The translations under genes and the position numbers were made by a program. A stretch of DNA of 64,000 nucleotides from Chthoniobacterales bacterium (GTDB lineage: Bacteria > Verrucomicrobiota > Verrucomicrobiia > Chthoniobacterales > Chthoniobacteraceae): the NCBI GenBank assembly GCA_038207335.1, contig JBBQZX010000011.1, positions 1 to 64,000 of the forward strand. Direction: 5' to 3'. How positions within the stretch are numbered: position 1 is the stretch's first letter; every line of letters starts with the position of its first letter. Positions 1 to 64,000 of the stretch are shown one piece after another. The notes below the pieces were generated by a model, which was given only the letters and a program-made list of their open reading frames with translations, was not told the DNA's origin and did no database searches.

Positions 1-842
1 TTGCCCGTCGTCAATCCGTGTCCCTGACTCTGCTGCTGTCCCTCAGAGCGATAGCCGAAGCTCACGAGGGTTCGATCACCCTCGTTGTCGATTTCAAGGT
101 GTTGTCCGTTTTCCAATTGGCATTCGAAATTCATGCACTCAAATCGTGGTTGGAATCACGGTCGGTTTTCTCGAGAATTCCGCTCTTTCCCCCACGAAGC
201 ACCAACGCCCCTTGAGTGGAAAAGGAAGGCGGACGAGTCTGGGGCACCCTGATCCGGGCATCTGCCAGTTGTGTCTCGTCCGCCTTCTGAAAGTTGATTC
301 GATCTCCAAACCGATTCTGTCTGTCAGGGAACGCACCGAGCAGGCTATCGGGAAACGACCTCGAAGGTCCTTTGAACCGCCGTCAATCAACTGCCGTAAC
401 TGGGGAGCCAAAACTACGGTGTCGCTCCAGCCAGTAAGGCTCCCCGTAGACATGCCACGAATCTACAAGGAGTTCTCGGTAGAAGATGGAGGGTGTTGAT
501 GCAGGGGTCCAACCCGTCGTTCGACTTCTGAGCCGACGTTGGGCGTCTTCAAGGCGACGCAACACGAGCTCTCCCAAAAGTGAACTCATTTGAGGTAAGG
601 ATGACGGGCTACTCGAACGTGATTTCCGGGCCAGTGAATCCGCCAACTGTCGGCAAAGCGCATCCACTTCCCTGCTAAATTCTGCCTCTTGTAAAGGAGT
701 GTAGGTTGCAAACTTGGAAGCAGGCTCGTGATCCAGCCAGAAGTGAAGTTGAGCGCCCACATTTTCAAGGGCCGCAAGGGCTTCTCTTGGGAGACGTGCA
801 CGCATTCCTATCGACTTCAGGGGCAATGTTGAGGTGTTTTCA

Positions 843-1694
843 TTATGCAGCCGCCCGCCTCTTCTGTTTTACCATCACCGACGTTGACCGGTCCTTCGGT
901 CCTTTTGTCGGTTTGGCCTTGCTCCCTGCCGTCTTCCTTAAGCTCTCCTGCAACACGGCAACGAGATCAATGACGTTCGACGTGGCGCGGGGACCGGCGG
1001 GCTTGGCGGAAGGTGGACGTTTCTGAGCCTTCTCCTCGATCATCTGCATCAGGGCCGTCTGATACTGATCTTGATATTTGGTCGGCTCCCACTCGGTCGT
1101 CATGGCATCAATGAGCGCCCCGGCCATTTCCAATTCCTTGGCAGAGACCTCGCGTTCCGCCGCACTCTTCAAAGATTCAGGTTCGAGCACTTCGTTGGCA
1201 AAGTGCATCAGCTCCAGCACGAGGAAGAGGCCATCCGGTTTCACTGCCGCCAAGTATTCCCGATTCTTGATGGCGACTTTGGCGATTCCCACCTTGCCCT
1301 TCTCTGTCAGTGCTCGGTGCAGCAGAGCATACGCTTTTTCTCCGCCTTTTTGGGCTTCGAGAAAGTAGGGTTTGTAGAAGGATTTGGAGTTGATCTGTGA
1401 CTGCTCAACGAAGTCCGTGATCTCGACCGAGTGCGTGGATTCGATCTGCACTTTTTCGAAGTCTTCATCCTTCAGCGTGATCCATTTTCCCTTTTCGATC
1501 TCGTATCCCTTCACGATCTCAGCCGCAGGCACCTCTTTCTCATCCGCCTCGGCGATCTTTTTGTAGCGGATTGGGCTCAGGTCCGTGGCTCGCAGTTGTT
1601 TGAAGCTGATCTTCTCTTCACGAGTGGCCGGGTAAACGGACACCGGGATGAAAACCAAGCCGAAGTTGATGCTGCCTTTCCAGATGGATCTCAT
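843..1694 (-). CDS. ku: Non-homologous end-joining protein Ku
   Basis: N-terminus MRSIWKGSINFGLVFIPV, EIVKGYE, LELMHFANEV, and a C-terminal NVIDLVAVLQESL followed by a basic tail. Start moved to the ATG at 1694. Confidence 0.93.
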   Translation of the reverse strand: MRSIWKGSINFGLVFIPVSVYPATREEKISFKQLRATDLSPIRYKKIAEADEKEVPAAEIVKGYEIEKGKWITLKDEDFEKVQIESTHSVEITDFVEQSQINSKSFYKPYFLEAQKGGEKAYALLHRALTEKGKVGIAKVAIKNREYLAAVKPDGLFLVLELMHFANEVLEPESLKSAAEREVSAKELEMAGALIDAMTTEWEPTKYQDQYQTALMQMIEEKAQKRPPSAKPAGPRATSNVIDLVAVLQESLRKTAGSKAKPTKGPKDRSTSVMVKQKRRAAA

Positions 1695-1759
1695 GGGAAT
1701 TGGGGAACATGAGTTAATCGAGAGGAGGCTTGTCGTGGAGCGTGTTCGTGTGAACACTT

Positions 1760-1954
1760 TTGGACGTAAAGTCCTCAATCTCTCTGATCGAAGCTGAGAA
1801 GCATGCCCGGTTGGCCTGCCACGGTCTCTCCGTGCTTCGGCAGATCAGTGAGCGGCTGGATCTTCCGACAGCTCAATCGCTCTTGGATGAATTCATCGCC
1901 CTGGCTCGCGCGCAAAGACGAGCGTTGCGTGCTGCACATCGCTCAGGAAGTTGA
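1760..1954 (+). CDS. Possible small hypothetical protein, divergent from ku
   Basis: Helical-looking 64-aa ORF filling the intergenic gap; no recognisable motif. Confidence 0.25.
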   Translation: MDVKSSISLIEAEKHARLACHGLSVLRQISERLDLPTAQSLLDEFIALARAQRRALRAAHRSGS

Positions 1955-2061
1955 GCAGGGACTTCTCCGAAAGGCGCGTTTTCAGGATCGCAGATGAATT
2001 CAGACGAAACGCAATGAGTTCGGATGGAGAAACAACCTAGAGTCTGGCGCATTCTCTGCTA

Positions 2062-2721
2062 ATGGCATCCGGCTTCATGAAACAGCTCCTTTTCCTCGTC
2101 TCGGTCGCACTCTTGCTACTGCCCCGATCCTTGTTGTGGGGAGATGCGACGGTGGAAGGACGCGTCGAATTGCCGGGAGGTCACTCGGCACCAGTCGCGA
2201 CGAAGCGTTATGAGATTGTCACGAAGGCGGGAGTGGTCGCCACGGATCCGGCGGTGGCGGTCGTCTATTTGGAAGGGGTTTTTCCACGTCAGACAAATTT
2301 GCTGCGGGCGCAGATGGTGCAAAAAGATTTGACATTCGTCACACCGCTCCTGCCTGTTCAACTGGGGACGGTGGTCGAGTTTCCAAATCTCGACGACACT
2401 TATCACAACATCTTTTCTTACTCCAAGCCGAAGCGCTTCGACCTCGGCCGCTATCGCTCGGAGGAACGGCCGATTCCATCGCAGGTTTTTGATCAGCCGG
2501 GCCTCGTGGCGCTTCACTGCGACATCCACGAACACATGCGCGGGATCATTCTCGTCCTGGAGTCGCCCTACTTTACAAAAAGCGATATGGCTGGCCGTTA
2601 CCGATTGAGTGGATTACCCGCAGGACACTACACCCTTAAAGCGTGGATCAGTAGCAAGACGACGTTGGAACGACCAGTGGAGTTGAAAAACGGGGCAACG
2701 CTGCGCGTCGATTTTCCATGA
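2062..2721 (+). CDS. Secreted cupredoxin-like / carboxypeptidase-regulatory-like domain protein
   Basis: Signal peptide; HNIFS...FDLG and C-D-I-H-E-H-M, a type-1 copper-like His/Cys/His/Met set; C-terminal GRYRLSGLPAGHYTLKAW beta-sandwich. Confidence 0.75.
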   Translation: MASGFMKQLLFLVSVALLLLPRSLLWGDATVEGRVELPGGHSAPVATKRYEIVTKAGVVATDPAVAVVYLEGVFPRQTNLLRAQMVQKDLTFVTPLLPVQLGTVVEFPNLDDTYHNIFSYSKPKRFDLGRYRSEERPIPSQVFDQPGLVALHCDIHEHMRGIILVLESPYFTKSDMAGRYRLSGLPAGHYTLKAWISSKTTLERPVELKNGATLRVDFP

Positions 2722-4946
2722 CAAACGGGCGAGGGCCAATGGCCCCAGAAGCAACGAGCTTCCGGACCAAGTTGCTTGTCGCGATGATGCTGGTCGTCTT
2801 GGTCATCACGGCGACGGTCCTTTATTTAGCGCAGCGAAACGTCGAGGCTGATGTCGCCCGCCATCTCCACGAAGAGTTTCGCAGTGAAGTAGGCTCGCTA
2901 TTAGCGGTGCAGGAGTCTCGCATGGAAACGATCGCGGAGCGGTGTCGCGCTTTGGCCAGTTCAGTGCGCATCCGTGCTGCGCTGGAAGAGGGTGACATTG
3001 AAGACCTTTATCTCAATGCTCAAGTTGAACTCCGCGGAGTCCTCGACAGCAGTGGAATGGAGGGCGGGACCGATCAATCTTTACTTCACGCGACGTTCTT
3101 TCGCTTTCTGGATGCGAAGGGTGCAGTTATGTCACCCAGCTCAGCGACGACTGAGCCTTGGGAAGCGCAACTCTCCATGATCGCGGCACCGGCGACCGGG
3201 CAAGTTGGCTACGTGACGCGGCGAACTATCGAGGGCCTTGCAGTGATGGATCAAGTGATCGCCACTCCGATTATCTCAACAGACACAGGTGAAGTTATCG
3301 GGGCAATTATTCTAGGCTTCATCCCCATCGAGCTCACAACAAAAGAGTCCGCGAAAAACATTAAAAGTGGCATCTGGTGCAAGGGAGAACTCCGCCTACC
3401 CCAGAGTGAGGAGTCCTCGAGCGACACATTGAGCCGAGAAGTTGCCAATGCCTTGAACAAGCCCTTGGGTAACAGCACGGTAGAAATCGATGGTGCGCCT
3501 CACCTCCTTTTTTACAAACTACTTAACCCGTCTTCCCACTTTCCGCCTGCGTATGAAGTCTGTCTGTATCCGCTTGCCGACTCGATTGCGCGGACGAGAG
3601 AAGTGCGCTGGAAGATCATCGGTGCGGGGCTGCTCCTAGTCGTGGGTGGGTTGGTCGCCAGTCACTTCATCTCGGTCGGTCTCTCCGCTCCCGTTACGCG
3701 ACTTGCGCAGCATTCAGCGGAACATCGCGAGAGGCGGGAGCAAGCTGAAACCGCACTGGAAATTAGCCGGGAGGAACTACTGGTGCTCAACGCTGAGTTG
3801 CAAATGGCACTATCCGATCTGAAGAGTTCGCAGCACCAGATCATTCAGCAGGAACGCCTCCGGGCGCTCGGGCAAATGGCCAGTGGGATCGCACACGACT
3901 TCAACAACGCCCTCGTGCCGATCCTAGGCTTCTGTGAGCTTCTCCTATTGAGTCCGACGATCCTCGGCGACAAACAAAAAGCCGTGAGCTATCTCGAAAC
4001 GATTCAGACGGCCGCTAAGGATGCATCAAGTGTCGTCGGTCGATTGCGCGAGTTTTATCGACCCGGCAAGACCGGCATGGCTTTCGGATCAGTCCAACTT
4101 AAACGGCTCGTCGAGCAGGTCATCACCCTGACGACGCCGAAATGGAAAGGACAAGCGCAGGCCAATGGGGCGACAATTGAAGTTTCGCTCGAACTCGAAT
4201 CCGTCCCCTCCATTTCTGGCGACGAGTCCGCGCTACGCGAGGCGCTGACGAATCTCATCTTCAACGCGGTCGATGCGATGCCCGCGGGCGGCACCCTTAC
4301 GCTCCGCACCCGACGCGGGGATGATTGCGCAGTCATTGAGGTCGCTGACTCCGGCACGGGCATGATCGAGGAAGTCCGCAAGCACTGCCTGGAACCGTTC
4401 TTCTCAACCAAGGGAGAAGGTGGCACCGGGCTTGGGCTTTCAATGGTCTTCGGGATCGTGCAGCGGCATAGCGGCTCACTCGACATCCAAAGCCAACCAG
4501 GATCCGGGACGACCTTTATCATCAAACTGCCCTTGGAAGGTGTGACTACGATCCGCACATCTAGCTCTGTTGATGCAAAGCTACAACTTCCGCTTCGGAT
4601 CCTCGTCGTCGATGACGAAGCTCCCGTGCGCGACACCCTCGCCGCAATTCTGACTACCGATGGGCATATTGTGGTGACGGCGGTGGATGGAGCCGAAGGG
4701 CTGAAGCGTTTTGCCTCCGGTCAATTTGATCTTGTGGTGACGGACAAAGCGATGCCTCGCATGAATGGCGAACAGATGGCCGCCGCTATTAAAAATATTT
4801 CGCCGTTAACCCCCATCATCTTACTCACTGGGTTCGGGCTTTTCCATGATAAGGAGGAATTCCCGCAGGTGGACGTGCTCGCGAGCAAGCCGATTCGCAT
4901 TCCGGCCCTCCGCGAAGCCATTGCGGAGGCCTTGAGACATTCGTGA
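2718..4946 (+). CDS. Membrane-bound hybrid sensor histidine kinase with receiver domain
   Basis: Two TM segments flank a periplasmic domain; H-box IAHDFNN, N-box NLIFNAVDAM, DSGTGM, EPFFSTK, GTGLGL; receiver ILVVDDE...VTDKAMP...KP. ATGA overlap with the upstream gene. Confidence 0.93.
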   Translation: MTNGRGPMAPEATSFRTKLLVAMMLVVLVITATVLYLAQRNVEADVARHLHEEFRSEVGSLLAVQESRMETIAERCRALASSVRIRAALEEGDIEDLYLNAQVELRGVLDSSGMEGGTDQSLLHATFFRFLDAKGAVMSPSSATTEPWEAQLSMIAAPATGQVGYVTRRTIEGLAVMDQVIATPIISTDTGEVIGAIILGFIPIELTTKESAKNIKSGIWCKGELRLPQSEESSSDTLSREVANALNKPLGNSTVEIDGAPHLLFYKLLNPSSHFPPAYEVCLYPLADSIARTREVRWKIIGAGLLLVVGGLVASHFISVGLSAPVTRLAQHSAEHRERREQAETALEISREELLVLNAELQMALSDLKSSQHQIIQQERLRALGQMASGIAHDFNNALVPILGFCELLLLSPTILGDKQKAVSYLETIQTAAKDASSVVGRLREFYRPGKTGMAFGSVQLKRLVEQVITLTTPKWKGQAQANGATIEVSLELESVPSISGDESALREALTNLIFNAVDAMPAGGTLTLRTRRGDDCAVIEVADSGTGMIEEVRKHCLEPFFSTKGEGGTGLGLSMVFGIVQRHSGSLDIQSQPGSGTTFIIKLPLEGVTTIRTSSSVDAKLQLPLRILVVDDEAPVRDTLAAILTTDGHIVVTAVDGAEGLKRFASGQFDLVVTDKAMPRMNGEQMAAAIKNISPLTPIILLTGFGLFHDKEEFPQVDVLASKPIRIPALREAIAEALRHS

Positions 4947-6205
4947 ACTTCGCTCGCATTCGACTGTTTTGTTTAACGCTGCTGACCTTGAGCCTACCAG
5001 CATTCGGGGCGGACGAGTTGATGGAGCGCATCGATGATTTTCTCAGCGTCAGCGCCTTTCACGGCAATGCTCGCGCCCGCGTTAGCGGCTTGCTGGACCT
5101 TGAAGCTTACTCCTTCGAGCAACCTGCACCTGGCCTCATTCTCACCGAAAAGAGATCGCTGATTAAACCTCGGCTGACACTCTTTCTCGACACGCAAATC
5201 GGCGCGCATATTTACGCTTTCGCGCAATCGCGGGTGGATCGTGGGTTCGACCCGACTGACGGCACTGCAGAAATGCGGTTCGACGAATATGCGATCCGCA
5301 TTTCACCGTGGAGTGACGGACGTTTTACTCTGCAAGTCGGGAAATTTGCCACCGTGGTCGGCAACTGGGTGCAGCGTCATGACTCGTGGACAAATCCTTT
5401 GATTACCGCGCCCTTGCCCTACGAGAATGTCACAGGAATTTGGGACAGTTCAGCGCCCGATTCTCCCGGAACTCTCCTTTATTGGGCCAAAGTCCCCGTC
5501 AAGAACCAGCAATATTCTGCCGTCGACTACGCAGACAAATACTTGCGCAGCCCCGTCATCTGGGGACCGAGTTACGCCAGCGGTGCTTCCATTTCTGGAT
5601 GCCTGGGGAAGTTGGAATATGCAATGGAACTCAAGAACGCCGCGCTTTCCTCCCGGCCCGAAGTCTGGGACGTGGCAGAGCGCGGGTTCGAGCATCCCGC
5701 CTTCAGTGCCCGCTTCGGTTTTCGCCCGAATCCGACATGGAATTTTGGGGTATCCGCCAGCACCGCTTCCTACCTTAACGCCGAAGCTTCACCGAGCTTG
5801 CCTCCGGGGAAGAATATCGGTGACTACCGTGAAATGCTTCTAGGCCAAGATGTAAGCTTCGAATGGCACCATCTTCAAGTGTGGGCGGAGTTCTACGAAA
5901 CGCGTTTTCAAGTTGCCCATGTGGGAAACGCGGACACCTTCGCCTACTATTTGGAAGCAAAATATAAGCTCACGCCGCAGCTCTTCGGCGCGTTGCGTTG
6001 GAACCAGCAACTCTATGCCACTATTCGGGACGATACAGGTGATTCTATTCCTTGGGGAAACGACATCTGGCGGATCGACGCAGCGCTCGGCTTTCGATTC
6101 ACGACTCACATACAACTCAAACTTCAGTATAGTCTTGAGAATCAACGGTCATCAACCGACCGGTATAGCAACTCGCTTGCGGGACAGCTCACGCTCAGGT
6201 TTTAG
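4943..6205 (+). CDS. Putative outer-membrane beta-barrel protein
   Basis: Signal peptide, alternating aromatic/hydrophobic strands and a terminal Phe (GQLTLRF). GTGA overlap with the kinase gene. Confidence 0.7.
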   Translation: MNFARIRLFCLTLLTLSLPAFGADELMERIDDFLSVSAFHGNARARVSGLLDLEAYSFEQPAPGLILTEKRSLIKPRLTLFLDTQIGAHIYAFAQSRVDRGFDPTDGTAEMRFDEYAIRISPWSDGRFTLQVGKFATVVGNWVQRHDSWTNPLITAPLPYENVTGIWDSSAPDSPGTLLYWAKVPVKNQQYSAVDYADKYLRSPVIWGPSYASGASISGCLGKLEYAMELKNAALSSRPEVWDVAERGFEHPAFSARFGFRPNPTWNFGVSASTASYLNAEASPSLPPGKNIGDYREMLLGQDVSFEWHHLQVWAEFYETRFQVAHVGNADTFAYYLEAKYKLTPQLFGALRWNQQLYATIRDDTGDSIPWGNDIWRIDAALGFRFTTHIQLKLQYSLENQRSSTDRYSNSLAGQLTLRF

Positions 6206-6972
6206 GTTAGCGTTCTCGCCGCAAGTCAGTCGGCTCGCAAACGGAGTTGATGCTCTCAGTTCTCTTCAAGAGAGAACTCGGTGGACTGGGGGATTCGATC
6301 CCCCCCACCGGGCCCCAATCCCAGAAATCGTCTCAACCAAGTTAGGCACGACCGCTGCTAATTCAACTCCTGCGAACTAGGGACCACGCCATCATTTACG
6401 TTTTCACCCTCAGTTTCCGCAGCGCGATCAGAAATGGTCGCGCTTATTTTTTGCCCACATCTCGAGGATCGTGTTCGACGCACTCAAATTTCTGGCTGTC
6501 TCGATTTGCTGGACATTTGCGCGTCGATTTGCGTGTGATGAATCTTCGATTTCAGCAGCACCGACTTCTCCTCATCGGCCAGCGCACGGAGACCGCGACC
6601 AAATCACTTCGCCGATGCCGATGAAGATGATGCCGGGCGCGACGAATTGCCGAAAAACGCGTCGCTCAGATTTGCCCGCCAGCGCGTTTTGTTGAGGTTG
6701 GGGCGGTGATGACACGGCTGAAAATGAGGCGATTTTGCGGTCCCGCGACATCGGTGAATTTCCTCGAACATCGGTGAACATTTCGCAGGCAAAATTTTGA
6801 TGATTTCGGACCTGATGCGGAGTTCGAAATCGAGATCGGCGGTGCGGTCGCGGTCGTTTTCGGGAGAGGCTCGACGACCGATCTTCGGCAACATTTGTGT
6901 GCGCCCAGCTCCGATGCGCGGTCAACGTCGACATCAACAAACGTCAGTTACAATCACGAACATCCTCGAATC

Positions 6973-7043
6973 TGTTCTGACTTTTGTTCTGAAACGGCTC
7001 TTTTTAAGGCCACTTCAGTCGCAACCCCTTGGGAATCAAGGGG
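6973..7043. repeat. att-flanking repeats: TGTTCTGA twice (6973-6980, 6985-6992) and a CCCCTTG/CAAGGGG hairpin next to the tRNA 3' end
   Basis: Seen directly in the sequence. The layout resembles the arm-type sites beside tRNA integration sites (inference). Confidence 0.45.
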
Positions 7044-7045
7044 GG

Positions 7046-7118
7046 AGCGGGTGAAGAGACTCGAACTCTCGACATCTTCCTTGGCAAGGAAGTGCTCTAC
7101 CAACTGAGCTACACCCGC
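7046..7118 (-). tRNA. tRNA-Gly (GCC)
   Basis: Reverse complement GCGGGTGTAGCTCAGTTGGTAGAGCACTTCCTTGCCAAGGAAGATGTCGAGAGTTCGAGTCTCTTCACCCGCT gives a full cloverleaf with anticodon GCC. It is followed by CCC, so CCA is not encoded. Confidence 0.97.
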
Positions 7119-7203
7119 GTTTGCGCGGACGGGAAAGTAGGAGGCGACCCCGACGCTGGCAACATTTTTTTCGCCAACTTTCGCCTCTCGTCCACGCGGT
7201 GGA

Positions 7204-7653
7204 TTATAGCCGTTCGCCGAGCTTCGCGGCGATTCCGAGCAGGGAATTCGTCTCCTCGGCGCTCCAGTCGTAGGCGGTGGGTTTCGCGATGCCGAGCACG
7301 CCGCGGAGCGCGTCGCCGACGAGGATGGGGACAGCGAGCGAGCCTTCCATGCCGGTCTGTTTTGCAGCGGGGCGCGCTTGGCCGGAGGTGTCGGTTTGGA
7401 GGTTGCAGATGGTCACTGGTTCGCGGCGCTCGGCGGCGAGGCCTGCGATGCCCTTTCCCACCGGCACGGTCGCGATGATCTGCACGACGGGCGGCGGGAT
7501 GTTCACGCTGGCGGCGAGGTGCAGCGTCTCGCCTTCGAGCCGGTGAACAGTCCCGGCAGCGCACGCGAAATGCGCGATCGTCGCGGCGAGGATGTCTGCG
7601 GGAGTGCCGGTGGCGAGGGTGTCGGCGATTGCTGGTGGAAGGTCTGAGTTCAT
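7204..7653 (-). CDS. Stand-alone GAF domain protein
   Basis: VPVGKGIAGLAAERREPV...SLAVPILVGDALRGVLGI; start at MNSDLPP. Confidence 0.85.
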   Translation of the reverse strand: MNSDLPPAIADTLATGTPADILAATIAHFACAAGTVHRLEGETLHLAASVNIPPPVVQIIATVPVGKGIAGLAAERREPVTICNLQTDTSGQARPAAKQTGMEGSLAVPILVGDALRGVLGIAKPTAYDWSAEETNSLLGIAAKLGERL

Positions 7654-7755
7654 GGGTTCATTTTCGTGGAGGATGCGGCACGGCGTCGAGGCTGGGCGCA
7701 GCGTGGAATTTCGCGTCGCGCGGGGAAGTTTCCGGCGGCACATTGCAGCACTTCG

Positions 7756-8505
7756 ATGTCCTCGGAAAACCCCACATCGGCGAACAGCGAGATCGAGCAG
7801 TTCGCATCCATTGCCTCGCACGACTTGCACGAGCCGCTGCGCATGGTCTCCTCCTACCTCGGCCTGCTCGAGCGCCGCGCGGCGAAAAAGCTCGACGCGA
7901 AGGAACTGGATTACCTCCGCTTCGCAGTCGATGGCGCGCAGCGCATGGCGCGGATGCTCGACGACCTCGCCGCCTTCTCCCGCATCGCGACGCACGGCAA
8001 ACCCTTTACCCAAGCCGATCTCCGAGCCGTGGTGGAAAATGCGCTCGCCGATCTTTCAGCCGAGATCGCGGCGCGAAAGGCGCACGTCTCGCATTCCGAA
8101 TTGCCCATCGCCGAGGTCGATGCCGAGCAGTTCGCGCAGCTCTTCCGTCAGCTCATCGGGAATGCTCTCAAGTTCTCCGGCCCACGCGCGCCTGCCGTCT
8201 CGATCGGTTGCGAGCGGCGCGACGAGAAGTGGATTTTTTCCGTGCGCGACAATGGCATCGGCATCGACGCCAAAGAGTTCGAGCGCATCTTCGAGCTCTT
8301 CGCACGGCTGCACGGGCGCTCGGAATATCCCGGCGCAGGGCTTGGGCTCGCGATTTGCAAAAAGATCGTCGAGCGGCATGGCGGGAGGATTTGGGTGGAG
8401 TCGGTCGGCGGAGAGGGTTCGACGTTCTACTTCACGCTGCCCGCCGCGCAGCCGCTGAATTCGGGCTTCAATCCTCCCCCGACATCGGCGATTCCTCTCG
8501 CGTGA
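7756..8505 (+). CDS. Cytoplasmic histidine kinase core (HisKA + HATPase) without a sensor domain
   Basis: ASHDLHEPLR, QLIGNALKF, DNGIGI, FARLH, GAGLGLAICKKIVERHGG (phytochrome-type kinase core). Confidence 0.9.
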   Translation: MSSENPTSANSEIEQFASIASHDLHEPLRMVSSYLGLLERRAAKKLDAKELDYLRFAVDGAQRMARMLDDLAAFSRIATHGKPFTQADLRAVVENALADLSAEIAARKAHVSHSELPIAEVDAEQFAQLFRQLIGNALKFSGPRAPAVSIGCERRDEKWIFSVRDNGIGIDAKEFERIFELFARLHGRSEYPGAGLGLAICKKIVERHGGRIWVESVGGEGSTFYFTLPAAQPLNSGFNPPPTSAIPLA

Positions 8506-9281
8506 ACCGCCTGCAGCAAATCCTCGACGTCAAACGCACCGAAGTCGCCAAGCTCCTCCCGCGCCTCGAACACCTCCGCGCCGGCGCGCTTGAGCGCAAC
8601 GACTTCCGCGGCTTCGGCACCGCCATCGACCGCGGGCCGGACACACTGGGGCTCATCGCCGAGGTGAAAAAAGCCTCCCCTTCCGCCGGCATCATCGCCG
8701 AGGACTTCGACCCCGTCGCCATCGCGCAGGCCTACGAAGCCGCGGGCGCGCACGCAGTCTCCGTCCTCACCGACGAGCAGTTCTTTAAAGGCTCGCTCGG
8801 CTACCTCACCCGCATCCGCCGCGCCGTCGCGCTGCCCTGCCTGCGCAAGGACTTCATAATCCACGACGCCCAGATCTTCGAGGCCGCTATTGCCGGGGCC
8901 GACGCCATCCTCCTCATCGTCGCCGCGCTCGAGCAGGCCGAACTCGCGTCCCTTTTCAAGACCGCCGAACTCTGCCAGCTCGACGTCCTCGTCGAAGTCC
9001 ACACCCTCCCCGAACTCGACCGCGCGCTCGACATCGGCGCCCGCATCATCGGCATCAACAACCGCAACCTCACCACCTTCACCGTCGATCTCGCCGCCAC
9101 CGAGGAGATCAGCGAAGAGGTCCCCGAGGGCGTCATCCTCGTCAGTGAAAGTGGCATCAAGACCGGAGCCGACGCCCAGCGCGCGTTCAGCGCCGGGTGC
9201 AATGCCCTCCTCGTTGGCGAAGCCCTCATGCGCACCGGTGACATCCCCGGCCAGGTCGCCGAGCTGCTCGCCGTCGCGTAG
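8502..9281 (+). CDS. trpC: Indole-3-glycerol phosphate synthase
   Basis: IAEVKKASPS, SVLTDEQFF, LRKDFI, GINNRNL, VSESGI, LVGEALMR; GTG start overlaps the kinase stop. Confidence 0.96.
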   Translation: MNRLQQILDVKRTEVAKLLPRLEHLRAGALERNDFRGFGTAIDRGPDTLGLIAEVKKASPSAGIIAEDFDPVAIAQAYEAAGAHAVSVLTDEQFFKGSLGYLTRIRRAVALPCLRKDFIIHDAQIFEAAIAGADAILLIVAALEQAELASLFKTAELCQLDVLVEVHTLPELDRALDIGARIIGINNRNLTTFTVDLAATEEISEEVPEGVILVSESGIKTGADAQRAFSAGCNALLVGEALMRTGDIPGQVAELLAVA

Positions 9282-9316
9282 CCGCCCGCGGCGGACTCAC
9301 ACGCCGCCGCGCAAAA

Positions 9317-9946
9317 TCACGGCAGCACCTTCACTTCGATATTCTTGAAGTGCACCTCGCTCCCCGGGTCGTGCCCCTGGATCGCGAACGTCCCGTGCGA
9401 CAGCAGCCGCCCCTTGAAATTGTCCGGCCGCTTCACCCCCTCCTCCTCGGTGTAGTCCGTGATCACCTTGTCGCCGACCTTCGTCACCACATGGTTTCCC
9501 TCCACGCGGATCGTCATCGTGTACCACTCATCGTCCTTCGCCGGCGCCGTGAAATTATCCTGAATCCCGTAGAGCCCCGCGCCCTTCTTCGGGTCCGTGT
9601 GCGTGTTATTCACCTGCACCTCGTAGCCCTTCGCCGGCCAGCCCTCCGCCTGGAATTCCGTGTGAAAATACACCCCCGAATTCGCCCCATGCTTCGCCAT
9701 GATATCCGCCTTCAGCTCGAAGTTCTTGAAGTCGTGATCATTCACCGGCCCGTCGTAGAAAAGATGCGACCGATCCCCCTTCACCACCAGCTCCCCATCC
9801 TTCACCGAGAAAGTCCCCGGCTTGTCGCTCGCCTTCCAGCCCGTCAAATCCTTGCCATTGAAAAGAGGCACCCATCCGTCCTTCGCATCCTCGGCGAGGG
9901 CAGGGAGAGAGAGAGCGAGCAGCGCCGAGAAGAGGAGGGATTTCAT
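9317..9946 (-). CDS. DUF1080 3-keto-glycoside hydrolase/lyase family protein, secreted
   Basis: Signal peptide; WVPLFNGKDLTGW, NSGVYF, GYEVQVN, FAIQGHDPGSEVHFKNI. Confidence 0.9.
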   Translation of the reverse strand: MKSLLFSALLALSLPALAEDAKDGWVPLFNGKDLTGWKASDKPGTFSVKDGELVVKGDRSHLFYDGPVNDHDFKNFELKADIMAKHGANSGVYFHTEFQAEGWPAKGYEVQVNNTHTDPKKGAGLYGIQDNFTAPAKDDEWYTMTIRVEGNHVVTKVGDKVITDYTEEEGVKRPDNFKGRLLSHGTFAIQGHDPGSEVHFKNIEVKVLP

Positions 9947-10356
9947 AAGAGCGCGCACCCTACCCTCCCCTCCCCTCGCCCCGCAAGCCCGCACATGCGC
10001 GTATCGGAGGACCCATTCGCGGAATTTGTCACGGCGGGTGCCGGGGGAGATGTGGCGGGAGGGCATGGGAAGGTGTGGTTTGGGTGGGTTTGCTGGCGCG
10101 GAGGGTGGGATGAGACGGGTTACAGGGAGAAACGGCGATTTACTCTGTTGCAGGGTGCGATATTTCCGGTCACGGCGCCCTTGTAGAACTGCAACGTGCG
10201 GCATTTTCAGTCATGGCGCACCTTGCAGGACCGCGGAAGATGCGGTTTTTCGCGGAGCTGGGGCGGGCAGGGCGGGCGGAGGCCGAGGTGCTTCCAAGGG
10301 GAAGACCGCACCTGTTTTTGACTCGCTAGGCGGCGATGCGTGGGCTCAGGGAGGGC

Positions 10357-10977
10357 TCAGGCGAGGCCGAGGTGTTTTAGGACTTCGGGAGGAGGGCCGG
10401 GGAATTCGGCTAGGGGGGTGTTGCCGATGTAACCGATGGCTTTCCAGCCTTCAGGGGTGGTGTAGTAGCCGCCGGCGGTGAGGGTGCGCATTTTAGAGAA
10501 GAATGCGGCGGGGCCTTTATATGCGGGTGCGGCTTTGGAGACGGAGCAGATGTCGTCGCAGATTTTCTCGCGCTCGCCGGGGGTGAGGTCGGGGAAGGGC
10601 TTTTGGAAGCGAGTCTGGCTCTCTTTTTCGATCCAAGTGAGGCCGGGGCGGATGGCGTCGCGGTCACCGACCTGCTGGGCGTAGGGGGCGCTGACCCATT
10701 CGTCGATGAAGTCGGGGACGCCGACGGCGCTGGCCGCGGGGGAGGTGTCGTCGGCGGGGATGATGGTGTCGCAGAGGGCGGTGACGGTGCGCAGCTCGGC
10801 GTCGGTGAGGAGGCGCGGCCAGGGAATGATTTTCTTGTGAAGGTCGGGGTCCATGCCGATGCCGGGCGGGACTCCGGTGGCGCCGGCTGCGGTGAAGTCG
10901 AGGGCGCCGATGGTGGCGGCGGCGCCGAGAATCCAGCGCATGGCGTCGCGACGGCTGACGGGGCGGGGTGTGTTCAT
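10357..10977 (-). CDS. Gluconate 2-dehydrogenase subunit 3 family (small subunit), Tat-exported
   Basis: SRRDAM twin-Arg motif; LCDTIIP, VPDFID, GYYTTPEGWKAIGY; adjacent to the GMC gene. Confidence 0.88.
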   Translation of the reverse strand: MNTPRPVSRRDAMRWILGAAATIGALDFTAAGATGVPPGIGMDPDLHKKIIPWPRLLTDAELRTVTALCDTIIPADDTSPAASAVGVPDFIDEWVSAPYAQQVGDRDAIRPGLTWIEKESQTRFQKPFPDLTPGEREKICDDICSVSKAAPAYKGPAAFFSKMRTLTAGGYYTTPEGWKAIGYIGNTPLAEFPGPPPEVLKHLGLA

Positions 10978-12741
10978 TTAGAGGTTTCCTTTTTTGAGCT
11001 GGTCGGCGAGGTGCTCGCAGGAGCGCATGGCGAGGGCCATGATGGAGAGGGTGGGGTTTTTGTCGGCGTTGGAGGCGAAGGGGCCGCCGTCGGTGACGAA
11101 GAGGTTGGGGATTTCCCAGGACTGGCACCATTGGTTGAGGACGGAGCTTTTGGCATCGACGCCCATGCAGGTGGTGCCGACTTCGTGGATGATGGTGCCA
11201 CCGGCCATGATGGCTTTCGCGCCGTCGGTCTCGACGGTGCCGAGGACTTTCCCGCCCATGCCCTCGATGATGCCGGCAAAGGTGCGCTGCATGTGAGCGG
11301 CCTGGCGGGTCTCGTGGTCGCTCCATTTCCAGAAGAAGCGGAGGACGGGGATGCCCCACTTGTCCTTTTTGTCGGGGTCGATTTCGCAGTAGCTGTCGTC
11401 GTTGGGGATCATCTCGCCGCGGCCCGCGAAGCCGATGACAGAGCCGTAGTAGCGGCGCGCGTCTTCTTTGAAACGGCGTCCGTAGGTGCCACCGGTGAGT
11501 TCGTCGGGCGCGGGATTCGTCATGCCGGGCATGCGGCGTCCGCCGCCGAACTCGATGTGGTAGCCGCGGGCGAAGTCGAGCTGGCCGGCGGCTTGTTTTT
11601 GGTAACCCCACCACGGCATGTACATGTGCATGGCGGAGGCGCCGTCCTCGTTGTGCGGCGGGCAGTTTTCAAGCGCGGGGATTTGGCCGGTGACGCTGGA
11701 CCCGACGGTGTCCATGAGGTATTTGCCGACTTTACCGCTGCCGTTGGCAAGGCCATTTGGGAAAAGCGCGCTCTTGGAGTTGAGGAGGATTCGCGCGGAT
11801 TCGCACCCGCTCGCGGCGAGCACGATGACGCGCGCTTTTACCACGACGTCGCGCCCCGTCTCTTTGTCGATGTAGGAGACGCCGGTGGCTTTGCCCGACT
11901 TGTCGAGCGTCACTTCTCGCACCATGGCGTCTGTGATGATGTCGAGATGGCCGGTGGCGATGGCGGGCGGGAGGAGGACGGTGGTGGACTGGAAGTTGGC
12001 CTTGATGGAGCAGCCACGCCCGCAGTCGGTGGCGTAGAAGCAGGCTTGGCGGCCGTTGAGCGGCTTCGTGAGAATTGCTTGGTGCGACGGGATGACGGGG
12101 ATGCCGAGACGATCGCAGGTTTTTTTGGTGAGGAGCTCGTAGCCGCGCGGCTTCGGCGGCGGCTGGAGGATTCCCGGCGAGGAGTTGGGCGTGTTTTCGA
12201 GGCCCTCATTGCTGCCCCAGACGCCGACGACGGCCTCGGTGCGGTCGTAGAAAGGCGCGAGGTCGTCGTAGCCGATGGGCCAGTCGAGGCCGAGGCCGTC
12301 GCGGGACTTGGGCTTGAAGTCGTACGGACCCATGCGGAGCGCGATGCGGCCCCAGTGGTTGGTGCGCCCACCGAGCATGCGCGGGCGCCACCACATGAAG
12401 TTCTGTTCGGTGCCCACAGCCCGCCAGTCGCCGGCCTCGGTCCAGGCGCCGTCTTTTTTCACGACGTATGGCTCCCCGGGCACCGTCCAGCCACCGCCCG
12501 CTGTGGCGTCGAAAAAGCCGAAGTGTTTGTCGGGCGTGGAGGCGCCTCGCAGCGGCGCATCTTTCGGTGTCTCGAACATCGGAGTCTCTGCGACCGGGTC
12601 GTAATTTCGTCCAGCCTCGAGCATGAGCACCTTCACGCCCAGCCCCGCGAGCACATACGCCGACATGCCACCCGCCGCCCCCGAGCCGACGATGATGACG
12701 TCATAATCGCGCGCGGTCTTGGAGGGAGTGATGAGGGGCAT
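10978..12741 (-). CDS. GMC family flavoprotein oxidoreductase (glycoside 3-dehydrogenase-like)
   Basis: GSGAAGG, LGGRTNHWG, HEVGT, NLFVTDG, KNPTLSIMALA. Confidence 0.93.
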   Translation of the reverse strand: MPLITPSKTARDYDVIIVGSGAAGGMSAYVLAGLGVKVLMLEAGRNYDPVAETPMFETPKDAPLRGASTPDKHFGFFDATAGGGWTVPGEPYVVKKDGAWTEAGDWRAVGTEQNFMWWRPRMLGGRTNHWGRIALRMGPYDFKPKSRDGLGLDWPIGYDDLAPFYDRTEAVVGVWGSNEGLENTPNSSPGILQPPPKPRGYELLTKKTCDRLGIPVIPSHQAILTKPLNGRQACFYATDCGRGCSIKANFQSTTVLLPPAIATGHLDIITDAMVREVTLDKSGKATGVSYIDKETGRDVVVKARVIVLAASGCESARILLNSKSALFPNGLANGSGKVGKYLMDTVGSSVTGQIPALENCPPHNEDGASAMHMYMPWWGYQKQAAGQLDFARGYHIEFGGGRRMPGMTNPAPDELTGGTYGRRFKEDARRYYGSVIGFAGRGEMIPNDDSYCEIDPDKKDKWGIPVLRFFWKWSDHETRQAAHMQRTFAGIIEGMGGKVLGTVETDGAKAIMAGGTIIHEVGTTCMGVDAKSSVLNQWCQSWEIPNLFVTDGGPFASNADKNPTLSIMALAMRSCEHLADQLKKGNL

Positions 12742-12925
12742 GTGAAAAAGGTATGCGCCCGCGACGCGCGATTTTCAACCGCGAAGGAGGACGATCTCGG
12801 TGCACGCATCGCGAGTAGGTTGCGGGCTTGCGCTGCTTCGCGAAGAGGGGATGCCGATTCCGGCACCGCATTCGAGCGCGGAGTTGGTCGAGGTCGGTTA
12901 AGGCGACCTCGCGCCTCCAGTCCAC

Positions 12926-12959
12926 GAAAAAGGCCACACTTTGCAGCGCGGCCTTTTTC
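12926..12959 (-). terminator. Intrinsic terminator of the dksA-rpmG-rpsR unit
   Basis: Minus strand GGCCGCGCU-GCAA-AGUGUGGCC followed by UUUUU. Confidence 0.8.
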
Positions 12960-12982
12960 TAAAAAACGAATCGCCTTAGCGA

Positions 12983-13222
12983 CTACCGCATGAGGAGCAC
13001 GGAACGGGCGCGCTTGATCTCGCGGTTGATTCGGCGATGGAAATGCGCGGGCATTCCGGTGATGCGGCGCGGCAGGATTTTGCCGCTCTCAGTGATGAAT
13101 TTGCGGAGGATGTCCGGGTTCTTGTAGTCGATCGCCTCGAGCGCGATGTCGATGCGGCGGCGCGGCATCGATTTGTTGTGCCGGCGGAAATTGGTGCGGC
13201 GTTGCGGTGTCTTGGGCTGCAT
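12983..13222 (-). CDS. rpsR: 30S ribosomal protein S18, Cys-free form
   Basis: [26 protein letters not shown]...IKRAR. Confidence 0.96.
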
Positions 13223-13247
13223 AGAATTAATTCAATTACTCGAAGCG

Positions 13248-13421
13248 TTACTTCGTCTCGCGGTGGAGCGTGTGGCGCTTGAGGTTCGGGTTGTACTTCT
13301 TCTTTTCGAGCCGGGTCGGGGTGTTGAGGCTCTTTTTGTTGCGCGTGGAGATGTAGCGCGAGACGGGCTTGCCTTCGGCTTTCGCCTCCGTGCATTCGAG
13401 GATGATAAAATCGCGGGCCAT
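13248..13421 (-). CDS. rpmG: 50S ribosomal protein L33 (57 aa; absent from the ORF track)
   Basis: Manual translation: [57 protein letters not shown]. Confidence 0.95.
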
Positions 13422-13429
13422 ATAACTTG

Positions 13430-14287
13430 TTATTCTTTGGTGTCTGCGGGTGCTTCTTCTTCTTCGCCTTCGGCAGTCTCCTCTCCCTCGGTAAGTCCGA
13501 AGAGTGAGGTGACCGGGACCCGGCTGCGGGAGACTTTATTCTGCTTCTCGAGCTGCGACTGGCACTCGACGGTGTAGCGGGTGAAAGGGATGGCCTCAAG
13601 TCGGGCGTGCGCGATCGGCTTGCCGCTCATCTCGCAGGTGCCGTAGTTGCCGCGCTCGACACGCTTGATCGCTTCCTCGATTTCGTAAAGTGCATCCTGC
13701 TCCTGAGACAGGAGGCTCAGCGCGAAGTCGCGGTCGTAAGCGTCGCTGCCGGCATCGGCCTGGTGCATCCCAAATGCGCTGGCCTCGCTGCCCTCGGCGC
13801 GCGAGCGCAGGGTGTCCTTTGCCACGCCGGTCATCGAGTCGAGCATGTTGTCCCGCAGATGGATGAGGCGCTCTTTTTGCTTGCGCAAAAATGGGCTCAA
13901 CTTTGCATCCGCAGCCGCTTCCTTCTTGCCATTCGCTCCGGTGAAAAATGTCTCCTTCGAGTGATCCACATGCTTCTCTCCGCCGTTGGCCTTCGTCACT
14001 TTCTTCGGTGCCACCGTCTCCGTTTTCGCGGGTTTCTTCACCGCCACTTTCTCAGCCTTTACGACTTTCTTCGGCGCAGACTTCTCGGCCTTTTTCGGCG
14101 CCGTTTTGACTGCGGGCTTCGCCGGCTTTTTCGCGGCCTTCTCGGCTCGCGGTGCGGGCGTGACTTTGACTGACTTTGCCACTTTCACCTTGCCTGCCGG
14201 CTTCGCGGCGCGCGCCGATTTCGCGGATTTCACAGGCGCGGATTTTTTCGGTTTCGCGGGAGCTTTTGCTGGCTTGGACTTGGGCAT
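13430..14287 (-). CDS. DksA/TraR family regulator with a long Lys/Ala/Pro-rich N-terminal tail
   Basis: HQADAGSD coiled-coil tip; [29 protein letters not shown]. Confidence 0.88.
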
Positions 14288-14410
14288 GACGGTCGGAAAA
14301 TTTGGGGGGTCTGAAAATTTGAGGCGCGTTACTTAATGAGTTCACCTCACATGCGCAAGGGGTTTCCCGAACTAATTTCGCCGCGGTTTTCCCAGCAAAA
14401 GTCAGCGCGC

Positions 14411-15241
14411 TCAGGAACTCGCACTCGAGTATTTTCGCAGCGCAAAAAGCCAGAACGCCCGGCTCGCGAGCGTAACGAAAATCGAGGCGGCGGCGAGTTG
14501 CGCGACGCCGCGCAGCGGCGATTCCATCCCACGGGCGAGCAGCCGTGCGGGGACATTCGCGACGAGAATCACCGGGATGACGTAGCTGAAGATGACGCGG
14601 AATGCTCCGCGGAAAATGACGTCGGGATACCGCGCGATGTTGAAGAGATTGAAGTATCCGTAGATAAGCCCCTGCGCTCGGACGATCCAGAAACTGAACG
14701 TGGCGAGCGTGAAGAGCACGGCGTAGTGGATGGCGACGCCGAACCCGAGGGCGATGAGATAAAGCGCGACCTGATACGGCTCCGGGACAATCCCGAGGCG
14801 CGTGAGCGACACGACGACGATGGCGACGCCGACGCCCGCATTGACGAGATTGTCGAGCCCGAACTGCCGCGTGGAGACGGCGAATTGCGGATCGACCGGC
14901 AGCACGAGCATGAGGTCGAGGCGCCCGGTGCGCACGAGTTCGGGGAGATTCGCCACATTCACATAAAAGAACGACTGAAAAATCTGTCCGACGATCTGGT
15001 GAGTACCGACGAGCAGAACGACCTCCCACTTTGTCCAATCGCCGATGCGATCGACATACTGGAACATCACCTCGATGAAGACCATCTGGCCGAGGAACCA
15101 CAGCAACTCGACGAAGAGCCAGAGGATGAAATTCGCCTTGAAACTCATCTCGCGGATCAGCGAGTTGCGGATCATCAGCCAGTAGATTTCGAGGTAGCGA
15201 GACAAGGTGTGGAGGGTTGGTTTTTGGCGGATGAAATTCAA
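14411..15241 (-). CDS. ABC-2 family (DUF990-like) permease
   Basis: Six-TM pattern; LVRTGRLDLMLVLPVDPQF, ARYPDVIF, P..L motif. Start uncertain. Confidence 0.8.
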   Translation of the reverse strand: MNFIRQKPTLHTLSRYLEIYWLMIRNSLIREMSFKANFILWLFVELLWFLGQMVFIEVMFQYVDRIGDWTKWEVVLLVGTHQIVGQIFQSFFYVNVANLPELVRTGRLDLMLVLPVDPQFAVSTRQFGLDNLVNAGVGVAIVVVSLTRLGIVPEPYQVALYLIALGFGVAIHYAVLFTLATFSFWIVRAQGLIYGYFNLFNIARYPDVIFRGAFRVIFSYVIPVILVANVPARLLARGMESPLRGVAQLAAASIFVTLASRAFWLFALRKYSSASS

Positions 15242-15372
15242 GCGCCTGGGCGGGCGCGCCGCTGTGGGAAAATTTCGCGCGTCGCGGCAGACAACTCGCG
15301 CAGTAGTGCGGCGTTGTATGGATGTGCAGCGCTTGCAATCCCGCAGGTCTGCCGAAACGAACCAAAACCCAA

Positions 15373-15780
15373 ATGAAAAAACTGATCACGACATTGGGCG
15401 TCCTGGCTGTTGCCACCTCGCTCACTTTTGCAGAAGACAAACCGCCCGGCAGTCCCGGTGGCCCCGGCGGTGACGGTCATCGCCCACGTCCGAATCCGGA
15501 GGAGATGTTCAAAAAGCTGGATACGAATAACGACGGCTCGATCAGCCTCGATGAGTTCAAAGCCGGCCCGATGGCGCAGCGCGACAAGGAACCGGGGCAC
15601 GTCGAGGAGGTCTTCAAGAAGATCGACAAGGACGGCGACGGAAAGGTGACGCTCGAGGAATTCAAAGCCGGTCGCCCGCCGCGCCCCGATGGCCCCGGCG
15701 GTCCTGAAGGCGGCGGCCCGGGCAAGGGGCGCGGCCCCGGTCACGGCCCCAAGGACGGCAAGCCTCCCGGGCCGGCGTAG
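15373..15780 (+). CDS. Secreted EF-hand protein
   Basis: Signal peptide MKKLITTL; loops DTNNDGSISLDEF and DKDGDGKVTLEEF; Gly/Pro-rich tails. Confidence 0.88.
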   Translation: MKKLITTLGVLAVATSLTFAEDKPPGSPGGPGGDGHRPRPNPEEMFKKLDTNNDGSISLDEFKAGPMAQRDKEPGHVEEVFKKIDKDGDGKVTLEEFKAGRPPRPDGPGGPEGGGPGKGRGPGHGPKDGKPPGPA

Positions 15781-15807
15781 TCCCCGGGAACTTCGCAGTC
15801 AGCATTC

Positions 15808-15840
15808 AACGCCGCGCCCGTGTCCCGGGCGCGGCGTTTT
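15808..15840 (+). terminator. Intrinsic terminator
   Basis: AACGCCGCGCCCG / CGGGCGCGGCGTT stem followed by a T-run. Confidence 0.75.
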
Positions 15841-15857
15841 GCGTTTGGATGGACGTC

Positions 15858-15929
15858 CATTGCAGCCGGGATCGCCGATCCCGCCGGGGCTCACGCGACC
15901 ACCGGGGATCGGCGATCCCAGCCACAATG
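15858..15929. repeat. REP/REPIN-like inverted pair
   Basis: CATTGCAGCCGGGATCGCCGATCCC and an inverted copy CATTGTGGCTGGGATCGCCGATCCC, each internally palindromic, lie between convergent genes. Confidence 0.65.
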
Positions 15930-15931
15930 GC

Positions 15932-16663
15932 TTACGCGTTCATCAGCGCCACGATCACATTGTCCGCACGCTTCACCGCAGTCCGCATTTCATCGAGGAT
16001 CGCGCGGTTCGATTCGTTTGCTGCGATCACTTCGTCACTCGCCAGCGCGTCCATTCCTGCCATGAGAATATTGAGCGGGTTGCGAATCTCATGCGCCGTC
16101 TCGTGCGCGAGCCGCGAGGTCGTCAGCGCGTTCTGCGCATCGAGGAGTTGCTGCTGCGTCGCCTGCAAATCGGCGAGCGCCCCCTCGAGCCGCCCCTGCC
16201 GGTTCGCGAGGTCCGAATTGATTCGTTCGAGTTCATCTTCGAGCGCCTTTTGCGCCGTGAAATCCTTCGAGATTCCGCACGTCCCGAGCAACTCTCCCTG
16301 CGCATTTCGCAGCGGCATTTTCGTCGTGAGCGCCCATCGCACCGATCCGTCGGACAGAGTCTCCTTTTCCACCTTTCCCACCATCGCCTCGCCGGTCGCC
16401 ATGATCCGGCGCTCGTCCGCCAGCGCTGGCTCGGCGTGTTCTTTGGTAAAAAAATCAAGGTCCGACTTCCCGATCGCCTCCATCGCGCTCGCCAGACCGA
16501 AGTAATGCGCCATCGCACGGCTGATGCGGATGAATCGGCTCTCGCGGTCCTTGAAATAAATGCGGTCCGGGATGTTCTCGAGCAGGAAGTGGAGTAGTCC
16601 GCGCTCGCTCGTTCCCACGTGCGCGAGCTTTGCGAGGAGGTCGGGGGAAATTTCGTCGGACAT
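15932..16663 (-). CDS. PAS/PAC + HisKA protein lacking the HATPase domain
   Basis: LLENIPDRIYFKD...WALTTKMPLRN..GISKDFT, a coiled coil, AHEIRNPL; stops about 45 aa after the H-box. Confidence 0.85.
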   Translation of the reverse strand: MSDEISPDLLAKLAHVGTSERGLLHFLLENIPDRIYFKDRESRFIRISRAMAHYFGLASAMEAIGKSDLDFFTKEHAEPALADERRIMATGEAMVGKVEKETLSDGSVRWALTTKMPLRNAQGELLGTCGISKDFTAQKALEDELERINSDLANRQGRLEGALADLQATQQQLLDAQNALTTSRLAHETAHEIRNPLNILMAGMDALASDEVIAANESNRAILDEMRTAVKRADNVIVALMNA

Positions 16664-16680
16664 GGCTTGAGCGGGCGTTC

Positions 16681-17730
16681 TCAGACGGCTGGTTGCGCTA
16701 CGTTGTAGTGCATTTCCGATGCCTCGCGCAACCGCGCCGCAGCAGCCTCCGGAGTCAGGTCGCGCTGCGGCTCCGCGAGCATCTCGTAGCCGACCATGAA
16801 TTTTTTCACCGTCGCGGAGCGGAGCAGCGGCGGATAAAAATGCGCGTGGAGCTGCCAGTGCGCGTCACTTTCCTCCGAGAGAAAAGGCGCGCCGTGCCAG
16901 CCCATCGAATACGGGAAAGACGTCTGGAAAAGATTGTCGTAGCGCGTGAGCAGGCGGCGGAGGATTTCCGAGAGCGCATCGCGCTGCGCATCGATGAGAT
17001 CCGGCAGGCGCGCGACCCGCGCTCGCGGCAGCAGCAGGATTTCAAAAGGCCACACCGCCCAATACGGCACGACCGCCAGCCAGTGCTCATTCTCCACGAC
17101 CACGCGCGCGCCGTCCGCCGCCTCCCGCCGCGCATAATCCACCAGCAGCGGCGTCTCATTTTTCTCCAGATACCGCCGCTGCTCGCGATCCTCTTTTTGA
17201 ATTTCATTCGGCAGTTCATCGCTCGCCCAAATTTGTCCGTGTGGATGCGGATTCGAGCAGCCCATCACGTCGCCCTTGTTCTCGAAAACCTGCACCCAGC
17301 GCCAGTCCCGACCTAGCTCCGTGACTTGATCCGCCCACGTATCGACCACCCGCCGGATGTCCGCCGCCGGCATCCGCGCCAGCGTCAAATCGTGCCGCGG
17401 TGAAAAGCAAATCACCCGGCACAATCCGCGCACCGGCTTCGTGTAAAATAGCGGGTCATCCGCGCCATCAGGCGCCCCGCCCTCCGGCAGCAGCGCCGCG
17501 AAGTCATTCGAGAAAACGAACGTGTCGAGGTAGTCGGGATTGCGCTCTCCATTCGCCCGCACATTCCCCGCGCAGAGATAGCACTGCGGATCGTGCGCCG
17601 GCCGCGCATCGCCCGCTGCCGCCTCCTGTCGTCCCTGCCACGGACGCTGCGTGCGGTGCGGCGACACCAGCACCCATTCCCCACTCAGCGCATTGCGCCG
17701 TCGATGCGGACGGTCGATCTGCGTGCTCAT
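16681..17730 (-). CDS. galT: Galactose-1-phosphate uridylyltransferase
   Basis: [51 protein letters not shown]. Confidence 0.97.
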
Positions 17731-17750
17731 GCTCGCCGAAACGACGCCGC

Positions 17751-18746
17751 TCAATACTTCCGATTCGGCAGTTCCGCAGCCGCCGTGCTCTGGTCGAACA
17801 CCCGGTCGGGCACCACCGTTTTCTTCGGGAGTTCTCCACCCTTCACCGCCTTCTCCACCGCGTCGAAAGCCATCGGCCCCAGAAGCGGATTGCACTCCAC
17901 CGTGCAATTCGCCTTCCCCGCCACCATCGCCTCGAACGCGCCCTTCACCCCGTCAATCGACACCACAATCACATCCGTCCCCGGCTTCTTTCCCGCCTCA
18001 TCGAGCGCCTGAACCGCACCCAGCGCCATATCATCGTTATGTGCATACACCACCGTCACTTCGGGATGCACCTTTAGCAGCGCCTCGGTCACTTCCTTGC
18101 CGCCGCTGCGGCGAAAATCACCGCTCTGCGACGCCACGATCTTCATGTCGGGATGCGACGAAATCGCCTCCTCAAAACCTTTCTTCCGATCGATCGCCGG
18201 AGCCGCTCCCGGCGTTCCCTGCAGCTCGATGATCTGCGCCTTCCCGTCCGTCTTTTTCGCCAGCCAGTCCCCCGCCATCTTCCCTTCATTCACAAAGTCC
18301 GATGCAATCAGCGTCGCAAACAGCGACTCGTCATCCACCTTCACCCCTCGATCGACGAGCACCACCGGAATCTTCGCCTGCTTCGCCTCTCGCAACACCG
18401 GCTCCCAGCCCGTCTCCACCACCGGCGCCAGCACGATCGCATCCACTCCCTGCGCGATGAACCCGCGCACCGCCTTGATCTGATTCTCCTGTTTCCCCTG
18501 CGCATCGGAGAACTTCAAATTCACCCCACGCTTCTCCCCTTCGCCTCTGATCGAATCCGTCTCCGCCGTCCGCCAAGCGCTCTCCGCCCCGACCTGCGCG
18601 AAACCGACAGTCAGCTTCTTGTCACCGGACGCATTCGACGCCCCGCCTCCATCCGCCTTCTTGTCGCAGCCGACGATGACAGTTGAAAGTGCAAGCAAGC
18701 CAGCGAGACAAACTCGGCGCGAGATAGGAGTGAGAGGTAGTTTCAT
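17751..18746 (-). CDS. Sugar ABC transporter binding lipoprotein, YtfQ-like (galactofuranose)
   Basis: Lipobox-like [50 protein letters not shown]. Confidence 0.9.
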
Positions 18747-18807
18747 GGGGATGTCTTTGGTTTGGGAAAATCGAAGATTAGATTTCAAATCGAAATAGCT
18801 CAAGCCG

Positions 18808-21309
18808 TCACTTCACCCGCCACTCGAGGATGCCTCCCGAGTAGCGTTGTTGAAGCTGCGCCTCCAGGCGGAGCGCGGTGGTCTTCACGGCTTTGAAGGT
18901 CGCACGGTTCCACTGATTCTTCGCCGCAGCGTCGGCAGTAAAGTTCTGCAGCGGCTTCCATTCGCCATTGTCCTGGTAAAGCACGCTCCAAGATTCCGGC
19001 ACACGGCATTCACCTTTCCCGGTGTCATCGAACCAATACACATCAGCCTCCGAAACTTCCTTCGCCGCGGGAAAGTCATACTGCACCCATTCCTTTGTCC
19101 CGCGATGATCCCACCACGTCAACCGCGCTCCGTTGCGATCATTCGAAGACTGCGGCTCCACACCATCATCGATCGCGGCGATCGAGTCTCCGGAGTAGCA
19201 ATGCGAAGCGCTCACTTTGTAGAGCGGAGCACGGGGCACCGCTAGAGCCACCCACTGATGAGCCGCAGCGCCCGAGCCGATGACCGGAAACGCCGAAATC
19301 CGAAGCCGTGCCGCTCCCATTGGGATGAGCGTCACCGTCTCCTCCGCTTGAGTTGAAACGACAGGACTATCCTGCAGCACCGCGCAAAGCCCATTGCGAT
19401 CGATCGTCCATTCCGGAATGCGCTTCGCCTTCACAGTCATCGAAATCGGCGCCGCATCCGGCGTGAAAGGAAAGTCATTCGAGGGCCACGTCCCTTGCTT
19501 CACCGAAATGGACTTCGCGAGGTTCTGCTTATCCAACACGAGCCCGTAGTTCCACGGCGTCGTCGGCAGGATTTCAAAAGATGGCCACTTCGATGGATCG
19601 GCACCTTTCTGCCAGCTCGAATCCCCGATCGCCGTCTTCGTGCTGTCATGGCGTTCGTAGTTCTCGCCGATCTTCAGCGAATAAGACAGCGGCCCGTAGC
19701 TCACGCTCACGCTGTCGTGATTCGCCGTCCAGGTTTTCACCGCGACACTCATCGGTAGATGCAGATTCACCGTGTCGCCGCTCTTCCACTCGCGCTCGAT
19801 CCGAACGAACTTCCCAGCCTTCGCCCCTGCTTTCGCGTCTTGACCATTGATCGAAACGACCGCCGCCGCGCACCACGCCGGGATCCGCAGATACAACGGA
19901 AAGGTCACAGGTTTCTCCGCAGTGACTTTGAACTCGATCGTGTCATCGAACGGATAATGAGTCGTCTCGGAAATGCCGACACGCCTGCTATCCGCGACCT
20001 TCACCTGCACTTCATTCGCACTATACATCGCCGCGCAGACTCCGTTGTCCGGAGTCGCCATCCAGAGGTTCTTCGCAAAGTAAGGCCAGCCGTGCGAGTG
20101 ATTGTGCTGGCAGCAGCGCGAGCTGAACGGGTTCATCATCAGGAACGGCCCGTTGTTATCGATCCCCGGCGCGTGGTTCTTGCTATCGCTCACCACCATG
20201 TTCGGAGCCGTGAGATAGCGCAGCGCGTTGAAGTCCGGCATCACCGCCGCGGGATAGGTATTGAAAGCCACTTCTTCACAATGATCGGCCCAGAAAGGAT
20301 CGCCCGTGATTTGCATCAGCATTTCATCCGAAAGCATCTGCTCCACCATCCCGCACGTCTCCACCGCCTGCCGCGGATCACCGTAGCCAGGACGGCAATT
20401 TTCGTCGCCGCCAAACATCCCGCCCGGCACCTGACCGTAACGCTTTCTCACTTCCATGAAATCCGCATACGATGCTTCCAAGTCCGACTTCTTCCCCGAT
20501 TGGAGATAGTATTGCGCCGGCTCGCGGAAGCATTCCGCGATGTTCACGTTGTGCCAGTTCGGCAGATTCCCTTTCATCTCCCAATTCGCGGTGCATCGGT
20601 GAATCTTCTCCGCTACTTTAAGCAGGTCCGCATCGCCGGTCCGATTATAGAGCCAGTAGATCGCCTGAAGGTTGTCGCCGCCGCGCATCTTCTGCCAGTA
20701 ATGCGTCAACATCTCTTTGTCCGGTACCGTGAGCTGATACTTGAAATACTTCGTCATCAACTCCAGCACCCGCGGATCGTTCGCGTGCTCGTAGTAGGAT
20801 TGGAGACAGAACAACATGATCATGTTCGCCCAATAGTCCCGCGTCCCGTCCTCGAACTTTTGATCCGGACCAAAGTCCCCATTCGGCCTCTGGCTCGCCA
20901 GCGCCCCTTCGATCCATGTCTTGCTCTCCGCCATCATTTTCGGATCGTTGAAAATGTATCCCAGCTCGATGTAACCCTTCAGCCAGTAAGGCAGTTCCTC
21001 CCATCCATACTTCCCCTTCCCGTCTTTGCTCAGCCACGCGTTGTCATCCTTTTGCAGCCACGCGCTGATTTCACCAAGATGTCCTGTCAGCCCCGTCCGC
21101 TGCCGAGTCAAAAACTCCCGCAACCATCCCTGCGGCTCAACCGACCCCACTGGCAACATGATGAACTGACTCGGCCGCAACGGTGCCCGATTGCCGATGT
21201 AGTTACTGTTGGCCTTTGAAACATCCGGCCCATCGACCACCTCGACGCTGGCGTGAGACACGGATGCGGCAATGACCGCAAAGCAGGAAATGAGTTGGCT
21301 GAGTTTCAT
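18808..21309 (-). CDS. GH127-like beta-L-arabinofuranosidase with a C-terminal F5/8-type module
   Basis: Signal peptide; ETC and RCCQHN motifs match the HypBA1-type Zn/Cys site; LRIPAW, LHLPM. Confidence 0.85.
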   Translation of the reverse strand: MKLSQLISCFAVIAASVSHASVEVVDGPDVSKANSNYIGNRAPLRPSQFIMLPVGSVEPQGWLREFLTRQRTGLTGHLGEISAWLQKDDNAWLSKDGKGKYGWEELPYWLKGYIELGYIFNDPKMMAESKTWIEGALASQRPNGDFGPDQKFEDGTRDYWANMIMLFCLQSYYEHANDPRVLELMTKYFKYQLTVPDKEMLTHYWQKMRGGDNLQAIYWLYNRTGDADLLKVAEKIHRCTANWEMKGNLPNWHNVNIAECFREPAQYYLQSGKKSDLEASYADFMEVRKRYGQVPGGMFGGDENCRPGYGDPRQAVETCGMVEQMLSDEMLMQITGDPFWADHCEEVAFNTYPAAVMPDFNALRYLTAPNMVVSDSKNHAPGIDNNGPFLMMNPFSSRCCQHNHSHGWPYFAKNLWMATPDNGVCAAMYSANEVQVKVADSRRVGISETTHYPFDDTIEFKVTAEKPVTFPLYLRIPAWCAAAVVSINGQDAKAGAKAGKFVRIEREWKSGDTVNLHLPMSVAVKTWTANHDSVSVSYGPLSYSLKIGENYERHDSTKTAIGDSSWQKGADPSKWPSFEILPTTPWNYGLVLDKQNLAKSISVKQGTWPSNDFPFTPDAAPISMTVKAKRIPEWTIDRNGLCAVLQDSPVVSTQAEETVTLIPMGAARLRISAFPVIGSGAAAHQWVALAVPRAPLYKVSASHCYSGDSIAAIDDGVEPQSSNDRNGARLTWWDHRGTKEWVQYDFPAAKEVSEADVYWFDDTGKGECRVPESWSVLYQDNGEWKPLQNFTADAAAKNQWNRATFKAVKTTALRLEAQLQQRYSGGILEWRVK

Positions 21310-21323
21310 GAGAAAGGACTGAG

Positions 21324-23900
21324 TTACTCCGCCGTCACGATGCCGGCGTCGATGTATTGTCCGCCGCCGGTTTGATGGCAGTGGATGGCCATGACATTGC
21401 TGCCCGGTTTCATAGCGGCGCGGGCGTGCGGCAGGATTGGCAGAAGCTCGTAGCTGCCGTTGAACCCATGTGTCTCCGCCGCCAGTATTCCGTTGATATA
21501 GATTTCAGCGTCTTCGTCGTGGTAGAGCCGAAATTCCAACGTCTTGAAGTCGATGTCCGGCATCGAGAACTCGCGGCGCAGCCAGATGTCCGGCGTGTTC
21601 CATTCGGTACGCACGACTGACCCGGGAGTGATTTGCGTTCCGAACCCGCCCGGCCCGACTTTCCAGTCGTCATCCTTGAAGCCCGGAATCTCCCAGCGCT
21701 CGCCCGGCTTGCTCAAAGTGTAGCGCCAATCCACGGCTGATTTTTGCGAAGTCGGCGCGATCTCTGTGATCTTCGGAGGCTCCGGCATCGCCGCCCATTG
21801 GTAGCTCGGAGACTTGTCCCGGCTCGTCCACTTTTTCCAAATCTCAGGCTGAGCGAGCATCGGGAGGAAGACACCTCCAACGACCGAGCGCGCTTGAAAT
21901 CCCACCTGCTTGGCCTCGCGAGTCTCGTGCCAGTCCGTCATCGGATTGCGCTGCGGCACGGCGTTGAGAAAGTCGTAGGTCGGCCCGACGATTGCCTCGA
22001 AGTCGGAGCGTTCGCCGCTCAAGGTTGCAGTCCAGATGGTCCAGTCGAGTTTCGTGTAGCCTTTCCTACTGTCGAGCGGCAGTCCGTATTGATTCACTTT
22101 CGTGAGGTAGAACGCGGTTTCCTGCCGCATGACTTCCGCCGGGAAGATGTTCAGGCCGAGGATGCGATCCCACGCCAGATTGTATTTCTGGCTCCAAGTC
22201 CCCGGCTTGTCGAAAGCGAGCCGGGAATGATCGCCGTCCTTTGCCTCGCGCGCCCAGCGCTCGGCGAGCGCGTGGGCGACTGTGCTCACGCGCATCGCCT
22301 CGGCTTTCTCGCCGCGCATCCCGCACAAGATCGAGTAGGCTCCGAGCGCCTCGATCGCTTTTGCGGAAAGGTTGACGTTGTGCGCGAGATGGCCCGCGAA
22401 GTCATCGGTGCAAAGCTGGTTCTCAGGATCGAATCCTTTACTTTCGAGATACTTCGCCCACTTGGAAATCTCCGGCCAAAACGGTTCGCAGAACTTCGCA
22501 TCTCCATCGATCTTTGCTAGTGCGCCGAGCAGGATGAGCAGGTTGCCGGTTTCTTCGACGGGCATCTGATTCTCCTCCGTCCGCTCGCCGCCGCCATAGA
22601 CCTGTCCATCGGCGCGCGGATAAGTCCCGAGGTCATGCGGAGCGAAGGGAAACTTCCAGCGCGGAGACGCGGAGTATTCGAGGAGCGGCATCAGTGAAGC
22701 CTTTGCGAGAGTCGGGCTGAAAAGGAGCAACTGCGGCGCGGCGGGATACAGCACATCGACGGTGCCGATGCAGCCGTTGGAGAAGTTCTCTTTTGAGAAC
22801 ATCAGAGGCGCGCCATTCGTGTCGGCGACGATCTTGTTAGCAGCCAGCGCCTGCCGGTGTGCCAGTGCGGCGATGCGCGCATATTTCACGCCGCCAACCT
22901 TTTCCAAGTCCGCCATGAGTTCCGTGTCAAAGGCCGCGCAGCGTTTGACTAGCTCTGGAAAATCACGCTCGGCGGCTTCTAAGAGCTTTGCCGCGTCCAT
23001 GCCATCGCGCCGCCAGAAGGGGCGCAGCTTGCGGCCCATGTAGGTCAGCGAAAACTCGTCGTCGTAGGCCAGCATCGCCATGCGCGTGACGGGCGTCGCG
23101 AAGACTTTGCCGAAGTCGAAGCTCAGTGCGGCGACCGGGTTGGCATCCTTTGCCGGACGCGGTTTGCGGGTGTCGTCTGTCTCCGGCAGCTTGCCGGTTT
23201 TCATCCACGGGTCCATCGCGACGCCGCGAGTTGCGAAGACGCTTTGCGTGACACTCGACTTCGACGCCGCGAGGTAGAGGTGGCCCCAGTCGATGCGGAG
23301 ATTGTCGCCTTTCTTTGCCAGAACGGGCTGCTCTTTCGACCCGAAGCTCAGCACCGTGAGATCACCGGCACGCACGCGACCCCAATCGATCATTTGCGCG
23401 CTTTCATTCACGGCGATTTCACCGCTCGCATCGAGATAGAGTTGCACGGCGTGCGCGGCACCGTCGGCGGACCTTACATCAAAGGTCAGATAGGTGACCG
23501 GACGCGAAGCGATGTCGATGTCAGCAGGCAGCGCGGGGGTCGTAAAAGTCAGCGTGACGGCGACTTTTGCGTTTTGGAACTCGTAGATCGTGCGGGTCGG
23601 CAGGACGGTGACTCTCGTCTGCGGCAGAGGCTTGCTTTCCGGCGGCTCGTCGCCCATGAGTCGGAACGCTTCGCCATCGATGCGGATGAGGCTGTTGATC
23701 GCCTGCGGCTTGCCGGTCCAATGCGCGGTATTCGTGGCATTGAGCTCACTAGCCGGCGACCAGATGGAGAAGTATGGATCGTGGGTGACCAATGGCACGG
23801 AGGGCGGTCGCAGGGGCGCGATAGAATCCGCCGCGCGACTTGGAGCGAGCAACGCAGCACTGGACAGAGCGACGGTGAGGAATAGGGATTTGAGATTCAT
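21324..23900 (-). CDS. GtaA 'glutaminase'-like protein (DUF5127/DUF4965/DUF1793 type), secreted, with a C-terminal jelly-roll domain
   Basis: RPPSVPLVTHDPYFSIWS, FSKENFSNGCIGTVDV, PHDLGTYP, MPVEETGN, QLCTDDFAG, WSQKYNL, FQARSVVGG. Confidence 0.85.
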   Translation of the reverse strand: MNLKSLFLTVALSSAALLAPSRAADSIAPLRPPSVPLVTHDPYFSIWSPASELNATNTAHWTGKPQAINSLIRIDGEAFRLMGDEPPESKPLPQTRVTVLPTRTIYEFQNAKVAVTLTFTTPALPADIDIASRPVTYLTFDVRSADGAAHAVQLYLDASGEIAVNESAQMIDWGRVRAGDLTVLSFGSKEQPVLAKKGDNLRIDWGHLYLAASKSSVTQSVFATRGVAMDPWMKTGKLPETDDTRKPRPAKDANPVAALSFDFGKVFATPVTRMAMLAYDDEFSLTYMGRKLRPFWRRDGMDAAKLLEAAERDFPELVKRCAAFDTELMADLEKVGGVKYARIAALAHRQALAANKIVADTNGAPLMFSKENFSNGCIGTVDVLYPAAPQLLLFSPTLAKASLMPLLEYSASPRWKFPFAPHDLGTYPRADGQVYGGGERTEENQMPVEETGNLLILLGALAKIDGDAKFCEPFWPEISKWAKYLESKGFDPENQLCTDDFAGHLAHNVNLSAKAIEALGAYSILCGMRGEKAEAMRVSTVAHALAERWAREAKDGDHSRLAFDKPGTWSQKYNLAWDRILGLNIFPAEVMRQETAFYLTKVNQYGLPLDSRKGYTKLDWTIWTATLSGERSDFEAIVGPTYDFLNAVPQRNPMTDWHETREAKQVGFQARSVVGGVFLPMLAQPEIWKKWTSRDKSPSYQWAAMPEPPKITEIAPTSQKSAVDWRYTLSKPGERWEIPGFKDDDWKVGPGGFGTQITPGSVVRTEWNTPDIWLRREFSMPDIDFKTLEFRLYHDEDAEIYINGILAAETHGFNGSYELLPILPHARAAMKPGSNVMAIHCHQTGGGQYIDAGIVTAE

Positions 23901-23918
23901 GGGGATGAGTCAGTTGAG

Positions 23919-26147
23919 TCACTTGGCCTTTACGATGCCGACATCGATGAATTGACCGCCGCGGGTTTGTTTGCAGTGGACGGCTAGGACGTTGTTGCCG
24001 GGTTTGAGTGCGGCGCGGTCTTCGGCGTTCATCGGGAGCTGTTGGTAGCTCGAGATGTAGCCTTTCGCGGATGCGGCTAGGACGCCGTTGACGTAGATTT
24101 CCACGTCTTCATCGTGGAAGCATTCAAAGGCCAGTTGTGCCGGTAAGTTTGCCGGCAGAGTGACGTTACGGCGAAGCCAGATGTCGTTGGTGTTCCAGAG
24201 TGTGTGGACGGGGCCGGCGTCGTGGCCAAAACCGGACTTGCCGGTTTTCCAGTCGGCGCTGTTGAAGGTGGGCTTCATCCAGTCGTCGGCGGGTTTGTCG
24301 GTGGTGTAGCTCCAGGTTTGGGGCTCTTCCGTCGCGGTCGGCACGATTGCTGGGTTTGGGTTTGGCGGGAGCGGGAGGAACTTGCCTTGGTTCGCGGCGG
24401 AGACGATTGGCAAGTCGGCTTTCATCACTTCGCGATCGTAGGTCAGGAGGCCATTGATCTCCTGCTCCACGTCGGTGATTTGGGTATAGACCGCCGCGCT
24501 CATTCCGCGGTCGTCGCGGAGTTTATAGACTGTTTTGAAAAGCTCCTGGTAGCGGCGCGTGACGAGCCAGTTGCTTTGCAGGACTGACCCGTAGCCAAAG
24601 ACATCGTTGTTCCAGCGGTGGGCATCGACGCTCATCGTGATACCGCCGAACTCGCCATCGACCGAGGCGCGGTCGGGCTCGGGGAGTTCGCACCACGGCT
24701 CGGGATAGTGATGGGTATCGTGAATGTCGCCGGCATTTTTGTCGGTCCAGCCACTGGCGTTGTTCACGAGGCGGGTCGGGTCGAGTTCTTTGGTGAGAGC
24801 TACGATTTTCGGCGTGTCGTATTGGCCCCAGCCTTCATTGAAAGTCGTCCATACAATGATGGAGGGATGGTTGTAGAACTGCTCGATTTCGGCCTTCCAT
24901 TCCTTCTCGAACTGCTTCTTGGCTTCGTCACTCAGAGCGCCGTCTTTTCCTCCGAACATCTGCGGCATGTCCTGCCAGACGAGCAGGCCGAGCTTGTCGG
25001 TCCAGTAATACCAGCGGTCGGGTTCGACCTTTGCGTGCTTGCGGGTCATATTGAAGCCGAGTTTCTTGGTGATCTCGATGTCGTAGCGGAGGGCTTCGTC
25101 GGTCGGGGCTGTGTAGATGCCGTCGGGCCAGTAGCCTTGGTCGAGCGGACCGACCTCGAAGAGAAACTTGTTGTTGAGGAACATCCGGTTTCGGCCTTGT
25201 TCGTCTTTACCGAGCGCGATCTTTCGCATGGCAAAGTAGCTCTGCACTGTGTCCACGGGCTTGTCGTCTTGGACTAGGGAGACTTGCAGGTCGTAAAGGT
25301 GTGGATCGTCAGGTGTCCATGGGTGTGGCGTAGGGATAGGAAGCGTGATGTCGGCATCGGCGGCGGCTGTGGCTGTGGCGATGACTTTGCCTTTGTCGAG
25401 CGCGGTAACTGCAACCTTTGAAACAGCGCTGGCTCTTACCCGGAGGTGGAGGGAGTTAGCGTCGAGGTCGGGTGTGATCTTTAGCTCGGTGATGTGGGCG
25501 ACGGGGACGGGCTCGAGCCAGACGGTTTGCCAGATGCCGGTTGCGCCGGTGTAGAAGATGCCGCCGGGCTTGACGCGTTGCTTGCCGAGGACTTGGGCGT
25601 TGTCCTGGTCGGCGCGCAGGGGGTTCCATGTGGAGACTGTGAGTTCGTTTGTGCCGGGCTGTAGGGCGTCGGTGATGTCGAAGTCGAACGCAGTGTAGCC
25701 GCCGCGGTGTATGCCGATGGATTTGCCGTTGAGGGTGATGGCGCTCTCATAGTTCACCGCGCCGAAGTGAAGGATGACGTGTTCGTCCTTCCATGAGGCG
25801 GGGAGGGTGAAGGTGCGGCGATACCAGAGGCGCTCGTTTGGAATGCTCGGTTTGCCGACGCCCGAGAGTGCGGATTCGTAACAGAAAGGGACGAGGATTT
25901 TCGCGCTGAAATCGGACGGCGCGGTGGCGGAGGAGTCGGTGAGTGAGTAGTCCCAGAGGCCGTTAAGATTCAGCCAGTCTTTGCGGACCATTTGTGGGCG
26001 CGGGTATTCGGAGAGGGCTTTGTCGGGGGTAACGTCGTTGGCCCACTTGGTCATCAAGGGAGCCTTGGCGGGTGCCCATTTTTCCTCGGCTAAAAGTGAA
26101 GCTAGAAGGGTCACGGAAGCAGCTAGGAAGATGACGGGCTTTTTCAT
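23919..26147 (-). CDS. Glycoside hydrolase family 2, secreted
   Basis: EYPRPQMVR..WLNLNGLW, LHFGAV, GIWQTVWLE, LDQGYWPDG, NHPSIIVWTTFNEGWG, GEFGG; start at MKKPVIF. Confidence 0.92.
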   Translation of the reverse strand: MKKPVIFLAASVTLLASLLAEEKWAPAKAPLMTKWANDVTPDKALSEYPRPQMVRKDWLNLNGLWDYSLTDSSATAPSDFSAKILVPFCYESALSGVGKPSIPNERLWYRRTFTLPASWKDEHVILHFGAVNYESAITLNGKSIGIHRGGYTAFDFDITDALQPGTNELTVSTWNPLRADQDNAQVLGKQRVKPGGIFYTGATGIWQTVWLEPVPVAHITELKITPDLDANSLHLRVRASAVSKVAVTALDKGKVIATATAAADADITLPIPTPHPWTPDDPHLYDLQVSLVQDDKPVDTVQSYFAMRKIALGKDEQGRNRMFLNNKFLFEVGPLDQGYWPDGIYTAPTDEALRYDIEITKKLGFNMTRKHAKVEPDRWYYWTDKLGLLVWQDMPQMFGGKDGALSDEAKKQFEKEWKAEIEQFYNHPSIIVWTTFNEGWGQYDTPKIVALTKELDPTRLVNNASGWTDKNAGDIHDTHHYPEPWCELPEPDRASVDGEFGGITMSVDAHRWNNDVFGYGSVLQSNWLVTRRYQELFKTVYKLRDDRGMSAAVYTQITDVEQEINGLLTYDREVMKADLPIVSAANQGKFLPLPPNPNPAIVPTATEEPQTWSYTTDKPADDWMKPTFNSADWKTGKSGFGHDAGPVHTLWNTNDIWLRRNVTLPANLPAQLAFECFHDEDVEIYVNGVLAASAKGYISSYQQLPMNAEDRAALKPGNNVLAVHCKQTRGGQFIDVGIVKAK

Positions 26148-26160
26148 GAGTTGGCGGAAG

Positions 26161-27120
26161 TTACGAGTGGCGGGCTTTGCCTCGGGTGAGGGAGCGCTGG
26201 AGGAGGATGAAGACGAGGAGGAGGGTGCCGACGGCGATGCGGAGCCACCAGGAGTTGAGGCGGCCATCGAAGATGAGAGCGGACTGGATAGTGCCGAAGA
26301 TGAGGACGCCCAGAAGCGTTCCCGCGATGAAGCCGACGCCGCCAGTGAGGAGGGTGCCGCCGATGACGACGGCGGCGATGGCGTCAAGTTCGAGGCCGGT
26401 GCCGGTGGCGGGGTTGCCGGAGCCGGTGTAGAGCGTGGCGACGACGCCGGCGAGGGCGGCGCAAGCGCCGCTGACGGCATAGACGGCGGGGCGGGTGCGG
26501 GAGACGGGGAGGCCCATGAGGCGGGCGGATTCGGGGTTGCCGCCGAGGGCGTAGATATTGCGCCCGAACTCGGTGAAATGGGCGACGAAGAAGGCGATGG
26601 CGAAGACGAGGAGGAGGATGATCGCGACAGCGGAGAGCGAGGCTTTTCCACCGAGTGGGATGCTGGCGGATTGGACGGCGGTGTAGAACGGGTGCGCGAT
26701 GCCGACGGACTGCATATTCACGACAAACGAAAGGCCGCGGGCGAAGAACATGCCGCCGAGGGTGACGAGAAATGCGGGCAGCTCGTAGCGCTGGATGAGG
26801 CCACCCTGCGCCCAGCCGAAAAGCGCGCCGATCAAGGTGGCGAGGACGGCGGCGAGGAGTGGATGGATGTGATTTTTACCGACCAAAGTAGCGATGAGTA
26901 CGGTGGTGAACGCGACGACGGAGCCGACGCTGAGGTCGATGCCGCCGGAGAGGATGACGGCGGTCATACCGACAGCGGCAATGCCGAGGACGGCGTTGTC
27001 GGAGAAGAGATTCGCGACGACGCGGAGGCTGGCAAAGCCGTCGTACATGAGTGACGCCGCGGCGAAGAGGGCGATGAGAACGCCCGCGGTGGCGAGGAGG
27101 GGGATGAATTTGCGATCCAT
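26161..27120 (-). CDS. Sugar ABC permease, YjfF-like
   Basis: GGIDLSVGSV, LGGMFFARG, FGRNIYALGGN, ELDAIAAVVIGGT. Confidence 0.92.
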   Translation of the reverse strand: MDRKFIPLLATAGVLIALFAAASLMYDGFASLRVVANLFSDNAVLGIAAVGMTAVILSGGIDLSVGSVVAFTTVLIATLVGKNHIHPLLAAVLATLIGALFGWAQGGLIQRYELPAFLVTLGGMFFARGLSFVVNMQSVGIAHPFYTAVQSASIPLGGKASLSAVAIILLLVFAIAFFVAHFTEFGRNIYALGGNPESARLMGLPVSRTRPAVYAVSGACAALAGVVATLYTGSGNPATGTGLELDAIAAVVIGGTLLTGGVGFIAGTLLGVLIFGTIQSALIFDGRLNSWWLRIAVGTLLLVFILLQRSLTRGKARHS

Positions 27121-27123
27121 CGG

Positions 27124-28149
27124 CTAGGCGGTCGCCCGGCGCGAAAAAAGGCCGGTCATTTGTTTGCGGAAGGCGGGGGACTGGAGGAGGCAGGCCAAGA
27201 CGATGACAATGGCTTTGGGGACGGGGGCGATGGCGGGAGGCATGCCGAGGTTGTACATCGTGGTCGTGAGGGTCTGGATGAGGAGCGCGCCAATGATGGA
27301 GCCGAGGAGTGTGAAGCGGCCCCCGGTGAGCGCGGTGCCGCCGACGACGACGGCGAAGATGGCGTCGAGCTCCATGAGCTCGCCGACGCGGGAGGAGTCG
27401 GCGGCTTTGATATTTGAGGTGGCGATGAGGCCGGCGAGCGCGGCGCAGGCGCCGGAGAACGAATAGACAAGCACTTTCACGAGCCGGACGGGTGCGCCGC
27501 AGAAGCGGCTGGCCGTTTCGTTGTCGCCGGCGGCTTCGATAAAAAGGCCGATGGCGGTGCGGCGCGTGAGGAGCGCGGTGAGGGCGAACACGATCACGAC
27601 GAGCGTGACGGTGAAGGGCAGGCCGAGGAAGTGGCCGTTCCCAAAATAGACGAACGCGGGCGTCTCGAAGGTGACGATTTGGCCGCCGGTGATGAGCATG
27701 GCGATGCCGCGGCCGACGACCATGAGGATGAGTGTGGCGATGATCGGCTGGACGCGGAGAAAGGTAACGAGCACGCCATTCCACGCGCCGAGCAATGCGC
27801 CGGCGATCAAGCACAGGACGAGCGCGGCGGCGAATGGCAGTCCGGCGCTGACCACGAGCACGGCGGCGAGCGCGCCTGCGATGGCCATGACGGAGCCGAC
27901 GGACAAATCGACGCCGCCCGTGGCGATGACGAGGGTCATGCCGAGCGAGAGCAGCATGGCTTTGGAGCCTTGGTTGAGAATATCGACGAAGGTGCCGTAG
28001 AGGTGGCCGTCCTGGACGACGAGGCGGTAGAAGCTGGGCTGCCAGACGAGGTTGAAAAGTAGCAGCGCGGCGAGCGAGAGCAGCGGCCAGATGAGGGCGC
28101 TACCGAGGAGCGACGGACGCGAGTTTCCCGGAGAATCAGGAGTCGCCAT
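27124..28149 (-). CDS. Sugar ABC permease, YtfT-like
   Basis: GMTLVIATGGVDLSVG, QPIIATLILMV.GRG, ELDAIFAVVVGGT. Confidence 0.92.
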   Translation of the reverse strand: MATPDSPGNSRPSLLGSALIWPLLSLAALLLFNLVWQPSFYRLVVQDGHLYGTFVDILNQGSKAMLLSLGMTLVIATGGVDLSVGSVMAIAGALAAVLVVSAGLPFAAALVLCLIAGALLGAWNGVLVTFLRVQPIIATLILMVVGRGIAMLITGGQIVTFETPAFVYFGNGHFLGLPFTVTLVVIVFALTALLTRRTAIGLFIEAAGDNETASRFCGAPVRLVKVLVYSFSGACAALAGLIATSNIKAADSSRVGELMELDAIFAVVVGGTALTGGRFTLLGSIIGALLIQTLTTTMYNLGMPPAIAPVPKAIVIVLACLLQSPAFRKQMTGLFSRRATA

Positions 28150-29653
28150 GAGACGAGCTGGGGGCAGCGATCATGTTGAGGACGCGGTTTTCGTCGAAGG
28201 AGCCGTCGAGCTCGCCGATCTTTTTGCGGTCGCGCAGGACGACGACGCGGCTGCTGACGCGGACGACTTCCTCGAGCTCGGAGGAGATGAAAAGGACGGC
28301 CATTCCCTTTTCGCGGAGGGAGGCGATAAGCTTTTCGATCTCGGCTTTTGCGCCGACGTCGATGCCGCGCGTGGGCTCGTCGAGGATGATGAGCGCGGGC
28401 TGCATGGCGAGCCAGCGGGCGAGGAGGACTTTTTGCTGGTTGCCGCCGGAGAGGTTGCGGATGGGGGTCTCGGGGCCGGGGGTTTTGATGTTGAGCGCGG
28501 CGATGTAGTGGTCGGCGATGCGGGTTTGCTCCGCGCGCGGGATTCGGCGGAGCGGGCCGCGGCTGGCCTGCATGGCGAAGAGGAGGTTTTCGCGGACGGA
28601 AAGGTGCGGGAGGATGCCTTCGCTTTTGCGGTCTTCGGAGCAGAAGGCGAAGCCGCGGCGGATGGCTTCGGCGGGGGTGCGAAGCGGGGCGGGTTCGCCG
28701 CTGACGCGGAGGTCGCCGGTGTCGTGGGGATCGACGCCGAAGAGCATTCGCGCGGTCTCGGTGCGCCCGGAACCGAGGAGGCCGGCGAGGCCGAGAACTT
28801 CGCCGGGAGCGATGGTGAAATCGACGGGGCCGACGACGCCGCGGAGCCCGAGGTCGCGGGCTTCGACGAGCTTCGGGTGAGCGGTGGGCCGTTCGTCCGG
28901 CGGGGCGTGATGTGCGGCTTGGGCGGCTTCGACTTTGCGGCCGAGCATTTGGCCGAGAAGCTCGAGGCGCGGGAGGTCGGCGGTCATGGATTCGGCGATG
29001 AATTGGCCGTTTCTCAGGACGGTGAGCCGGTCGGTGAGGGCGTAGATTTGGTCGAGAAAGTGGGAGACGAAGAGGATGGCGAGGCCGTCGTCGCGGAGTT
29101 TGCGGAGGACTTTGAAAAGAGCTTCGACTTCCTCGGCATCGAGCGAGGAGGTGGGCTCGTCGAGCACCAGCAGTTCGCACCGCACATCGAGCGCGCGGGC
29201 GATGGCGATCATTTGCTGGATGGCGATGGAGCACCCGCTCAGCTCGCGCGACACATCGAGGTCGAGGCCTAGGCGCTGCGTGGCGCGGCGGGCTTGCTCG
29301 CGGGCTGCGCGCCACTGGATGACGCCCCATTTTCGCGGCAAGCGGCCGAGCATGACATTCTCCGCAATGGAGAGCGTCGGGATGAGATTAACCTCCTGAT
29401 AGACGGTGGAAATGCCGATAGCCTCGGCGTCTTTCGGGGACTTGGGATGGATCTCGCGACCGTCGAAAGTGATCGAGCCTTCGTCGCGCTTATAGACGCC
29501 GGTGATGAGCTTGATCATCGTCGATTTGCCCGCGCCGTTCTCGCCCATGAGCGCGTGGATTTCGCCGCGGTAGAGGTCGAGTTGCACTCCGGCGAGAGCC
29601 TTCACACCGGGGAAGGACTTCGAGACCTGACGCGCGGAGAGCAGCAGGTTCAT
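28136..29653 (-). CDS. Sugar ABC ATP-binding protein with two NBDs, YtfR-like
   Basis: GENGAGKST, LDEPT, LSGGNQQKV, DEPTRGIDVGAK. Confidence 0.95.
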   Translation of the reverse strand: MNLLLSARQVSKSFPGVKALAGVQLDLYRGEIHALMGENGAGKSTMIKLITGVYKRDEGSITFDGREIHPKSPKDAEAIGISTVYQEVNLIPTLSIAENVMLGRLPRKWGVIQWRAAREQARRATQRLGLDLDVSRELSGCSIAIQQMIAIARALDVRCELLVLDEPTSSLDAEEVEALFKVLRKLRDDGLAILFVSHFLDQIYALTDRLTVLRNGQFIAESMTADLPRLELLGQMLGRKVEAAQAAHHAPPDERPTAHPKLVEARDLGLRGVVGPVDFTIAPGEVLGLAGLLGSGRTETARMLFGVDPHDTGDLRVSGEPAPLRTPAEAIRRGFAFCSEDRKSEGILPHLSVRENLLFAMQASRGPLRRIPRAEQTRIADHYIAALNIKTPGPETPIRNLSGGNQQKVLLARWLAMQPALIILDEPTRGIDVGAKAEIEKLIASLREKGMAVLFISSELEEVVRVSSRVVVLRDRKKIGELDGSFDENRVLNMIAAPSSSHGDS

Positions 29654-30828
29654 GGCTGGAGGAGGATCGCGGGGCCGTCTCCCGGCTGCGTGGCGAAGAT
29701 CGTCGCCTCGATGCCTGTGGCGCGGTGGTAGGCGGCTCGGAGAGTTTCGGTCACCTCGCAGATGCGGTCGCTTTTCACCAGCGCCACGCAGCAGCCGCCG
29801 AAGCCGCCGCCAGTCATGCGGCAGCCGTAGATGCCGCGGTCGGGTCCAAGTTCACGGGCTAGATTGACGACCGTGTCGAGTTCGGGGCAGCTCACCTCCA
29901 AGTCGTCGCGCAGGGACGCGTGGCTGGCGCACATGAGGTCGCCGAGCGCGGGCCATTCGCCGCGGCGCAGGGCGGCGACGGCGGCGAGCGTGCGGTCGTT
30001 TTCGGTGACGATGTGGCGGGCGCGGCGGAAGACCCGTTCGGGCATCCGGTCGCGGGCGGCCTCGACGGCTGCCGGGGTCGTATCGCGCAGCTCTTTCACG
30101 CCGAGGATGCGCGCGGCCGCGAAGCAATCGTCCCGGCGCGCCGCGTATCCGCCATCGGTGAGCGCGTGGCGCACCATCGTGTTGATGACCAGCAGCGAGG
30201 CGCCGTTGTCGTGCATCGGTACGAGCTCGTGCGTTAGCGCTTGGCAGTCGATGAGCACCAGCTTGCCGCGCTGGCCGAAGATCACCGTGAACTGATCCAT
30301 GATCCCGCACGGCATCCCCGCGAAAACGTGCTCGGCTTTCTGGCAGAGCAGCGCCTTCCGCACGGGGTCGAGCGTTGTGCCGGTGAGTGCTTCGCCGAGC
30401 GTGGCGGTGGCCACTTCCAGCGCCGCGCTGCTGCTGAGACCGCCGCCGGCGGGGAGGCTTGCGTAGATGAGCGCGTCAAAGCCCGGCACGGCGAGCCCCG
30501 CCTCCAGTAGCCCGGCGACCACGCCGCGCACGTAATTACTCCAGTCCCGTGCCCCCGGCTCGATCGGCAGCGAGAGATCGAACTCCGCGGGCGGCCCGCC
30601 AAACTGCCCGCTCCACACACGCACCTGCCCGTCCGTGCGCGGTCGTGCAGCCATGTAAATCCCCAGCTCGATCGCCAGGGGCAGCACGAAGCCGCCGTTG
30701 AAATCCGTATATTCCCCGATCAGATTCACCCGCCCCGGCGCATACACGAGGTGCGTGGCGTCGTCGCCCGTGCGCTCGCGGAATTGCGCGAGGGCGAGCT
30801 GGGGATGTTCAGCGGAGTCCGGGGACAT
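29650..30828 (-). CDS. galK: Galactokinase
   Basis: APGRVNLIGEYTDFN, GGGLSSSAALE, CGIMDQF, RMTGGGFGG. Confidence 0.93.
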   Translation of the reverse strand: MSPDSAEHPQLALAQFRERTGDDATHLVYAPGRVNLIGEYTDFNGGFVLPLAIELGIYMAARPRTDGQVRVWSGQFGGPPAEFDLSLPIEPGARDWSNYVRGVVAGLLEAGLAVPGFDALIYASLPAGGGLSSSAALEVATATLGEALTGTTLDPVRKALLCQKAEHVFAGMPCGIMDQFTVIFGQRGKLVLIDCQALTHELVPMHDNGASLLVINTMVRHALTDGGYAARRDDCFAAARILGVKELRDTTPAAVEAARDRMPERVFRRARHIVTENDRTLAAVAALRRGEWPALGDLMCASHASLRDDLEVSCPELDTVVNLARELGPDRGIYGCRMTGGGFGGCCVALVKSDRICEVTETLRAAYHRATGIEATIFATQPGDGPAILLQP

Positions 30829-30943
30829 GAGCCACCACTTTTAGCGGAGGGAAAAAATGTTGTCGATGGGGCTTCCGGTCAATCCCTGTAGAAATCCGGT
30901 CACCAACGTGCTATGCAGGTTCCGCTCCCGAGCATTTTCTAAC

Positions 30944-32128
30944 ATGCCGCCCTCACGCCCACTTCAAACTCCCAATGTGGCCCTCCTCGTCGAGACGTCT
31001 CTCGCCTCCGGGCGCGACATTCTCCGCGGCATCGCCCGCTACGTGCGCGAGCGCGGACCGTGGGGGCTTTTCCACGCACCGCATGGCTTGGAGGAATCGG
31101 CTCCCGCGTGGCTGCGGCGGTGGGAAGGTGACGGCATAATCGCGAGAATCACCACGCCAGCATTTGCGCGCCTTTTAAAAGACACCGGATTGCCGGTTGT
31201 GGATGTCCTGGGCATGGTGCCGGACACCGGATTTCCCATCGTGCATGTCGATGATCACGCGATCGCGAGGCTCGGCTTCGAGCACTTCGTCGAGCGCGGG
31301 TTCCGAAAATTCGCGTTCATCGGCGTCGCGGGTCAGACGTGGGCGCGCGGCGGACGCAATTGGTCAGGCTACCGCCGCGACGCATTTTGCGAGCTGGCGG
31401 AAGAGACCGGCAGCACGGCGGCAGTCTTGGAATTCACACGGCGCGAACTGGAGGAAACCTCGTGGGATCAGCGCCAGGACCGCCTCGCGGAGTGGCTGCG
31501 CGAGTTGCCAAAGCCTGTCGGGCTCATGGTCTGCAGCGACCAGCACGGCCTCCATGTCCTCGAGGCTTGCCGCCGTGCCGGGCTCCGTGTGCCGGACCAG
31601 ATCGCGGTCCTCGGCGTCGATAACGACGAACCGCTATGCGAAGTCTGCACGCCGCCGTTGAGCAGCATCCTGCCGGATCACTTCGGAGTCGGCTACCAGG
31701 CGGCGGAGCTGCTGGCGCAGATGATGGGGGTAAAAAAAAACGCATGGGATCACCGGAGCGTCGCTCCGCGCGGAATCGTCACACGGCAGTCGAGCGATGT
31801 GCTGGCAGTGGAGGACGCCGCCGTAGCCGCCGCGCTCGGGATGATCCGCGAGCACGCGTGCGCCGGCATCGGCGTCGATGAGATTGCGCGCGCCGCCGGT
31901 GCCTCACGTAGCGTGCTGCAGCGGCGCTTCAGGGCGGTGCTGGGGCAAAGCATCCACGATCATCTCGTGAGCACGCGGATGAAGCGAGCCGTGGAACTCC
32001 TTTCGAGCACGGAGATGCCGCTGGCCGAAGTGGCCGAGCGGTGCGGCTTCCGGCACCAGGAATACATGGGTGTGGTCTTTCGCGAGCGGCTGGGGAAGAC
32101 ACCGGCACAGTGCAGGCGCGGCCGGTAG
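30944..32128 (+). CDS. XylR-type regulator (periplasmic-binding-protein-like sensor plus AraC HTH)
   Basis: GIARY, LPKPVGLMVCSD, IAVLGVDND, C-terminal AraC HTH; divergent from galK. Confidence 0.92.
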   Translation: MPPSRPLQTPNVALLVETSLASGRDILRGIARYVRERGPWGLFHAPHGLEESAPAWLRRWEGDGIIARITTPAFARLLKDTGLPVVDVLGMVPDTGFPIVHVDDHAIARLGFEHFVERGFRKFAFIGVAGQTWARGGRNWSGYRRDAFCELAEETGSTAAVLEFTRRELEETSWDQRQDRLAEWLRELPKPVGLMVCSDQHGLHVLEACRRAGLRVPDQIAVLGVDNDEPLCEVCTPPLSSILPDHFGVGYQAAELLAQMMGVKKNAWDHRSVAPRGIVTRQSSDVLAVEDAAVAAALGMIREHACAGIGVDEIARAAGASRSVLQRRFRAVLGQSIHDHLVSTRMKRAVELLSSTEMPLAEVAERCGFRHQEYMGVVFRERLGKTPAQCRRGR

Positions 32129-32172
32129 ATGTGAGGTTGATCGGATTTTCAAAAAGATCGCCGACTCAGCAT

Positions 32173-32206
32173 AAAAAAGCGGCCCCGGATCGTCTCCGGG
32201 GCCGCT
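32173..32206 (-). terminator. Intrinsic terminator downstream of the cytochrome gene
   Basis: AGCGGCCCCGGA/TCCGGGGCCGCT stem with an A6 run, which is a U-tract on the minus strand. Confidence 0.75.
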
Positions 32207-32233
32207 GTGAAACTACGTGATGCGTGATTCCGC

Positions 32234-32665
32234 TTATTTCTCGTCGTCTGGCGCGAAGTCCTTGTGGCCCTTCTCTTTTTGATCCGAAACCTTGTCGAAC
32301 ATCGCCTTCGCCTCGTCCGACTTGTCCGCTTTCACGGCCGTCTCGATCTCGTCGTAGGTCTTCTTCAACGCCGCGAGTTCGTCTTTGTATTTGGCGAGGT
32401 AAGCCGCCTTGTCCGCCGCCGGGACGTCCTTCGTCTTTGTCGGCTCCAGTTTCGCAGCGTCATCGGTGCTCTTCTTCATCTTCTCGAGCAGTGCGACGTT
32501 GTCCTCTTTTTTCGAAGCATCGCCGATCTGCTTCTTGAGCATTTTCCAGCTCTTGTTCATCGCAGACATTTCTTTCTCCAAAGGCGTTTCGTCTTCGGCA
32601 GCGACGGCAACGTGAAAGCCGAGCGACAGCACGGCGGTGAGGGTGAGAAGCGTTTTGAATTTCAT
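32234..32665 (-). CDS. Soluble cytochrome b562-like four-helix protein
   Basis: Signal peptide; LEKEM near the N-terminus and GHKDF at the C-terminus match the Met/His heme ligand positions of b562. Confidence 0.7.
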   Translation of the reverse strand: MKFKTLLTLTAVLSLGFHVAVAAEDETPLEKEMSAMNKSWKMLKKQIGDASKKEDNVALLEKMKKSTDDAAKLEPTKTKDVPAADKAAYLAKYKDELAALKKTYDEIETAVKADKSDEAKAMFDKVSDQKEKGHKDFAPDDEK

Positions 32666-32766
32666 GGGTTTGTAGTGGGATTGATTTTTGAAAAAAAGTC
32701 GGCGAACCCGCCGGCCTCGTTGCCGGTCATTGACGCCTCGAGCGCCGGATTAAGTCAAAATTTCTT

Positions 32767-35700
32767 TCACTCCGAACGCAGCGCCGCGATGCGGCTCCCG
32801 CGCAGCGCGAGCCGCGTCGCGAGCCAGACCCAGAAGACACATCCCGCCGCGAGCGCCGCGACAAGCAGCGACATCTCCGCGAGCGGAAAGCCGCCCGCGC
32901 GCTCTCTTAAGCCGGGCCACACCGCGAGCAGCGCGCTCCCGACACCGATCACGAGCCCGCAAATGATGAGCCAGCGATGCTCCGCGAAAACGAGCCGTCG
33001 CAACTGCCGCGGTCGAAATCCCACCGCTTCGAGAAGCCCGAATTCACTGCGTCGCTCGAGCACATTTCTGCCGACGACGATCGCGAGCCCCGCGCTCCCG
33101 AGAAGCAGCCCGAGCCCGCCGAGCACTTGGAAAATTGAGAGATAAGTATTCTCGACAGCCTGAAATTCCGCAAGCCGCCGCCACGCCAGAGTCACCGCAA
33201 ATCCGCGATCCTGCAGCGCGCGCGACAGTTCCCGAGCAACAGCCTCGCTCCCATTGGCGCCTTCGACGTTCGGCGCATCGACGAGGAAAAATCGGTATCC
33301 GCCATGCCCCGGAAATTTTTCGATGAAGTGCTTTTCCGAGATCACGACATCGCCCTGCAAAATCGAGCCCGCAAGCGTCGCGACGAGCCGCACCTCGAAT
33401 GGCTGACCGCGCTCATCTTGATACGTGAGCGTATCACCCAGCTTTTTCTGCAAAGCCCATTGTAACGTTGCTTGATCGACGATTCCCGGGATCGCGTTGT
33501 CGCCCTTCGTGTCGTCGTCGAGCTGTTCCCAACCGGATTTCGCATCGGAAAAATGGAACCGCGATTGCAGATCACCCGGCTTCACGCCGAGCAGCCGCGG
33601 ATGCAGCGCGCGATTGAGATTCAGGCAGCTCGCGTCGTCGCCAGCGAGCACGCGCATGGGCATCACACTCACTCCTGCCATCGTCTTTTCATCCAAGGCA
33701 AAGGATTCGCGGCCCTTGTCCGAATTCAGATCGTCGTAAATCGGCAGCGCCGATTCGCCCACAAGCGCGAAGCCCCCGGTCCCCGAGTCGCGCTCCATCG
33801 TCGCGCCCTGCGGTCGCTGGCGAAACGAATCGACCGCCACCACGATGAACACGCCGCTCGCCAATACGGCGATCGTCGCGAGGCTCCGTCCGCGCCGTCG
33901 CGCGGCATTGCGCGCGCCGAGTTGCGCAATGCTTTTCAGGCTTCCGTCCGCGACAGCCGCGCATCGAAGCCTCGCCAGCGCCAGGAGACATCCCCCGATC
34001 AGGAGCAGCGAGCCTGCGCCAAAAAACGCCTCCGCGCCAGACGCCGTGAACGCCAGTGCCAACGCGCCAAGAATGCCGACCACGCCACCGATGAGCGGCA
34101 GTCCCGGAATTTTTGAAACCGCGGAATTCGCGGAGGATGGTTGACGTTCGGATGAAGAAACCGACGCGTCTGTCTCGCTGATTTTCCGAGCTGCCACTTC
34201 GGATCTCTTCTTTTTCCGCCATCCGCGCGCGTCCGCGAACTCCGCGGACGTCCCTCCGAGCAGTTCCCGCGCGCTATGCCGAAACAGCCGGCGGCTCGCG
34301 AACCACATCGCCAGCAGCGCGATCAGCATGCCGGAGATAACGCCAATCGCGAGCGTCATCATGCCTGGCGCAAATACGAAATCCGTCGTGCCGACCGCAC
34401 CGCGCCAGATCGTGGCGAGCGCGCGCAGCACGAGCCTTGTGTAGATCAATGCGGCTGCGACACCCGCGACGCTCCCGATCACGGACAGCGCCGCGCCTTC
34501 AAAAAGAAACACGCGCCGCACCTGCCAGGGACGCCAACCGAGGCCGAGCAGCAGCCCTGCCTCCGCGCGACGCTGCTCGATCGAGAAGACGAAAAGCAAC
34601 CCCGTAAGCACCGCCGCCGCGACGATGAGGAAAAACGAAAAGCTCACGAACAACTGGCCAAAATCGACTGGCGCATCCGTCGCACCGAGCGCCTGCTGGC
34701 GCAGCGGGATGAAGCTCATGCCCGCCTGCTCCGGCGTCAGCTTCGCGAGGATTTGCGACGCGATCGCCTTCGCATCCGCGGGTGCCCGATATCGGATCGC
34801 GGTCAGCTCCCCCCAGCGATTCGCCCACATTTGCTGACCCATCGCGATGTTCACGAATGCCTTTGGTGTGCCGCGATATTTGTCCCAATACGCCTCGTCC
34901 TTGTCGCGAAATTTGCTCACGTCCATTTCAAAGCCGGGCTCCCATTCCCGGCAGCTTTTCTTGTCCGTGAGGCCGGGGAAATCGGGCATCCACGAGCCAT
35001 CGAGCTGCGGCTCATCCAGCGGCAAAATCGAGAGCACGGTGAACTCTCGCGACTTCTCCGTGAGCTCACGCCGCTCGCCCATCACGAAATATTTCAGCGT
35101 CACGCGGTCGCCGCTTTTCGCGCCGAGATCATCGGCGAGCCATTGGTTCAGGACGATCTCATCGTCCGCGAGTTCCGCCGGGAGAAAACCGCACGCTGCT
35201 GCGTCGATCGCCGTCACCATCGAGTAAGGCGTGCTCTTCTCGCCAACGCGGAGTTCGTTCACCAAATAAGTCAGCACATCGATCCCGCGCGGCGCGGCTT
35301 CGATGACCGGGTGATCGAGAAAAACGCGGCTCGTGCGAAGCTCTACACCTGCACTTTTTTCGAGCGGGCGCAGCTCGAGCGCGGCGTCTTCGAGCGAAAA
35401 CTGAGCGGTGACTGAGTCGCGGAAAGTTTCAGCGCGATCCTTCGCTTCCAGAAGGATCACATTCGCCTTTCCCGTCTCACCGATTTTCCCCTGCACGTCT
35501 GCGAGCGGCGCGAACACGCTGAAAGGCGGCACTTGGCTGGCGTTGAACGCGAAGCGTCCGAACTCTTGATCGCCGACCACGCGCGCGATTTTCACCCGCA
35601 CCGCGATCAACGCGTTCTCCTCGCCGGAGAGCGGTGCATCGCGTGAAAAGGCTGACGGCTTCTCGAGCCGCACAATGACCGTGTCACCGACCACGACGCC

Positions 35701-36126
35701 GAGTTGACGTGCGGTGCGCTCATTGATCGCGATGGTGCCCGGCGGCAGTTCAACCGCGGCTCTACTCGGCGACAGTTTCCAAAAGCGCTCATCCACGCCG
35801 AGCAGTTGCGCGACGTTCACGCGAGCCGAGCCATCTGCTCGTGCGACGCTTGCGCGCAGCATCAACAGCGGTGCCAATGGAATACGGCCGGGCGATTGAA
35901 TTGCGTCGGCAAGGCTGGCGCGGAAAAGGCGTTCGCCGCCGACGAATGCAAAATCCACGCGTCCGACGCGTAACTCCGCCTGCCGTCGCAGCGTCGCTTT
36001 CACCGAATCACCCACGAGCAGCGAGCCCGTGAGCACCATCGCGCCTAGCGCCGCTCCGAGCACGACGCCGATATGCGTGCGCCAGTAAAAGCCGAGGCTC
36101 CGGCGGATGAGCGTCGCGGCACTCAT
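32767..36126 (-). CDS. Large duplicated MacB/FtsX-type ABC permease (1119 aa)
   Basis: Two FtsX-like repeats (EQRRAEAGLLLGLGW; LERRSEFGLLEAVGF) with large periplasmic loops. Confidence 0.9.
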   Translation of the reverse strand: MSAATLIRRSLGFYWRTHIGVVLGAALGAMVLTGSLLVGDSVKATLRRQAELRVGRVDFAFVGGERLFRASLADAIQSPGRIPLAPLLMLRASVARADGSARVNVAQLLGVDERFWKLSPSRAAVELPPGTIAINERTARQLGVVVGDTVIVRLEKPSAFSRDAPLSGEENALIAVRVKIARVVGDQEFGRFAFNASQVPPFSVFAPLADVQGKIGETGKANVILLEAKDRAETFRDSVTAQFSLEDAALELRPLEKSAGVELRTSRVFLDHPVIEAAPRGIDVLTYLVNELRVGEKSTPYSMVTAIDAAACGFLPAELADDEIVLNQWLADDLGAKSGDRVTLKYFVMGERRELTEKSREFTVLSILPLDEPQLDGSWMPDFPGLTDKKSCREWEPGFEMDVSKFRDKDEAYWDKYRGTPKAFVNIAMGQQMWANRWGELTAIRYRAPADAKAIASQILAKLTPEQAGMSFIPLRQQALGATDAPVDFGQLFVSFSFFLIVAAAVLTGLLFVFSIEQRRAEAGLLLGLGWRPWQVRRVFLFEGAALSVIGSVAGVAAALIYTRLVLRALATIWRGAVGTTDFVFAPGMMTLAIGVISGMLIALLAMWFASRRLFRHSARELLGGTSAEFADARGWRKKKRSEVAARKISETDASVSSSERQPSSANSAVSKIPGLPLIGGVVGILGALALAFTASGAEAFFGAGSLLLIGGCLLALARLRCAAVADGSLKSIAQLGARNAARRRGRSLATIAVLASGVFIVVAVDSFRQRPQGATMERDSGTGGFALVGESALPIYDDLNSDKGRESFALDEKTMAGVSVMPMRVLAGDDASCLNLNRALHPRLLGVKPGDLQSRFHFSDAKSGWEQLDDDTKGDNAIPGIVDQATLQWALQKKLGDTLTYQDERGQPFEVRLVATLAGSILQGDVVISEKHFIEKFPGHGGYRFFLVDAPNVEGANGSEAVARELSRALQDRGFAVTLAWRRLAEFQAVENTYLSIFQVLGGLGLLLGSAGLAIVVGRNVLERRSEFGLLEAVGFRPRQLRRLVFAEHRWLIICGLVIGVGSALLAVWPGLRERAGGFPLAEMSLLVAALAAGCVFWVWLATRLALRGSRIAALRSE

Positions 36127-36166
36127 CTGGCGTGAGTTGCGGCTCTTGGGAGCGCGCTTCGCATTC

Positions 36167-36850
36167 TCATTTTTGCTCCTCGAGTTTCCCGTCCACGATC
36201 TCGAAAACGCGCTGCATCCGCCGCGCGATTTCCTGCGCGTGCGTGACCACTATGAGCGTCACACCGCGCGCTTTGTTGAGCTCCACAAGCAAGTCGATGA
36301 GCCGCTCCGCGGAGACGCGATCGAGCGCCCCGGTCGGCTCGTCCGCGAGCAACAACTTCGGTTCGTTGATGAGCGCGCGCGCCACCGCCACACGCTGGCG
36401 CTCACCGCCGGAAAGCTCGCCGGGCCGATGAGCGAGGCGACGCCCGAGTCCGACACTTTCCAGCAAATTCTCCGCGCGCTTTTTCAACACCGCGTTATCG
36501 CAGCCACTGCGCGCGAGCGTCGGGATGAGCACGTTCTCCAAAATCGTGCACTGCGGCAGCAGGTGGTGGAGCTGGAAAATAAACCCGACGGTTTCATTCC
36601 GAAACGCTGCGACCGCGCGTTCATCGAGCTGAGAAATGTCGCGCCCATCGACTTTCACCGAGCCCGAGTCCGCATGATCGAGCGCGCCCACGATGTTGAG
36701 CAACGTGCTCTTTCCAGAGCCCGAAGGCCCGAGAATCGCCGCCGTCTCGCCCGCAGCGAGCTGCCAATTCACATCGCGCAGCACCGCGACGGCGTCGCCG
36801 CCATCCGGCGCGCGATACGTTTTTGAGAGGTCGGTTATTTCGAGGAGCAT
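36167..36850 (-). CDS. LolD/MacB-type ABC ATP-binding protein
   Basis: GPSGSGKST, LSGGERQRVAVARAL, LADEPTG, VVTH. Confidence 0.95.
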   Translation of the reverse strand: MLLEITDLSKTYRAPDGGDAVAVLRDVNWQLAAGETAAILGPSGSGKSTLLNIVGALDHADSGSVKVDGRDISQLDERAVAAFRNETVGFIFQLHHLLPQCTILENVLIPTLARSGCDNAVLKKRAENLLESVGLGRRLAHRPGELSGGERQRVAVARALINEPKLLLADEPTGALDRVSAERLIDLLVELNKARGVTLIVVTHAQEIARRMQRVFEIVDGKLEEQK

Positions 36851-36873
36851 GGGTTTAGATTCAGCGATCGCGT

Positions 36874-38094
36874 TCACAAGTTCACCCATCGCTTCGCTTT
36901 CATTTCGAATCGCGGCAGCGTTCCGCTCGCGACCCGCCTCGCGGGAATCCGCAGCGTGAACGCCTGCGTCAGTGCACGCTCCAACTCGCGCGGCGCATCA
37001 TCATCGGGGCATTCGATCGCGATCGCGACCTCCGCCATTGCGCCGCGCCGCGAGACCTCCACACGATACTCCGCGATGCTCGGCATTGCGCGCACGACCG
37101 CATCGACGGCGCTCGGGTAAATGTTCACGCCGCGCACGACGATCATGTCGTCGGCGCGTCCGATGATTCCGCCATCTAGCGTGAAACTATCCACGCCCGG
37201 AATACGCCGCACGAGGTCGCCGGTGCGGTATCGCAGGAGCGGCGAAGCGGAGCGTCCAAGCGGCGTCAGCACCAGTTCGCCGATGTCGCCGATCGCTATC
37301 TGCTGGCCGGTTTCCGGCTGAATGACCTCCGCAAAATACGACTCGTCGATCACCGTCTGCGAAGCCGGATGCGCAGCATCTTCAAACGCCACTGGGCCGA
37401 CCTCCGTCATGCCGTAGTGGTCGATCACTCGCGCGCCATTCCACGCCACCGAGATGCGCTCGCGCAAATGCACCACGCTGCCGCCGGGCTCGCCTGCGAC
37501 GATGATTTTCCTCACCGCGGAACCGCCGAGATCGATCCCCTCTGCGCGCGCCGTTTCGGCCAGATGCAGCGCGTAAGTCGGCGTGCACAAAAGCACCGTC
37601 GCCTCCTGCTGGATGATCGCGCGAACCCGTGCCGCACTGCCGAGCCCGCCGCCAGGGATCGCGAGAAATCCGAGCTTTGTCGCCGCCTCGAACGCGGTCC
37701 AAAAACCGAGGAACGGCCCGAACGAAAACGCGAAGTAGATGCGGTCTCCAAAGGCCACTCCGGCGGCGCGATAAATGTGCGCCCAATTTCCGAGCAGCCA
37801 CTCCCAGCTCTCGCTCGTATCGAGCCACACAAGCGGGCACCCGGTCGTGCCCGTCGTCTGACAGAAGCGCGTGTAGCGCTCGACAGGAAAAGTGAGGTTC
37901 GTGCCGTACGGCGGATATGCCGCCTGATCCGCGACTAGTTCGCTTTTCCTGGTGAAAGGGACGCGAGCCGAGAAATCCTCAGCGCTCGCGAGATTCTCAG
38001 CGGTCACTCCGCACTCCGCGAGCCGAGCCGTGTAAAAGCGATTTCCCGGCGTGATCGCGGCAATGATCGCGCGAAGTTTCTCGAGCTGCTTCAT
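36874..38094 (-). CDS. Phenylacetate-CoA ligase (PaaK) family aryl-CoA ligase
   Basis: TTGTTG.P, GEPGGS, DHYGMTEVG, LRYRTGD, GRADDMIVVRGVNIYPS, KAKR. Confidence 0.9.
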   Translation of the reverse strand: MKQLEKLRAIIAAITPGNRFYTARLAECGVTAENLASAEDFSARVPFTRKSELVADQAAYPPYGTNLTFPVERYTRFCQTTGTTGCPLVWLDTSESWEWLLGNWAHIYRAAGVAFGDRIYFAFSFGPFLGFWTAFEAATKLGFLAIPGGGLGSAARVRAIIQQEATVLLCTPTYALHLAETARAEGIDLGGSAVRKIIVAGEPGGSVVHLRERISVAWNGARVIDHYGMTEVGPVAFEDAAHPASQTVIDESYFAEVIQPETGQQIAIGDIGELVLTPLGRSASPLLRYRTGDLVRRIPGVDSFTLDGGIIGRADDMIVVRGVNIYPSAVDAVVRAMPSIAEYRVEVSRRGAMAEVAIAIECPDDDAPRELERALTQAFTLRIPARRVASGTLPRFEMKAKRWVNL

Positions 38095-38127
38095 CGGCTC
38101 GCGGCGGATGCCTAGGCCATCGGCGTG

Positions 38128-38697
38128 CTACGCGCTTGGCTGCTCCGCGGCCGGCGGCATGGGGAAAGGCTTGTGTGGAACTGCAGCGGGTTTGTAGAGC
38201 GTGACGAGACAGCCCCCCGCCGCAGCCAGCGCGATGCCGAGCCAGAACGGCAGCGGGATCGTGCCCCAGCCGCCGGCAGGTGGATCTTTGATCAAGGCCA
38301 CCGCAGCATTCACGATCGGAGCGCCCGCAAAAATGATGCTCATGATGACCGGCACATAAGCCGCCGTCTGCCCCTTCGGAGCCGCGCCAAATGCGAGCAG
38401 CACGCCAAACGCCCCGATCGCTCCCGCGACGCCCGCGATCAGCGACCACCAAGCCCCGGTGGCCGGGAACGACCAAGTCGCGCCGTTCATTTTCAGCACC
38501 GCCAGCGGCGCGAGCACGGCGACGAGAAAGTAGGCGACGCCGACCAGCAAAAAGGCTTTATAGCGGCCATTCGCCTGGTCGCTCATGCCCATCTGCCCGA
38601 TGTGCAGAAGGATGCCATAGACGCCCCACATCACGACGGTGAGGAAGGCGAAGGCGAGCCAGGTGAGGGAACTTTGTGGAGCGTTGGTCGGTGGCAT
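38128..38697 (-). CDS. Small membrane protein (possibly DMT/EamA-like)
   Basis: About five hydrophobic helices; WGVYG, APIVN. Confidence 0.7.
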   Translation of the reverse strand: MPPTNAPQSSLTWLAFAFLTVVMWGVYGILLHIGQMGMSDQANGRYKAFLLVGVAYFLVAVLAPLAVLKMNGATWSFPATGAWWSLIAGVAGAIGAFGVLLAFGAAPKGQTAAYVPVIMSIIFAGAPIVNAAVALIKDPPAGGWGTIPLPFWLGIALAAAGGCLVTLYKPAAVPHKPFPMPPAAEQPSA

Positions 38698-38747
38698 TTT
38701 GGTTTGAGGTTTTGGTGCTTGTAAAAAGTCGGAATCGTCCGGTTGGC

Positions 38748-39212
38748 TTAGGCACTTCCTGCGCCCGCGAATGGCTTCAAGAGTGCCTCGGGAGCCGGTT
38801 CGATCTTTGCGCGGATGCTCGCCGGCACAGGCACGGGCATGAGCCGGCCGGTCGCCTCATCCACCCGCGCGCAGACCGCCGCGATCGACCCGCGCGCGAT
38901 CTCGAGGCCGTCGGAGACTTTGCGAAAAATGAACTGGTAACGGATCGAGCGGGACCGGACCTCCGCGACCAGCAGATGAATTTCCACCTCATCCTCGAAG
39001 CGCAGCGGCCGCATGTAATCGCAAGCAGCGTGGACTCGCGGCCAGCCAGTCGTGCCGCCCTCCCCCGCGCCGTGGATCGAGAAACCGAGCGAGCGGAAAA
39101 ACGAGTGCTCCGCCGCCTCCATCATGCGGAAAAAATTCGCGAAATGGACGATGCCCGCCATGTCGGTTTCCGCGAACTCGACGCGGTGGATGTGCTTGAA
39201 CTCGTAGGGCAT
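38748..39212 (-). CDS. Hot-dog acyl-CoA thioesterase (4-HBT/YbgC family)
   Basis: RVEFAETDMAGIVHFANFFRMME; DYMRPLRFED. Confidence 0.92.
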   Translation of the reverse strand: MPYEFKHIHRVEFAETDMAGIVHFANFFRMMEAAEHSFFRSLGFSIHGAGEGGTTGWPRVHAACDYMRPLRFEDEVEIHLLVAEVRSRSIRYQFIFRKVSDGLEIARGSIAAVCARVDEATGRLMPVPVPASIRAKIEPAPEALLKPFAGAGSA

Positions 39213-39224
39213 CGCCGAAGCAGA

Positions 39225-40526
39225 TTACGGAGCGGCGTTTTCGGCGTCCATGATTTCGCACGTCGCCGCGAGGAAACGCGCGGCCAGCCGTGGCATCGAA
39301 TATTCGCGTCCCACCGCTGCGCGTCCGCGCTTCCCGAATTCGCGCGCTTTTTGCGGATCGTTCAGCAGCGACTCCCACGCATCCGCGAGCGCCGTCGCGC
39401 TGCCCGGTTCGAACAAAATCCCGCCGCCCGTCGCCGCGATGATCTCGGGAAACGAAGCGGTCTCCGGCTGCACCACGGGAACTCCGGCCGCGAGTGCCTC
39501 AATGAGAAAAAGCCCGAACGCCTCACCGTAACTCGTCGGCACCGACAGCAGCGTGAGGCGCTGGAGAAAGGCCACCTTTTCCTCACGGCTCACATTTGGC
39601 AGAAACTCGGCATCGCCCGCGCAGCCAGCCTCCGCGAGCTTGCGGCGCATTGTGGCGACATAGCGCTCGTCCTCCGCTGTCATGGCGCCTGCGACGCGCA
39701 GTTTCACGCCGGAAAATGTGGCGCGCTTTTTCAGGAGAATGAACGCGTCGATCACGAGCCCGAGTCCCTTGCCTTCGATCATTCGTGCGAGAAAACCGAT
39801 CGCCGGAACGATCGGCGCGCCTCCGATTTCCGCAAAATCCGCGAGGTCAATTCCGTTCGGAATCACGCGCACTTGCGCCTCCGGCAGGCGCATCCGCCGC
39901 TGCATCAGTTCCGCATAAAATCGACTCGGTGCGATAAACCGCCCGACATCGCGCGACCGCTCGGCGAGCGTCTCCCATGAGCGCGCGCGCCACGGCTCCG
40001 GCAGACCGTCGAGAAAAACATCTTCACCCTGAAGCGAACAGATTACCGCCACGCCGAGCTCCCGCCGCAGCCGCCGCGCGAGTCCGGCGAGCAGCGCGGT
40101 CGAGAGCCACACCGCATCGGGCCGATGCTCGCGCAGCCAGTCGATGAGCTTGTCGAGTTCCTTCGCCTGATTTCCCTCCTCACCGCGCAGCATGGAAAAT
40201 GTGAGCTCTCCGACTTCGGCAGTCGCCGTCATGCCGGTCTGCCGCGCCGCCAGATTCAAGAGGCCGCGGGCATTCAACAGGCGGTCGAGCCAGCGCGGCG
40301 TGTGGCGGAAAAGCGCGAGCTTTTGCTGCAAATAGACATTCACGCCGCCGAAAAAGATCGGCGACTCCGGGCTCGCCGCGCCTTCCTCCAACGTGAGCGG
40401 CAGATACATCGGCAGCATCACCGCATCGTGCCCCTGCCGGATGAGTTCCTTCGCCAGCGCATTGTCCCTCATGCAGACGCCGCAGTAGTAGCTGCCTGTG
40501 CCAGGTGTGATGAGGACGATCCTCAT
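39225..40526 (-). CDS. Glycosyltransferase family 4
   Basis: VIPNGIDL, ARMIEGKG, EAFGLFLIEALAAGVPVV; unusual N-terminal YYCGVCMRD. Confidence 0.9.
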   Translation of the reverse strand: MRIVLITPGTGSYYCGVCMRDNALAKELIRQGHDAVMLPMYLPLTLEEGAASPESPIFFGGVNVYLQQKLALFRHTPRWLDRLLNARGLLNLAARQTGMTATAEVGELTFSMLRGEEGNQAKELDKLIDWLREHRPDAVWLSTALLAGLARRLRRELGVAVICSLQGEDVFLDGLPEPWRARSWETLAERSRDVGRFIAPSRFYAELMQRRMRLPEAQVRVIPNGIDLADFAEIGGAPIVPAIGFLARMIEGKGLGLVIDAFILLKKRATFSGVKLRVAGAMTAEDERYVATMRRKLAEAGCAGDAEFLPNVSREEKVAFLQRLTLLSVPTSYGEAFGLFLIEALAAGVPVVQPETASFPEIIAATGGGILFEPGSATALADAWESLLNDPQKAREFGKRGRAAVGREYSMPRLAARFLAATCEIMDAENAAP

Positions 40527-40562
40527 TGGAAGAGCGGAAAAATGTTCAATGCCGCAGGCATC

Positions 40563-41981
40563 TCACTCCCCTCGCAGATCATAACAAATCACCCGCGGTC
40601 CTTTGCCAGAGCTGTCCCGCGAGTTTTCGCAAACGTAGAGCAGCCCTCGGCTGAGCGCGGGAAGCGTCCATGTTTCCGGCGCGCTGAAGAGCGTTGCGGA
40701 TTGCTTCACCGTCGCGCATTTCGACGTGAGATCGAGCCACGCGAGTGTGCCATTTTCGCCGAGGCAGAGGAACGCGCCATCGACCGCGAGGAGGCTGGCG
40801 CGCTGGAATTTTCCGCCAAGGTCGTCGCCCCACATTTGGCGTCCGGTCGAGGCTTCGTAGCAGACGAGTTCCGCGAGCCGCGGTTGCTGCCCCGCACAGC
40901 CGTAAAGGTATCCGTTCTGAGCGATCGGCGTCATGAAATACGCGCCGAAATTCTCCGCCTTCCACACGCTTTTGGCGGAAAAGTCGGGCGCGATCTCGAT
41001 CATCTCCCCGCCGGATCCATAGGACTCCGTGACGAAGACGCGATTGCCGATCACGACCGGCGACGACGCGCTCACCGACTCCGCGATCTCCGCGCGATGC
41101 GGCGTGGCGTTGAGCACTTTTCCAGTCACTGCGTCGATGCACAGCAGCCCGCCGGTCGGCGGACGGCTCTCGCCTCCGGCGAAAAGCAGCACGCACTCAC
41201 GACCGTAAAATGTCGCCGGAATCGGCGATGCGTAGCTCGCGCCCCACGGGTGTTTGGCACGCCAGAGCTCCTTGCCGGTCGCCGTGTCGAGCTCCACGGC
41301 GCACACATTGTCCGCACCGCCGACATTCACGATGAGGCGGTTTCCCATCACGAGTGGTGTCGAGCCGTGGCCGAAAAAGTTCGGCAGCATCGCGTATTCT
41401 TTTTCGAGGTCGCGCTGCCAAATAACTTGGCCGTCGCGCAGATCAAAGCAATGGAGCTGACCTGAAATGCCAAACGTGAAAACGCGCCCGTCCGCAATCA
41501 CTGGATTCGTCGCGGGCCCGTCGCCCGAGCCGTAGCGGTCGCGATAGGGCGCGGCGTAATCGCTGTGCCAGAGCGGTTTCCCGGTCGATGCGTCGAGGCA
41601 ATCGACGGCCTCGCGTCCGTCGATCCGGTGAAAAAGTGCGAGCCGATCGCCGACGATCGCGGGGCACGAATGGCCTTCGCCTTTTGGAAATTCCCAAACG
41701 ACGGCCGGTCCGCCTGCGGGCCATGTTTTGAGGAGATGGGTTGCGGCGGATGTGGCGTTGTCGTGTGGTCCGAGGAAGCGCGGCCAGTCTTCGGTGACTG
41801 CGGTCTTGGTGAGAGGCTTCGGAGCCGCGTGAAAAGTGGGCTCAGTGGCGAAAGCCGGGAACGCCAGCAACGCGAGCGCAGCGAGCAAAATCCCGGGAGC
41901 ACACGCGCCCCGCGTGTCGGTCGCGTCGCGCGGGACGACTGCGCTCCCCGGAGGTGCTACTTCCGCGCTCGAATTTCTCAT
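40563..41981 (-). CDS. Secreted PQQ-binding-like beta-propeller protein (PVC type)
   Basis: Signal-like segment, DWPRFLGP, repeated LDxxTGKxxW. Confidence 0.85.
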   Translation of the reverse strand: MRNSSAEVAPPGSAVVPRDATDTRGACAPGILLAALALLAFPAFATEPTFHAAPKPLTKTAVTEDWPRFLGPHDNATSAATHLLKTWPAGGPAVVWEFPKGEGHSCPAIVGDRLALFHRIDGREAVDCLDASTGKPLWHSDYAAPYRDRYGSGDGPATNPVIADGRVFTFGISGQLHCFDLRDGQVIWQRDLEKEYAMLPNFFGHGSTPLVMGNRLIVNVGGADNVCAVELDTATGKELWRAKHPWGASYASPIPATFYGRECVLLFAGGESRPPTGGLLCIDAVTGKVLNATPHRAEIAESVSASSPVVIGNRVFVTESYGSGGEMIEIAPDFSAKSVWKAENFGAYFMTPIAQNGYLYGCAGQQPRLAELVCYEASTGRQMWGDDLGGKFQRASLLAVDGAFLCLGENGTLAWLDLTSKCATVKQSATLFSAPETWTLPALSRGLLYVCENSRDSSGKGPRVICYDLRGE

Positions 41982-43228
41982 ACCATCGCCACCCGTCCGT
42001 GCGGGAGCGGCGCGGGGAGTTCCGCAAATTCACCTACCGCAGCGTAAAGTTCCGTGAAGTCTCCGAGCAGGTCGCCGATGAGACAATCCGTGAGCCGTCC
42101 GCGTTGCTCAGGATACTTTTTCAGCATCCGCCCAAACGAAAAATTCACGTCGTAAAACGCATACACCAGCGCGCGCATCGCCTCGATCGCACCGCAAAGT
42201 TGTTCACCGTAATCTGCAAAATGCACGCCGCTCGTGTCACCGGCGGTTAGCGCGGCATCGACGGCATCGGCGGCGAGTTCTCCGCTTTTCAGCGCGAGGA
42301 AGACTCCGCTCGAAAAGACCGGATCGAGAAACGCAAACGCATCGCCCGCGAGCAGCAGCCCATCAGCCGCGCAAAACTTCGACCGATAAGAAAACTCGCT
42401 CGTCGCGAAGTACTCTCCGAACTGCGCTCCTGCGCTGACGTGGTCCTTGATCCAGACGTTCTGTTCGAGCTGCCGCGCGAAGACCTCGGCGAGATTCTTG
42501 GAGTCGCGGAATAGCTCCTCGCGCTCCGCCACAACGCCGACGCTCACGATGTCGCCGCGCATCGGGATGTACCAAAACCAGCCGCGATCCTCGACGTAGG
42601 CGACGGTGGTATTTCCCTCGTCGATGCCGGGATCGCGCTTCGCCCCGCGGTAGTAGGTCCACACCGCCATCTTGTTCAGTCGCGCGTCTTTGATCCGCCA
42701 TCCGTCTCGCGCTGTGGCGACCTGCTCGCGGCCGGAGCAGTCGATCGTCATCGGCGCGAAAGCCTGTATCTGCCTTCCTTCGCGGTCGATCGCCTCCACG
42801 CCGATCACGCGGCCGGAGTCGTCTTTGATCGTAAGCTTCACCGCCGTTTCCTCGCGCACGTCAGCTCCCTTTTTGCGCGCGTTATCCAGCAGCATGAGAT
42901 CGAAATCCGCGCGTTCGACCTGCCAGCTCGTGGAGCTCGGATGATCGTAGTGCTCGAAGAAATAGAACGGTTGTGACTGCCGCCCATCCTGGGTGACGAA
43001 TTGCACGCTCATCTTTTTCGTGAAAGCGATGCGCTCGATTTCATCGAGCACACCGAGCCGCTCGAACGTGAACCAGCAAAACGGCATCAGCGATTCGCCA
43101 ACGTGGTAGCGTGGAAACTTTTCCTTCTCCAAAAGCAGTACGCGCCGCCCCTTCTCCGCGAGCAGAGCAGCAGCCGTTGAGCCCGCCGGACCGCCGCCGA
43201 TTACAATGACGTCGCAGTTGATTTTCAC
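41978..43228 (-). CDS. Flavin-dependent halogenase-like oxidoreductase
   Basis: GGGPAG, PRYHVGESL, FTKK (catalytic Lys position), GWFWYIP, FLDPVFSSG; GTG start overlaps the upstream stop. Confidence 0.82.
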   Translation of the reverse strand: MKINCDVIVIGGGPAGSTAAALLAEKGRRVLLLEKEKFPRYHVGESLMPFCWFTFERLGVLDEIERIAFTKKMSVQFVTQDGRQSQPFYFFEHYDHPSSTSWQVERADFDLMLLDNARKKGADVREETAVKLTIKDDSGRVIGVEAIDREGRQIQAFAPMTIDCSGREQVATARDGWRIKDARLNKMAVWTYYRGAKRDPGIDEGNTTVAYVEDRGWFWYIPMRGDIVSVGVVAEREELFRDSKNLAEVFARQLEQNVWIKDHVSAGAQFGEYFATSEFSYRSKFCAADGLLLAGDAFAFLDPVFSSGVFLALKSGELAADAVDAALTAGDTSGVHFADYGEQLCGAIEAMRALVYAFYDVNFSFGRMLKKYPEQRGRLTDCLIGDLLGDFTELYAAVGEFAELPAPLPHGRVAMV

Positions 43229-43755
43229 GGGTGCAAAACCTCGACGATGCGCGCCAGCACTTGATTTCCAGCGTCGAGCAGTACGTTGCAACGGCCATAA
43301 AACCGCTCGGCATCCGGCGCGTCGAAATGCTCGCGCATGACGGAGTCGGGGCCGAGTTGAATGAACGCTTTCGGATCGCTCCGATACGTGAGCCCGAAAT
43401 GATTCAGCAGCCCTCCAAGCGGCAGATGCGCCTCGACGATGAGCCCACGCAAATCCTCGGGAAACGCTTCGAGATTGATCTCGATCGCGCCGTATTCCAC
43501 CGGCTTTCCGGTCTCCTCAATGTGCAGCACGACCTCGCGCCGATAGGTGGCGACGGCGTGTTCCCGGTGCAGGACTTCGAGCACGATCGAACCGCGATGA
43601 AACGCCTCGAGGCGCGATGTCATGTCGCCATCATGGACGAGCAGCGAACGATACGGCTCGGGCATTTCGGCTCCGTCGATCGTCTCGAAATGCGGAAGCG
43701 ACTCGCCGTTGTTTTGGCGGAACAAGCCGAGCGGGTGAAGGAGATCGGCGGTCAC
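43225..43755 (-). CDS. Chorismate lyase (UbiC/UTRA-fold)-like protein
   Basis: LLVHDGDMTSRLE, YRREVVL, PLGGLL pattern of chorismate pyruvate-lyases. Confidence 0.65.
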   Translation of the reverse strand: MTADLLHPLGLFRQNNGESLPHFETIDGAEMPEPYRSLLVHDGDMTSRLEAFHRGSIVLEVLHREHAVATYRREVVLHIEETGKPVEYGAIEINLEAFPEDLRGLIVEAHLPLGGLLNHFGLTYRSDPKAFIQLGPDSVMREHFDAPDAERFYGRCNVLLDAGNQVLARIVEVLHP

Positions 43756-45092
43756 GTGTACCGCGCTCCCCTGTGCTGCGGCAGGAAGAACGCGTGCAGC
43801 AGCGTGTCCACTTTTAGCAACGCCTCGCGCGTGAGCACGAGCCAGTCGCCCTGCTCACTGATGAGCCCGCAGCGCTTGAGATCGTCCCACTCCGGACGGA
43901 AGCGCTCGCCGACTTTGACGCCGAATTTTTCCACAAAATACGACTGGCTCACGCGTCCGAGTTTCATCTGCAGGATGAGCTCGCGAATCATGCGCTCTTC
44001 CTCGGTCGTGGTCATCGCGCGGGAGATGGGCAACTCGCCACGATGGATCGCTTCGACGTATTGCGTGAACTCCGCGATGTTTTGAAAATGTGTCCCGGCG
44101 ATGTGCGAAAATGACGCAACTCCGAGCCCGACGAGGTCCGCTCCGGTCCACAAGTCGTCGCGATAAACGAACTTTGTTTTCTGCGGATCGCGCACCGCGG
44201 TGTAGCCGCTCGTCACCGTATAGCCGGCCTTTTCCAGCTCGCGAAAAGCCTCGTCCACCCACCCGCGTTTCGTGTGCCAGTCGGCGACGGGCGCGGTGAG
44301 TTTTCCCTCGGCTTTCATCTCTTTGTAGATGCCCGTGTTGTAGGGCACTTCCATCTGGTAGATCGTGACGCTGTCGGGCAGCAACTCGATCGTTTTGCGG
44401 ATGTTCTCGCTCCAGTTTTCATCGGTCTCCTCGACCATGCCGGAGATGAGATCGATGTTGATCTGCGGGAAGCCGATGGACCGCGCGTAGTTGTAAGCGC
44501 GATAGATTTCGGCGGTGCGATGGGCGCGCCCGTTGATCTCCAGAATGTGGCTGTCGAAATTTTCAACGCCGAGTGAAAGTCGCGTGATACCGATGTCGCG
44601 GAGCGCGGCGAGCTTCTGCTCGGTGAGCGTGCCAGGCTCGGCCTCGAAGGCGACTTCCTCCGCCTCGTCCCACGGCAGCAGAGCCTTCATATTGTCGGTG
44701 AGATACGTGAGCTGCGCGACGGAGAGGTAGCTCGGCGTGCCGCCGCCGAAATAAACGAACTTTGGCTTCCGCCCGCGGATGAGCGGCGACGCGGCGTAGA
44801 TTTTCATCTCTTCAATCCCGGCATCGAGATAGCCGCGGATGTCATCCGCATTTTTGTCTGTATAGACGCGGAAGTAGCAGAAATGGCAGCGCTTCCGGCA
44901 GAAAGGGATGTGGAAATAAACGCCCAGCGGCACGTCGGGCGTCGCCGGCTGGTCGAGCAGGCCGCGGACGCGCTGCGCGGTTTCGGCGTCCCAGTAGGAA
45001 AATGGCGGGTAGTTCGCGACGAAGTAATTGCCGACCTCGGTTTTGTCGTGGTCCTTTTCGTGGTCGAGAATTTCAGTGATTTCAGTGCTCAT
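43752..45092 (-). CDS. HemN-like (class C) radical SAM enzyme
   Basis: YFHIPFCRKRCHFC, YFGGGTPS, RLSLGVE, NIDLISG, GLGVASFS. Confidence 0.9.
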   Translation of the reverse strand: MSTEITEILDHEKDHDKTEVGNYFVANYPPFSYWDAETAQRVRGLLDQPATPDVPLGVYFHIPFCRKRCHFCYFRVYTDKNADDIRGYLDAGIEEMKIYAASPLIRGRKPKFVYFGGGTPSYLSVAQLTYLTDNMKALLPWDEAEEVAFEAEPGTLTEQKLAALRDIGITRLSLGVENFDSHILEINGRAHRTAEIYRAYNYARSIGFPQINIDLISGMVEETDENWSENIRKTIELLPDSVTIYQMEVPYNTGIYKEMKAEGKLTAPVADWHTKRGWVDEAFRELEKAGYTVTSGYTAVRDPQKTKFVYRDDLWTGADLVGLGVASFSHIAGTHFQNIAEFTQYVEAIHRGELPISRAMTTTEEERMIRELILQMKLGRVSQSYFVEKFGVKVGERFRPEWDDLKRCGLISEQGDWLVLTREALLKVDTLLHAFFLPQHRGARYT

Positions 45093-46252
45093 TTTTTAGG
45101 TGCTCCGGTGGTGGCTTCGGCAGCCGTGGCGGCTCCGAAGCAGTAGAGATTTCCATCTTCCGCCCCGACGACGATGCGGCCATCCGCGACAGCGGGGGAA
45201 GAGGTGATCGCCGCGCCAATTTCGTAGGCCCAGCGCTCTTTGCCGTCGGCGAGGCCGATGCAGTAAAGTCGGCCGTCGTCGCAGCCGACGACGATCGCGT
45301 CGGTGCAGACGACGGGTGAACTATCGATCGGTCCGCGGGCTTGAAATTTCCAGACCGACTTGCCGCTCTCGCGGTCGATGCAGTGCAGTTGCTTGTCGCG
45401 CCCGCCGATGATGACGCGATCCGCGGTGACTGCGGCGGAGGAAAAATACGGAAAATTGCGGTCGCGATATTTCCACAGGATCGCGCCCTTTTGCGGATCG
45501 AATGCCAGGACTTGGTTGCCGTAATTTCCGACGTATCCGATGCCCCCGGAGATGGCGACGGAGGAGGCGATGTAGGCTTCCGAATCGATCTGGCGCAACT
45601 CCGCGCCGTCCTTGAGCTGAAGGACGTGGATGGCCGCGTCACAGCCGCCGAACACGATTTCACCGGTGGAAAATAGGGCGGGAGCGCCGTTGATGTAGTT
45701 GTCCGTCTCGTGCGTCCAGACGGCTTTGCCAGTCGCGGCATCGACGCAGTGCAGGCTGGCATCGTAACTGCCGACGAGAATCCAAGTCCCCTCTCCCGCG
45801 GGACTTTTCGCGTGATTCGCACCACCGAGGATTTTGTCGCCGGTGGTGTATTTCCACTTTTGCGCGCCGCTTGCGGCATCAAGCGCGTACAGGCTGGAAT
45901 CGGAGGAGCCGATGTAGATGACGCCGTCGAGCGCGAGCGGTGTGGCCTCGATCGCGCCTTCGGTTTTGAAGGTCCACAGCTCTTTGCCGTCGTTGAGATT
46001 CAGGGCGTGGACGACACCAGCATCGTCGCCGAAATAGACGCGTCCGTCGGCGATGGCGGCAGCGCCCTTGATGGGTTTTCCGGCGGTGAAGGTCCACGCG
46101 AGATTGGCGCTCGCAGGGGCGGGCATGGCTGCGATGCCCTGTAACTGCGGGCCTCCGCGGTGCATGGGCCAGTCGGCGACTTGGGCGAGGGTCGAGAGTG
46201 CGAAGAGATGGAGTCCGGCGAGCGCTACCCGGAGTTTGCGCTTCGCGCTCAT
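45089..46252 (-). CDS. Secreted PQQ/BamB-like beta-propeller protein
   Basis: Signal peptide, DWPMHRGG, about eight repeats of GSxDxxLYALDAxxGxxxW. Confidence 0.88.
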   Translation of the reverse strand: MSAKRKLRVALAGLHLFALSTLAQVADWPMHRGGPQLQGIAAMPAPASANLAWTFTAGKPIKGAAAIADGRVYFGDDAGVVHALNLNDGKELWTFKTEGAIEATPLALDGVIYIGSSDSSLYALDAASGAQKWKYTTGDKILGGANHAKSPAGEGTWILVGSYDASLHCVDAATGKAVWTHETDNYINGAPALFSTGEIVFGGCDAAIHVLQLKDGAELRQIDSEAYIASSVAISGGIGYVGNYGNQVLAFDPQKGAILWKYRDRNFPYFSSAAVTADRVIIGGRDKQLHCIDRESGKSVWKFQARGPIDSSPVVCTDAIVVGCDDGRLYCIGLADGKERWAYEIGAAITSSPAVADGRIVVGAEDGNLYCFGAATAAEATTGAPKK

Positions 46253-47397
46253 GCTAGGGCCTCCGCATAGAGTTGTTCAAAGTCGGCGGCGGCGATCGGA
46301 CGCGGATTGAAGGTCGCGGTCCATTGTTGCGCGGCTTCGGATGCGAGTTGAGGGATCATCGCGCCGTCGATTGAGATCGGAGTGCGGAGGCCGGCGAGCA
46401 CGAGGATTTCTTCGAGACGCGCGAGGAGTTCTTCGATCGAGCCGATGCCCGCAGCTGCGGCGTGTTCGAGGTAATGCGCACGGGCCGCGGGATCGGCGGC
46501 ATTGAAACGCACGACAGCGGGCAGCATCACGCCGACGGCCTGACCATGGATGGTCCCGAGATGCGCGGTGAGCGGATTTGCCGCAGAGTGCGCCGCACCG
46601 AGCATCGAGTTCTCAATCGCAGTACCGCCAAATGCGGCGCCGAGCTGCATCATGGCGCGTGCCTCGAGGTCGGCGGGGTCGCGTAAGACACGCTCGATTC
46701 CCGACATGCAGAGCCGGAATGCCTCGCGCGAAAACATCGCGGAAAGCGGCGTGCGCTTTTTTGTCACGGCGGTTTCGAGCGCGTGTGCGAGAGCGTCGAT
46801 CCCTGTGCAGGCGGTCACTCGCGCGGGTTGCGAGACGGTGAGCAGCGGGTCGAGGATCGCCACGCGCGCGGCGGCCTTCGGATCGCCGCACGCCAGTTTG
46901 AGATGCGTCGCTTCATCGGTGATGAGTGCGAACGATTGGCACTCGCTGCCGGTGCCGGAAGTCGTCGGGACGGCGATGAGCGGCAGCATCGGCTTCGTGG
47001 CTTTGCCGATGCCGATGTAATCCTGCATCCGTCCGCCATTCGTCAGCAGAAAGTTGCAGCCCTTCGCCGTGTCCATGCTGCTGCCGCCGCCGAGGCCGAT
47101 GATGAAGTCGATGTCCGCCTGCCGAGCCGCTTCGACACAGCGTTCGACGTCGCCGGTCGCGGGATTTTCATGCACCTCGTCGAAGACAGTAACGTGCAGA
47201 CCGGCTGCTTCGAGAAAGGTGATCGCGCGGCTCGGATGGCCTGCGGCAGCGATGCCTTTGTCGGTGACGAGCAGGCCGTGTTTTCCACCAAAGTCGCGCG
47301 CGAGGCTGCCGATTTGCTCGAGTGCGTCTTCGCCCGAGACGATGCGCGTGCGCGGCTGGTAATCGAACGCGGCGAGTATGGATGCGGAGCGATGCAC
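46249..47397 (-). CDS. Iron-containing alcohol dehydrogenase
   Basis: GLGGGSSMDTAKG, PTTSGTGSE, DALAHALE, AHS, HGQAV. Confidence 0.93.
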   Translation of the reverse strand: MHRSASILAAFDYQPRTRIVSGEDALEQIGSLARDFGGKHGLLVTDKGIAAAGHPSRAITFLEAAGLHVTVFDEVHENPATGDVERCVEAARQADIDFIIGLGGGSSMDTAKGCNFLLTNGGRMQDYIGIGKATKPMLPLIAVPTTSGTGSECQSFALITDEATHLKLACGDPKAAARVAILDPLLTVSQPARVTACTGIDALAHALETAVTKKRTPLSAMFSREAFRLCMSGIERVLRDPADLEARAMMQLGAAFGGTAIENSMLGAAHSAANPLTAHLGTIHGQAVGVMLPAVVRFNAADPAARAHYLEHAAAAGIGSIEELLARLEEILVLAGLRTPISIDGAMIPQLASEAAQQWTATFNPRPIAAADFEQLYAEALA

Positions 47398-47427
47398 GTT
47401 TTTCTTAACCAGCGCCTTCGTGGTTCT

Positions 47428-48858
47428 TTAGACGGCCCGCTCGATCGAGCGGCGTTTGTAGAGGAACTCGAACATGTTGCCCTCGTGGGGCTGGTCCCAT
47501 GAGATTTTCGTCGTGGAGATCGGGCCGAGATTTAAGCGCTCGATGAGCGGCGAATCAAGCAACTGCGCGGTAAACGCGGGATCGCGTGTGATCGCGGTGA
47601 CGACGAGTGACGGCCCGATTTTCGCGAGCATCTCGGACTGAGGAACCGTGACGACGCTCGCGAACGGGCAGAGATACTCGCGGTTTGCGAGCGGGTGAGC
47701 GAATGAGTCGCAGAGCACGATCGTGGGACGCAGGTAGGTGCCGTTTTCTTCCACCTTTCGTGAGCCGGCGCGATATTTTGCGGTCACGTCCGTCGCGCCA
47801 GGAGTTTGGAGGCCATCCTCGATCGCTGCGTCGATGAACTGCGCCATCTTCGGATTAGCGAAGCCGGAGAGGCGCGCGCTTTCGTCGTCAGGCGCGGTCG
47901 GTAAAATGGGGCCGAGTTTTTGGGCGAGCGCCTCGGCGATCTCGGTGGCATATTTTGGGACGACGACGGCGGAGGCGTTCACGCAGGAGCGGCCGCCGTT
48001 GTCGGAGATCGAGCCGGCGATGAGGTCGATGTATTCGGGCCAGTTTTCGATGGCGTCGTCGCCGATGAGGATTTTTGAAAAGCCGGGGCCATGGACGGAG
48101 AATTTCGCGTTGCCGCGGTACTGCTCGACGGTATTCGCGTCGCCGAAAATGAGCGCGCGTCCGCACAGCTTCATCACTTCGCCCGAGCCCTCGTGATCGG
48201 TCGGATAGAAGCCGAACGCCTCGCGCGGCGCGCCCGCGGCGATGAACGCCTGAATGAGCCGATACGGCGTCCACGGCTCCTCGCGGCCGGGCTTAATGAC
48301 AACCGGCGTCTTCAGCGCGATGGCCGGCAGCCATAGCGAATTTACCGCCGGAGAGTTGCTCGGCATCACGAGCCCCAGCGCATTTGTGGTCGGGTAAAAC
48401 GACACCGCCGCTCCGCAATGCTCGCCGTATCCGCGATCGAGCACGTCTAGAGGCAGGCCGCGTGTGAGGCCGTTCAGCACGGTGCGCACATTCGTCAACG
48501 CGAAGTGAATCTTCGCCATGTTCCGCCGCACCATCACATGCGGCAGGCCGCTCGTGGCGCTCAGCGTCTCGATGTATTGCTGCGCCGATTGCGTGTGGCC
48601 CTGGTCGCCGAGCGGCAGTTCGCCATTGAGAAAATGCTCACCCGCTTTCGCCGAAATCTCGATCAGTTCGGCGACCGAAAACTTCTTCAACGCCGCGCGC
48701 GCCTCGCCGATGCGCGCCATGTCTTTTCTCAAAATCCCGGCGCCGACCTGGCTGACGCGCGCCATCGGTTGGCCGGTGCGGTGATTGACGACTTCGACGG
48801 TGTCGAGGCTTTCGTAGGGCTGTCCGCGGCGCAGCGCGGGGAGGTGCGGGAGATTCAT
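47428..48858 (-). CDS. ALDH-superfamily protein, EhpG/LuxC (acyl-reductase)-like
   Basis: PSNSP, KPGREEP, catalytic GGRSCVNAS; HGPGFSK replaces the ELGGK general-base motif. Confidence 0.8.
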   Translation of the reverse strand: MNLPHLPALRRGQPYESLDTVEVVNHRTGQPMARVSQVGAGILRKDMARIGEARAALKKFSVAELIEISAKAGEHFLNGELPLGDQGHTQSAQQYIETLSATSGLPHVMVRRNMAKIHFALTNVRTVLNGLTRGLPLDVLDRGYGEHCGAAVSFYPTTNALGLVMPSNSPAVNSLWLPAIALKTPVVIKPGREEPWTPYRLIQAFIAAGAPREAFGFYPTDHEGSGEVMKLCGRALIFGDANTVEQYRGNAKFSVHGPGFSKILIGDDAIENWPEYIDLIAGSISDNGGRSCVNASAVVVPKYATEIAEALAQKLGPILPTAPDDESARLSGFANPKMAQFIDAAIEDGLQTPGATDVTAKYRAGSRKVEENGTYLRPTIVLCDSFAHPLANREYLCPFASVVTVPQSEMLAKIGPSLVVTAITRDPAFTAQLLDSPLIERLNLGPISTTKISWDQPHEGNMFEFLYKRRSIERAV

Positions 48859-48951
48859 GCGAAGGGCCGAGATTTATACGTCTGCGTATTAAATTGCGCA
48901 ACGGGTTTTCTTCCCGCGGCCCGCTTCACCGCGCCGCTGGCGCGAGGCGGC

Positions 48952-49722
48952 TCAGGCCGGAAAATCCGCCGCCCAGGAGTCATCCGGCTCGTATCCGGTG
49001 GCCACCATAATGTCGCCGTAAGCCTCGCGGAACGCAGTCGCGACGCGGAGATCGAAATGATTCCGCCAGTCACCGGGCGTCCCTTTTCGTCCATGCGAAG
49101 CGCTGTCCTCCGTGCCGAACTGGCGCCCGAATTTTTTCTCGAAGCTGTTCTGCTCGATCGCGGACTGAAGCTCCTTTTCGGCGATCGGCAGCGCGAGCCG
49201 ATCGCGCAAGATTTCGCGCAATCGCGCGGCGGGATCGGCGGTAATGTCCTCGTATCGGCACAGCATTTCACCATGCCCGATCCACGACCGCTGGATGCGG
49301 GCGGAGCGCGCGAGGCCATGGTGGATGATGTGCGCTAGCCCCTCGGATTTGGAAAGCTGGGCGAGCGCTGCGCGCTGGCTCGCTACCTGCCCGGCGGCAT
49401 CGAGCGGGTGGGTGCCGCGAAGGCTAAAATACCGCGACACGAGCGTGTCGCGCAGGTCGCGGATGACGATGAAGCGCGGGACTTGGGCAAGGCCGGGATA
49501 GCCGAGGAATTCCTCGCGAGTCATGAAAGCGGCGGAGTAGATGCGACCGGCTTCGTAGCGAAAGTTCGCGAGGTCCGCGCCGAAACGCGGCGCGACGCGT
49601 TTGCCGAAGAGTGTGCGAAGGACGTCGTCGATCCACGTCGAGCCGGCCTTGGCGTGCGTCAAGAAAAAGAACGACTGCACGGATTCCGGCCCCTTCGATT
49701 TAAAAAACTTGAGCAGGGCCAT
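48952..49722 (-). CDS. PAPS-dependent sulfotransferase
   Basis: 5'-PSB HAKAGSTW, 3'-PB RDLRDTLVS, C-terminal RKGTPGDWRNHF. Confidence 0.9.
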   Translation of the reverse strand: MALLKFFKSKGPESVQSFFFLTHAKAGSTWIDDVLRTLFGKRVAPRFGADLANFRYEAGRIYSAAFMTREEFLGYPGLAQVPRFIVIRDLRDTLVSRYFSLRGTHPLDAAGQVASQRAALAQLSKSEGLAHIIHHGLARSARIQRSWIGHGEMLCRYEDITADPAARLREILRDRLALPIAEKELQSAIEQNSFEKKFGRQFGTEDSASHGRKGTPGDWRNHFDLRVATAFREAYGDIMVATGYEPDDSWAADFPA

Positions 49723-49740
49723 GCGGTCGGCTCGCGGGCT

Positions 49741-50808
49741 CTAGTAAACCCCTTCGATGATCGTCTTCTCCATCGCGCCGAAAGGCCGCACCTCGGCGAC
49801 GCCGTCCCACGCATACGGCGCGCGCGGCTTGCGGCGGAGCGCCTCGTCGCGCTCGAGGAAGCGCGGCATGAAGAATTCCTTCGTCAAAGTGGTGAGTTCC
49901 ACGCGGCCCCAGGTGTCGTAGTCCACAGTCGTCGCCGTGTCTTTCGGATCCACCACACGGAGCACGGCGCGCGGCTGCGGCGCGTAGTAGGTGATGGAAA
50001 AATTGTCCTCCTTCGTCAGCGGGACCGAGGCCGCGAGGCCCATGAGCGTGTTACCGTAGGTGGGGTAAAATCCGATGCGATTTTCCAGCACCTCCTCCAC
50101 GATGAATCGCACATATTGCGGCAGCATCGTGGTGCCGCCGCAGAAGACGCCGCGGATACCGGATTCAAAGACGTCCACCTTTTCCGCGAGCGCCTCGAGG
50201 AGCTTCGGCGTGGTGAAAAGGCCGCTCACTTTTCGATGCTTCAGAATCATCGCGGCCTGATCGACGACGTGCTCCATGTAGGCCTTTGCCTCGTCGAATT
50301 TCTTGTTCGAGATGAGCTTCTTCACCCACCGCGGATCGAGGTCGATGAAGTAGCACGACGAGCCGCGCACATGAGCGAGATGCTCGATCGCGAGGCGCAG
50401 CCGGCGCGGGCCGGTCGGGCCCATCATGAGCCACGCACCACCGCGCGGAAAATGCTCGTCGGCGATCTTTTCGCTGAACTCCGAGTAGTCGGTCTTGTAG
50501 TCGGTCCAGCCGATGCGCTGCTTCGGCATCCCGGTCGTGCCGCCGGTCTCGAAGATATTGAAAGGCTGGCCTTTATACTGCGCCGGCACCCACACCTCGG
50601 GCTGGAGATCGCGCAGCCATTCGTCCTGGAAATGCGGGAACTTTTTGACGTCGTCGATGGTCTGGATTTCGGCGCGCGGATCGAAATTCTTCTTCGCCCA
50701 ATCGAGCCAAAACGGACACCCCGTCTCGGGAGAAAAATGCCACGCGACGATCTCGCGGAGATGGGAGTCGAGCTGCTGCCTGGCTTCGTCGGGAGTGATC
50801 TCGGTCAT
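49741..50808 (-). CDS. EhpF-like adenylate-forming protein (truncated ANL / LuxE-like)
   Basis: WHFSPETGCPFWL, ETGGTTGMPK, YGNTL, GRVELTTLTKEFFMPRFLERD; recalls the phenazine-modifying protein EhpF. Confidence 0.75.
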   Translation of the reverse strand: MTEITPDEARQQLDSHLREIVAWHFSPETGCPFWLDWAKKNFDPRAEIQTIDDVKKFPHFQDEWLRDLQPEVWVPAQYKGQPFNIFETGGTTGMPKQRIGWTDYKTDYSEFSEKIADEHFPRGGAWLMMGPTGPRRLRLAIEHLAHVRGSSCYFIDLDPRWVKKLISNKKFDEAKAYMEHVVDQAAMILKHRKVSGLFTTPKLLEALAEKVDVFESGIRGVFCGGTTMLPQYVRFIVEEVLENRIGFYPTYGNTLMGLAASVPLTKEDNFSITYYAPQPRAVLRVVDPKDTATTVDYDTWGRVELTTLTKEFFMPRFLERDEALRRKPRAPYAWDGVAEVRPFGAMEKTIIEGVY

Positions 50809-50856
50809 TTGGGAAAGGTGCGCGAAACTGCGGGCGGAGGGCAAAACGAAAGAGCG

Positions 50857-52287
50857 TCAGCGAGGGCGCGAGGTAGAATCTTCAACTTTCCAATCCTCAA
50901 CGCCCCGGAGCGGACGCACGAATTTTCCGGGATTCAGAATGCCGCAGGGATCGAGGGCGGTTTTGAGGGCGGCGTGGACTTCGCGACTTACGGTGGAGGT
51001 GGCTTGCGGCCACCAGCGCTGCTTGGCGAGGCCGATGCCGTGTTCGCCTGTGATGACGCCGCCCCATGCGAGGACTTGGGTGAAAAGCTCGTCGAGCGCG
51101 TGCTCGACGCGGGCGTGCGTGGCGGCGTCTTCGTGGTAGTTCGCAGCCATGATGTTGACGTGAATATTGCCGTCGCCGGCGTGGCCGAAGCAGGCGACCG
51201 GATAGCCGTATTTTTTGCGGAGTTGCGCGGCGAAATTTGCGAGGTCCACGAGACGGCCGCGCGGGACGACAATGTCTTCGTTGAGCTTCGTGAGGCCAGT
51301 GGCTTTCAACGATTCGGAAAATTTGCGGCGCAATTCCCACAGCCGTTCGCACGCGGTTTCGCCGACGGCGGATTCGAGATGGAGTGCGCCGATTTTATTG
51401 AGCAATGCCGCGAGCGATTTGGCTTCCGATTTGACGGAGGCGGGCTGGCCGTCGAGGTCGACGAGGATATGCCCGGCACCCTCGGGGACGATCGCTTTTC
51501 CCAAATGCTCGCGCGCGGATTTCAGCGTAAAGCTGTCGGCGATTTCGAGCGCGGCGGGGAGGAAGCCGGCTCGGAAGACGGCCTGCACGGCGTCTGCCGC
51601 TTGGCGGAATGTTTTGAATGAAGCCGAGAGGCTCGCTCGCGCGGGCGGCAGCGGGAGCAGTCGCAGCGTGGCCTCGGTAACGACGCCGAGCAGGCCCTCG
51701 CTGCCGACGAAAAGGCCGAGCAGGTCGAAGCCGGTTTTGTTTTTGTGAGTGCGCCCCCCGGTGCGGAGGATTTCGCCGCTGGCGAGCACGACTTCGAGGC
51801 CGAGGATATATTGGCGCGTGACGCCGTATTTGAGGCAGCGCGGGCCACCGGCGTTGGTCGCGATGTTCCCGCCGATGCTGCAATCCTTCAGGCTCGCGGG
51901 GTCGGGCGGGTAGAAAAGTCCGCGCTTTCTCACCTCCGCCGCGAGCTGCCCGGTGATGACGCCGGGCTGCACGACCGCGACTCCGTCCTCGAAATGAATC
52001 TCCCGGATTTCACGCATCCGCGCGAGCGAGAGCGCGATGCCGCCGTGCGATGGCACGCAGCCGCCGACGTATCCGTAGCCCGCGCCGCGCGGCGTGACCG
52101 GAAGCTCGCGCTTGCTGGCAAAACGCATCAACTTCGCGACCTGCTCCGTAGATTCCGCGAAGACGACGACGTCCGGCGCGTGCCTCGCGAACCAGCGGTC
52201 CGTGCTGTGGACGGCGAGTGTCTCGGGCTCGGTGCTGACGGCGTCCGCGCCGAGCAGTCGGGTGAGTTGGCGCGCGAGTGGCGTCAT
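50857..52287 (-). CDS. FAD-linked oxidase, GlcD/D-lactate dehydrogenase family
   Basis: YPPDPAS, GGNIATNAGG, GSEG.LG, GHAGDGNIH, GEHGIG, DP.GILNPGK. Confidence 0.92.
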   Translation of the reverse strand: MTPLARQLTRLLGADAVSTEPETLAVHSTDRWFARHAPDVVVFAESTEQVAKLMRFASKRELPVTPRGAGYGYVGGCVPSHGGIALSLARMREIREIHFEDGVAVVQPGVITGQLAAEVRKRGLFYPPDPASLKDCSIGGNIATNAGGPRCLKYGVTRQYILGLEVVLASGEILRTGGRTHKNKTGFDLLGLFVGSEGLLGVVTEATLRLLPLPPARASLSASFKTFRQAADAVQAVFRAGFLPAALEIADSFTLKSAREHLGKAIVPEGAGHILVDLDGQPASVKSEAKSLAALLNKIGALHLESAVGETACERLWELRRKFSESLKATGLTKLNEDIVVPRGRLVDLANFAAQLRKKYGYPVACFGHAGDGNIHVNIMAANYHEDAATHARVEHALDELFTQVLAWGGVITGEHGIGLAKQRWWPQATSTVSREVHAALKTALDPCGILNPGKFVRPLRGVEDWKVEDSTSRPR

Positions 52288-53000
52288 CGGCCGCGCCCGA
52301 AGATGAAGCGCTGGAGCGTGTTCCCGGTCCGCTCGATGACGTTTGGCCGGCGGCGATTTTCCTCGGGCGGCGGCTCGGCACGCTCGGCGACGATCACGGG
52401 CGGCTCCGCGGCGGGTGCGACGTAGCTACGAGCCTGTGGCTTGAATGCCTCTTTTTTCGCCACGACCCGCGTGGGCTCGGTCGGAAATCCCTCGTGCGAA
52501 ATAACGTCGCCTTTTCCCGCGGAGACGACGACCGCGCCAAGTTCCTTGCCCGCGTCATCGAGCCCACTCACGCGCCAGAGTGGCACCGCGCCCACGCCAT
52601 CGCGCCGCAGGCTGAAGCTCAGCGCGGTGACGTTCGCGGAGTTCGCCGCTGCGTATTCCTGGAGGATTTTCGCGGCGCGATCGGAGTCGATTTTGATCGC
52701 GTCGCCGCCGAGCAAATCGTCGGGCGTGAGAGTCTCGGCGAACTGCGAAATGCTGCGCGACGCGACGATCTCGCCGCCCGCGACGACGTATTCATGGACG
52801 CCATTTTCGGCATCTTTGTCGAAGACGAGGATGTGCCAGCGGTCAGGCTCCGGCGTGCCGTCGCGCGCCTCGATGCGCGCCACATGTTTCAGTTCGCCGC
52901 GCGGGAGGAGTTTTAGCGCGGTAAGCGCGGTGGAGGGGGCCGCCGCGAGCGCAGAGGCGGCGGCGAGCAGGGCGGTGAGAAAAATCGGAAGCGTGCGCAT
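52284..53000 (-). CDS. Secreted hypothetical protein
   Basis: Signal peptide [23 protein letters not shown] overlap with the downstream gene. Confidence 0.7.
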
Positions 53001-53130
53001 TTTCGCGGAGGCGCAAGCTACCGACTCGCGCCAGTTTTCCAAATCGAATGGTAATTTCCTAGATCGCGGCGCGTGCGCGGGTAGGCAAAAAATCTCGACG
53101 GTGCGCGAAGCGGGCGCGCAGATTCAGCGG

Positions 53131-54342
53131 ATGATCATCAAGCCCAAAGTCCGCGGTTTTGTCTGCGTCACTGCGCACCCCGAAGGCTGTGCGGCGCATG
53201 TGCAGCAGCAGATCGATTTCGTGCGGGAAAAGGGGCCGCTTTCGGGGATGCCGAAACGTGTCTTGGTGATCGGCGCCTCGACGGGCTATGGGCTGGCGAG
53301 CCGCATCGTTCCAGCGTTTGCGGGCGGCGCGTCCACGCTTGGGGTGTTCTTTGAGAAGCCGGGCGAGGAGGGGAAAACGGCGAGCGCGGGGTGGTACAAT
53401 TCGGTCGCATTCGAGAAGGCTGCTCACGCCGCGGGACTCTACGCGAAGAGCATCAACGGCGACGCATTTTCCGACGCGATCAAGGAGCAGACGATCGCCA
53501 CGATCAAAGCGGATTTGGGGCAGGTCGATGCGGTGATTTACAGCCTCGCATCGCCGCGGCGCACGCACCCGAAGACGGGCGTCGTTTCAAAAAGCACGCT
53601 GAAGCCGGTCGGCCCGGCGTTCACCGCGAAGACGGTGGACACGGACAGACAGGTCGTGAGCGACATCACGATCCCGCCGGCGAATGAGCAGGAAATCGCG
53701 GACACGGTCGCGGTGATGGGCGGCGAGGATTGGGAGATGTGGATCGACGAGCTTGCCGCAGCGGGCGTGCTAGCGCCCGGCGCGCTGACGGTGGCCTACA
53801 GCTACATCGGGCCGGAGGTGACGCACGCGATCTACCGCGCGGGGACGATCGGCGCGGCGAAAGAAAACCTCGAGGCAACCGCGAAACGTCTGGCGAAACG
53901 GCTCGAGCCGGAGGCCGGGCGCGCTTTTGTGTCGATCAACAAGGCACTCGTGACACAAGCCAGCTCGGCGATCCCGGTCGTGCCGCTCTACATTTCGCTT
54001 CTGTATAAAGTGATGAAGGCGCACGGCACGCACGAGGGTTGCATCGAGCAAATCGAGCGGCTCTTTGCGGAAAATCTCGCGAATGGCGCGACTCCGAATC
54101 TCGACGAGTCGGGGCGCGTGCGAATCGACGATTGGGAGATGCGGCCGGAAATTCAGAAGGAAGTCGCGGAGGCGTGGCCGCTCGTGACGACGGAGAATCT
54201 CGGCGAACTCACGGACATCGTGGGATACCGCGCAGAGTTCCTGCGGCTGTTTGGGTTTGGGATGCCGGAGGTGGACTACGAGGCCGAGAGCGAGCCGGAG
54301 AGGCCGATGCCTTCAGCCGTAGCAAGCACGGCGTCCGATTAG
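53131..54342 (+). CDS. fabV: Enoyl-ACP / trans-2-enoyl-CoA reductase
   Basis: [59 protein letters not shown]. Confidence 0.95.
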
Positions 54343-54537
54343 GCCATCGTCACCGCTGGCCCATTCGCGATGATTTTTGCGGACATCTTCCCGATGTATC
54401 CCTCGGCATCGTCCTTTTGAAACAGGATGTGCCGCTCCTCGAATTCTCGCGGCGTCTTGAATTTATCTCACCAGTGAATCTGCCGGAACGACGCAGCCGA
54501 CTGGAAGGATCAATTCGGGGAAGAAGAATCTCATCCT

Positions 54538-55650
54538 CTACTTCACCCGATTGTCCGCCGGCCAAAGCATCTCTTCCCATGGGAGATCGTCGATATGCCA
54601 TGTCTCGGGAAGGAGACGGACGATGCGGCGGGGGCGGAAACCTTCGAGCAGGTTTTCAGGTTTGATCACAAGTTGCAGACTGCTGCTGCCGGGTGTCACG
54701 GGGAAATTCCGAATCTCCAGCAATTCGCAATACATGCGGTCGTTGATCTGATCGTAGGTGCGCAGGGAATCCTCCGCGACCAGGGCGGCGACACGGGCCT
54801 TGAGCTTAAAATCATCCGCGAGCGTCCGATTGAAGCCGTCGAACAGGGTCACCGCTACGAGGCTCTTTTCATTGTCCACCGTGTCGATCCAGCCGGGGAG
54901 GCCGTGCGTTTTTTCGTAGGCGCGATGCACTTCATTTTGGTGCGCGGACGCGAGTTGGCGGCACTCGTCGTCGAGCCAGATGTCGGTGCAACGCCCCGGA
55001 CCTTTGAGAGTGGCGACCGTGATGTTGAGGAGTATCGACTGACCGACGGTGAGGTCCGTCAAGGAACCAAAGCCATTGCCTTTCCAGATGAGGGTCGCGG
55101 GATTCAGCTTGAAAATCGTTGGTTTCGCATCGGCTTTTTGATCCGCCAACGACAGGCCCGTCACGGTGATCGTGCCTTTGTCGAGTTGCACGGCATCGAC
55201 GCGCCAGACGCGGTTCTGGCGCTGGTGAAAACTGAAATCGTCCTCGAGTCGGAACGCCTGTGTGTAGGCACCTTTGGCATCCTTGCCCGCTTTTGCATTC
55301 CAGTAGAATTCGCCATGCAAATGCGTGCCGATCGGGATGTCCCGCAGTTCGGCTGGTGCGCCGTGGAAACGAAGGGTGCCGTAGGGCAATATCGTGAAAA
55401 GCAGCGCGCGATCGTAGTCGTCGGTGCGTTGATCAACCCGCCGGTCGGGGCGTAGCTGCCCGGTGCGGTTGACGTGATCCAACTGAATCATTTCTCCCGC
55501 GAGGTAATGGGCCGAACCTTCCGGCGGAAATTGGCCGGGCTGAACTTCGTAGGGCGCCGGCTTTGGCCCCGGATCGGCGGCGAGCGCTGCCAGCCCGATT
55601 GCGCAACATCCAGCGGCGAGCGCGCGGAAGCCGAGGCGGATTGCGGTCAT
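54538..55650 (-). CDS. Secreted hypothetical protein, downstream member of the DUF1592/DUF1552 cassette
   Basis: Signal peptide; long intact ORF directly after the DUF1552 gene. Confidence 0.7.
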   Translation of the reverse strand: MTAIRLGFRALAAGCCAIGLAALAADPGPKPAPYEVQPGQFPPEGSAHYLAGEMIQLDHVNRTGQLRPDRRVDQRTDDYDRALLFTILPYGTLRFHGAPAELRDIPIGTHLHGEFYWNAKAGKDAKGAYTQAFRLEDDFSFHQRQNRVWRVDAVQLDKGTITVTGLSLADQKADAKPTIFKLNPATLIWKGNGFGSLTDLTVGQSILLNITVATLKGPGRCTDIWLDDECRQLASAHQNEVHRAYEKTHGLPGWIDTVDNEKSLVAVTLFDGFNRTLADDFKLKARVAALVAEDSLRTYDQINDRMYCELLEIRNFPVTPGSSSLQLVIKPENLLEGFRPRRIVRLLPETWHIDDLPWEEMLWPADNRVK

Positions 55651-55658
55651 CCGGATTT

Positions 55659-57057
55659 TCAAACCAGCTCCGACACCGGCCCGAGGCTGTCCACGAATGT
55701 CTCCGCATGGACATCCATTTTCTGCAACATGGTGAGGAGCAGGTTGCTCAGGTGCGCCTGACCGTTCACCGGCTTTCCGTAGATGCCGTAGTGTGCGCCG
55801 GCGTTCGCGAGATCGTAGGCGCCGAGCTTCGGCAGGTTGTAGTCAATGTGCCGACCGTGCTTGAACCCCAACGCGCTGCCGCCCGCGAGTATGGTCGGCA
55901 GGTTGGCATTGCCGTGACTGTGCCCGTAGCTCATGCCGCTTCCGAAAAGCACCATCGTGCGATCCAGCAGCGCCTCGTCGCCGTCGCGCGTTTCGGTTAG
56001 TTGATCGAGGAAATAGGAGAACTGCTCCGTGATGAAGGCGTCGCTTTTGCTCAGCCGCGCCATCACTTCCGGGTCACCGTTGTGATGCGAAAGCTCGTGC
56101 CGCGTTTGCGTGATGCCGATTTCGGGGATGGAGAGTCCATTGCCCTCCGTGCCGCTCATGTAGCTGATGACGCGGGTCATGTCCGTGCGAAGCGCGAGGA
56201 CGATAAGGTCATACATGGTGCGGTAGTATTCGCCGGCTTGCGCCTTGGAAACTTCGCGCTGGAAATGGCCGGTGACGGATGGGTCGAGCTTCGGTTTCGG
56301 CACATCGAGCCAGGCGTCGAGTCGTTCAGTGCGGACTTCGACCTCGCGGACGGCGGTGAGGTATTCATCGAGCTTGGTGCGGTCATCTCCGCCCAATCCG
56401 CGGCGCAGCGAACGCGCGTCATCGAGCACGGTGTCGAGCACGCTATGCCGGCGATTCAAATTGCGGCGCTGCTTTCCAAGCCCCCCTGCTCCTCGCCGAA
56501 CAGGCGGTTGAAAACATTGCGGGGATTGTCCTCGGCTGGCAGCGGAACACCGTCGCGCGACCAGGAAAGCGTGTTGATCACATTGCCCGGGGTGCCCGTT
56601 CCACTGGCGACGGAAAGCTCGAGCGAGGGAAACCGCGTCTCGACCGATGTAACCTCGGCCATCATTTGATCACACGAGACGCTGTTCCGATACGCGCCAC
56701 CTTCCTGGCTCAACTTCGCGCCCGTGAGCCAGAGATCGCCGCAAACGTGCGCCGTTCCGAGTCCGCCCGGATGGTGCAGCCCGCTGATCGGCGTGAGATT
56801 CCCGCGATGCCTTTCCAGCGACCGCATCGGCACGCTGAATTCGTAATCACGCCCGGCCTTCGTGATCTGCCAGGTGAGCACATCACGCCATTCGGAATGT
56901 AAACGAAGACCGCGCGCCGGGGTTTTGCCGCCGCTTCGGCCCCGCGGGCATGGAGCGGTTTCATGCAATCGAGCAAGGGCAGGGCGATGGTCGCGCCGAG
57001 ACCACGCAGAAAATGCCGCCGGTTCAGCAGCCAGCGTTGAGTGAGGATGTTGCTCAT
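55659..57057 (-). pseudogene. DUF1552 family protein split by two 1-nt deletions (about 56883 and 56475)
   Basis: RRHFLRG..IALPLL, YIPNGV | [18 protein letters not shown] | SVLD, HELSHH, NLP. Restoring one A at each site gives a continuous ORF. Confidence 0.8.
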
Positions 57058-57072
57058 GGATTTAATTTCGGT

Positions 57073-59506
57073 TCAGCGGGTTTGGAAAAGTTCGGAGGTG
57101 ACGAGCGCTTCGACGATGTGTTTGAGCCGGTAGTCGAGCGATTTGCCTTTTCCCGCGAGCGAGGCAAGCGCGCGACGGTCATCAATCGTCATCGCCCGCC
57201 GCATCGCGTAAGTGGCGAGCTTTTCGACAAAGGCGGCGGCGAATTTATCGGTGTCGGCGACGAGCAGATGCTTGAATTCCGTCGCGTCGGCAAACTTGCG
57301 TCCGTCCGGCAGTTCGCCGCTCGCATCCACCCGCGGATTCTGGCCCTCGCCGTCGCGCACTACCTCCTCGGTGCGCCAGCGGCCGATCGCGTCGTAGTTG
57401 TCAAAGGCGAGGCCAAGCGGGTCGATTTTTCGGTGGCACGCCGCGCAGTTCGCGTCGCTTTTGTGTGCCTCGAGCTTCATGCGCAACGTCGCCTTGGGCT
57501 GTCCCGCCGGCGTCGGCTCGATCGGGGACCCGTTCGCCGGCGGCGGCGGAGGTGGCTTGTTGAAAATGGCTTCCAGAAACCATTTTCCGCGATGCACCGG
57601 ACGATGCCGCTGGCCATCCGAAGTCAGGCTGAGAACGCCGGCCTGCGTGAGCAATCCGCCCCGATGATCCTCGGGCCGCAACGCGACGCGCTGAAAGGCA
57701 TCCGTCTGCACGCCCGCGATGCCGTAGTGCTCGGCGAGCCGCGCGTTCAGCATGGTCAAATCCGAGGCGAGGAACTCGCGCACGCTCAGATTTTTTCCCA
57801 GCACTTCACGGAAAAACGCGGTCCCCTCGGCGATCATGCTCTTTTCCAAATACGCGTCGTAATCGGGATACAGCTTAGAGTCGGGAGGGAACATCCCGAC
57901 GTGCCGGAGTTGAAGCCACTCGCGCGGAAACCCGGTGGTGAATCGCTCCGCTTTCGGATCGCTGAGCATCCGCGCGACTTCACCGCGCAGGACCTCCGGC
58001 GCATGCAGAGTATTCGTTCGCGCGAGCTCGAAAAGCCCGTCGTCCGGCATCGTGCTCCAGAGAAAATAAGACAGGCGCGAGGCCAGTTCCCAGTCGTCCA
58101 GCCGTTGGACCGCGTGCTCCGGGGAACCCTCGACCAGATAGAGAAAGTCCTTGGCGCACAGCGTCGCGACGAGCGCCGTTTTGACTGCGGATTCAAACGT
58201 CTTGCCTTGGCTCATCTCGCTCTCTGCCAGCTTCACGAGGCGCTCGATTTCCGCTGGCCGCGCTGGCCGGCGAAAAGCGCGCTCCGCAAAATGCTTCAGG
58301 ATTTCCCGCGCCTGCGCCACGTCGCGAGCGCCCGACGGGAAGAGCGCCTTCTGTTGCGGAGTCGGGCACGCGGCTTGGAGCGGACCGGTGGTTTCCACGA
58401 AGTCCACGATGAGGAATGGCCGGAGCTGGACGCCTTCCTCATCGCTCAATTTCCACTGCCACGGCTGCTTTCCTGTGGCTGATTCCTTGATCGTCGTGAA
58501 AAAGCGCCCCGCATCATATCTACCGTGACGCGGCAAATTCGACGGGCCCGGTGCCTCGCAAGTCAGCCGGATGTCGTGATGCCCGGCGGGCACATGAAAG
58601 GTGAACTCGAGTGTCTTCGGCTGGTCCTCCGCAGTGACCACGTCCTCCTCGAACAGCATCCGGTCGAGATATTTCGCATACATGGAGATAGCGGCGCGCG
58701 GCCGTAGGGCGGTCATTCCGCTGAGCTTGATCCGCATCCGGTAATCGCCTGCGACCGGAACCTGATCCCCCAGATCCAGTCCATCGTGCGGCCAGAGTTC
58801 CACGCGCGCACGGTCAGCCAAGCCAAGTTGCTCCGCCTTTTACTTCTGCGATCCGTGATAGCGCCGGTCAAAGGGATCGCGGAATCGCTTCATCGCCTTG
58901 GGCGCGACATCGGGCAGCGCTTCGTTCAAGACCGACTCAGCCGCGGCCACATATTTTTCCACGTGCGCCGGGGACAGCGACAACACCGATCCGATTCGCT
59001 CACCCATGCCAGTCGGGATCTTCGGGCAGTCCGGTGGGATCGGTAGCGTCGAAATGCACGCCTAGCAGATCGTAGATGGAGTTCGCATATTCGGCGCGAG
59101 TTAGCTTGTGAAAGGTGACGCGCTCACGCCGCGCCATCCGCACGGCTTCCCCGTCCTTGAATTGTTCCGCGATCCATTCCGCCACGCGCGCAGGCTCCTC
59201 TGGTTTGGGTTGCGGCTCATCATCCGGTGGCATCTCCGCGGCGCTGATCCGCTCCAGCGCATCCGCCCAGTGCGAACCAGCGAGCGGCGCGGCGAAATCC
59301 CGCGACAGCGTGTCGAACCGCAAATCCCCTTTCTGCTTTTTCTCGCCATGGCAACGAACGCAATGCTCGGTGAAAAACGGCTCCACCGCACCGGAATCAT
59401 GGTTGGCAGCCATGGCTACGGTGGACGCCAGCAACCAGAGTCCTAGTGCGAACCCTCGGATCACGCGCCCCTGGGGCGCAAGTCGATGATCTTGCAGTTT
59501 GCTCAT
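57073..59506 (-). pseudogene. Planctomycete-type cytochrome c / DUF1587-1595-1592-1588-1585 protein with a frameshift (about 59002) and an in-frame TAA (58840-58842)
   Basis: CVRCHG, LTRAEYANSIYDLLG, ELASRLSYFLWSTMPD, RGGLLTQ, CAACHRKIDPLG. Confidence 0.85.
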
Positions 59507-59889
59507 TTTGGACGAGATGCACTCTCTTACCAACCCCGCACGCGGCAGGCTTGAGGGCAAATACTTCGAATGGATGTTTTCTTCACCAAGTTTTTGTGGG
59601 CTCTTTACTGACGGGAGCCTCAGGCGCACGCTTCGCACCGGCGGCGACGGAAGGCTCCGAAGGATAAGCCCGCAGCACGGGTGCGAGAAAGGCCGGATGT
59701 CTCTCCGGGTGGGGAGGGAAGGGGGCTCCCACCCCCAATCACGTGAGCGTCAGGGGTCCACACAGGCAGCCCGCGCTCCAATCTTCCGCTTCGCCTGAAC
59801 GCCCGCACTCGCCACAGGGGAGCGCGTCCGCGACATCCGGCCGTCGGAAAAGGCATTCTATTGCTATAGATCCTTGGTATTCTAAACTC

Positions 59890-60108
59890 TTACCACGAAT
59901 CGAAACGCGCCCTGGAGCGGGCGTCTTCGCGTTCGTCGCGCTCCTGCCAGCGATCCTGGCGCCCCGAGGTGCGGGAATCCATACGGCTCTGTCGATTATC
60001 GAGTCCGGAGGCGCGCGCGTCTTGCACACCGGATGAGGAGCAGCCGGAAAGGAAAATGGATGCGCCGAGCAGGACGACGGCGGCAATGATGGAGGTGTGT
60101 AATTTCAT
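59890..60108 (-). CDS. Small lipoprotein
   Basis: Hydrophobic leader ending in the lipobox LSGC; Arg/Asp-rich body. Confidence 0.75.
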   Translation of the reverse strand: MKLHTSIIAAVVLLGASIFLSGCSSSGVQDARASGLDNRQSRMDSRTSGRQDRWQERDEREDARSRARFDSW

Positions 60109-60121
60109 AATGGAAAATGGG

Positions 60122-60526
60122 TCACGCCTTGCCTTTCGCGGCGCGGTGGCGGGCGAGGAACTGGCGGAGAAGGTCCTCGGGGGAGCCGCCTTGCACCCGT
60201 GACTTGTAGGCCTGCACGTCAGCTTGCGTCACCGGCAGTTCGCGGATGAGCGGTTTGCCGGCGAGGCTGGAGAGCGCTGCCAGCGCTTCGGCAGTAGTTT
60301 CAAAGACCACGTCGCCGGCTTCGCTGTCGGGGACGGTGCTACGGGCGAGTTCGTCGATCCAGAAGCCGTTGTGCTGGAGGTAGAACATGCGCATCCGGCA
60401 GTTCGGATCGCTGTGCGCGTAGCCTTCCTGCATGACGATGAGCGGGCTCTTCGGGTCGTTGGAGTCGAGCTTGATGAGCTTGCAGTCGTTGTAGTCGTTG
60501 GTGAGGACGCGAATCGGCGTGGGCAT
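60122..60526 (-). CDS. Hypothetical protein
   Basis: 134-aa ORF with typical codon usage, in line with its neighbours. Confidence 0.7.
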   Translation of the reverse strand: MPTPIRVLTNDYNDCKLIKLDSNDPKSPLIVMQEGYAHSDPNCRMRMFYLQHNGFWIDELARSTVPDSEAGDVVFETTAEALAALSSLAGKPLIRELPVTQADVQAYKSRVQGGSPEDLLRQFLARHRAAKGKA

Positions 60527-60562
60527 GGGGGTAATCTGATGATGATCGGTGGTCGAAGGGTA

Positions 60563-60578
60563 TCGGACTTTGGTCCTA
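60563..60578. promoter_or_regulatory. Putative regulator box, pseudo-palindrome TCGGAC-TTTG-GTCCTA
   Basis: Related copies at 63054-63069 and 63932-63947. Confidence 0.45.
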
Positions 60579-61232
60579 TCCCCCGAGGGCGATCGTCAGC
60601 GCGACGAGCGCGACGCCGATGGCGACCATGGCGAGGCCGGTGCGGATGCGGCGCAGACCCGCGTAACTCGCGAGCATGAGGCCAGTGCCGAAGAGCAAGG
60701 CGATGGCGATGACGTTCGAGAGTCGCAGCGCGAGATGCGCTTCGTGGAGGAAGATAAATGGGATGACGACGGGGAACGTGGAAACGAAGACGAGCAGGAA
60801 CACACCGGTCGCGCCGCGCCAGTTTTCGCCGGTCAGCCGCGGGCGTTCGGCGGGAGATGGAAGCTGCTTGAGGTGCGCATGGATGCGGTCGAAATCCTCG
60901 GGCTGAAGCGCTTCGGCGACCTTCGGCGGCAAAGCATCGGCGATCGTTTGGCGCGCCTGCGCGGAGTCGGTGGATTGCTGCACGCTGCGCAGGAGAGTGG
61001 CGTTGCGTCCGGCTTCGGTGAGACAGGAGATGAGGTAAAACGCGGCGTCGATGATGCCCCATGCAAGGTTGCAGCCGATGGCGCCGATGAACATCGCGCG
61101 CACGTCTTCCCGCCCGGCTTCAGCGACGCTGATCGCGCAGGTGAACGAGAGCACCATGATCAGCCCGAAGACGATCTCGGAGAAACGCTCGAGTGGGTCG
61201 AGGACGCGGTTGCGACCAGTGGAGAGGTTCAC
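60576..61232 (-). CDS. VIT1/CCC1-like membrane protein
   Basis: LDPLERFSEIVFGLIM, GCNLAWGIID, TFPVVIPF; five TM segments. Confidence 0.8.
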   Translation of the reverse strand: MNLSTGRNRVLDPLERFSEIVFGLIMVLSFTCAISVAEAGREDVRAMFIGAIGCNLAWGIIDAAFYLISCLTEAGRNATLLRSVQQSTDSAQARQTIADALPPKVAEALQPEDFDRIHAHLKQLPSPAERPRLTGENWRGATGVFLLVFVSTFPVVIPFIFLHEAHLALRLSNVIAIALLFGTGLMLASYAGLRRIRTGLAMVAIGVALVALTIALGG

Positions 61233-62991
61233 GGCGTTGCGGCGCTGGAGCCAGAGTCACTGACACCGGCTACCACGTTCGTGTTTTGAAAATCGTCGAT
61301 CGCATCCGCGAGCATGGTGAAGCGGTCGATGGGGCCGATCTTATCCTCGATGCCCTCCATGCGAAGGATGTCGCGCACGCTCGAACGCGCCTCGACGAGT
61401 CGAAAGGCGACGCCGCGTTTGGCGATTTCTGCCTGCAAGTTCAGGAACATGCGCGCGCCGGCCATGTCCATGTTCGGCGAGGTGGAGAGGTCGCCGATGA
61501 CGAGGCGCACACTTTCACGCGCCGCGTCAAGCCGGCCGATGACGGCGTTGAAGATGTGCTCGACATTGAAATAGACGATGGGAGACTCGACGCGGAAGGC
61601 GAGGACGCCGGGGATGGGCTCATTCGACGAGTGGCGCTCGAGGTCGGAATAGCGGCGTGTGTCGGGGATGCGGCCGAGGAAGGCGACGTGCGGAGTCGAG
61701 GCGCGATGGATGAGCGCACGAGAGAGATGATGGCCCCGAGCAGGACGCCTTGCAGCAGGCCTGCCCAGAGCACGCCTGCGAGCGCGGCCATGGCGACGAC
61801 GAATTCGCCACGGTGATACTGCCAGAGCCGTTTTAGCGCTTTCACTTTGATGAGGCTGGCGACGGCCATGAGCACGACTGCCGCGAGCACGGGCTGGGGG
61901 AGATTGCGCAGCAGCTCGGTGAAAAACAGCGCGACGACGAGCATCAGTCCGGTGGCGATCAAGCCCGAGAGCGGCGTGCGCGCGCCGCCGCTTTCGTTGA
62001 CGAGCGATTGCGACATGCCGCCGCTGATCAGGAAGCCGTGGCCGAGCCCCGACGCGAGGTTTGCCGCGGCCAGCCCGAGAAACTCGCGGTTGCTATCGAT
62101 CCGGTAGCCGTGCTTTTCCGCAAACATGCGCCCGATCGCCGCCGTCTCGACCGCGCCGAGAAGGAAGCACGCAAGCGCGAGAGGCATGAGCTCGCGGAGG
62201 TCGGGATAATGCACCGAACGCAGCGACGGCACCGGCAGGCCGCGCGGCACTTCGCCGAGCAGCTTCACGCCCATCGCACCGATGTCGATGAACGACGCCA
62301 CGGCGATGCCGCCGACGACGACGAAGAGCGCGACGGGTTTGTTGGGCAGTAGCTTTTTACCGAGAATCAGCAGCGCGAGCGCGACGCCGCCGAGCAGGAG
62401 CGACGTGCGGTTCGTCTCGCCGAGGTTCCCGAGGAAGATGTGCATGCGCTCCCAGAAGTCGCCGTGCCCGCCTTTCACGCCGAAGAGCTTCGGCAATTGC
62501 GTGCTCGCGAGGTGCAGCGCGACGCCCGATTTGAAGCCGAGCATCACGCTTTCCGAAATGAAGTTCACCGCCGAGCCCGCGCGCGCCAGCCACGCCAGGA
62601 AGGCGATGGCCGCGACAAGCATCGCCGTGCAAGCCGCCAGCGCCGAGTAGCGCCCCGGATCGCCATCAGCCATGCCTCCGAGCGTCGAGCCGATGAGCAG
62701 CGAGATCGCCGACGTGACCGTGATCGCCGTCTGCCGCGAGCTGCAAAACACCCACCAGACGAGACCGCCGAAGAGACACGCATAAATCCCCGCCTCCGAC
62801 GGCAACCCCGCAAGCGACGCATCGCCGAGCGCCGCCGGCAGCAGATACGCCGCGAGCGTCACGCCCGCCGCGAGGTCCGGGCGAAACCATTGCCAATCGT
62901 AGCCCCGAAGCCATTGCGTCGCAAAAATCATCCCGCGCCACCGGCTCGGTGCCGCACCCGCATCAGCGCTGGCAGAAGTCGCGGCGCTCAT
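61229..62991 (-). pseudogene. SulP/SLC26 anion transporter with a 1-nt deletion near 61716 that separates the STAS domain
   Basis: DLAAGVT, GGMSQSLVNESGGARTPLSG, PVLAAVV. The shifted frame continues LIHRASTPHVAFLGRIP...YFN...DMAGA to the stop at 61229. Confidence 0.85.
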
Positions 62992-63022
62992 GTGGGTGAG
63001 AGGCAGTTCGCATTCATATCCG

Positions 63023-63080
63023 CCATCTTCTGTCCTTGCGAAATTGTCTGCTATGGGCCTTTGGTCCTACGCTGGGACCG
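63023..63080 (+). repeat. 58-bp imperfect direct repeat, copy 1
   Basis: CCATCTTCTGTCCTTGCG-N16-GCCTTTGGTCCTAC-N3-GGGACCG. Confidence 0.9.
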
Positions 63081-63169
63081 AGCCGGGATTTGAAATCTCG
63101 TGGGCGCGAATCTAAATCCCCAAAATGCCGTCACATTGACAACGCCGTGCATGTTGGCATTTTGTAGGC

Positions 63170-63442
63170 ATGGTCAGAACTCAAATCCAGTTGCCAGACG
63201 ATGTCTTCGCAAAAGCGAAGAAGGTGTGTGAGACACGGGAGATCTCCCTCGCCGAGCTTGCGCGGCGTGGCATCGATTACATCCTCACAGTTTATTCCGA
63301 GCCACTCGACAAAGACGCGGGCTGGCAGCTTCCCAAACCTCGGAATCTGGGCTGGAAGGGCATGAGTCACGCCGAGGTCAAGACGCAGGCTCAGCTAACG
63401 AACTCGGAAATGCTCGAAACCACCAGGCCCCAGCGCCGCTGA
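63170..63442 (+). CDS. RHH/CopG-type antitoxin (VapB-like)
   Basis: MVRTQIQLPD...ISLAELARRG; lies directly upstream of the PIN gene. Confidence 0.85.
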   Translation: MVRTQIQLPDDVFAKAKKVCETREISLAELARRGIDYILTVYSEPLDKDAGWQLPKPRNLGWKGMSHAEVKTQAQLTNSEMLETTRPQRR

Positions 63443-63445
63443 TCC

Positions 63446-63889
63446 ATGCTCTCCATGGACACCAACCTCCTGTTTTATGCCTTCAACGAGGCATCCCCCT
63501 TTCATCAGGAGGCCTACGCCTGGATGAGTTCGATCCAACGTGACGAGGACGTGGCCGTGTCCGAGTTTGTGCTGGCAGAGCTTTATGGCCTGCTGCGAAA
63601 TCAAGCGGTTCTCAAGAAACCGCTGCCCGCGGATGAAGCCGTCGAGGTGATTCAGATTTACCGCAATCATCCCCGCTGGCGCCTGATCGGGTTTCCTCTC
63701 GAAAGCCGCCCGCTGCACGACCAACTATGGAAGAGAACCGCCGGGAAATCCTTCGCCTTCCGCCGCCTCTACGACGCCCGCAGTGCCCTGACGATGCTCG
63801 CCCAAGGAGTTACAGAGTTTGCGACCGTCAATGTGAAGGACTACGAAGGAATGGGGTTTCGCCGGGTGTGGAGTCCGCTGCCTGGATGA
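63446..63889 (+). CDS. PIN-domain toxin (VapC-like)
   Basis: DTNLLFYA, VLAELY, YDA, T.N.KDY acidic PIN residues. Confidence 0.9.
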   Translation: MLSMDTNLLFYAFNEASPFHQEAYAWMSSIQRDEDVAVSEFVLAELYGLLRNQAVLKKPLPADEAVEVIQIYRNHPRWRLIGFPLESRPLHDQLWKRTAGKSFAFRRLYDARSALTMLAQGVTEFATVNVKDYEGMGFRRVWSPLPG

Positions 63890-63900
63890 GTTACTGTCCA

Positions 63901-63958
63901 CCATCTTCTGTCCTTGCGGGGCCGCCTGTCTATTGCCTTTGGTCCTACTCCGGGACCG
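63901..63958 (+). repeat. 58-bp imperfect direct repeat, copy 2
   Basis: Same conserved blocks and spacing as 63023-63080. Confidence 0.9.
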
Positions 63959-64000
63959 CCCTGCGCATCAGCGCCCTCACGTTTTCACTGCTTCGATGCG

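Follow-up and report, generated by a model that had tools for sequence, protein, structure and literature searches.

Does a run of enzyme genes on one contig of a Chthoniobacterales bacterium encode a self-contained aromatic pathway, or is it one part of a larger system? We address this question for a window of 64,000 nucleotides (the whole stretch of DNA analysed), in which a preliminary description had recognized 15 co-oriented genes, six of them translationally coupled, as a biosynthetic cluster for a chorismate-derived aromatic product with its own exporter.

Gene organization and enzyme families

All 15 open reading frames from 50808 down to 32767 do lie on the minus strand (Table 1). Five consecutive −4 overlaps join the Fe-ADH, PQQ1, radical SAM, chorismate-lyase-like, halogenase-like (GTG start at 43228) and PQQ2 genes in the order described before; the remaining gaps are 18, 93, 30, 36, 12, 50 and 33 bp, followed by −4 or +23 (set by the choice of ABC ATPase start) and a last one of 40 bp. 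The enzyme labels given earlier also hold: they are upheld by Pfam/NCBIfam, PDB and Atlas matches, except that the 43225 protein had no match in the Pfam search, and no NCBIfam equivalog reached its cut-off for the cluster proteins.

Table 1. Features of the gene cluster, listed in the direction of transcription
Feature	Position	Strand	Basis and assignment
EhpF-like adenylating enzyme, 355 aa	49741..50808	-	PDB EhpF match; aromatic module
Sulfotransferase	48952..49722	-	PF00685; accessory insertion, outside the conserved system
EhpG/GriD-like ALDH-fold acyl reductase	47428..48858	-	PF00171; aromatic module
Iron-containing alcohol dehydrogenase (Fe-ADH)	46249..47397	-	PF00465; aromatic module
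PQQ1, secreted eight-bladed propeller	45089..46252	-	Core module, partner of ABC system
HemN-like (class C) radical SAM enzyme	43752..45092	-	PF04055 + PF06969; aromatic module
Putative chorismate-lyase-fold protein	43225..43755	-	ESM Atlas and weak 2NWI match; aromatic module
Flavin-dependent halogenase-like enzyme	41978..43228	-	PDB 3E1T match; aromatic module
PQQ2, secreted propeller	40563..41981	-	PF13360; one of the expanded paralogues, optional here
GT4 glycosyltransferase	39225..40526	-	PF00534; core module, common but not obligatory
4HBT/YbgC-type thioesterase	38748..39212	-	PF13279, PF03061; aromatic module
Five-helix membrane protein, EamA/DMT-like	38128..38697	-	Atlas neighbour; aromatic module, candidate exporter of neutral form
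PaaK-like aryl-CoA ligase	36874..38094	-	PF00501 + PF14535; aromatic module
LolD/MacB-type ABC ATPase	36167..36889	-	Core module
Double-FtsX (MacB/LolCE-type) permease, 1119 aa	32767..36126	-	PF02687 twice, PF12704; core-module marker
Cytochrome b562-like secreted protein	32234..32665	-	PF07361; beyond the limits drawn previously

The EhpF-like enzyme is encoded by the best conserved gene of the aromatic module: it matches PDB EhpF over its full length (residues 15–355, E 1.6e-43), shares 62–67% identity with five distant loci and belongs to a family with 8000 or more 90%-identity clusters. Cys292 is invariant in the EhpG-like reductase and HGPGxSK replaces the ALDH general-base Glu (44 sequences), its PDB relatives being remote only (best E 1.6e-10). 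These two genes adjoin in most loci; here a sulfotransferase gene intervenes. As the latter was matched in only one other genome among the matches listed, 70 weaker ones not being counted, it is an accessory insertion, and sulfation, previously included in the route, is not supported as a step. The Fe-ADH has conserved D201, H205, H270 and H284 (36 sequences). The radical SAM enzyme contains CxxxCxxC and a HemN C-terminal domain, matches HemN and NocN in the PDB and falls under the cut-offs of the HemN, ChuW/HutW and HemW models; among 42 genomes tested, its orthologue occurs only in the four close-EhpF genomes. The 43225 protein was tentatively assigned from the Atlas (0.97 to clusters in which 11–19% of members are Chor_lyase or Rv2949c-like) and from PDB 2NWI, which its profile matches weakly (E 0.005), and its MT..L, RE.V, PLG, R and E motifs, which we take to correspond to UbiC residues, are invariant in 19 orthologues. 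Its gene adjoins the radical SAM gene even in genomes with a dispersed cluster and is present in 41 of 54 close-EhpF Planctomycetota, so it is dispensable in some genomes; the PaaK-like ligase (PaaK models E 2e-56, under cut-off) is present in three of five lyase-less genomes. The halogenase-like enzyme (PDB 3E1T, E 1.3e-58) retains GxGxxG, WxWxIP and the aligned Lys, presumably the catalytic residue of 3E1T, with Lys72 and GWFWxIP conserved in 17 sequences; remote matches to the QhpG/LodB/GoxB maturases leave room for a flavin reaction other than halogenation. The five-helix membrane protein (five hydrophobic segments) had no match in a Pfam search, its nearest named Atlas cluster being EamA (0.92, 27% of members). 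The motifs of the enzymes are intact, which is consistent with the route proposed earlier from chorismate through an aryl acid and aldehyde to an alcohol, the EhpF/EhpG pair being predicted to carry out ATP- and NAD(P)H-dependent aryl-acid reduction.

Known systems resemble parts of this module. As in EhpF/EhpG of the D-alanylgriseoluteic acid (phenazine) pathway and GriC/GriD of the grixazone pathway, an adenylating enzyme is followed by an ALDH-fold reductase with a Cys; according to excerpts of the two papers, ehpF and ehpG are adjacent in the phenazine operon (PMC11278526), and GriC adenylates and GriD reduces 3-amino-4-hydroxybenzoate (PMC10179220). Unlike these pairs, the present one belongs to a separate, far more conserved clade (50–90% within) that is tied to propellers, an importer and the ABC system. 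Phenazine or aminohydroxybenzoate core genes were absent from the mapped loci, and phz core genes from the cluster genes of the window and the recurrent neighbours in 80 loci. Distant EhpF homologues (31–36%) in Planctomycetota stand alone, with the permease in only 1 of 23. The adjoining chorismate-lyase-like and flavin halogenase genes recall the baaA-baaB locus of Planctomycetales strain 10988 (bioRxiv 10.1101/723874), a two-gene locus proposed, without genetics, for 3,5-dibromo-p-anisic acid; BaaB is described as about 44% similar to Bmp5, whereas the present halogenase is closest to 3E1T-type halogenases. The literature searched contained no description of a pathway of this composition, in agreement with the preliminary description.

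A core module with two alternative partners

The cluster genes do recur together in other genomes: 18 of 18 EhpF-bearing relatives (of 40 searched) also matched further genes of the block strongly at the DNA level; the block is conserved across two phyla and keeps its order in Planctomycetota. This co-occurrence is far beyond chance. The core (i.e. PQQ1, GT4 and the MacB-type ABC system, with the permease as marker) is present in 82/251 Planctomycetota and 42/301 Verrucomicrobiota, and 30 of these 82 and 37 of these 42 permease carriers have the ABC permease, PQQ1 and usually GT4 without close EhpF or any other aromatic enzyme. The cluster thus consists of two nested modules, a core and, inside a subset of core genomes, an aromatic module (i.e. 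EhpF/EhpG, Fe-ADH, radical SAM enzyme, lyase, halogenase, thioesterase, ligase, importer and two propellers). Because the core occurs without the aromatic enzymes, the ABC system is not the aromatic pathway's own exporter.

The two propellers (PQQ800 and PQQ530) and the importer form a conserved upstream part that sits on another contig (C5) of the source genome, so the cluster as first drawn is incomplete. In other genomes these parts are contiguous with EhpF. Among 80 EhpF loci, many of which end at contig ends, PQQ800 was found in 43, PQQ530 in 45, an MFS importer in 27 and a sodium-solute (SSS) importer in 13; in several (e.g. L015, L021 and L024), PQQ530 and EhpF are not separated by an importer gene. 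The MFS protein is nearest to aromatic acid/H+ symporters (TIGR00895, E 2e-19, under cut-off). The loops of PQQ530 are densely set with invariant polar residues (59 sequences); neither PQQ800 nor PQQ530 shows a motif for a known redox cofactor. Codon adaptation, measured against a reference set of six genes (genome median 0.60, 90th percentile 0.71), is 0.78 for the MFS gene, 0.72 for EhpF and 0.70 for PQQ530, moderate for EhpG and Fe-ADH (0.65 and 0.66) and low for the lyase, halogenase and ligase (0.56–0.58).

Propellers, treated as filler before, are central to the system: PQQ1 is part of the core, and the core is accompanied by a family of secreted PQQ-like propellers encoded at scattered sites, of which the source genome has 26–27, compared with a single BamB. 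PQQ1 (model pLDDT 95.5, invariant Cys204) is eight-bladed, its closest natural folds being BamB, tetrathionate hydrolase and YxaL, and it remains next to the ABC genes in EhpF-less genomes; PQQ2 is present or absent at the corresponding site among relatives. The propellers share the eight-bladed PQQ-repeat fold of PQQ quinoproteins, BamB and the TIGR04528 'acido-empty-quinoproteins'. Unlike PQQ quinoproteins and TIGR04528, they score below every curated cut-off (TIGR03075 and TIGR03074 included) and share no catalytic residues; conserved PQQ-binding residues were not found. A pqqC search of the host gave no match, and its control gave none anywhere either. Among the other core proteins, GT4 has an invariant N-terminal CxxCxRD (27 sequences) and an orthologue in 5 of 10 EhpF-negative ABC genomes tested, and C392 and C834 of the permease are invariant.

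Core genomes without EhpF usually contain an Fe–S wire, which consists of a NuoE-NuoF fusion, a 2Fe-2S/GltD-like protein, a NapH-like membrane protein, a NapG-like ferredoxin (the NapG/NapH family names do not come from model matches), a membrane-anchored propeller and an NHL protein. No wire genes were found in the source genome. In 251 Planctomycetota, the wire marker is present in 29/30 ABC-positive, EhpF-negative genomes, 5/54 close-EhpF genomes and 1/167 genomes without either core or EhpF; exactly one module occurs in 77 of the 82 ABC-positive genomes, both in four and none in one. Among 66 chosen Verrucomicrobiota, the corresponding counts are 37/38 for ABC-positive, EhpF-negative genomes, 1/14 for EhpF-positive genomes and 0/14 for propeller-rich genomes without the permease. 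The core is therefore nearly always paired with one of two partners, the aromatic module or the wire, and both occur together in six genomes. The wire takes the same site upstream of GT4/PQQ1/ABC in 7/20 and 5/20 EhpF-negative loci, and 15 of 20 further marker matches lie in complete wires. In a quick GT4 tree (47 rows, with clustered labels), the aromatic/wire label switches seven times, at least three of which are forced by strong branches.

The wire resembles the NapGH, NosGH and MauMN conduits combined with a NuoEF-type diaphorase (i.e. a Fer4_5 polytopic protein, a twin-arginine ferredoxin, NuoE + NuoF and a 2Fe-2S/GltD-like protein). Unlike these conduits, it adjoins no nitrate, N2O or amine terminal enzyme and ends on a membrane-anchored PQQ-like propeller. 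PQQ530 and this propeller (28% over 116 aa) are not orthologues, so one maps onto the other by analogy only; two wire genomes without EhpF (G065 and G321) have PQQ530-like genes (39–40%) directly after the wire's propeller. Close wire relatives occur in Pontiellaceae, Kiritimatiellaceae and Lentisphaerae, which are anaerobic. The aromatic/wire split may follow from kinship and from life with or without oxygen instead of an equivalence of the two modules.

Possible roles of the aromatic module

We tentatively favour a carrier model: the module would produce an aryl acid that, recycled at the expense of ATP and NAD(P)H, would bring reducing power to the periplasmic propellers as a diffusible, oxygen-stable compound. 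Both partners would then do one job, i.e. transfer reducing power between the NAD(P)H of the cytoplasm and the propellers. In favour of this reading are the complementary distribution in two phyla, the location of the wire at the same site, the label switches in the GT4 tree, the contiguity of the cycle genes elsewhere, the affinity of the MFS protein with aromatic-acid symporters, the polar loops of PQQ530, the contrast in codon adaptation between MFS, EhpF and PQQ530 on one side and lyase, halogenase and ligase on the other, and the GriC/GriD precedent. Against it count the six genomes with both modules, the lack of orthology between PQQ530 and the wire's propeller, the absence of a cofactor motif, the loci with no importer, the moderate codon adaptation of EhpG and Fe-ADH, the PQQ530-like genes of G065 and G321, 14 propeller-rich Verrucomicrobiota that lack the permease, and a split that kinship and oxygen use could also produce. 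Synthesis would run on a small scale: the lyase would convert chorismate to 4-hydroxybenzoate, the PaaK-like ligase would form the CoA thioester, which would be halogenated and receive a radical-SAM C1 addition, and the thioesterase would release the free aryl acid. In the cycle, (i) the EhpF-like enzyme would adenylate the acid; (ii) the EhpG-like enzyme would take it up as a Cys thioester and reduce it to the aldehyde, which Fe-ADH would convert to the alcohol; (iii) the neutral form would exit through the EamA-like protein or by diffusion; (iv) the conserved PQQ800/PQQ530 pair would reoxidize it and pass electrons to the core; and (v) the importer, of MFS or sodium-solute type, would bring the acid back. 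A lipid-linked component, made by the associated terpene genes, is probably what the core loads or activates.

The carrier model leaves these terpene genes and GT4 unexplained. The terpene genes (a DUF116-polyprenyl synthase, a PF00432 toroid protein, an SHC-like cyclase with DADD, an Fe–S protein, CobW and a GcvH-like protein) lie on contigs C3 and C7 of the source genome and are physically joined to both aromatic and wire types elsewhere. The main alternative, somewhat less likely than the carrier model, is that the module builds the aromatic part of a cofactor or meroterpenoid: a halogenated, methylated hydroxybenzyl unit would be made once, joined to a polyprenyl chain that the terpene genes make and cyclize and/or glycosylated by GT4, and delivered to the propellers by ABC-PQQ1; in wire genomes, the head group or the route would differ. 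GT4 with a MacB-type ABC system would fit a glycolipid-like cargo by analogy with heterocyst HglT/DevBCA. The cyclase orthologue occurs in 5/5 wire and 0/10 ABC-negative genomes, but was not found in three of the five EhpF genomes that were tested, a closed one among them. The terpene genes persist in wire genomes, which lack EhpF and a radical SAM orthologue (0/38), so they can do without the aromatic module. A UbiA-type prenyltransferase was not found among the mapped genes, and this reading gives no reason for the gap being filled by an electron wire and not by a different biosynthetic route. The logic of hydroxybenzoate, polyprenyl and class II cyclase is that of the merosterol pathway, in which, according to an excerpt of PMC9401909, MstE cyclizes geranylgeranyl-dihydroxybenzoate. 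The present cyclase, encoded outside the window, has both SHC domains and likely belongs to an uncharacterized SHC-like clade of PVC and other phyla that probably acts on a non-squalene precursor; the excerpts describing this clade (PMC12414744, PMC7306690) contain no link to propellers, wire or aromatic module.

The same distribution data would also suit flow in the opposite direction: the scattered propellers would act as dehydrogenases in the periplasm, and both modules would gather electrons into the cytoplasm, the wire to NAD+ and the aryl aldehyde/alcohol couple via Fe-ADH, while EhpF/EhpG would serve only to make and rescue the carrier. Both NapH-type proteins and NuoEF can work in reverse, and three wire genomes without fused NuoEF (G065, G321 and G212) could couple to quinone. 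A b562-like gene follows the permease in close relatives (adjacent in L109 and L111, in continuous DNA matches with the permease in G005, G008, G012 and G013), and none was seen in the Planctomycetota loci of the order comparison. However, 23 aligned paralogous propellers have no shared invariant catalytic residue and the paralogues are mostly orphans outside catabolic operons, and aerobes presumably own simpler sinks than an ATP-dependent carrier, which makes this direction unlikely.

A self-contained pathway exporting a halogenated aromatic secondary metabolite through its own ABC system, as first proposed, is very unlikely: the enzyme set and gene order would suit it, and 3,5-dibromo-p-anisic acid is a product of a planctomycete, in which its formation was assigned, without genetics, to a neighbouring lyase and halogenase (bioRxiv 10.1101/723874), but ABC, PQQ1 and GT4 exist without the enzymes, the module is coupled to an importer and secreted propellers, its conservation across phyla is very high and it alternates with the Fe–S wire. 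The dibromoanisic acid could be a shunt product of such a module.

In brief, the cluster is part of a large cell-envelope system in Verrucomicrobia and Planctomycetes, of which we found no earlier description in the literature searched, and not a stand-alone natural-product pathway. Its aromatic enzymes appear to stand in for the membrane-crossing Fe–S electron chain of related genomes.

Cluster layout and enzymes of the aromatic module

The cluster consists of 15 minus-strand ORFs with five 4-bp overlaps and short gaps, as the preliminary description had stated, and its family labels also hold: Pfam and NCBIfam return the expected superfamilies, with no equivalog above cut-off. The cluster is real and widespread, and the system of which it is part matches no known type; the novelty sits in that system, while every single enzyme belongs to a known family. 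Sulfation, proposed earlier as a pathway step, is not supported: among the DNA matches listed for relatives, the sulfotransferase appears in one other genome, and it is taken as an insertion. The genes on one side of the cluster appear to form an ordinary sugar-uptake locus. On the other side, the GlcD-like gene was rejected as a cluster member: L119 is the sole fetched relative in which it adjoins EhpF, and the secreted protein encoded next to it likewise accompanies EhpF in a single fetched relative.

Locations of the cluster, its neighbours and features in related loci (positions without a prefix are in the window; G, genome, with G000 this genome; C, contig; L, fetched locus)
Feature	Location	Strand	Observation
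Sugar-related genes	23919-32128		GH2-like glycosidase, sugar ABC transporter, galactokinase-like gene, XylR-type regulator (labels partly by eye)
Cluster	32767-50808	-
93-bp gap before EhpG-like gene	48858-48950		GC-rich inverted repeat and AT-rich stretch, bordering the sulfotransferase insertion
GlcD-like FAD oxidase	50857-52287	-	Same strand as the cluster and running into it
Secreted protein without family label	52284-53000	-	-4 overlap with the GlcD-like gene
FabV-type trans-2-enoyl-CoA/ACP reductase	52441-54342, coding from ~53130	+	Transcribed divergently from the cluster's upstream neighbours
DUF1552/DUF1592-like gene set	54538-58821	-	Planctomycete type, recognized by eye
EhpF-like gene	G008:C2:191605-192606		In-frame stops; same-genus genome, assembly 54% complete
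NHL-repeat protein of the wire	L126:66-1016 and orthologues		Invariant GFsGCCNP vicinal cysteines; twin-arginine signal in L187, L188 and L189
Cysteine-desulfurase-like gene	L201:2773-9218 (G000:C7); also L016, L031, L034, L065, L270		Recurs by GcvH-like/CobW/Fe-S genes or Fe-ADH
Quinoprotein-like propeller	L158:4810-7764 (G000:C8)		One true quinoprotein-like protein, carrying a cytochrome c fusion

The first protein of the cluster aligns to the solved EhpF structure across its whole length. The ALDH-fold protein retains Cys292 and carries HGPGxSK at the site of the aldehyde dehydrogenase general base, a replacement that fits an acyl-thioester reductase role. All four metal ligands are retained in the Fe-ADH, as are Lys72 and GWFWxIP in the halogenase-like flavoprotein, and the radical SAM enzyme is HemN-like. 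The chorismate-lyase label of the putative lyase is likely, but weaker than the other enzyme labels, and its single-sequence structure prediction reaches a pLDDT of only 46. The names CndH, NapG/NapH and HglT/DevBCA and the UbiC residues enter the analysis as background. These motifs and families, together with the precedent of GriC/GriD for converting an aryl acid to an aldehyde (PMC10179220), make it a reasonable inference that the route would run from chorismate through 4-hydroxybenzoate and its CoA ester to a halogenated, methylated acid, then to the aldehyde and the alcohol.

Distribution of the aromatic module, the core and the Fe-S wire

Absence here means not found with the given query, in genomes that are mostly metagenome assemblies. 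EhpF is present in six of 301 Verrucomicrobiota (one of the six distant) and in 77 of 251 Planctomycetota, 54 at no less than 50% identity (hereafter close) and 23 distant, at 31-36%. The EhpF of Pedosphaera parvula Ellin514 is WP_007417941.1. The distant genes form a separate EhpF-like subfamily (L097-L100 and L108; 27-36% identity) that stands alone in those 23 of 251 genomes and is not tied to this system. The lyase occurs in 41 of the 54 close-EhpF Planctomycetota; of five genomes without the lyase, three have a close halogenase and three have the ligase.

Two large secreted propellers usually precede EhpF (43 and 45 of 80 EhpF loci), with an MFS transporter upstream in 27 and a sodium-solute symporter in 13; many loci end early. 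Planctomycetota keep the order PQQ800, PQQ530, importer, EhpF, EhpG, Fe-ADH, PQQ1, radical SAM, lyase, halogenase, GT4, thioesterase, EamA-like, PaaK-like and ABC; in this genome, the upstream part (propellers and importer) lies on a separate contig, C5. The EhpF module of L104 (G325:C48) is directly preceded by a row of nine or more propeller genes together with the halogenase. CbiX, tyrA and aroA, near Fe-ADH in some Verrucomicrobiota, were counted as mere neighbours. Five loci titled Bifidobacterium or Akkermansia muciniphila (L017, L019, L045, L050 and L053) are of verrucomicrobial type at 78-84% identity, and their titles are probably automatic mislabels.

The ABC permease, used as marker of the core module, is present in 42 of 301 Verrucomicrobiota and 82 of 251 Planctomycetota, including 52 of the 54 close-EhpF Planctomycetota versus 1 of the 23 distant ones. 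A radical SAM orthologue was found in only four of 42 genomes searched, exactly those with close EhpF. In EhpF-less genomes, PQQ1, GT4 and the ABC pair persist as a block, with GT4 not found in five of the ten EhpF-negative permease genomes examined. Because this block persists where EhpF and the radical SAM orthologue are missing, the ABC pair is not part of the aromatic pathway, and the earlier view of it as the pathway's own exporter is not supported.

Loci that lack EhpF often have a Fe-S wire in the position upstream of the core. Its parts are an NHL protein with GCCNP as an invariant motif, a ferredoxin with a twin-arginine signal, a polytopic Fer4_5 protein, a propeller anchored in the membrane, a fusion of NuoE and NuoF, and a 2Fe-2S/GltD-like protein. 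Counted by its polytopic protein, the wire was found in 29 of 30 Planctomycetota with the permease but no EhpF, in 5 of 54 close-EhpF genomes and in 1 of 167 others. In Verrucomicrobiota (66 genomes, picked by permease, EhpF or propeller status), the corresponding counts are 37 of 38 and, among EhpF-bearing genomes, 1 of 14; it was found in none of 14 permease-negative, propeller-rich genomes, nor in this genome. Fifteen of 20 fetched marker loci hold complete wires, one is cut at the contig end, three are without a NuoEF fusion, and in one the two Fe-S genes stand alone while NuoEF is encoded at another place. Fisher tests overstate the case, since related genomes are not independent, and no weight is placed on them. 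A quick-method GT4 tree of 47 rows, excluding G177 and rows with stops or less than 70% coverage, requires seven label changes, at least three on strong branches, versus 14.5 for shuffles; this pattern points to several module swaps, with clustering.

Propellers and terpene genes

This genome encodes 26-27 propellers, mostly with a signal peptide and D/E/N-W-P-x-W/F-R-G-P, whose genes are scattered orphans and whose alignment shows no common catalytic residue. PQQ1 is predicted to fold as an eight-bladed propeller nearest to BamB, tetrathionate hydrolase and YxaL. The polar loops of PQQ530 and PQQ800 are conserved in a way that is typical of binding sites. A search for pqqC in the genome with the quinoprotein-like fusion gave no match, nor did the search control. 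Among 41 relatives, all 19 with EhpF have 6-30 propeller matches (up to four from the system's own genes), and 21 of the 22 without it have 0-2. At phylum level, EhpF fails to track propeller expansion, and the permease marks it better. Each of the 42 Verrucomicrobiota with the permease has three or more PF13360 matches, with up to nine candidate regions scored per genome. Fourteen Verrucomicrobiota without the permease have at least six such matches each.

A terpene module comprises a polyprenyl synthase fused to DUF116, a toroid protein of PF00432, an SHC-like cyclase that has DADD, a Fe-S protein, a GTPase of the CobW type and a GcvH-like protein. These genes form single operons with wire and core in five genomes (G188, G200, G127, G329 and G345), are joined to the EhpF module in four loci (L031, L083, L258 and L263) and lie on C3 and C7 in this genome. 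In a small sample, a cyclase orthologue was found in 5/5 wire genomes, 2/5 other EhpF genomes and 0/10 permease-negative genomes. Of 80 mostly short metagenome loci seeded with this genome's cyclase, only three contain the permease and one EhpF; in this lineage, then, the genes are not as a rule physically linked. The recurrent cysteine-desulfurase-like gene hints that the system handles sulfur or metal clusters. Two sources describe the SHC-like clade as uncharacterised (PMC12414744 and PMC7306690), and the first calls its substrate unknown.

Candidate mechanism and its meaning

The aromatic module alternates with the wire, includes an aromatic-acid-type importer along with an acid reductase driven by ATP, and has periplasmic proteins at its end. 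The simplest reading is therefore an envelope redox shuttle using an aromatic carrier, which we advance tentatively, as possible but somewhat short of probable. The carrier would be made at a low level and recycled at high flux, with which codon adaptation agrees weakly. The halogenase requires oxygen and Fe-S wires are oxygen-sensitive, which would explain which genomes hold which module. However, six genomes carry both modules, the alternation may be confounded by lifestyle, the roles of GT4 and the terpene genes are left unexplained, and PQQ800/PQQ530 chemistry is a weak point. Biosynthesis of a cofactor or meroterpenoid by the aromatic module is nearly as likely as the shuttle. Reverse electron flow is less likely, and so is a plain secreted metabolite.

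The fullest version of the shuttle reading is doubtful as a whole. It proposes a PVC envelope redox system of ~30 genes. An aryl acid/aldehyde/alcohol shuttle, driven by ATP and supplied by its own chorismate-derived halogenating pathway, would repeatedly have replaced a transmembrane Fe-S wire; both would power a MacB-type machine that fits a new terpenoid-linked cofactor, made by the orphan SHC-like cyclase, to dozens of 'empty' PQQ-like propellers.

In the literature searched, which excludes most subscription journals, we found no description of the cluster, in line with the preliminary description, which knew of no characterised pathway of such a composition, and none of the alternation between aromatic module and wire. 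A check for a connection with the SAO selenoprotein system found none in passages of bioRxiv 10.1101/2022.07.06.499078. If the two modules are equivalent, the aromatic one would be a small-molecule substitute for protein wires, carrying reducing power across the inner membrane at the expense of ATP; we found no precedent for such an alternative to transmembrane protein wires. A widespread biological organohalogen is predicted. Even on the rival reading, the system offers one testable context for three unexplained traits of bacteria that abound in soil, fresh water and the sea: their large number of PQQ-like propellers, the clade of SHC-like cyclases, and an EhpF/EhpG clade that is very conserved and lies outside antibiotic clusters.
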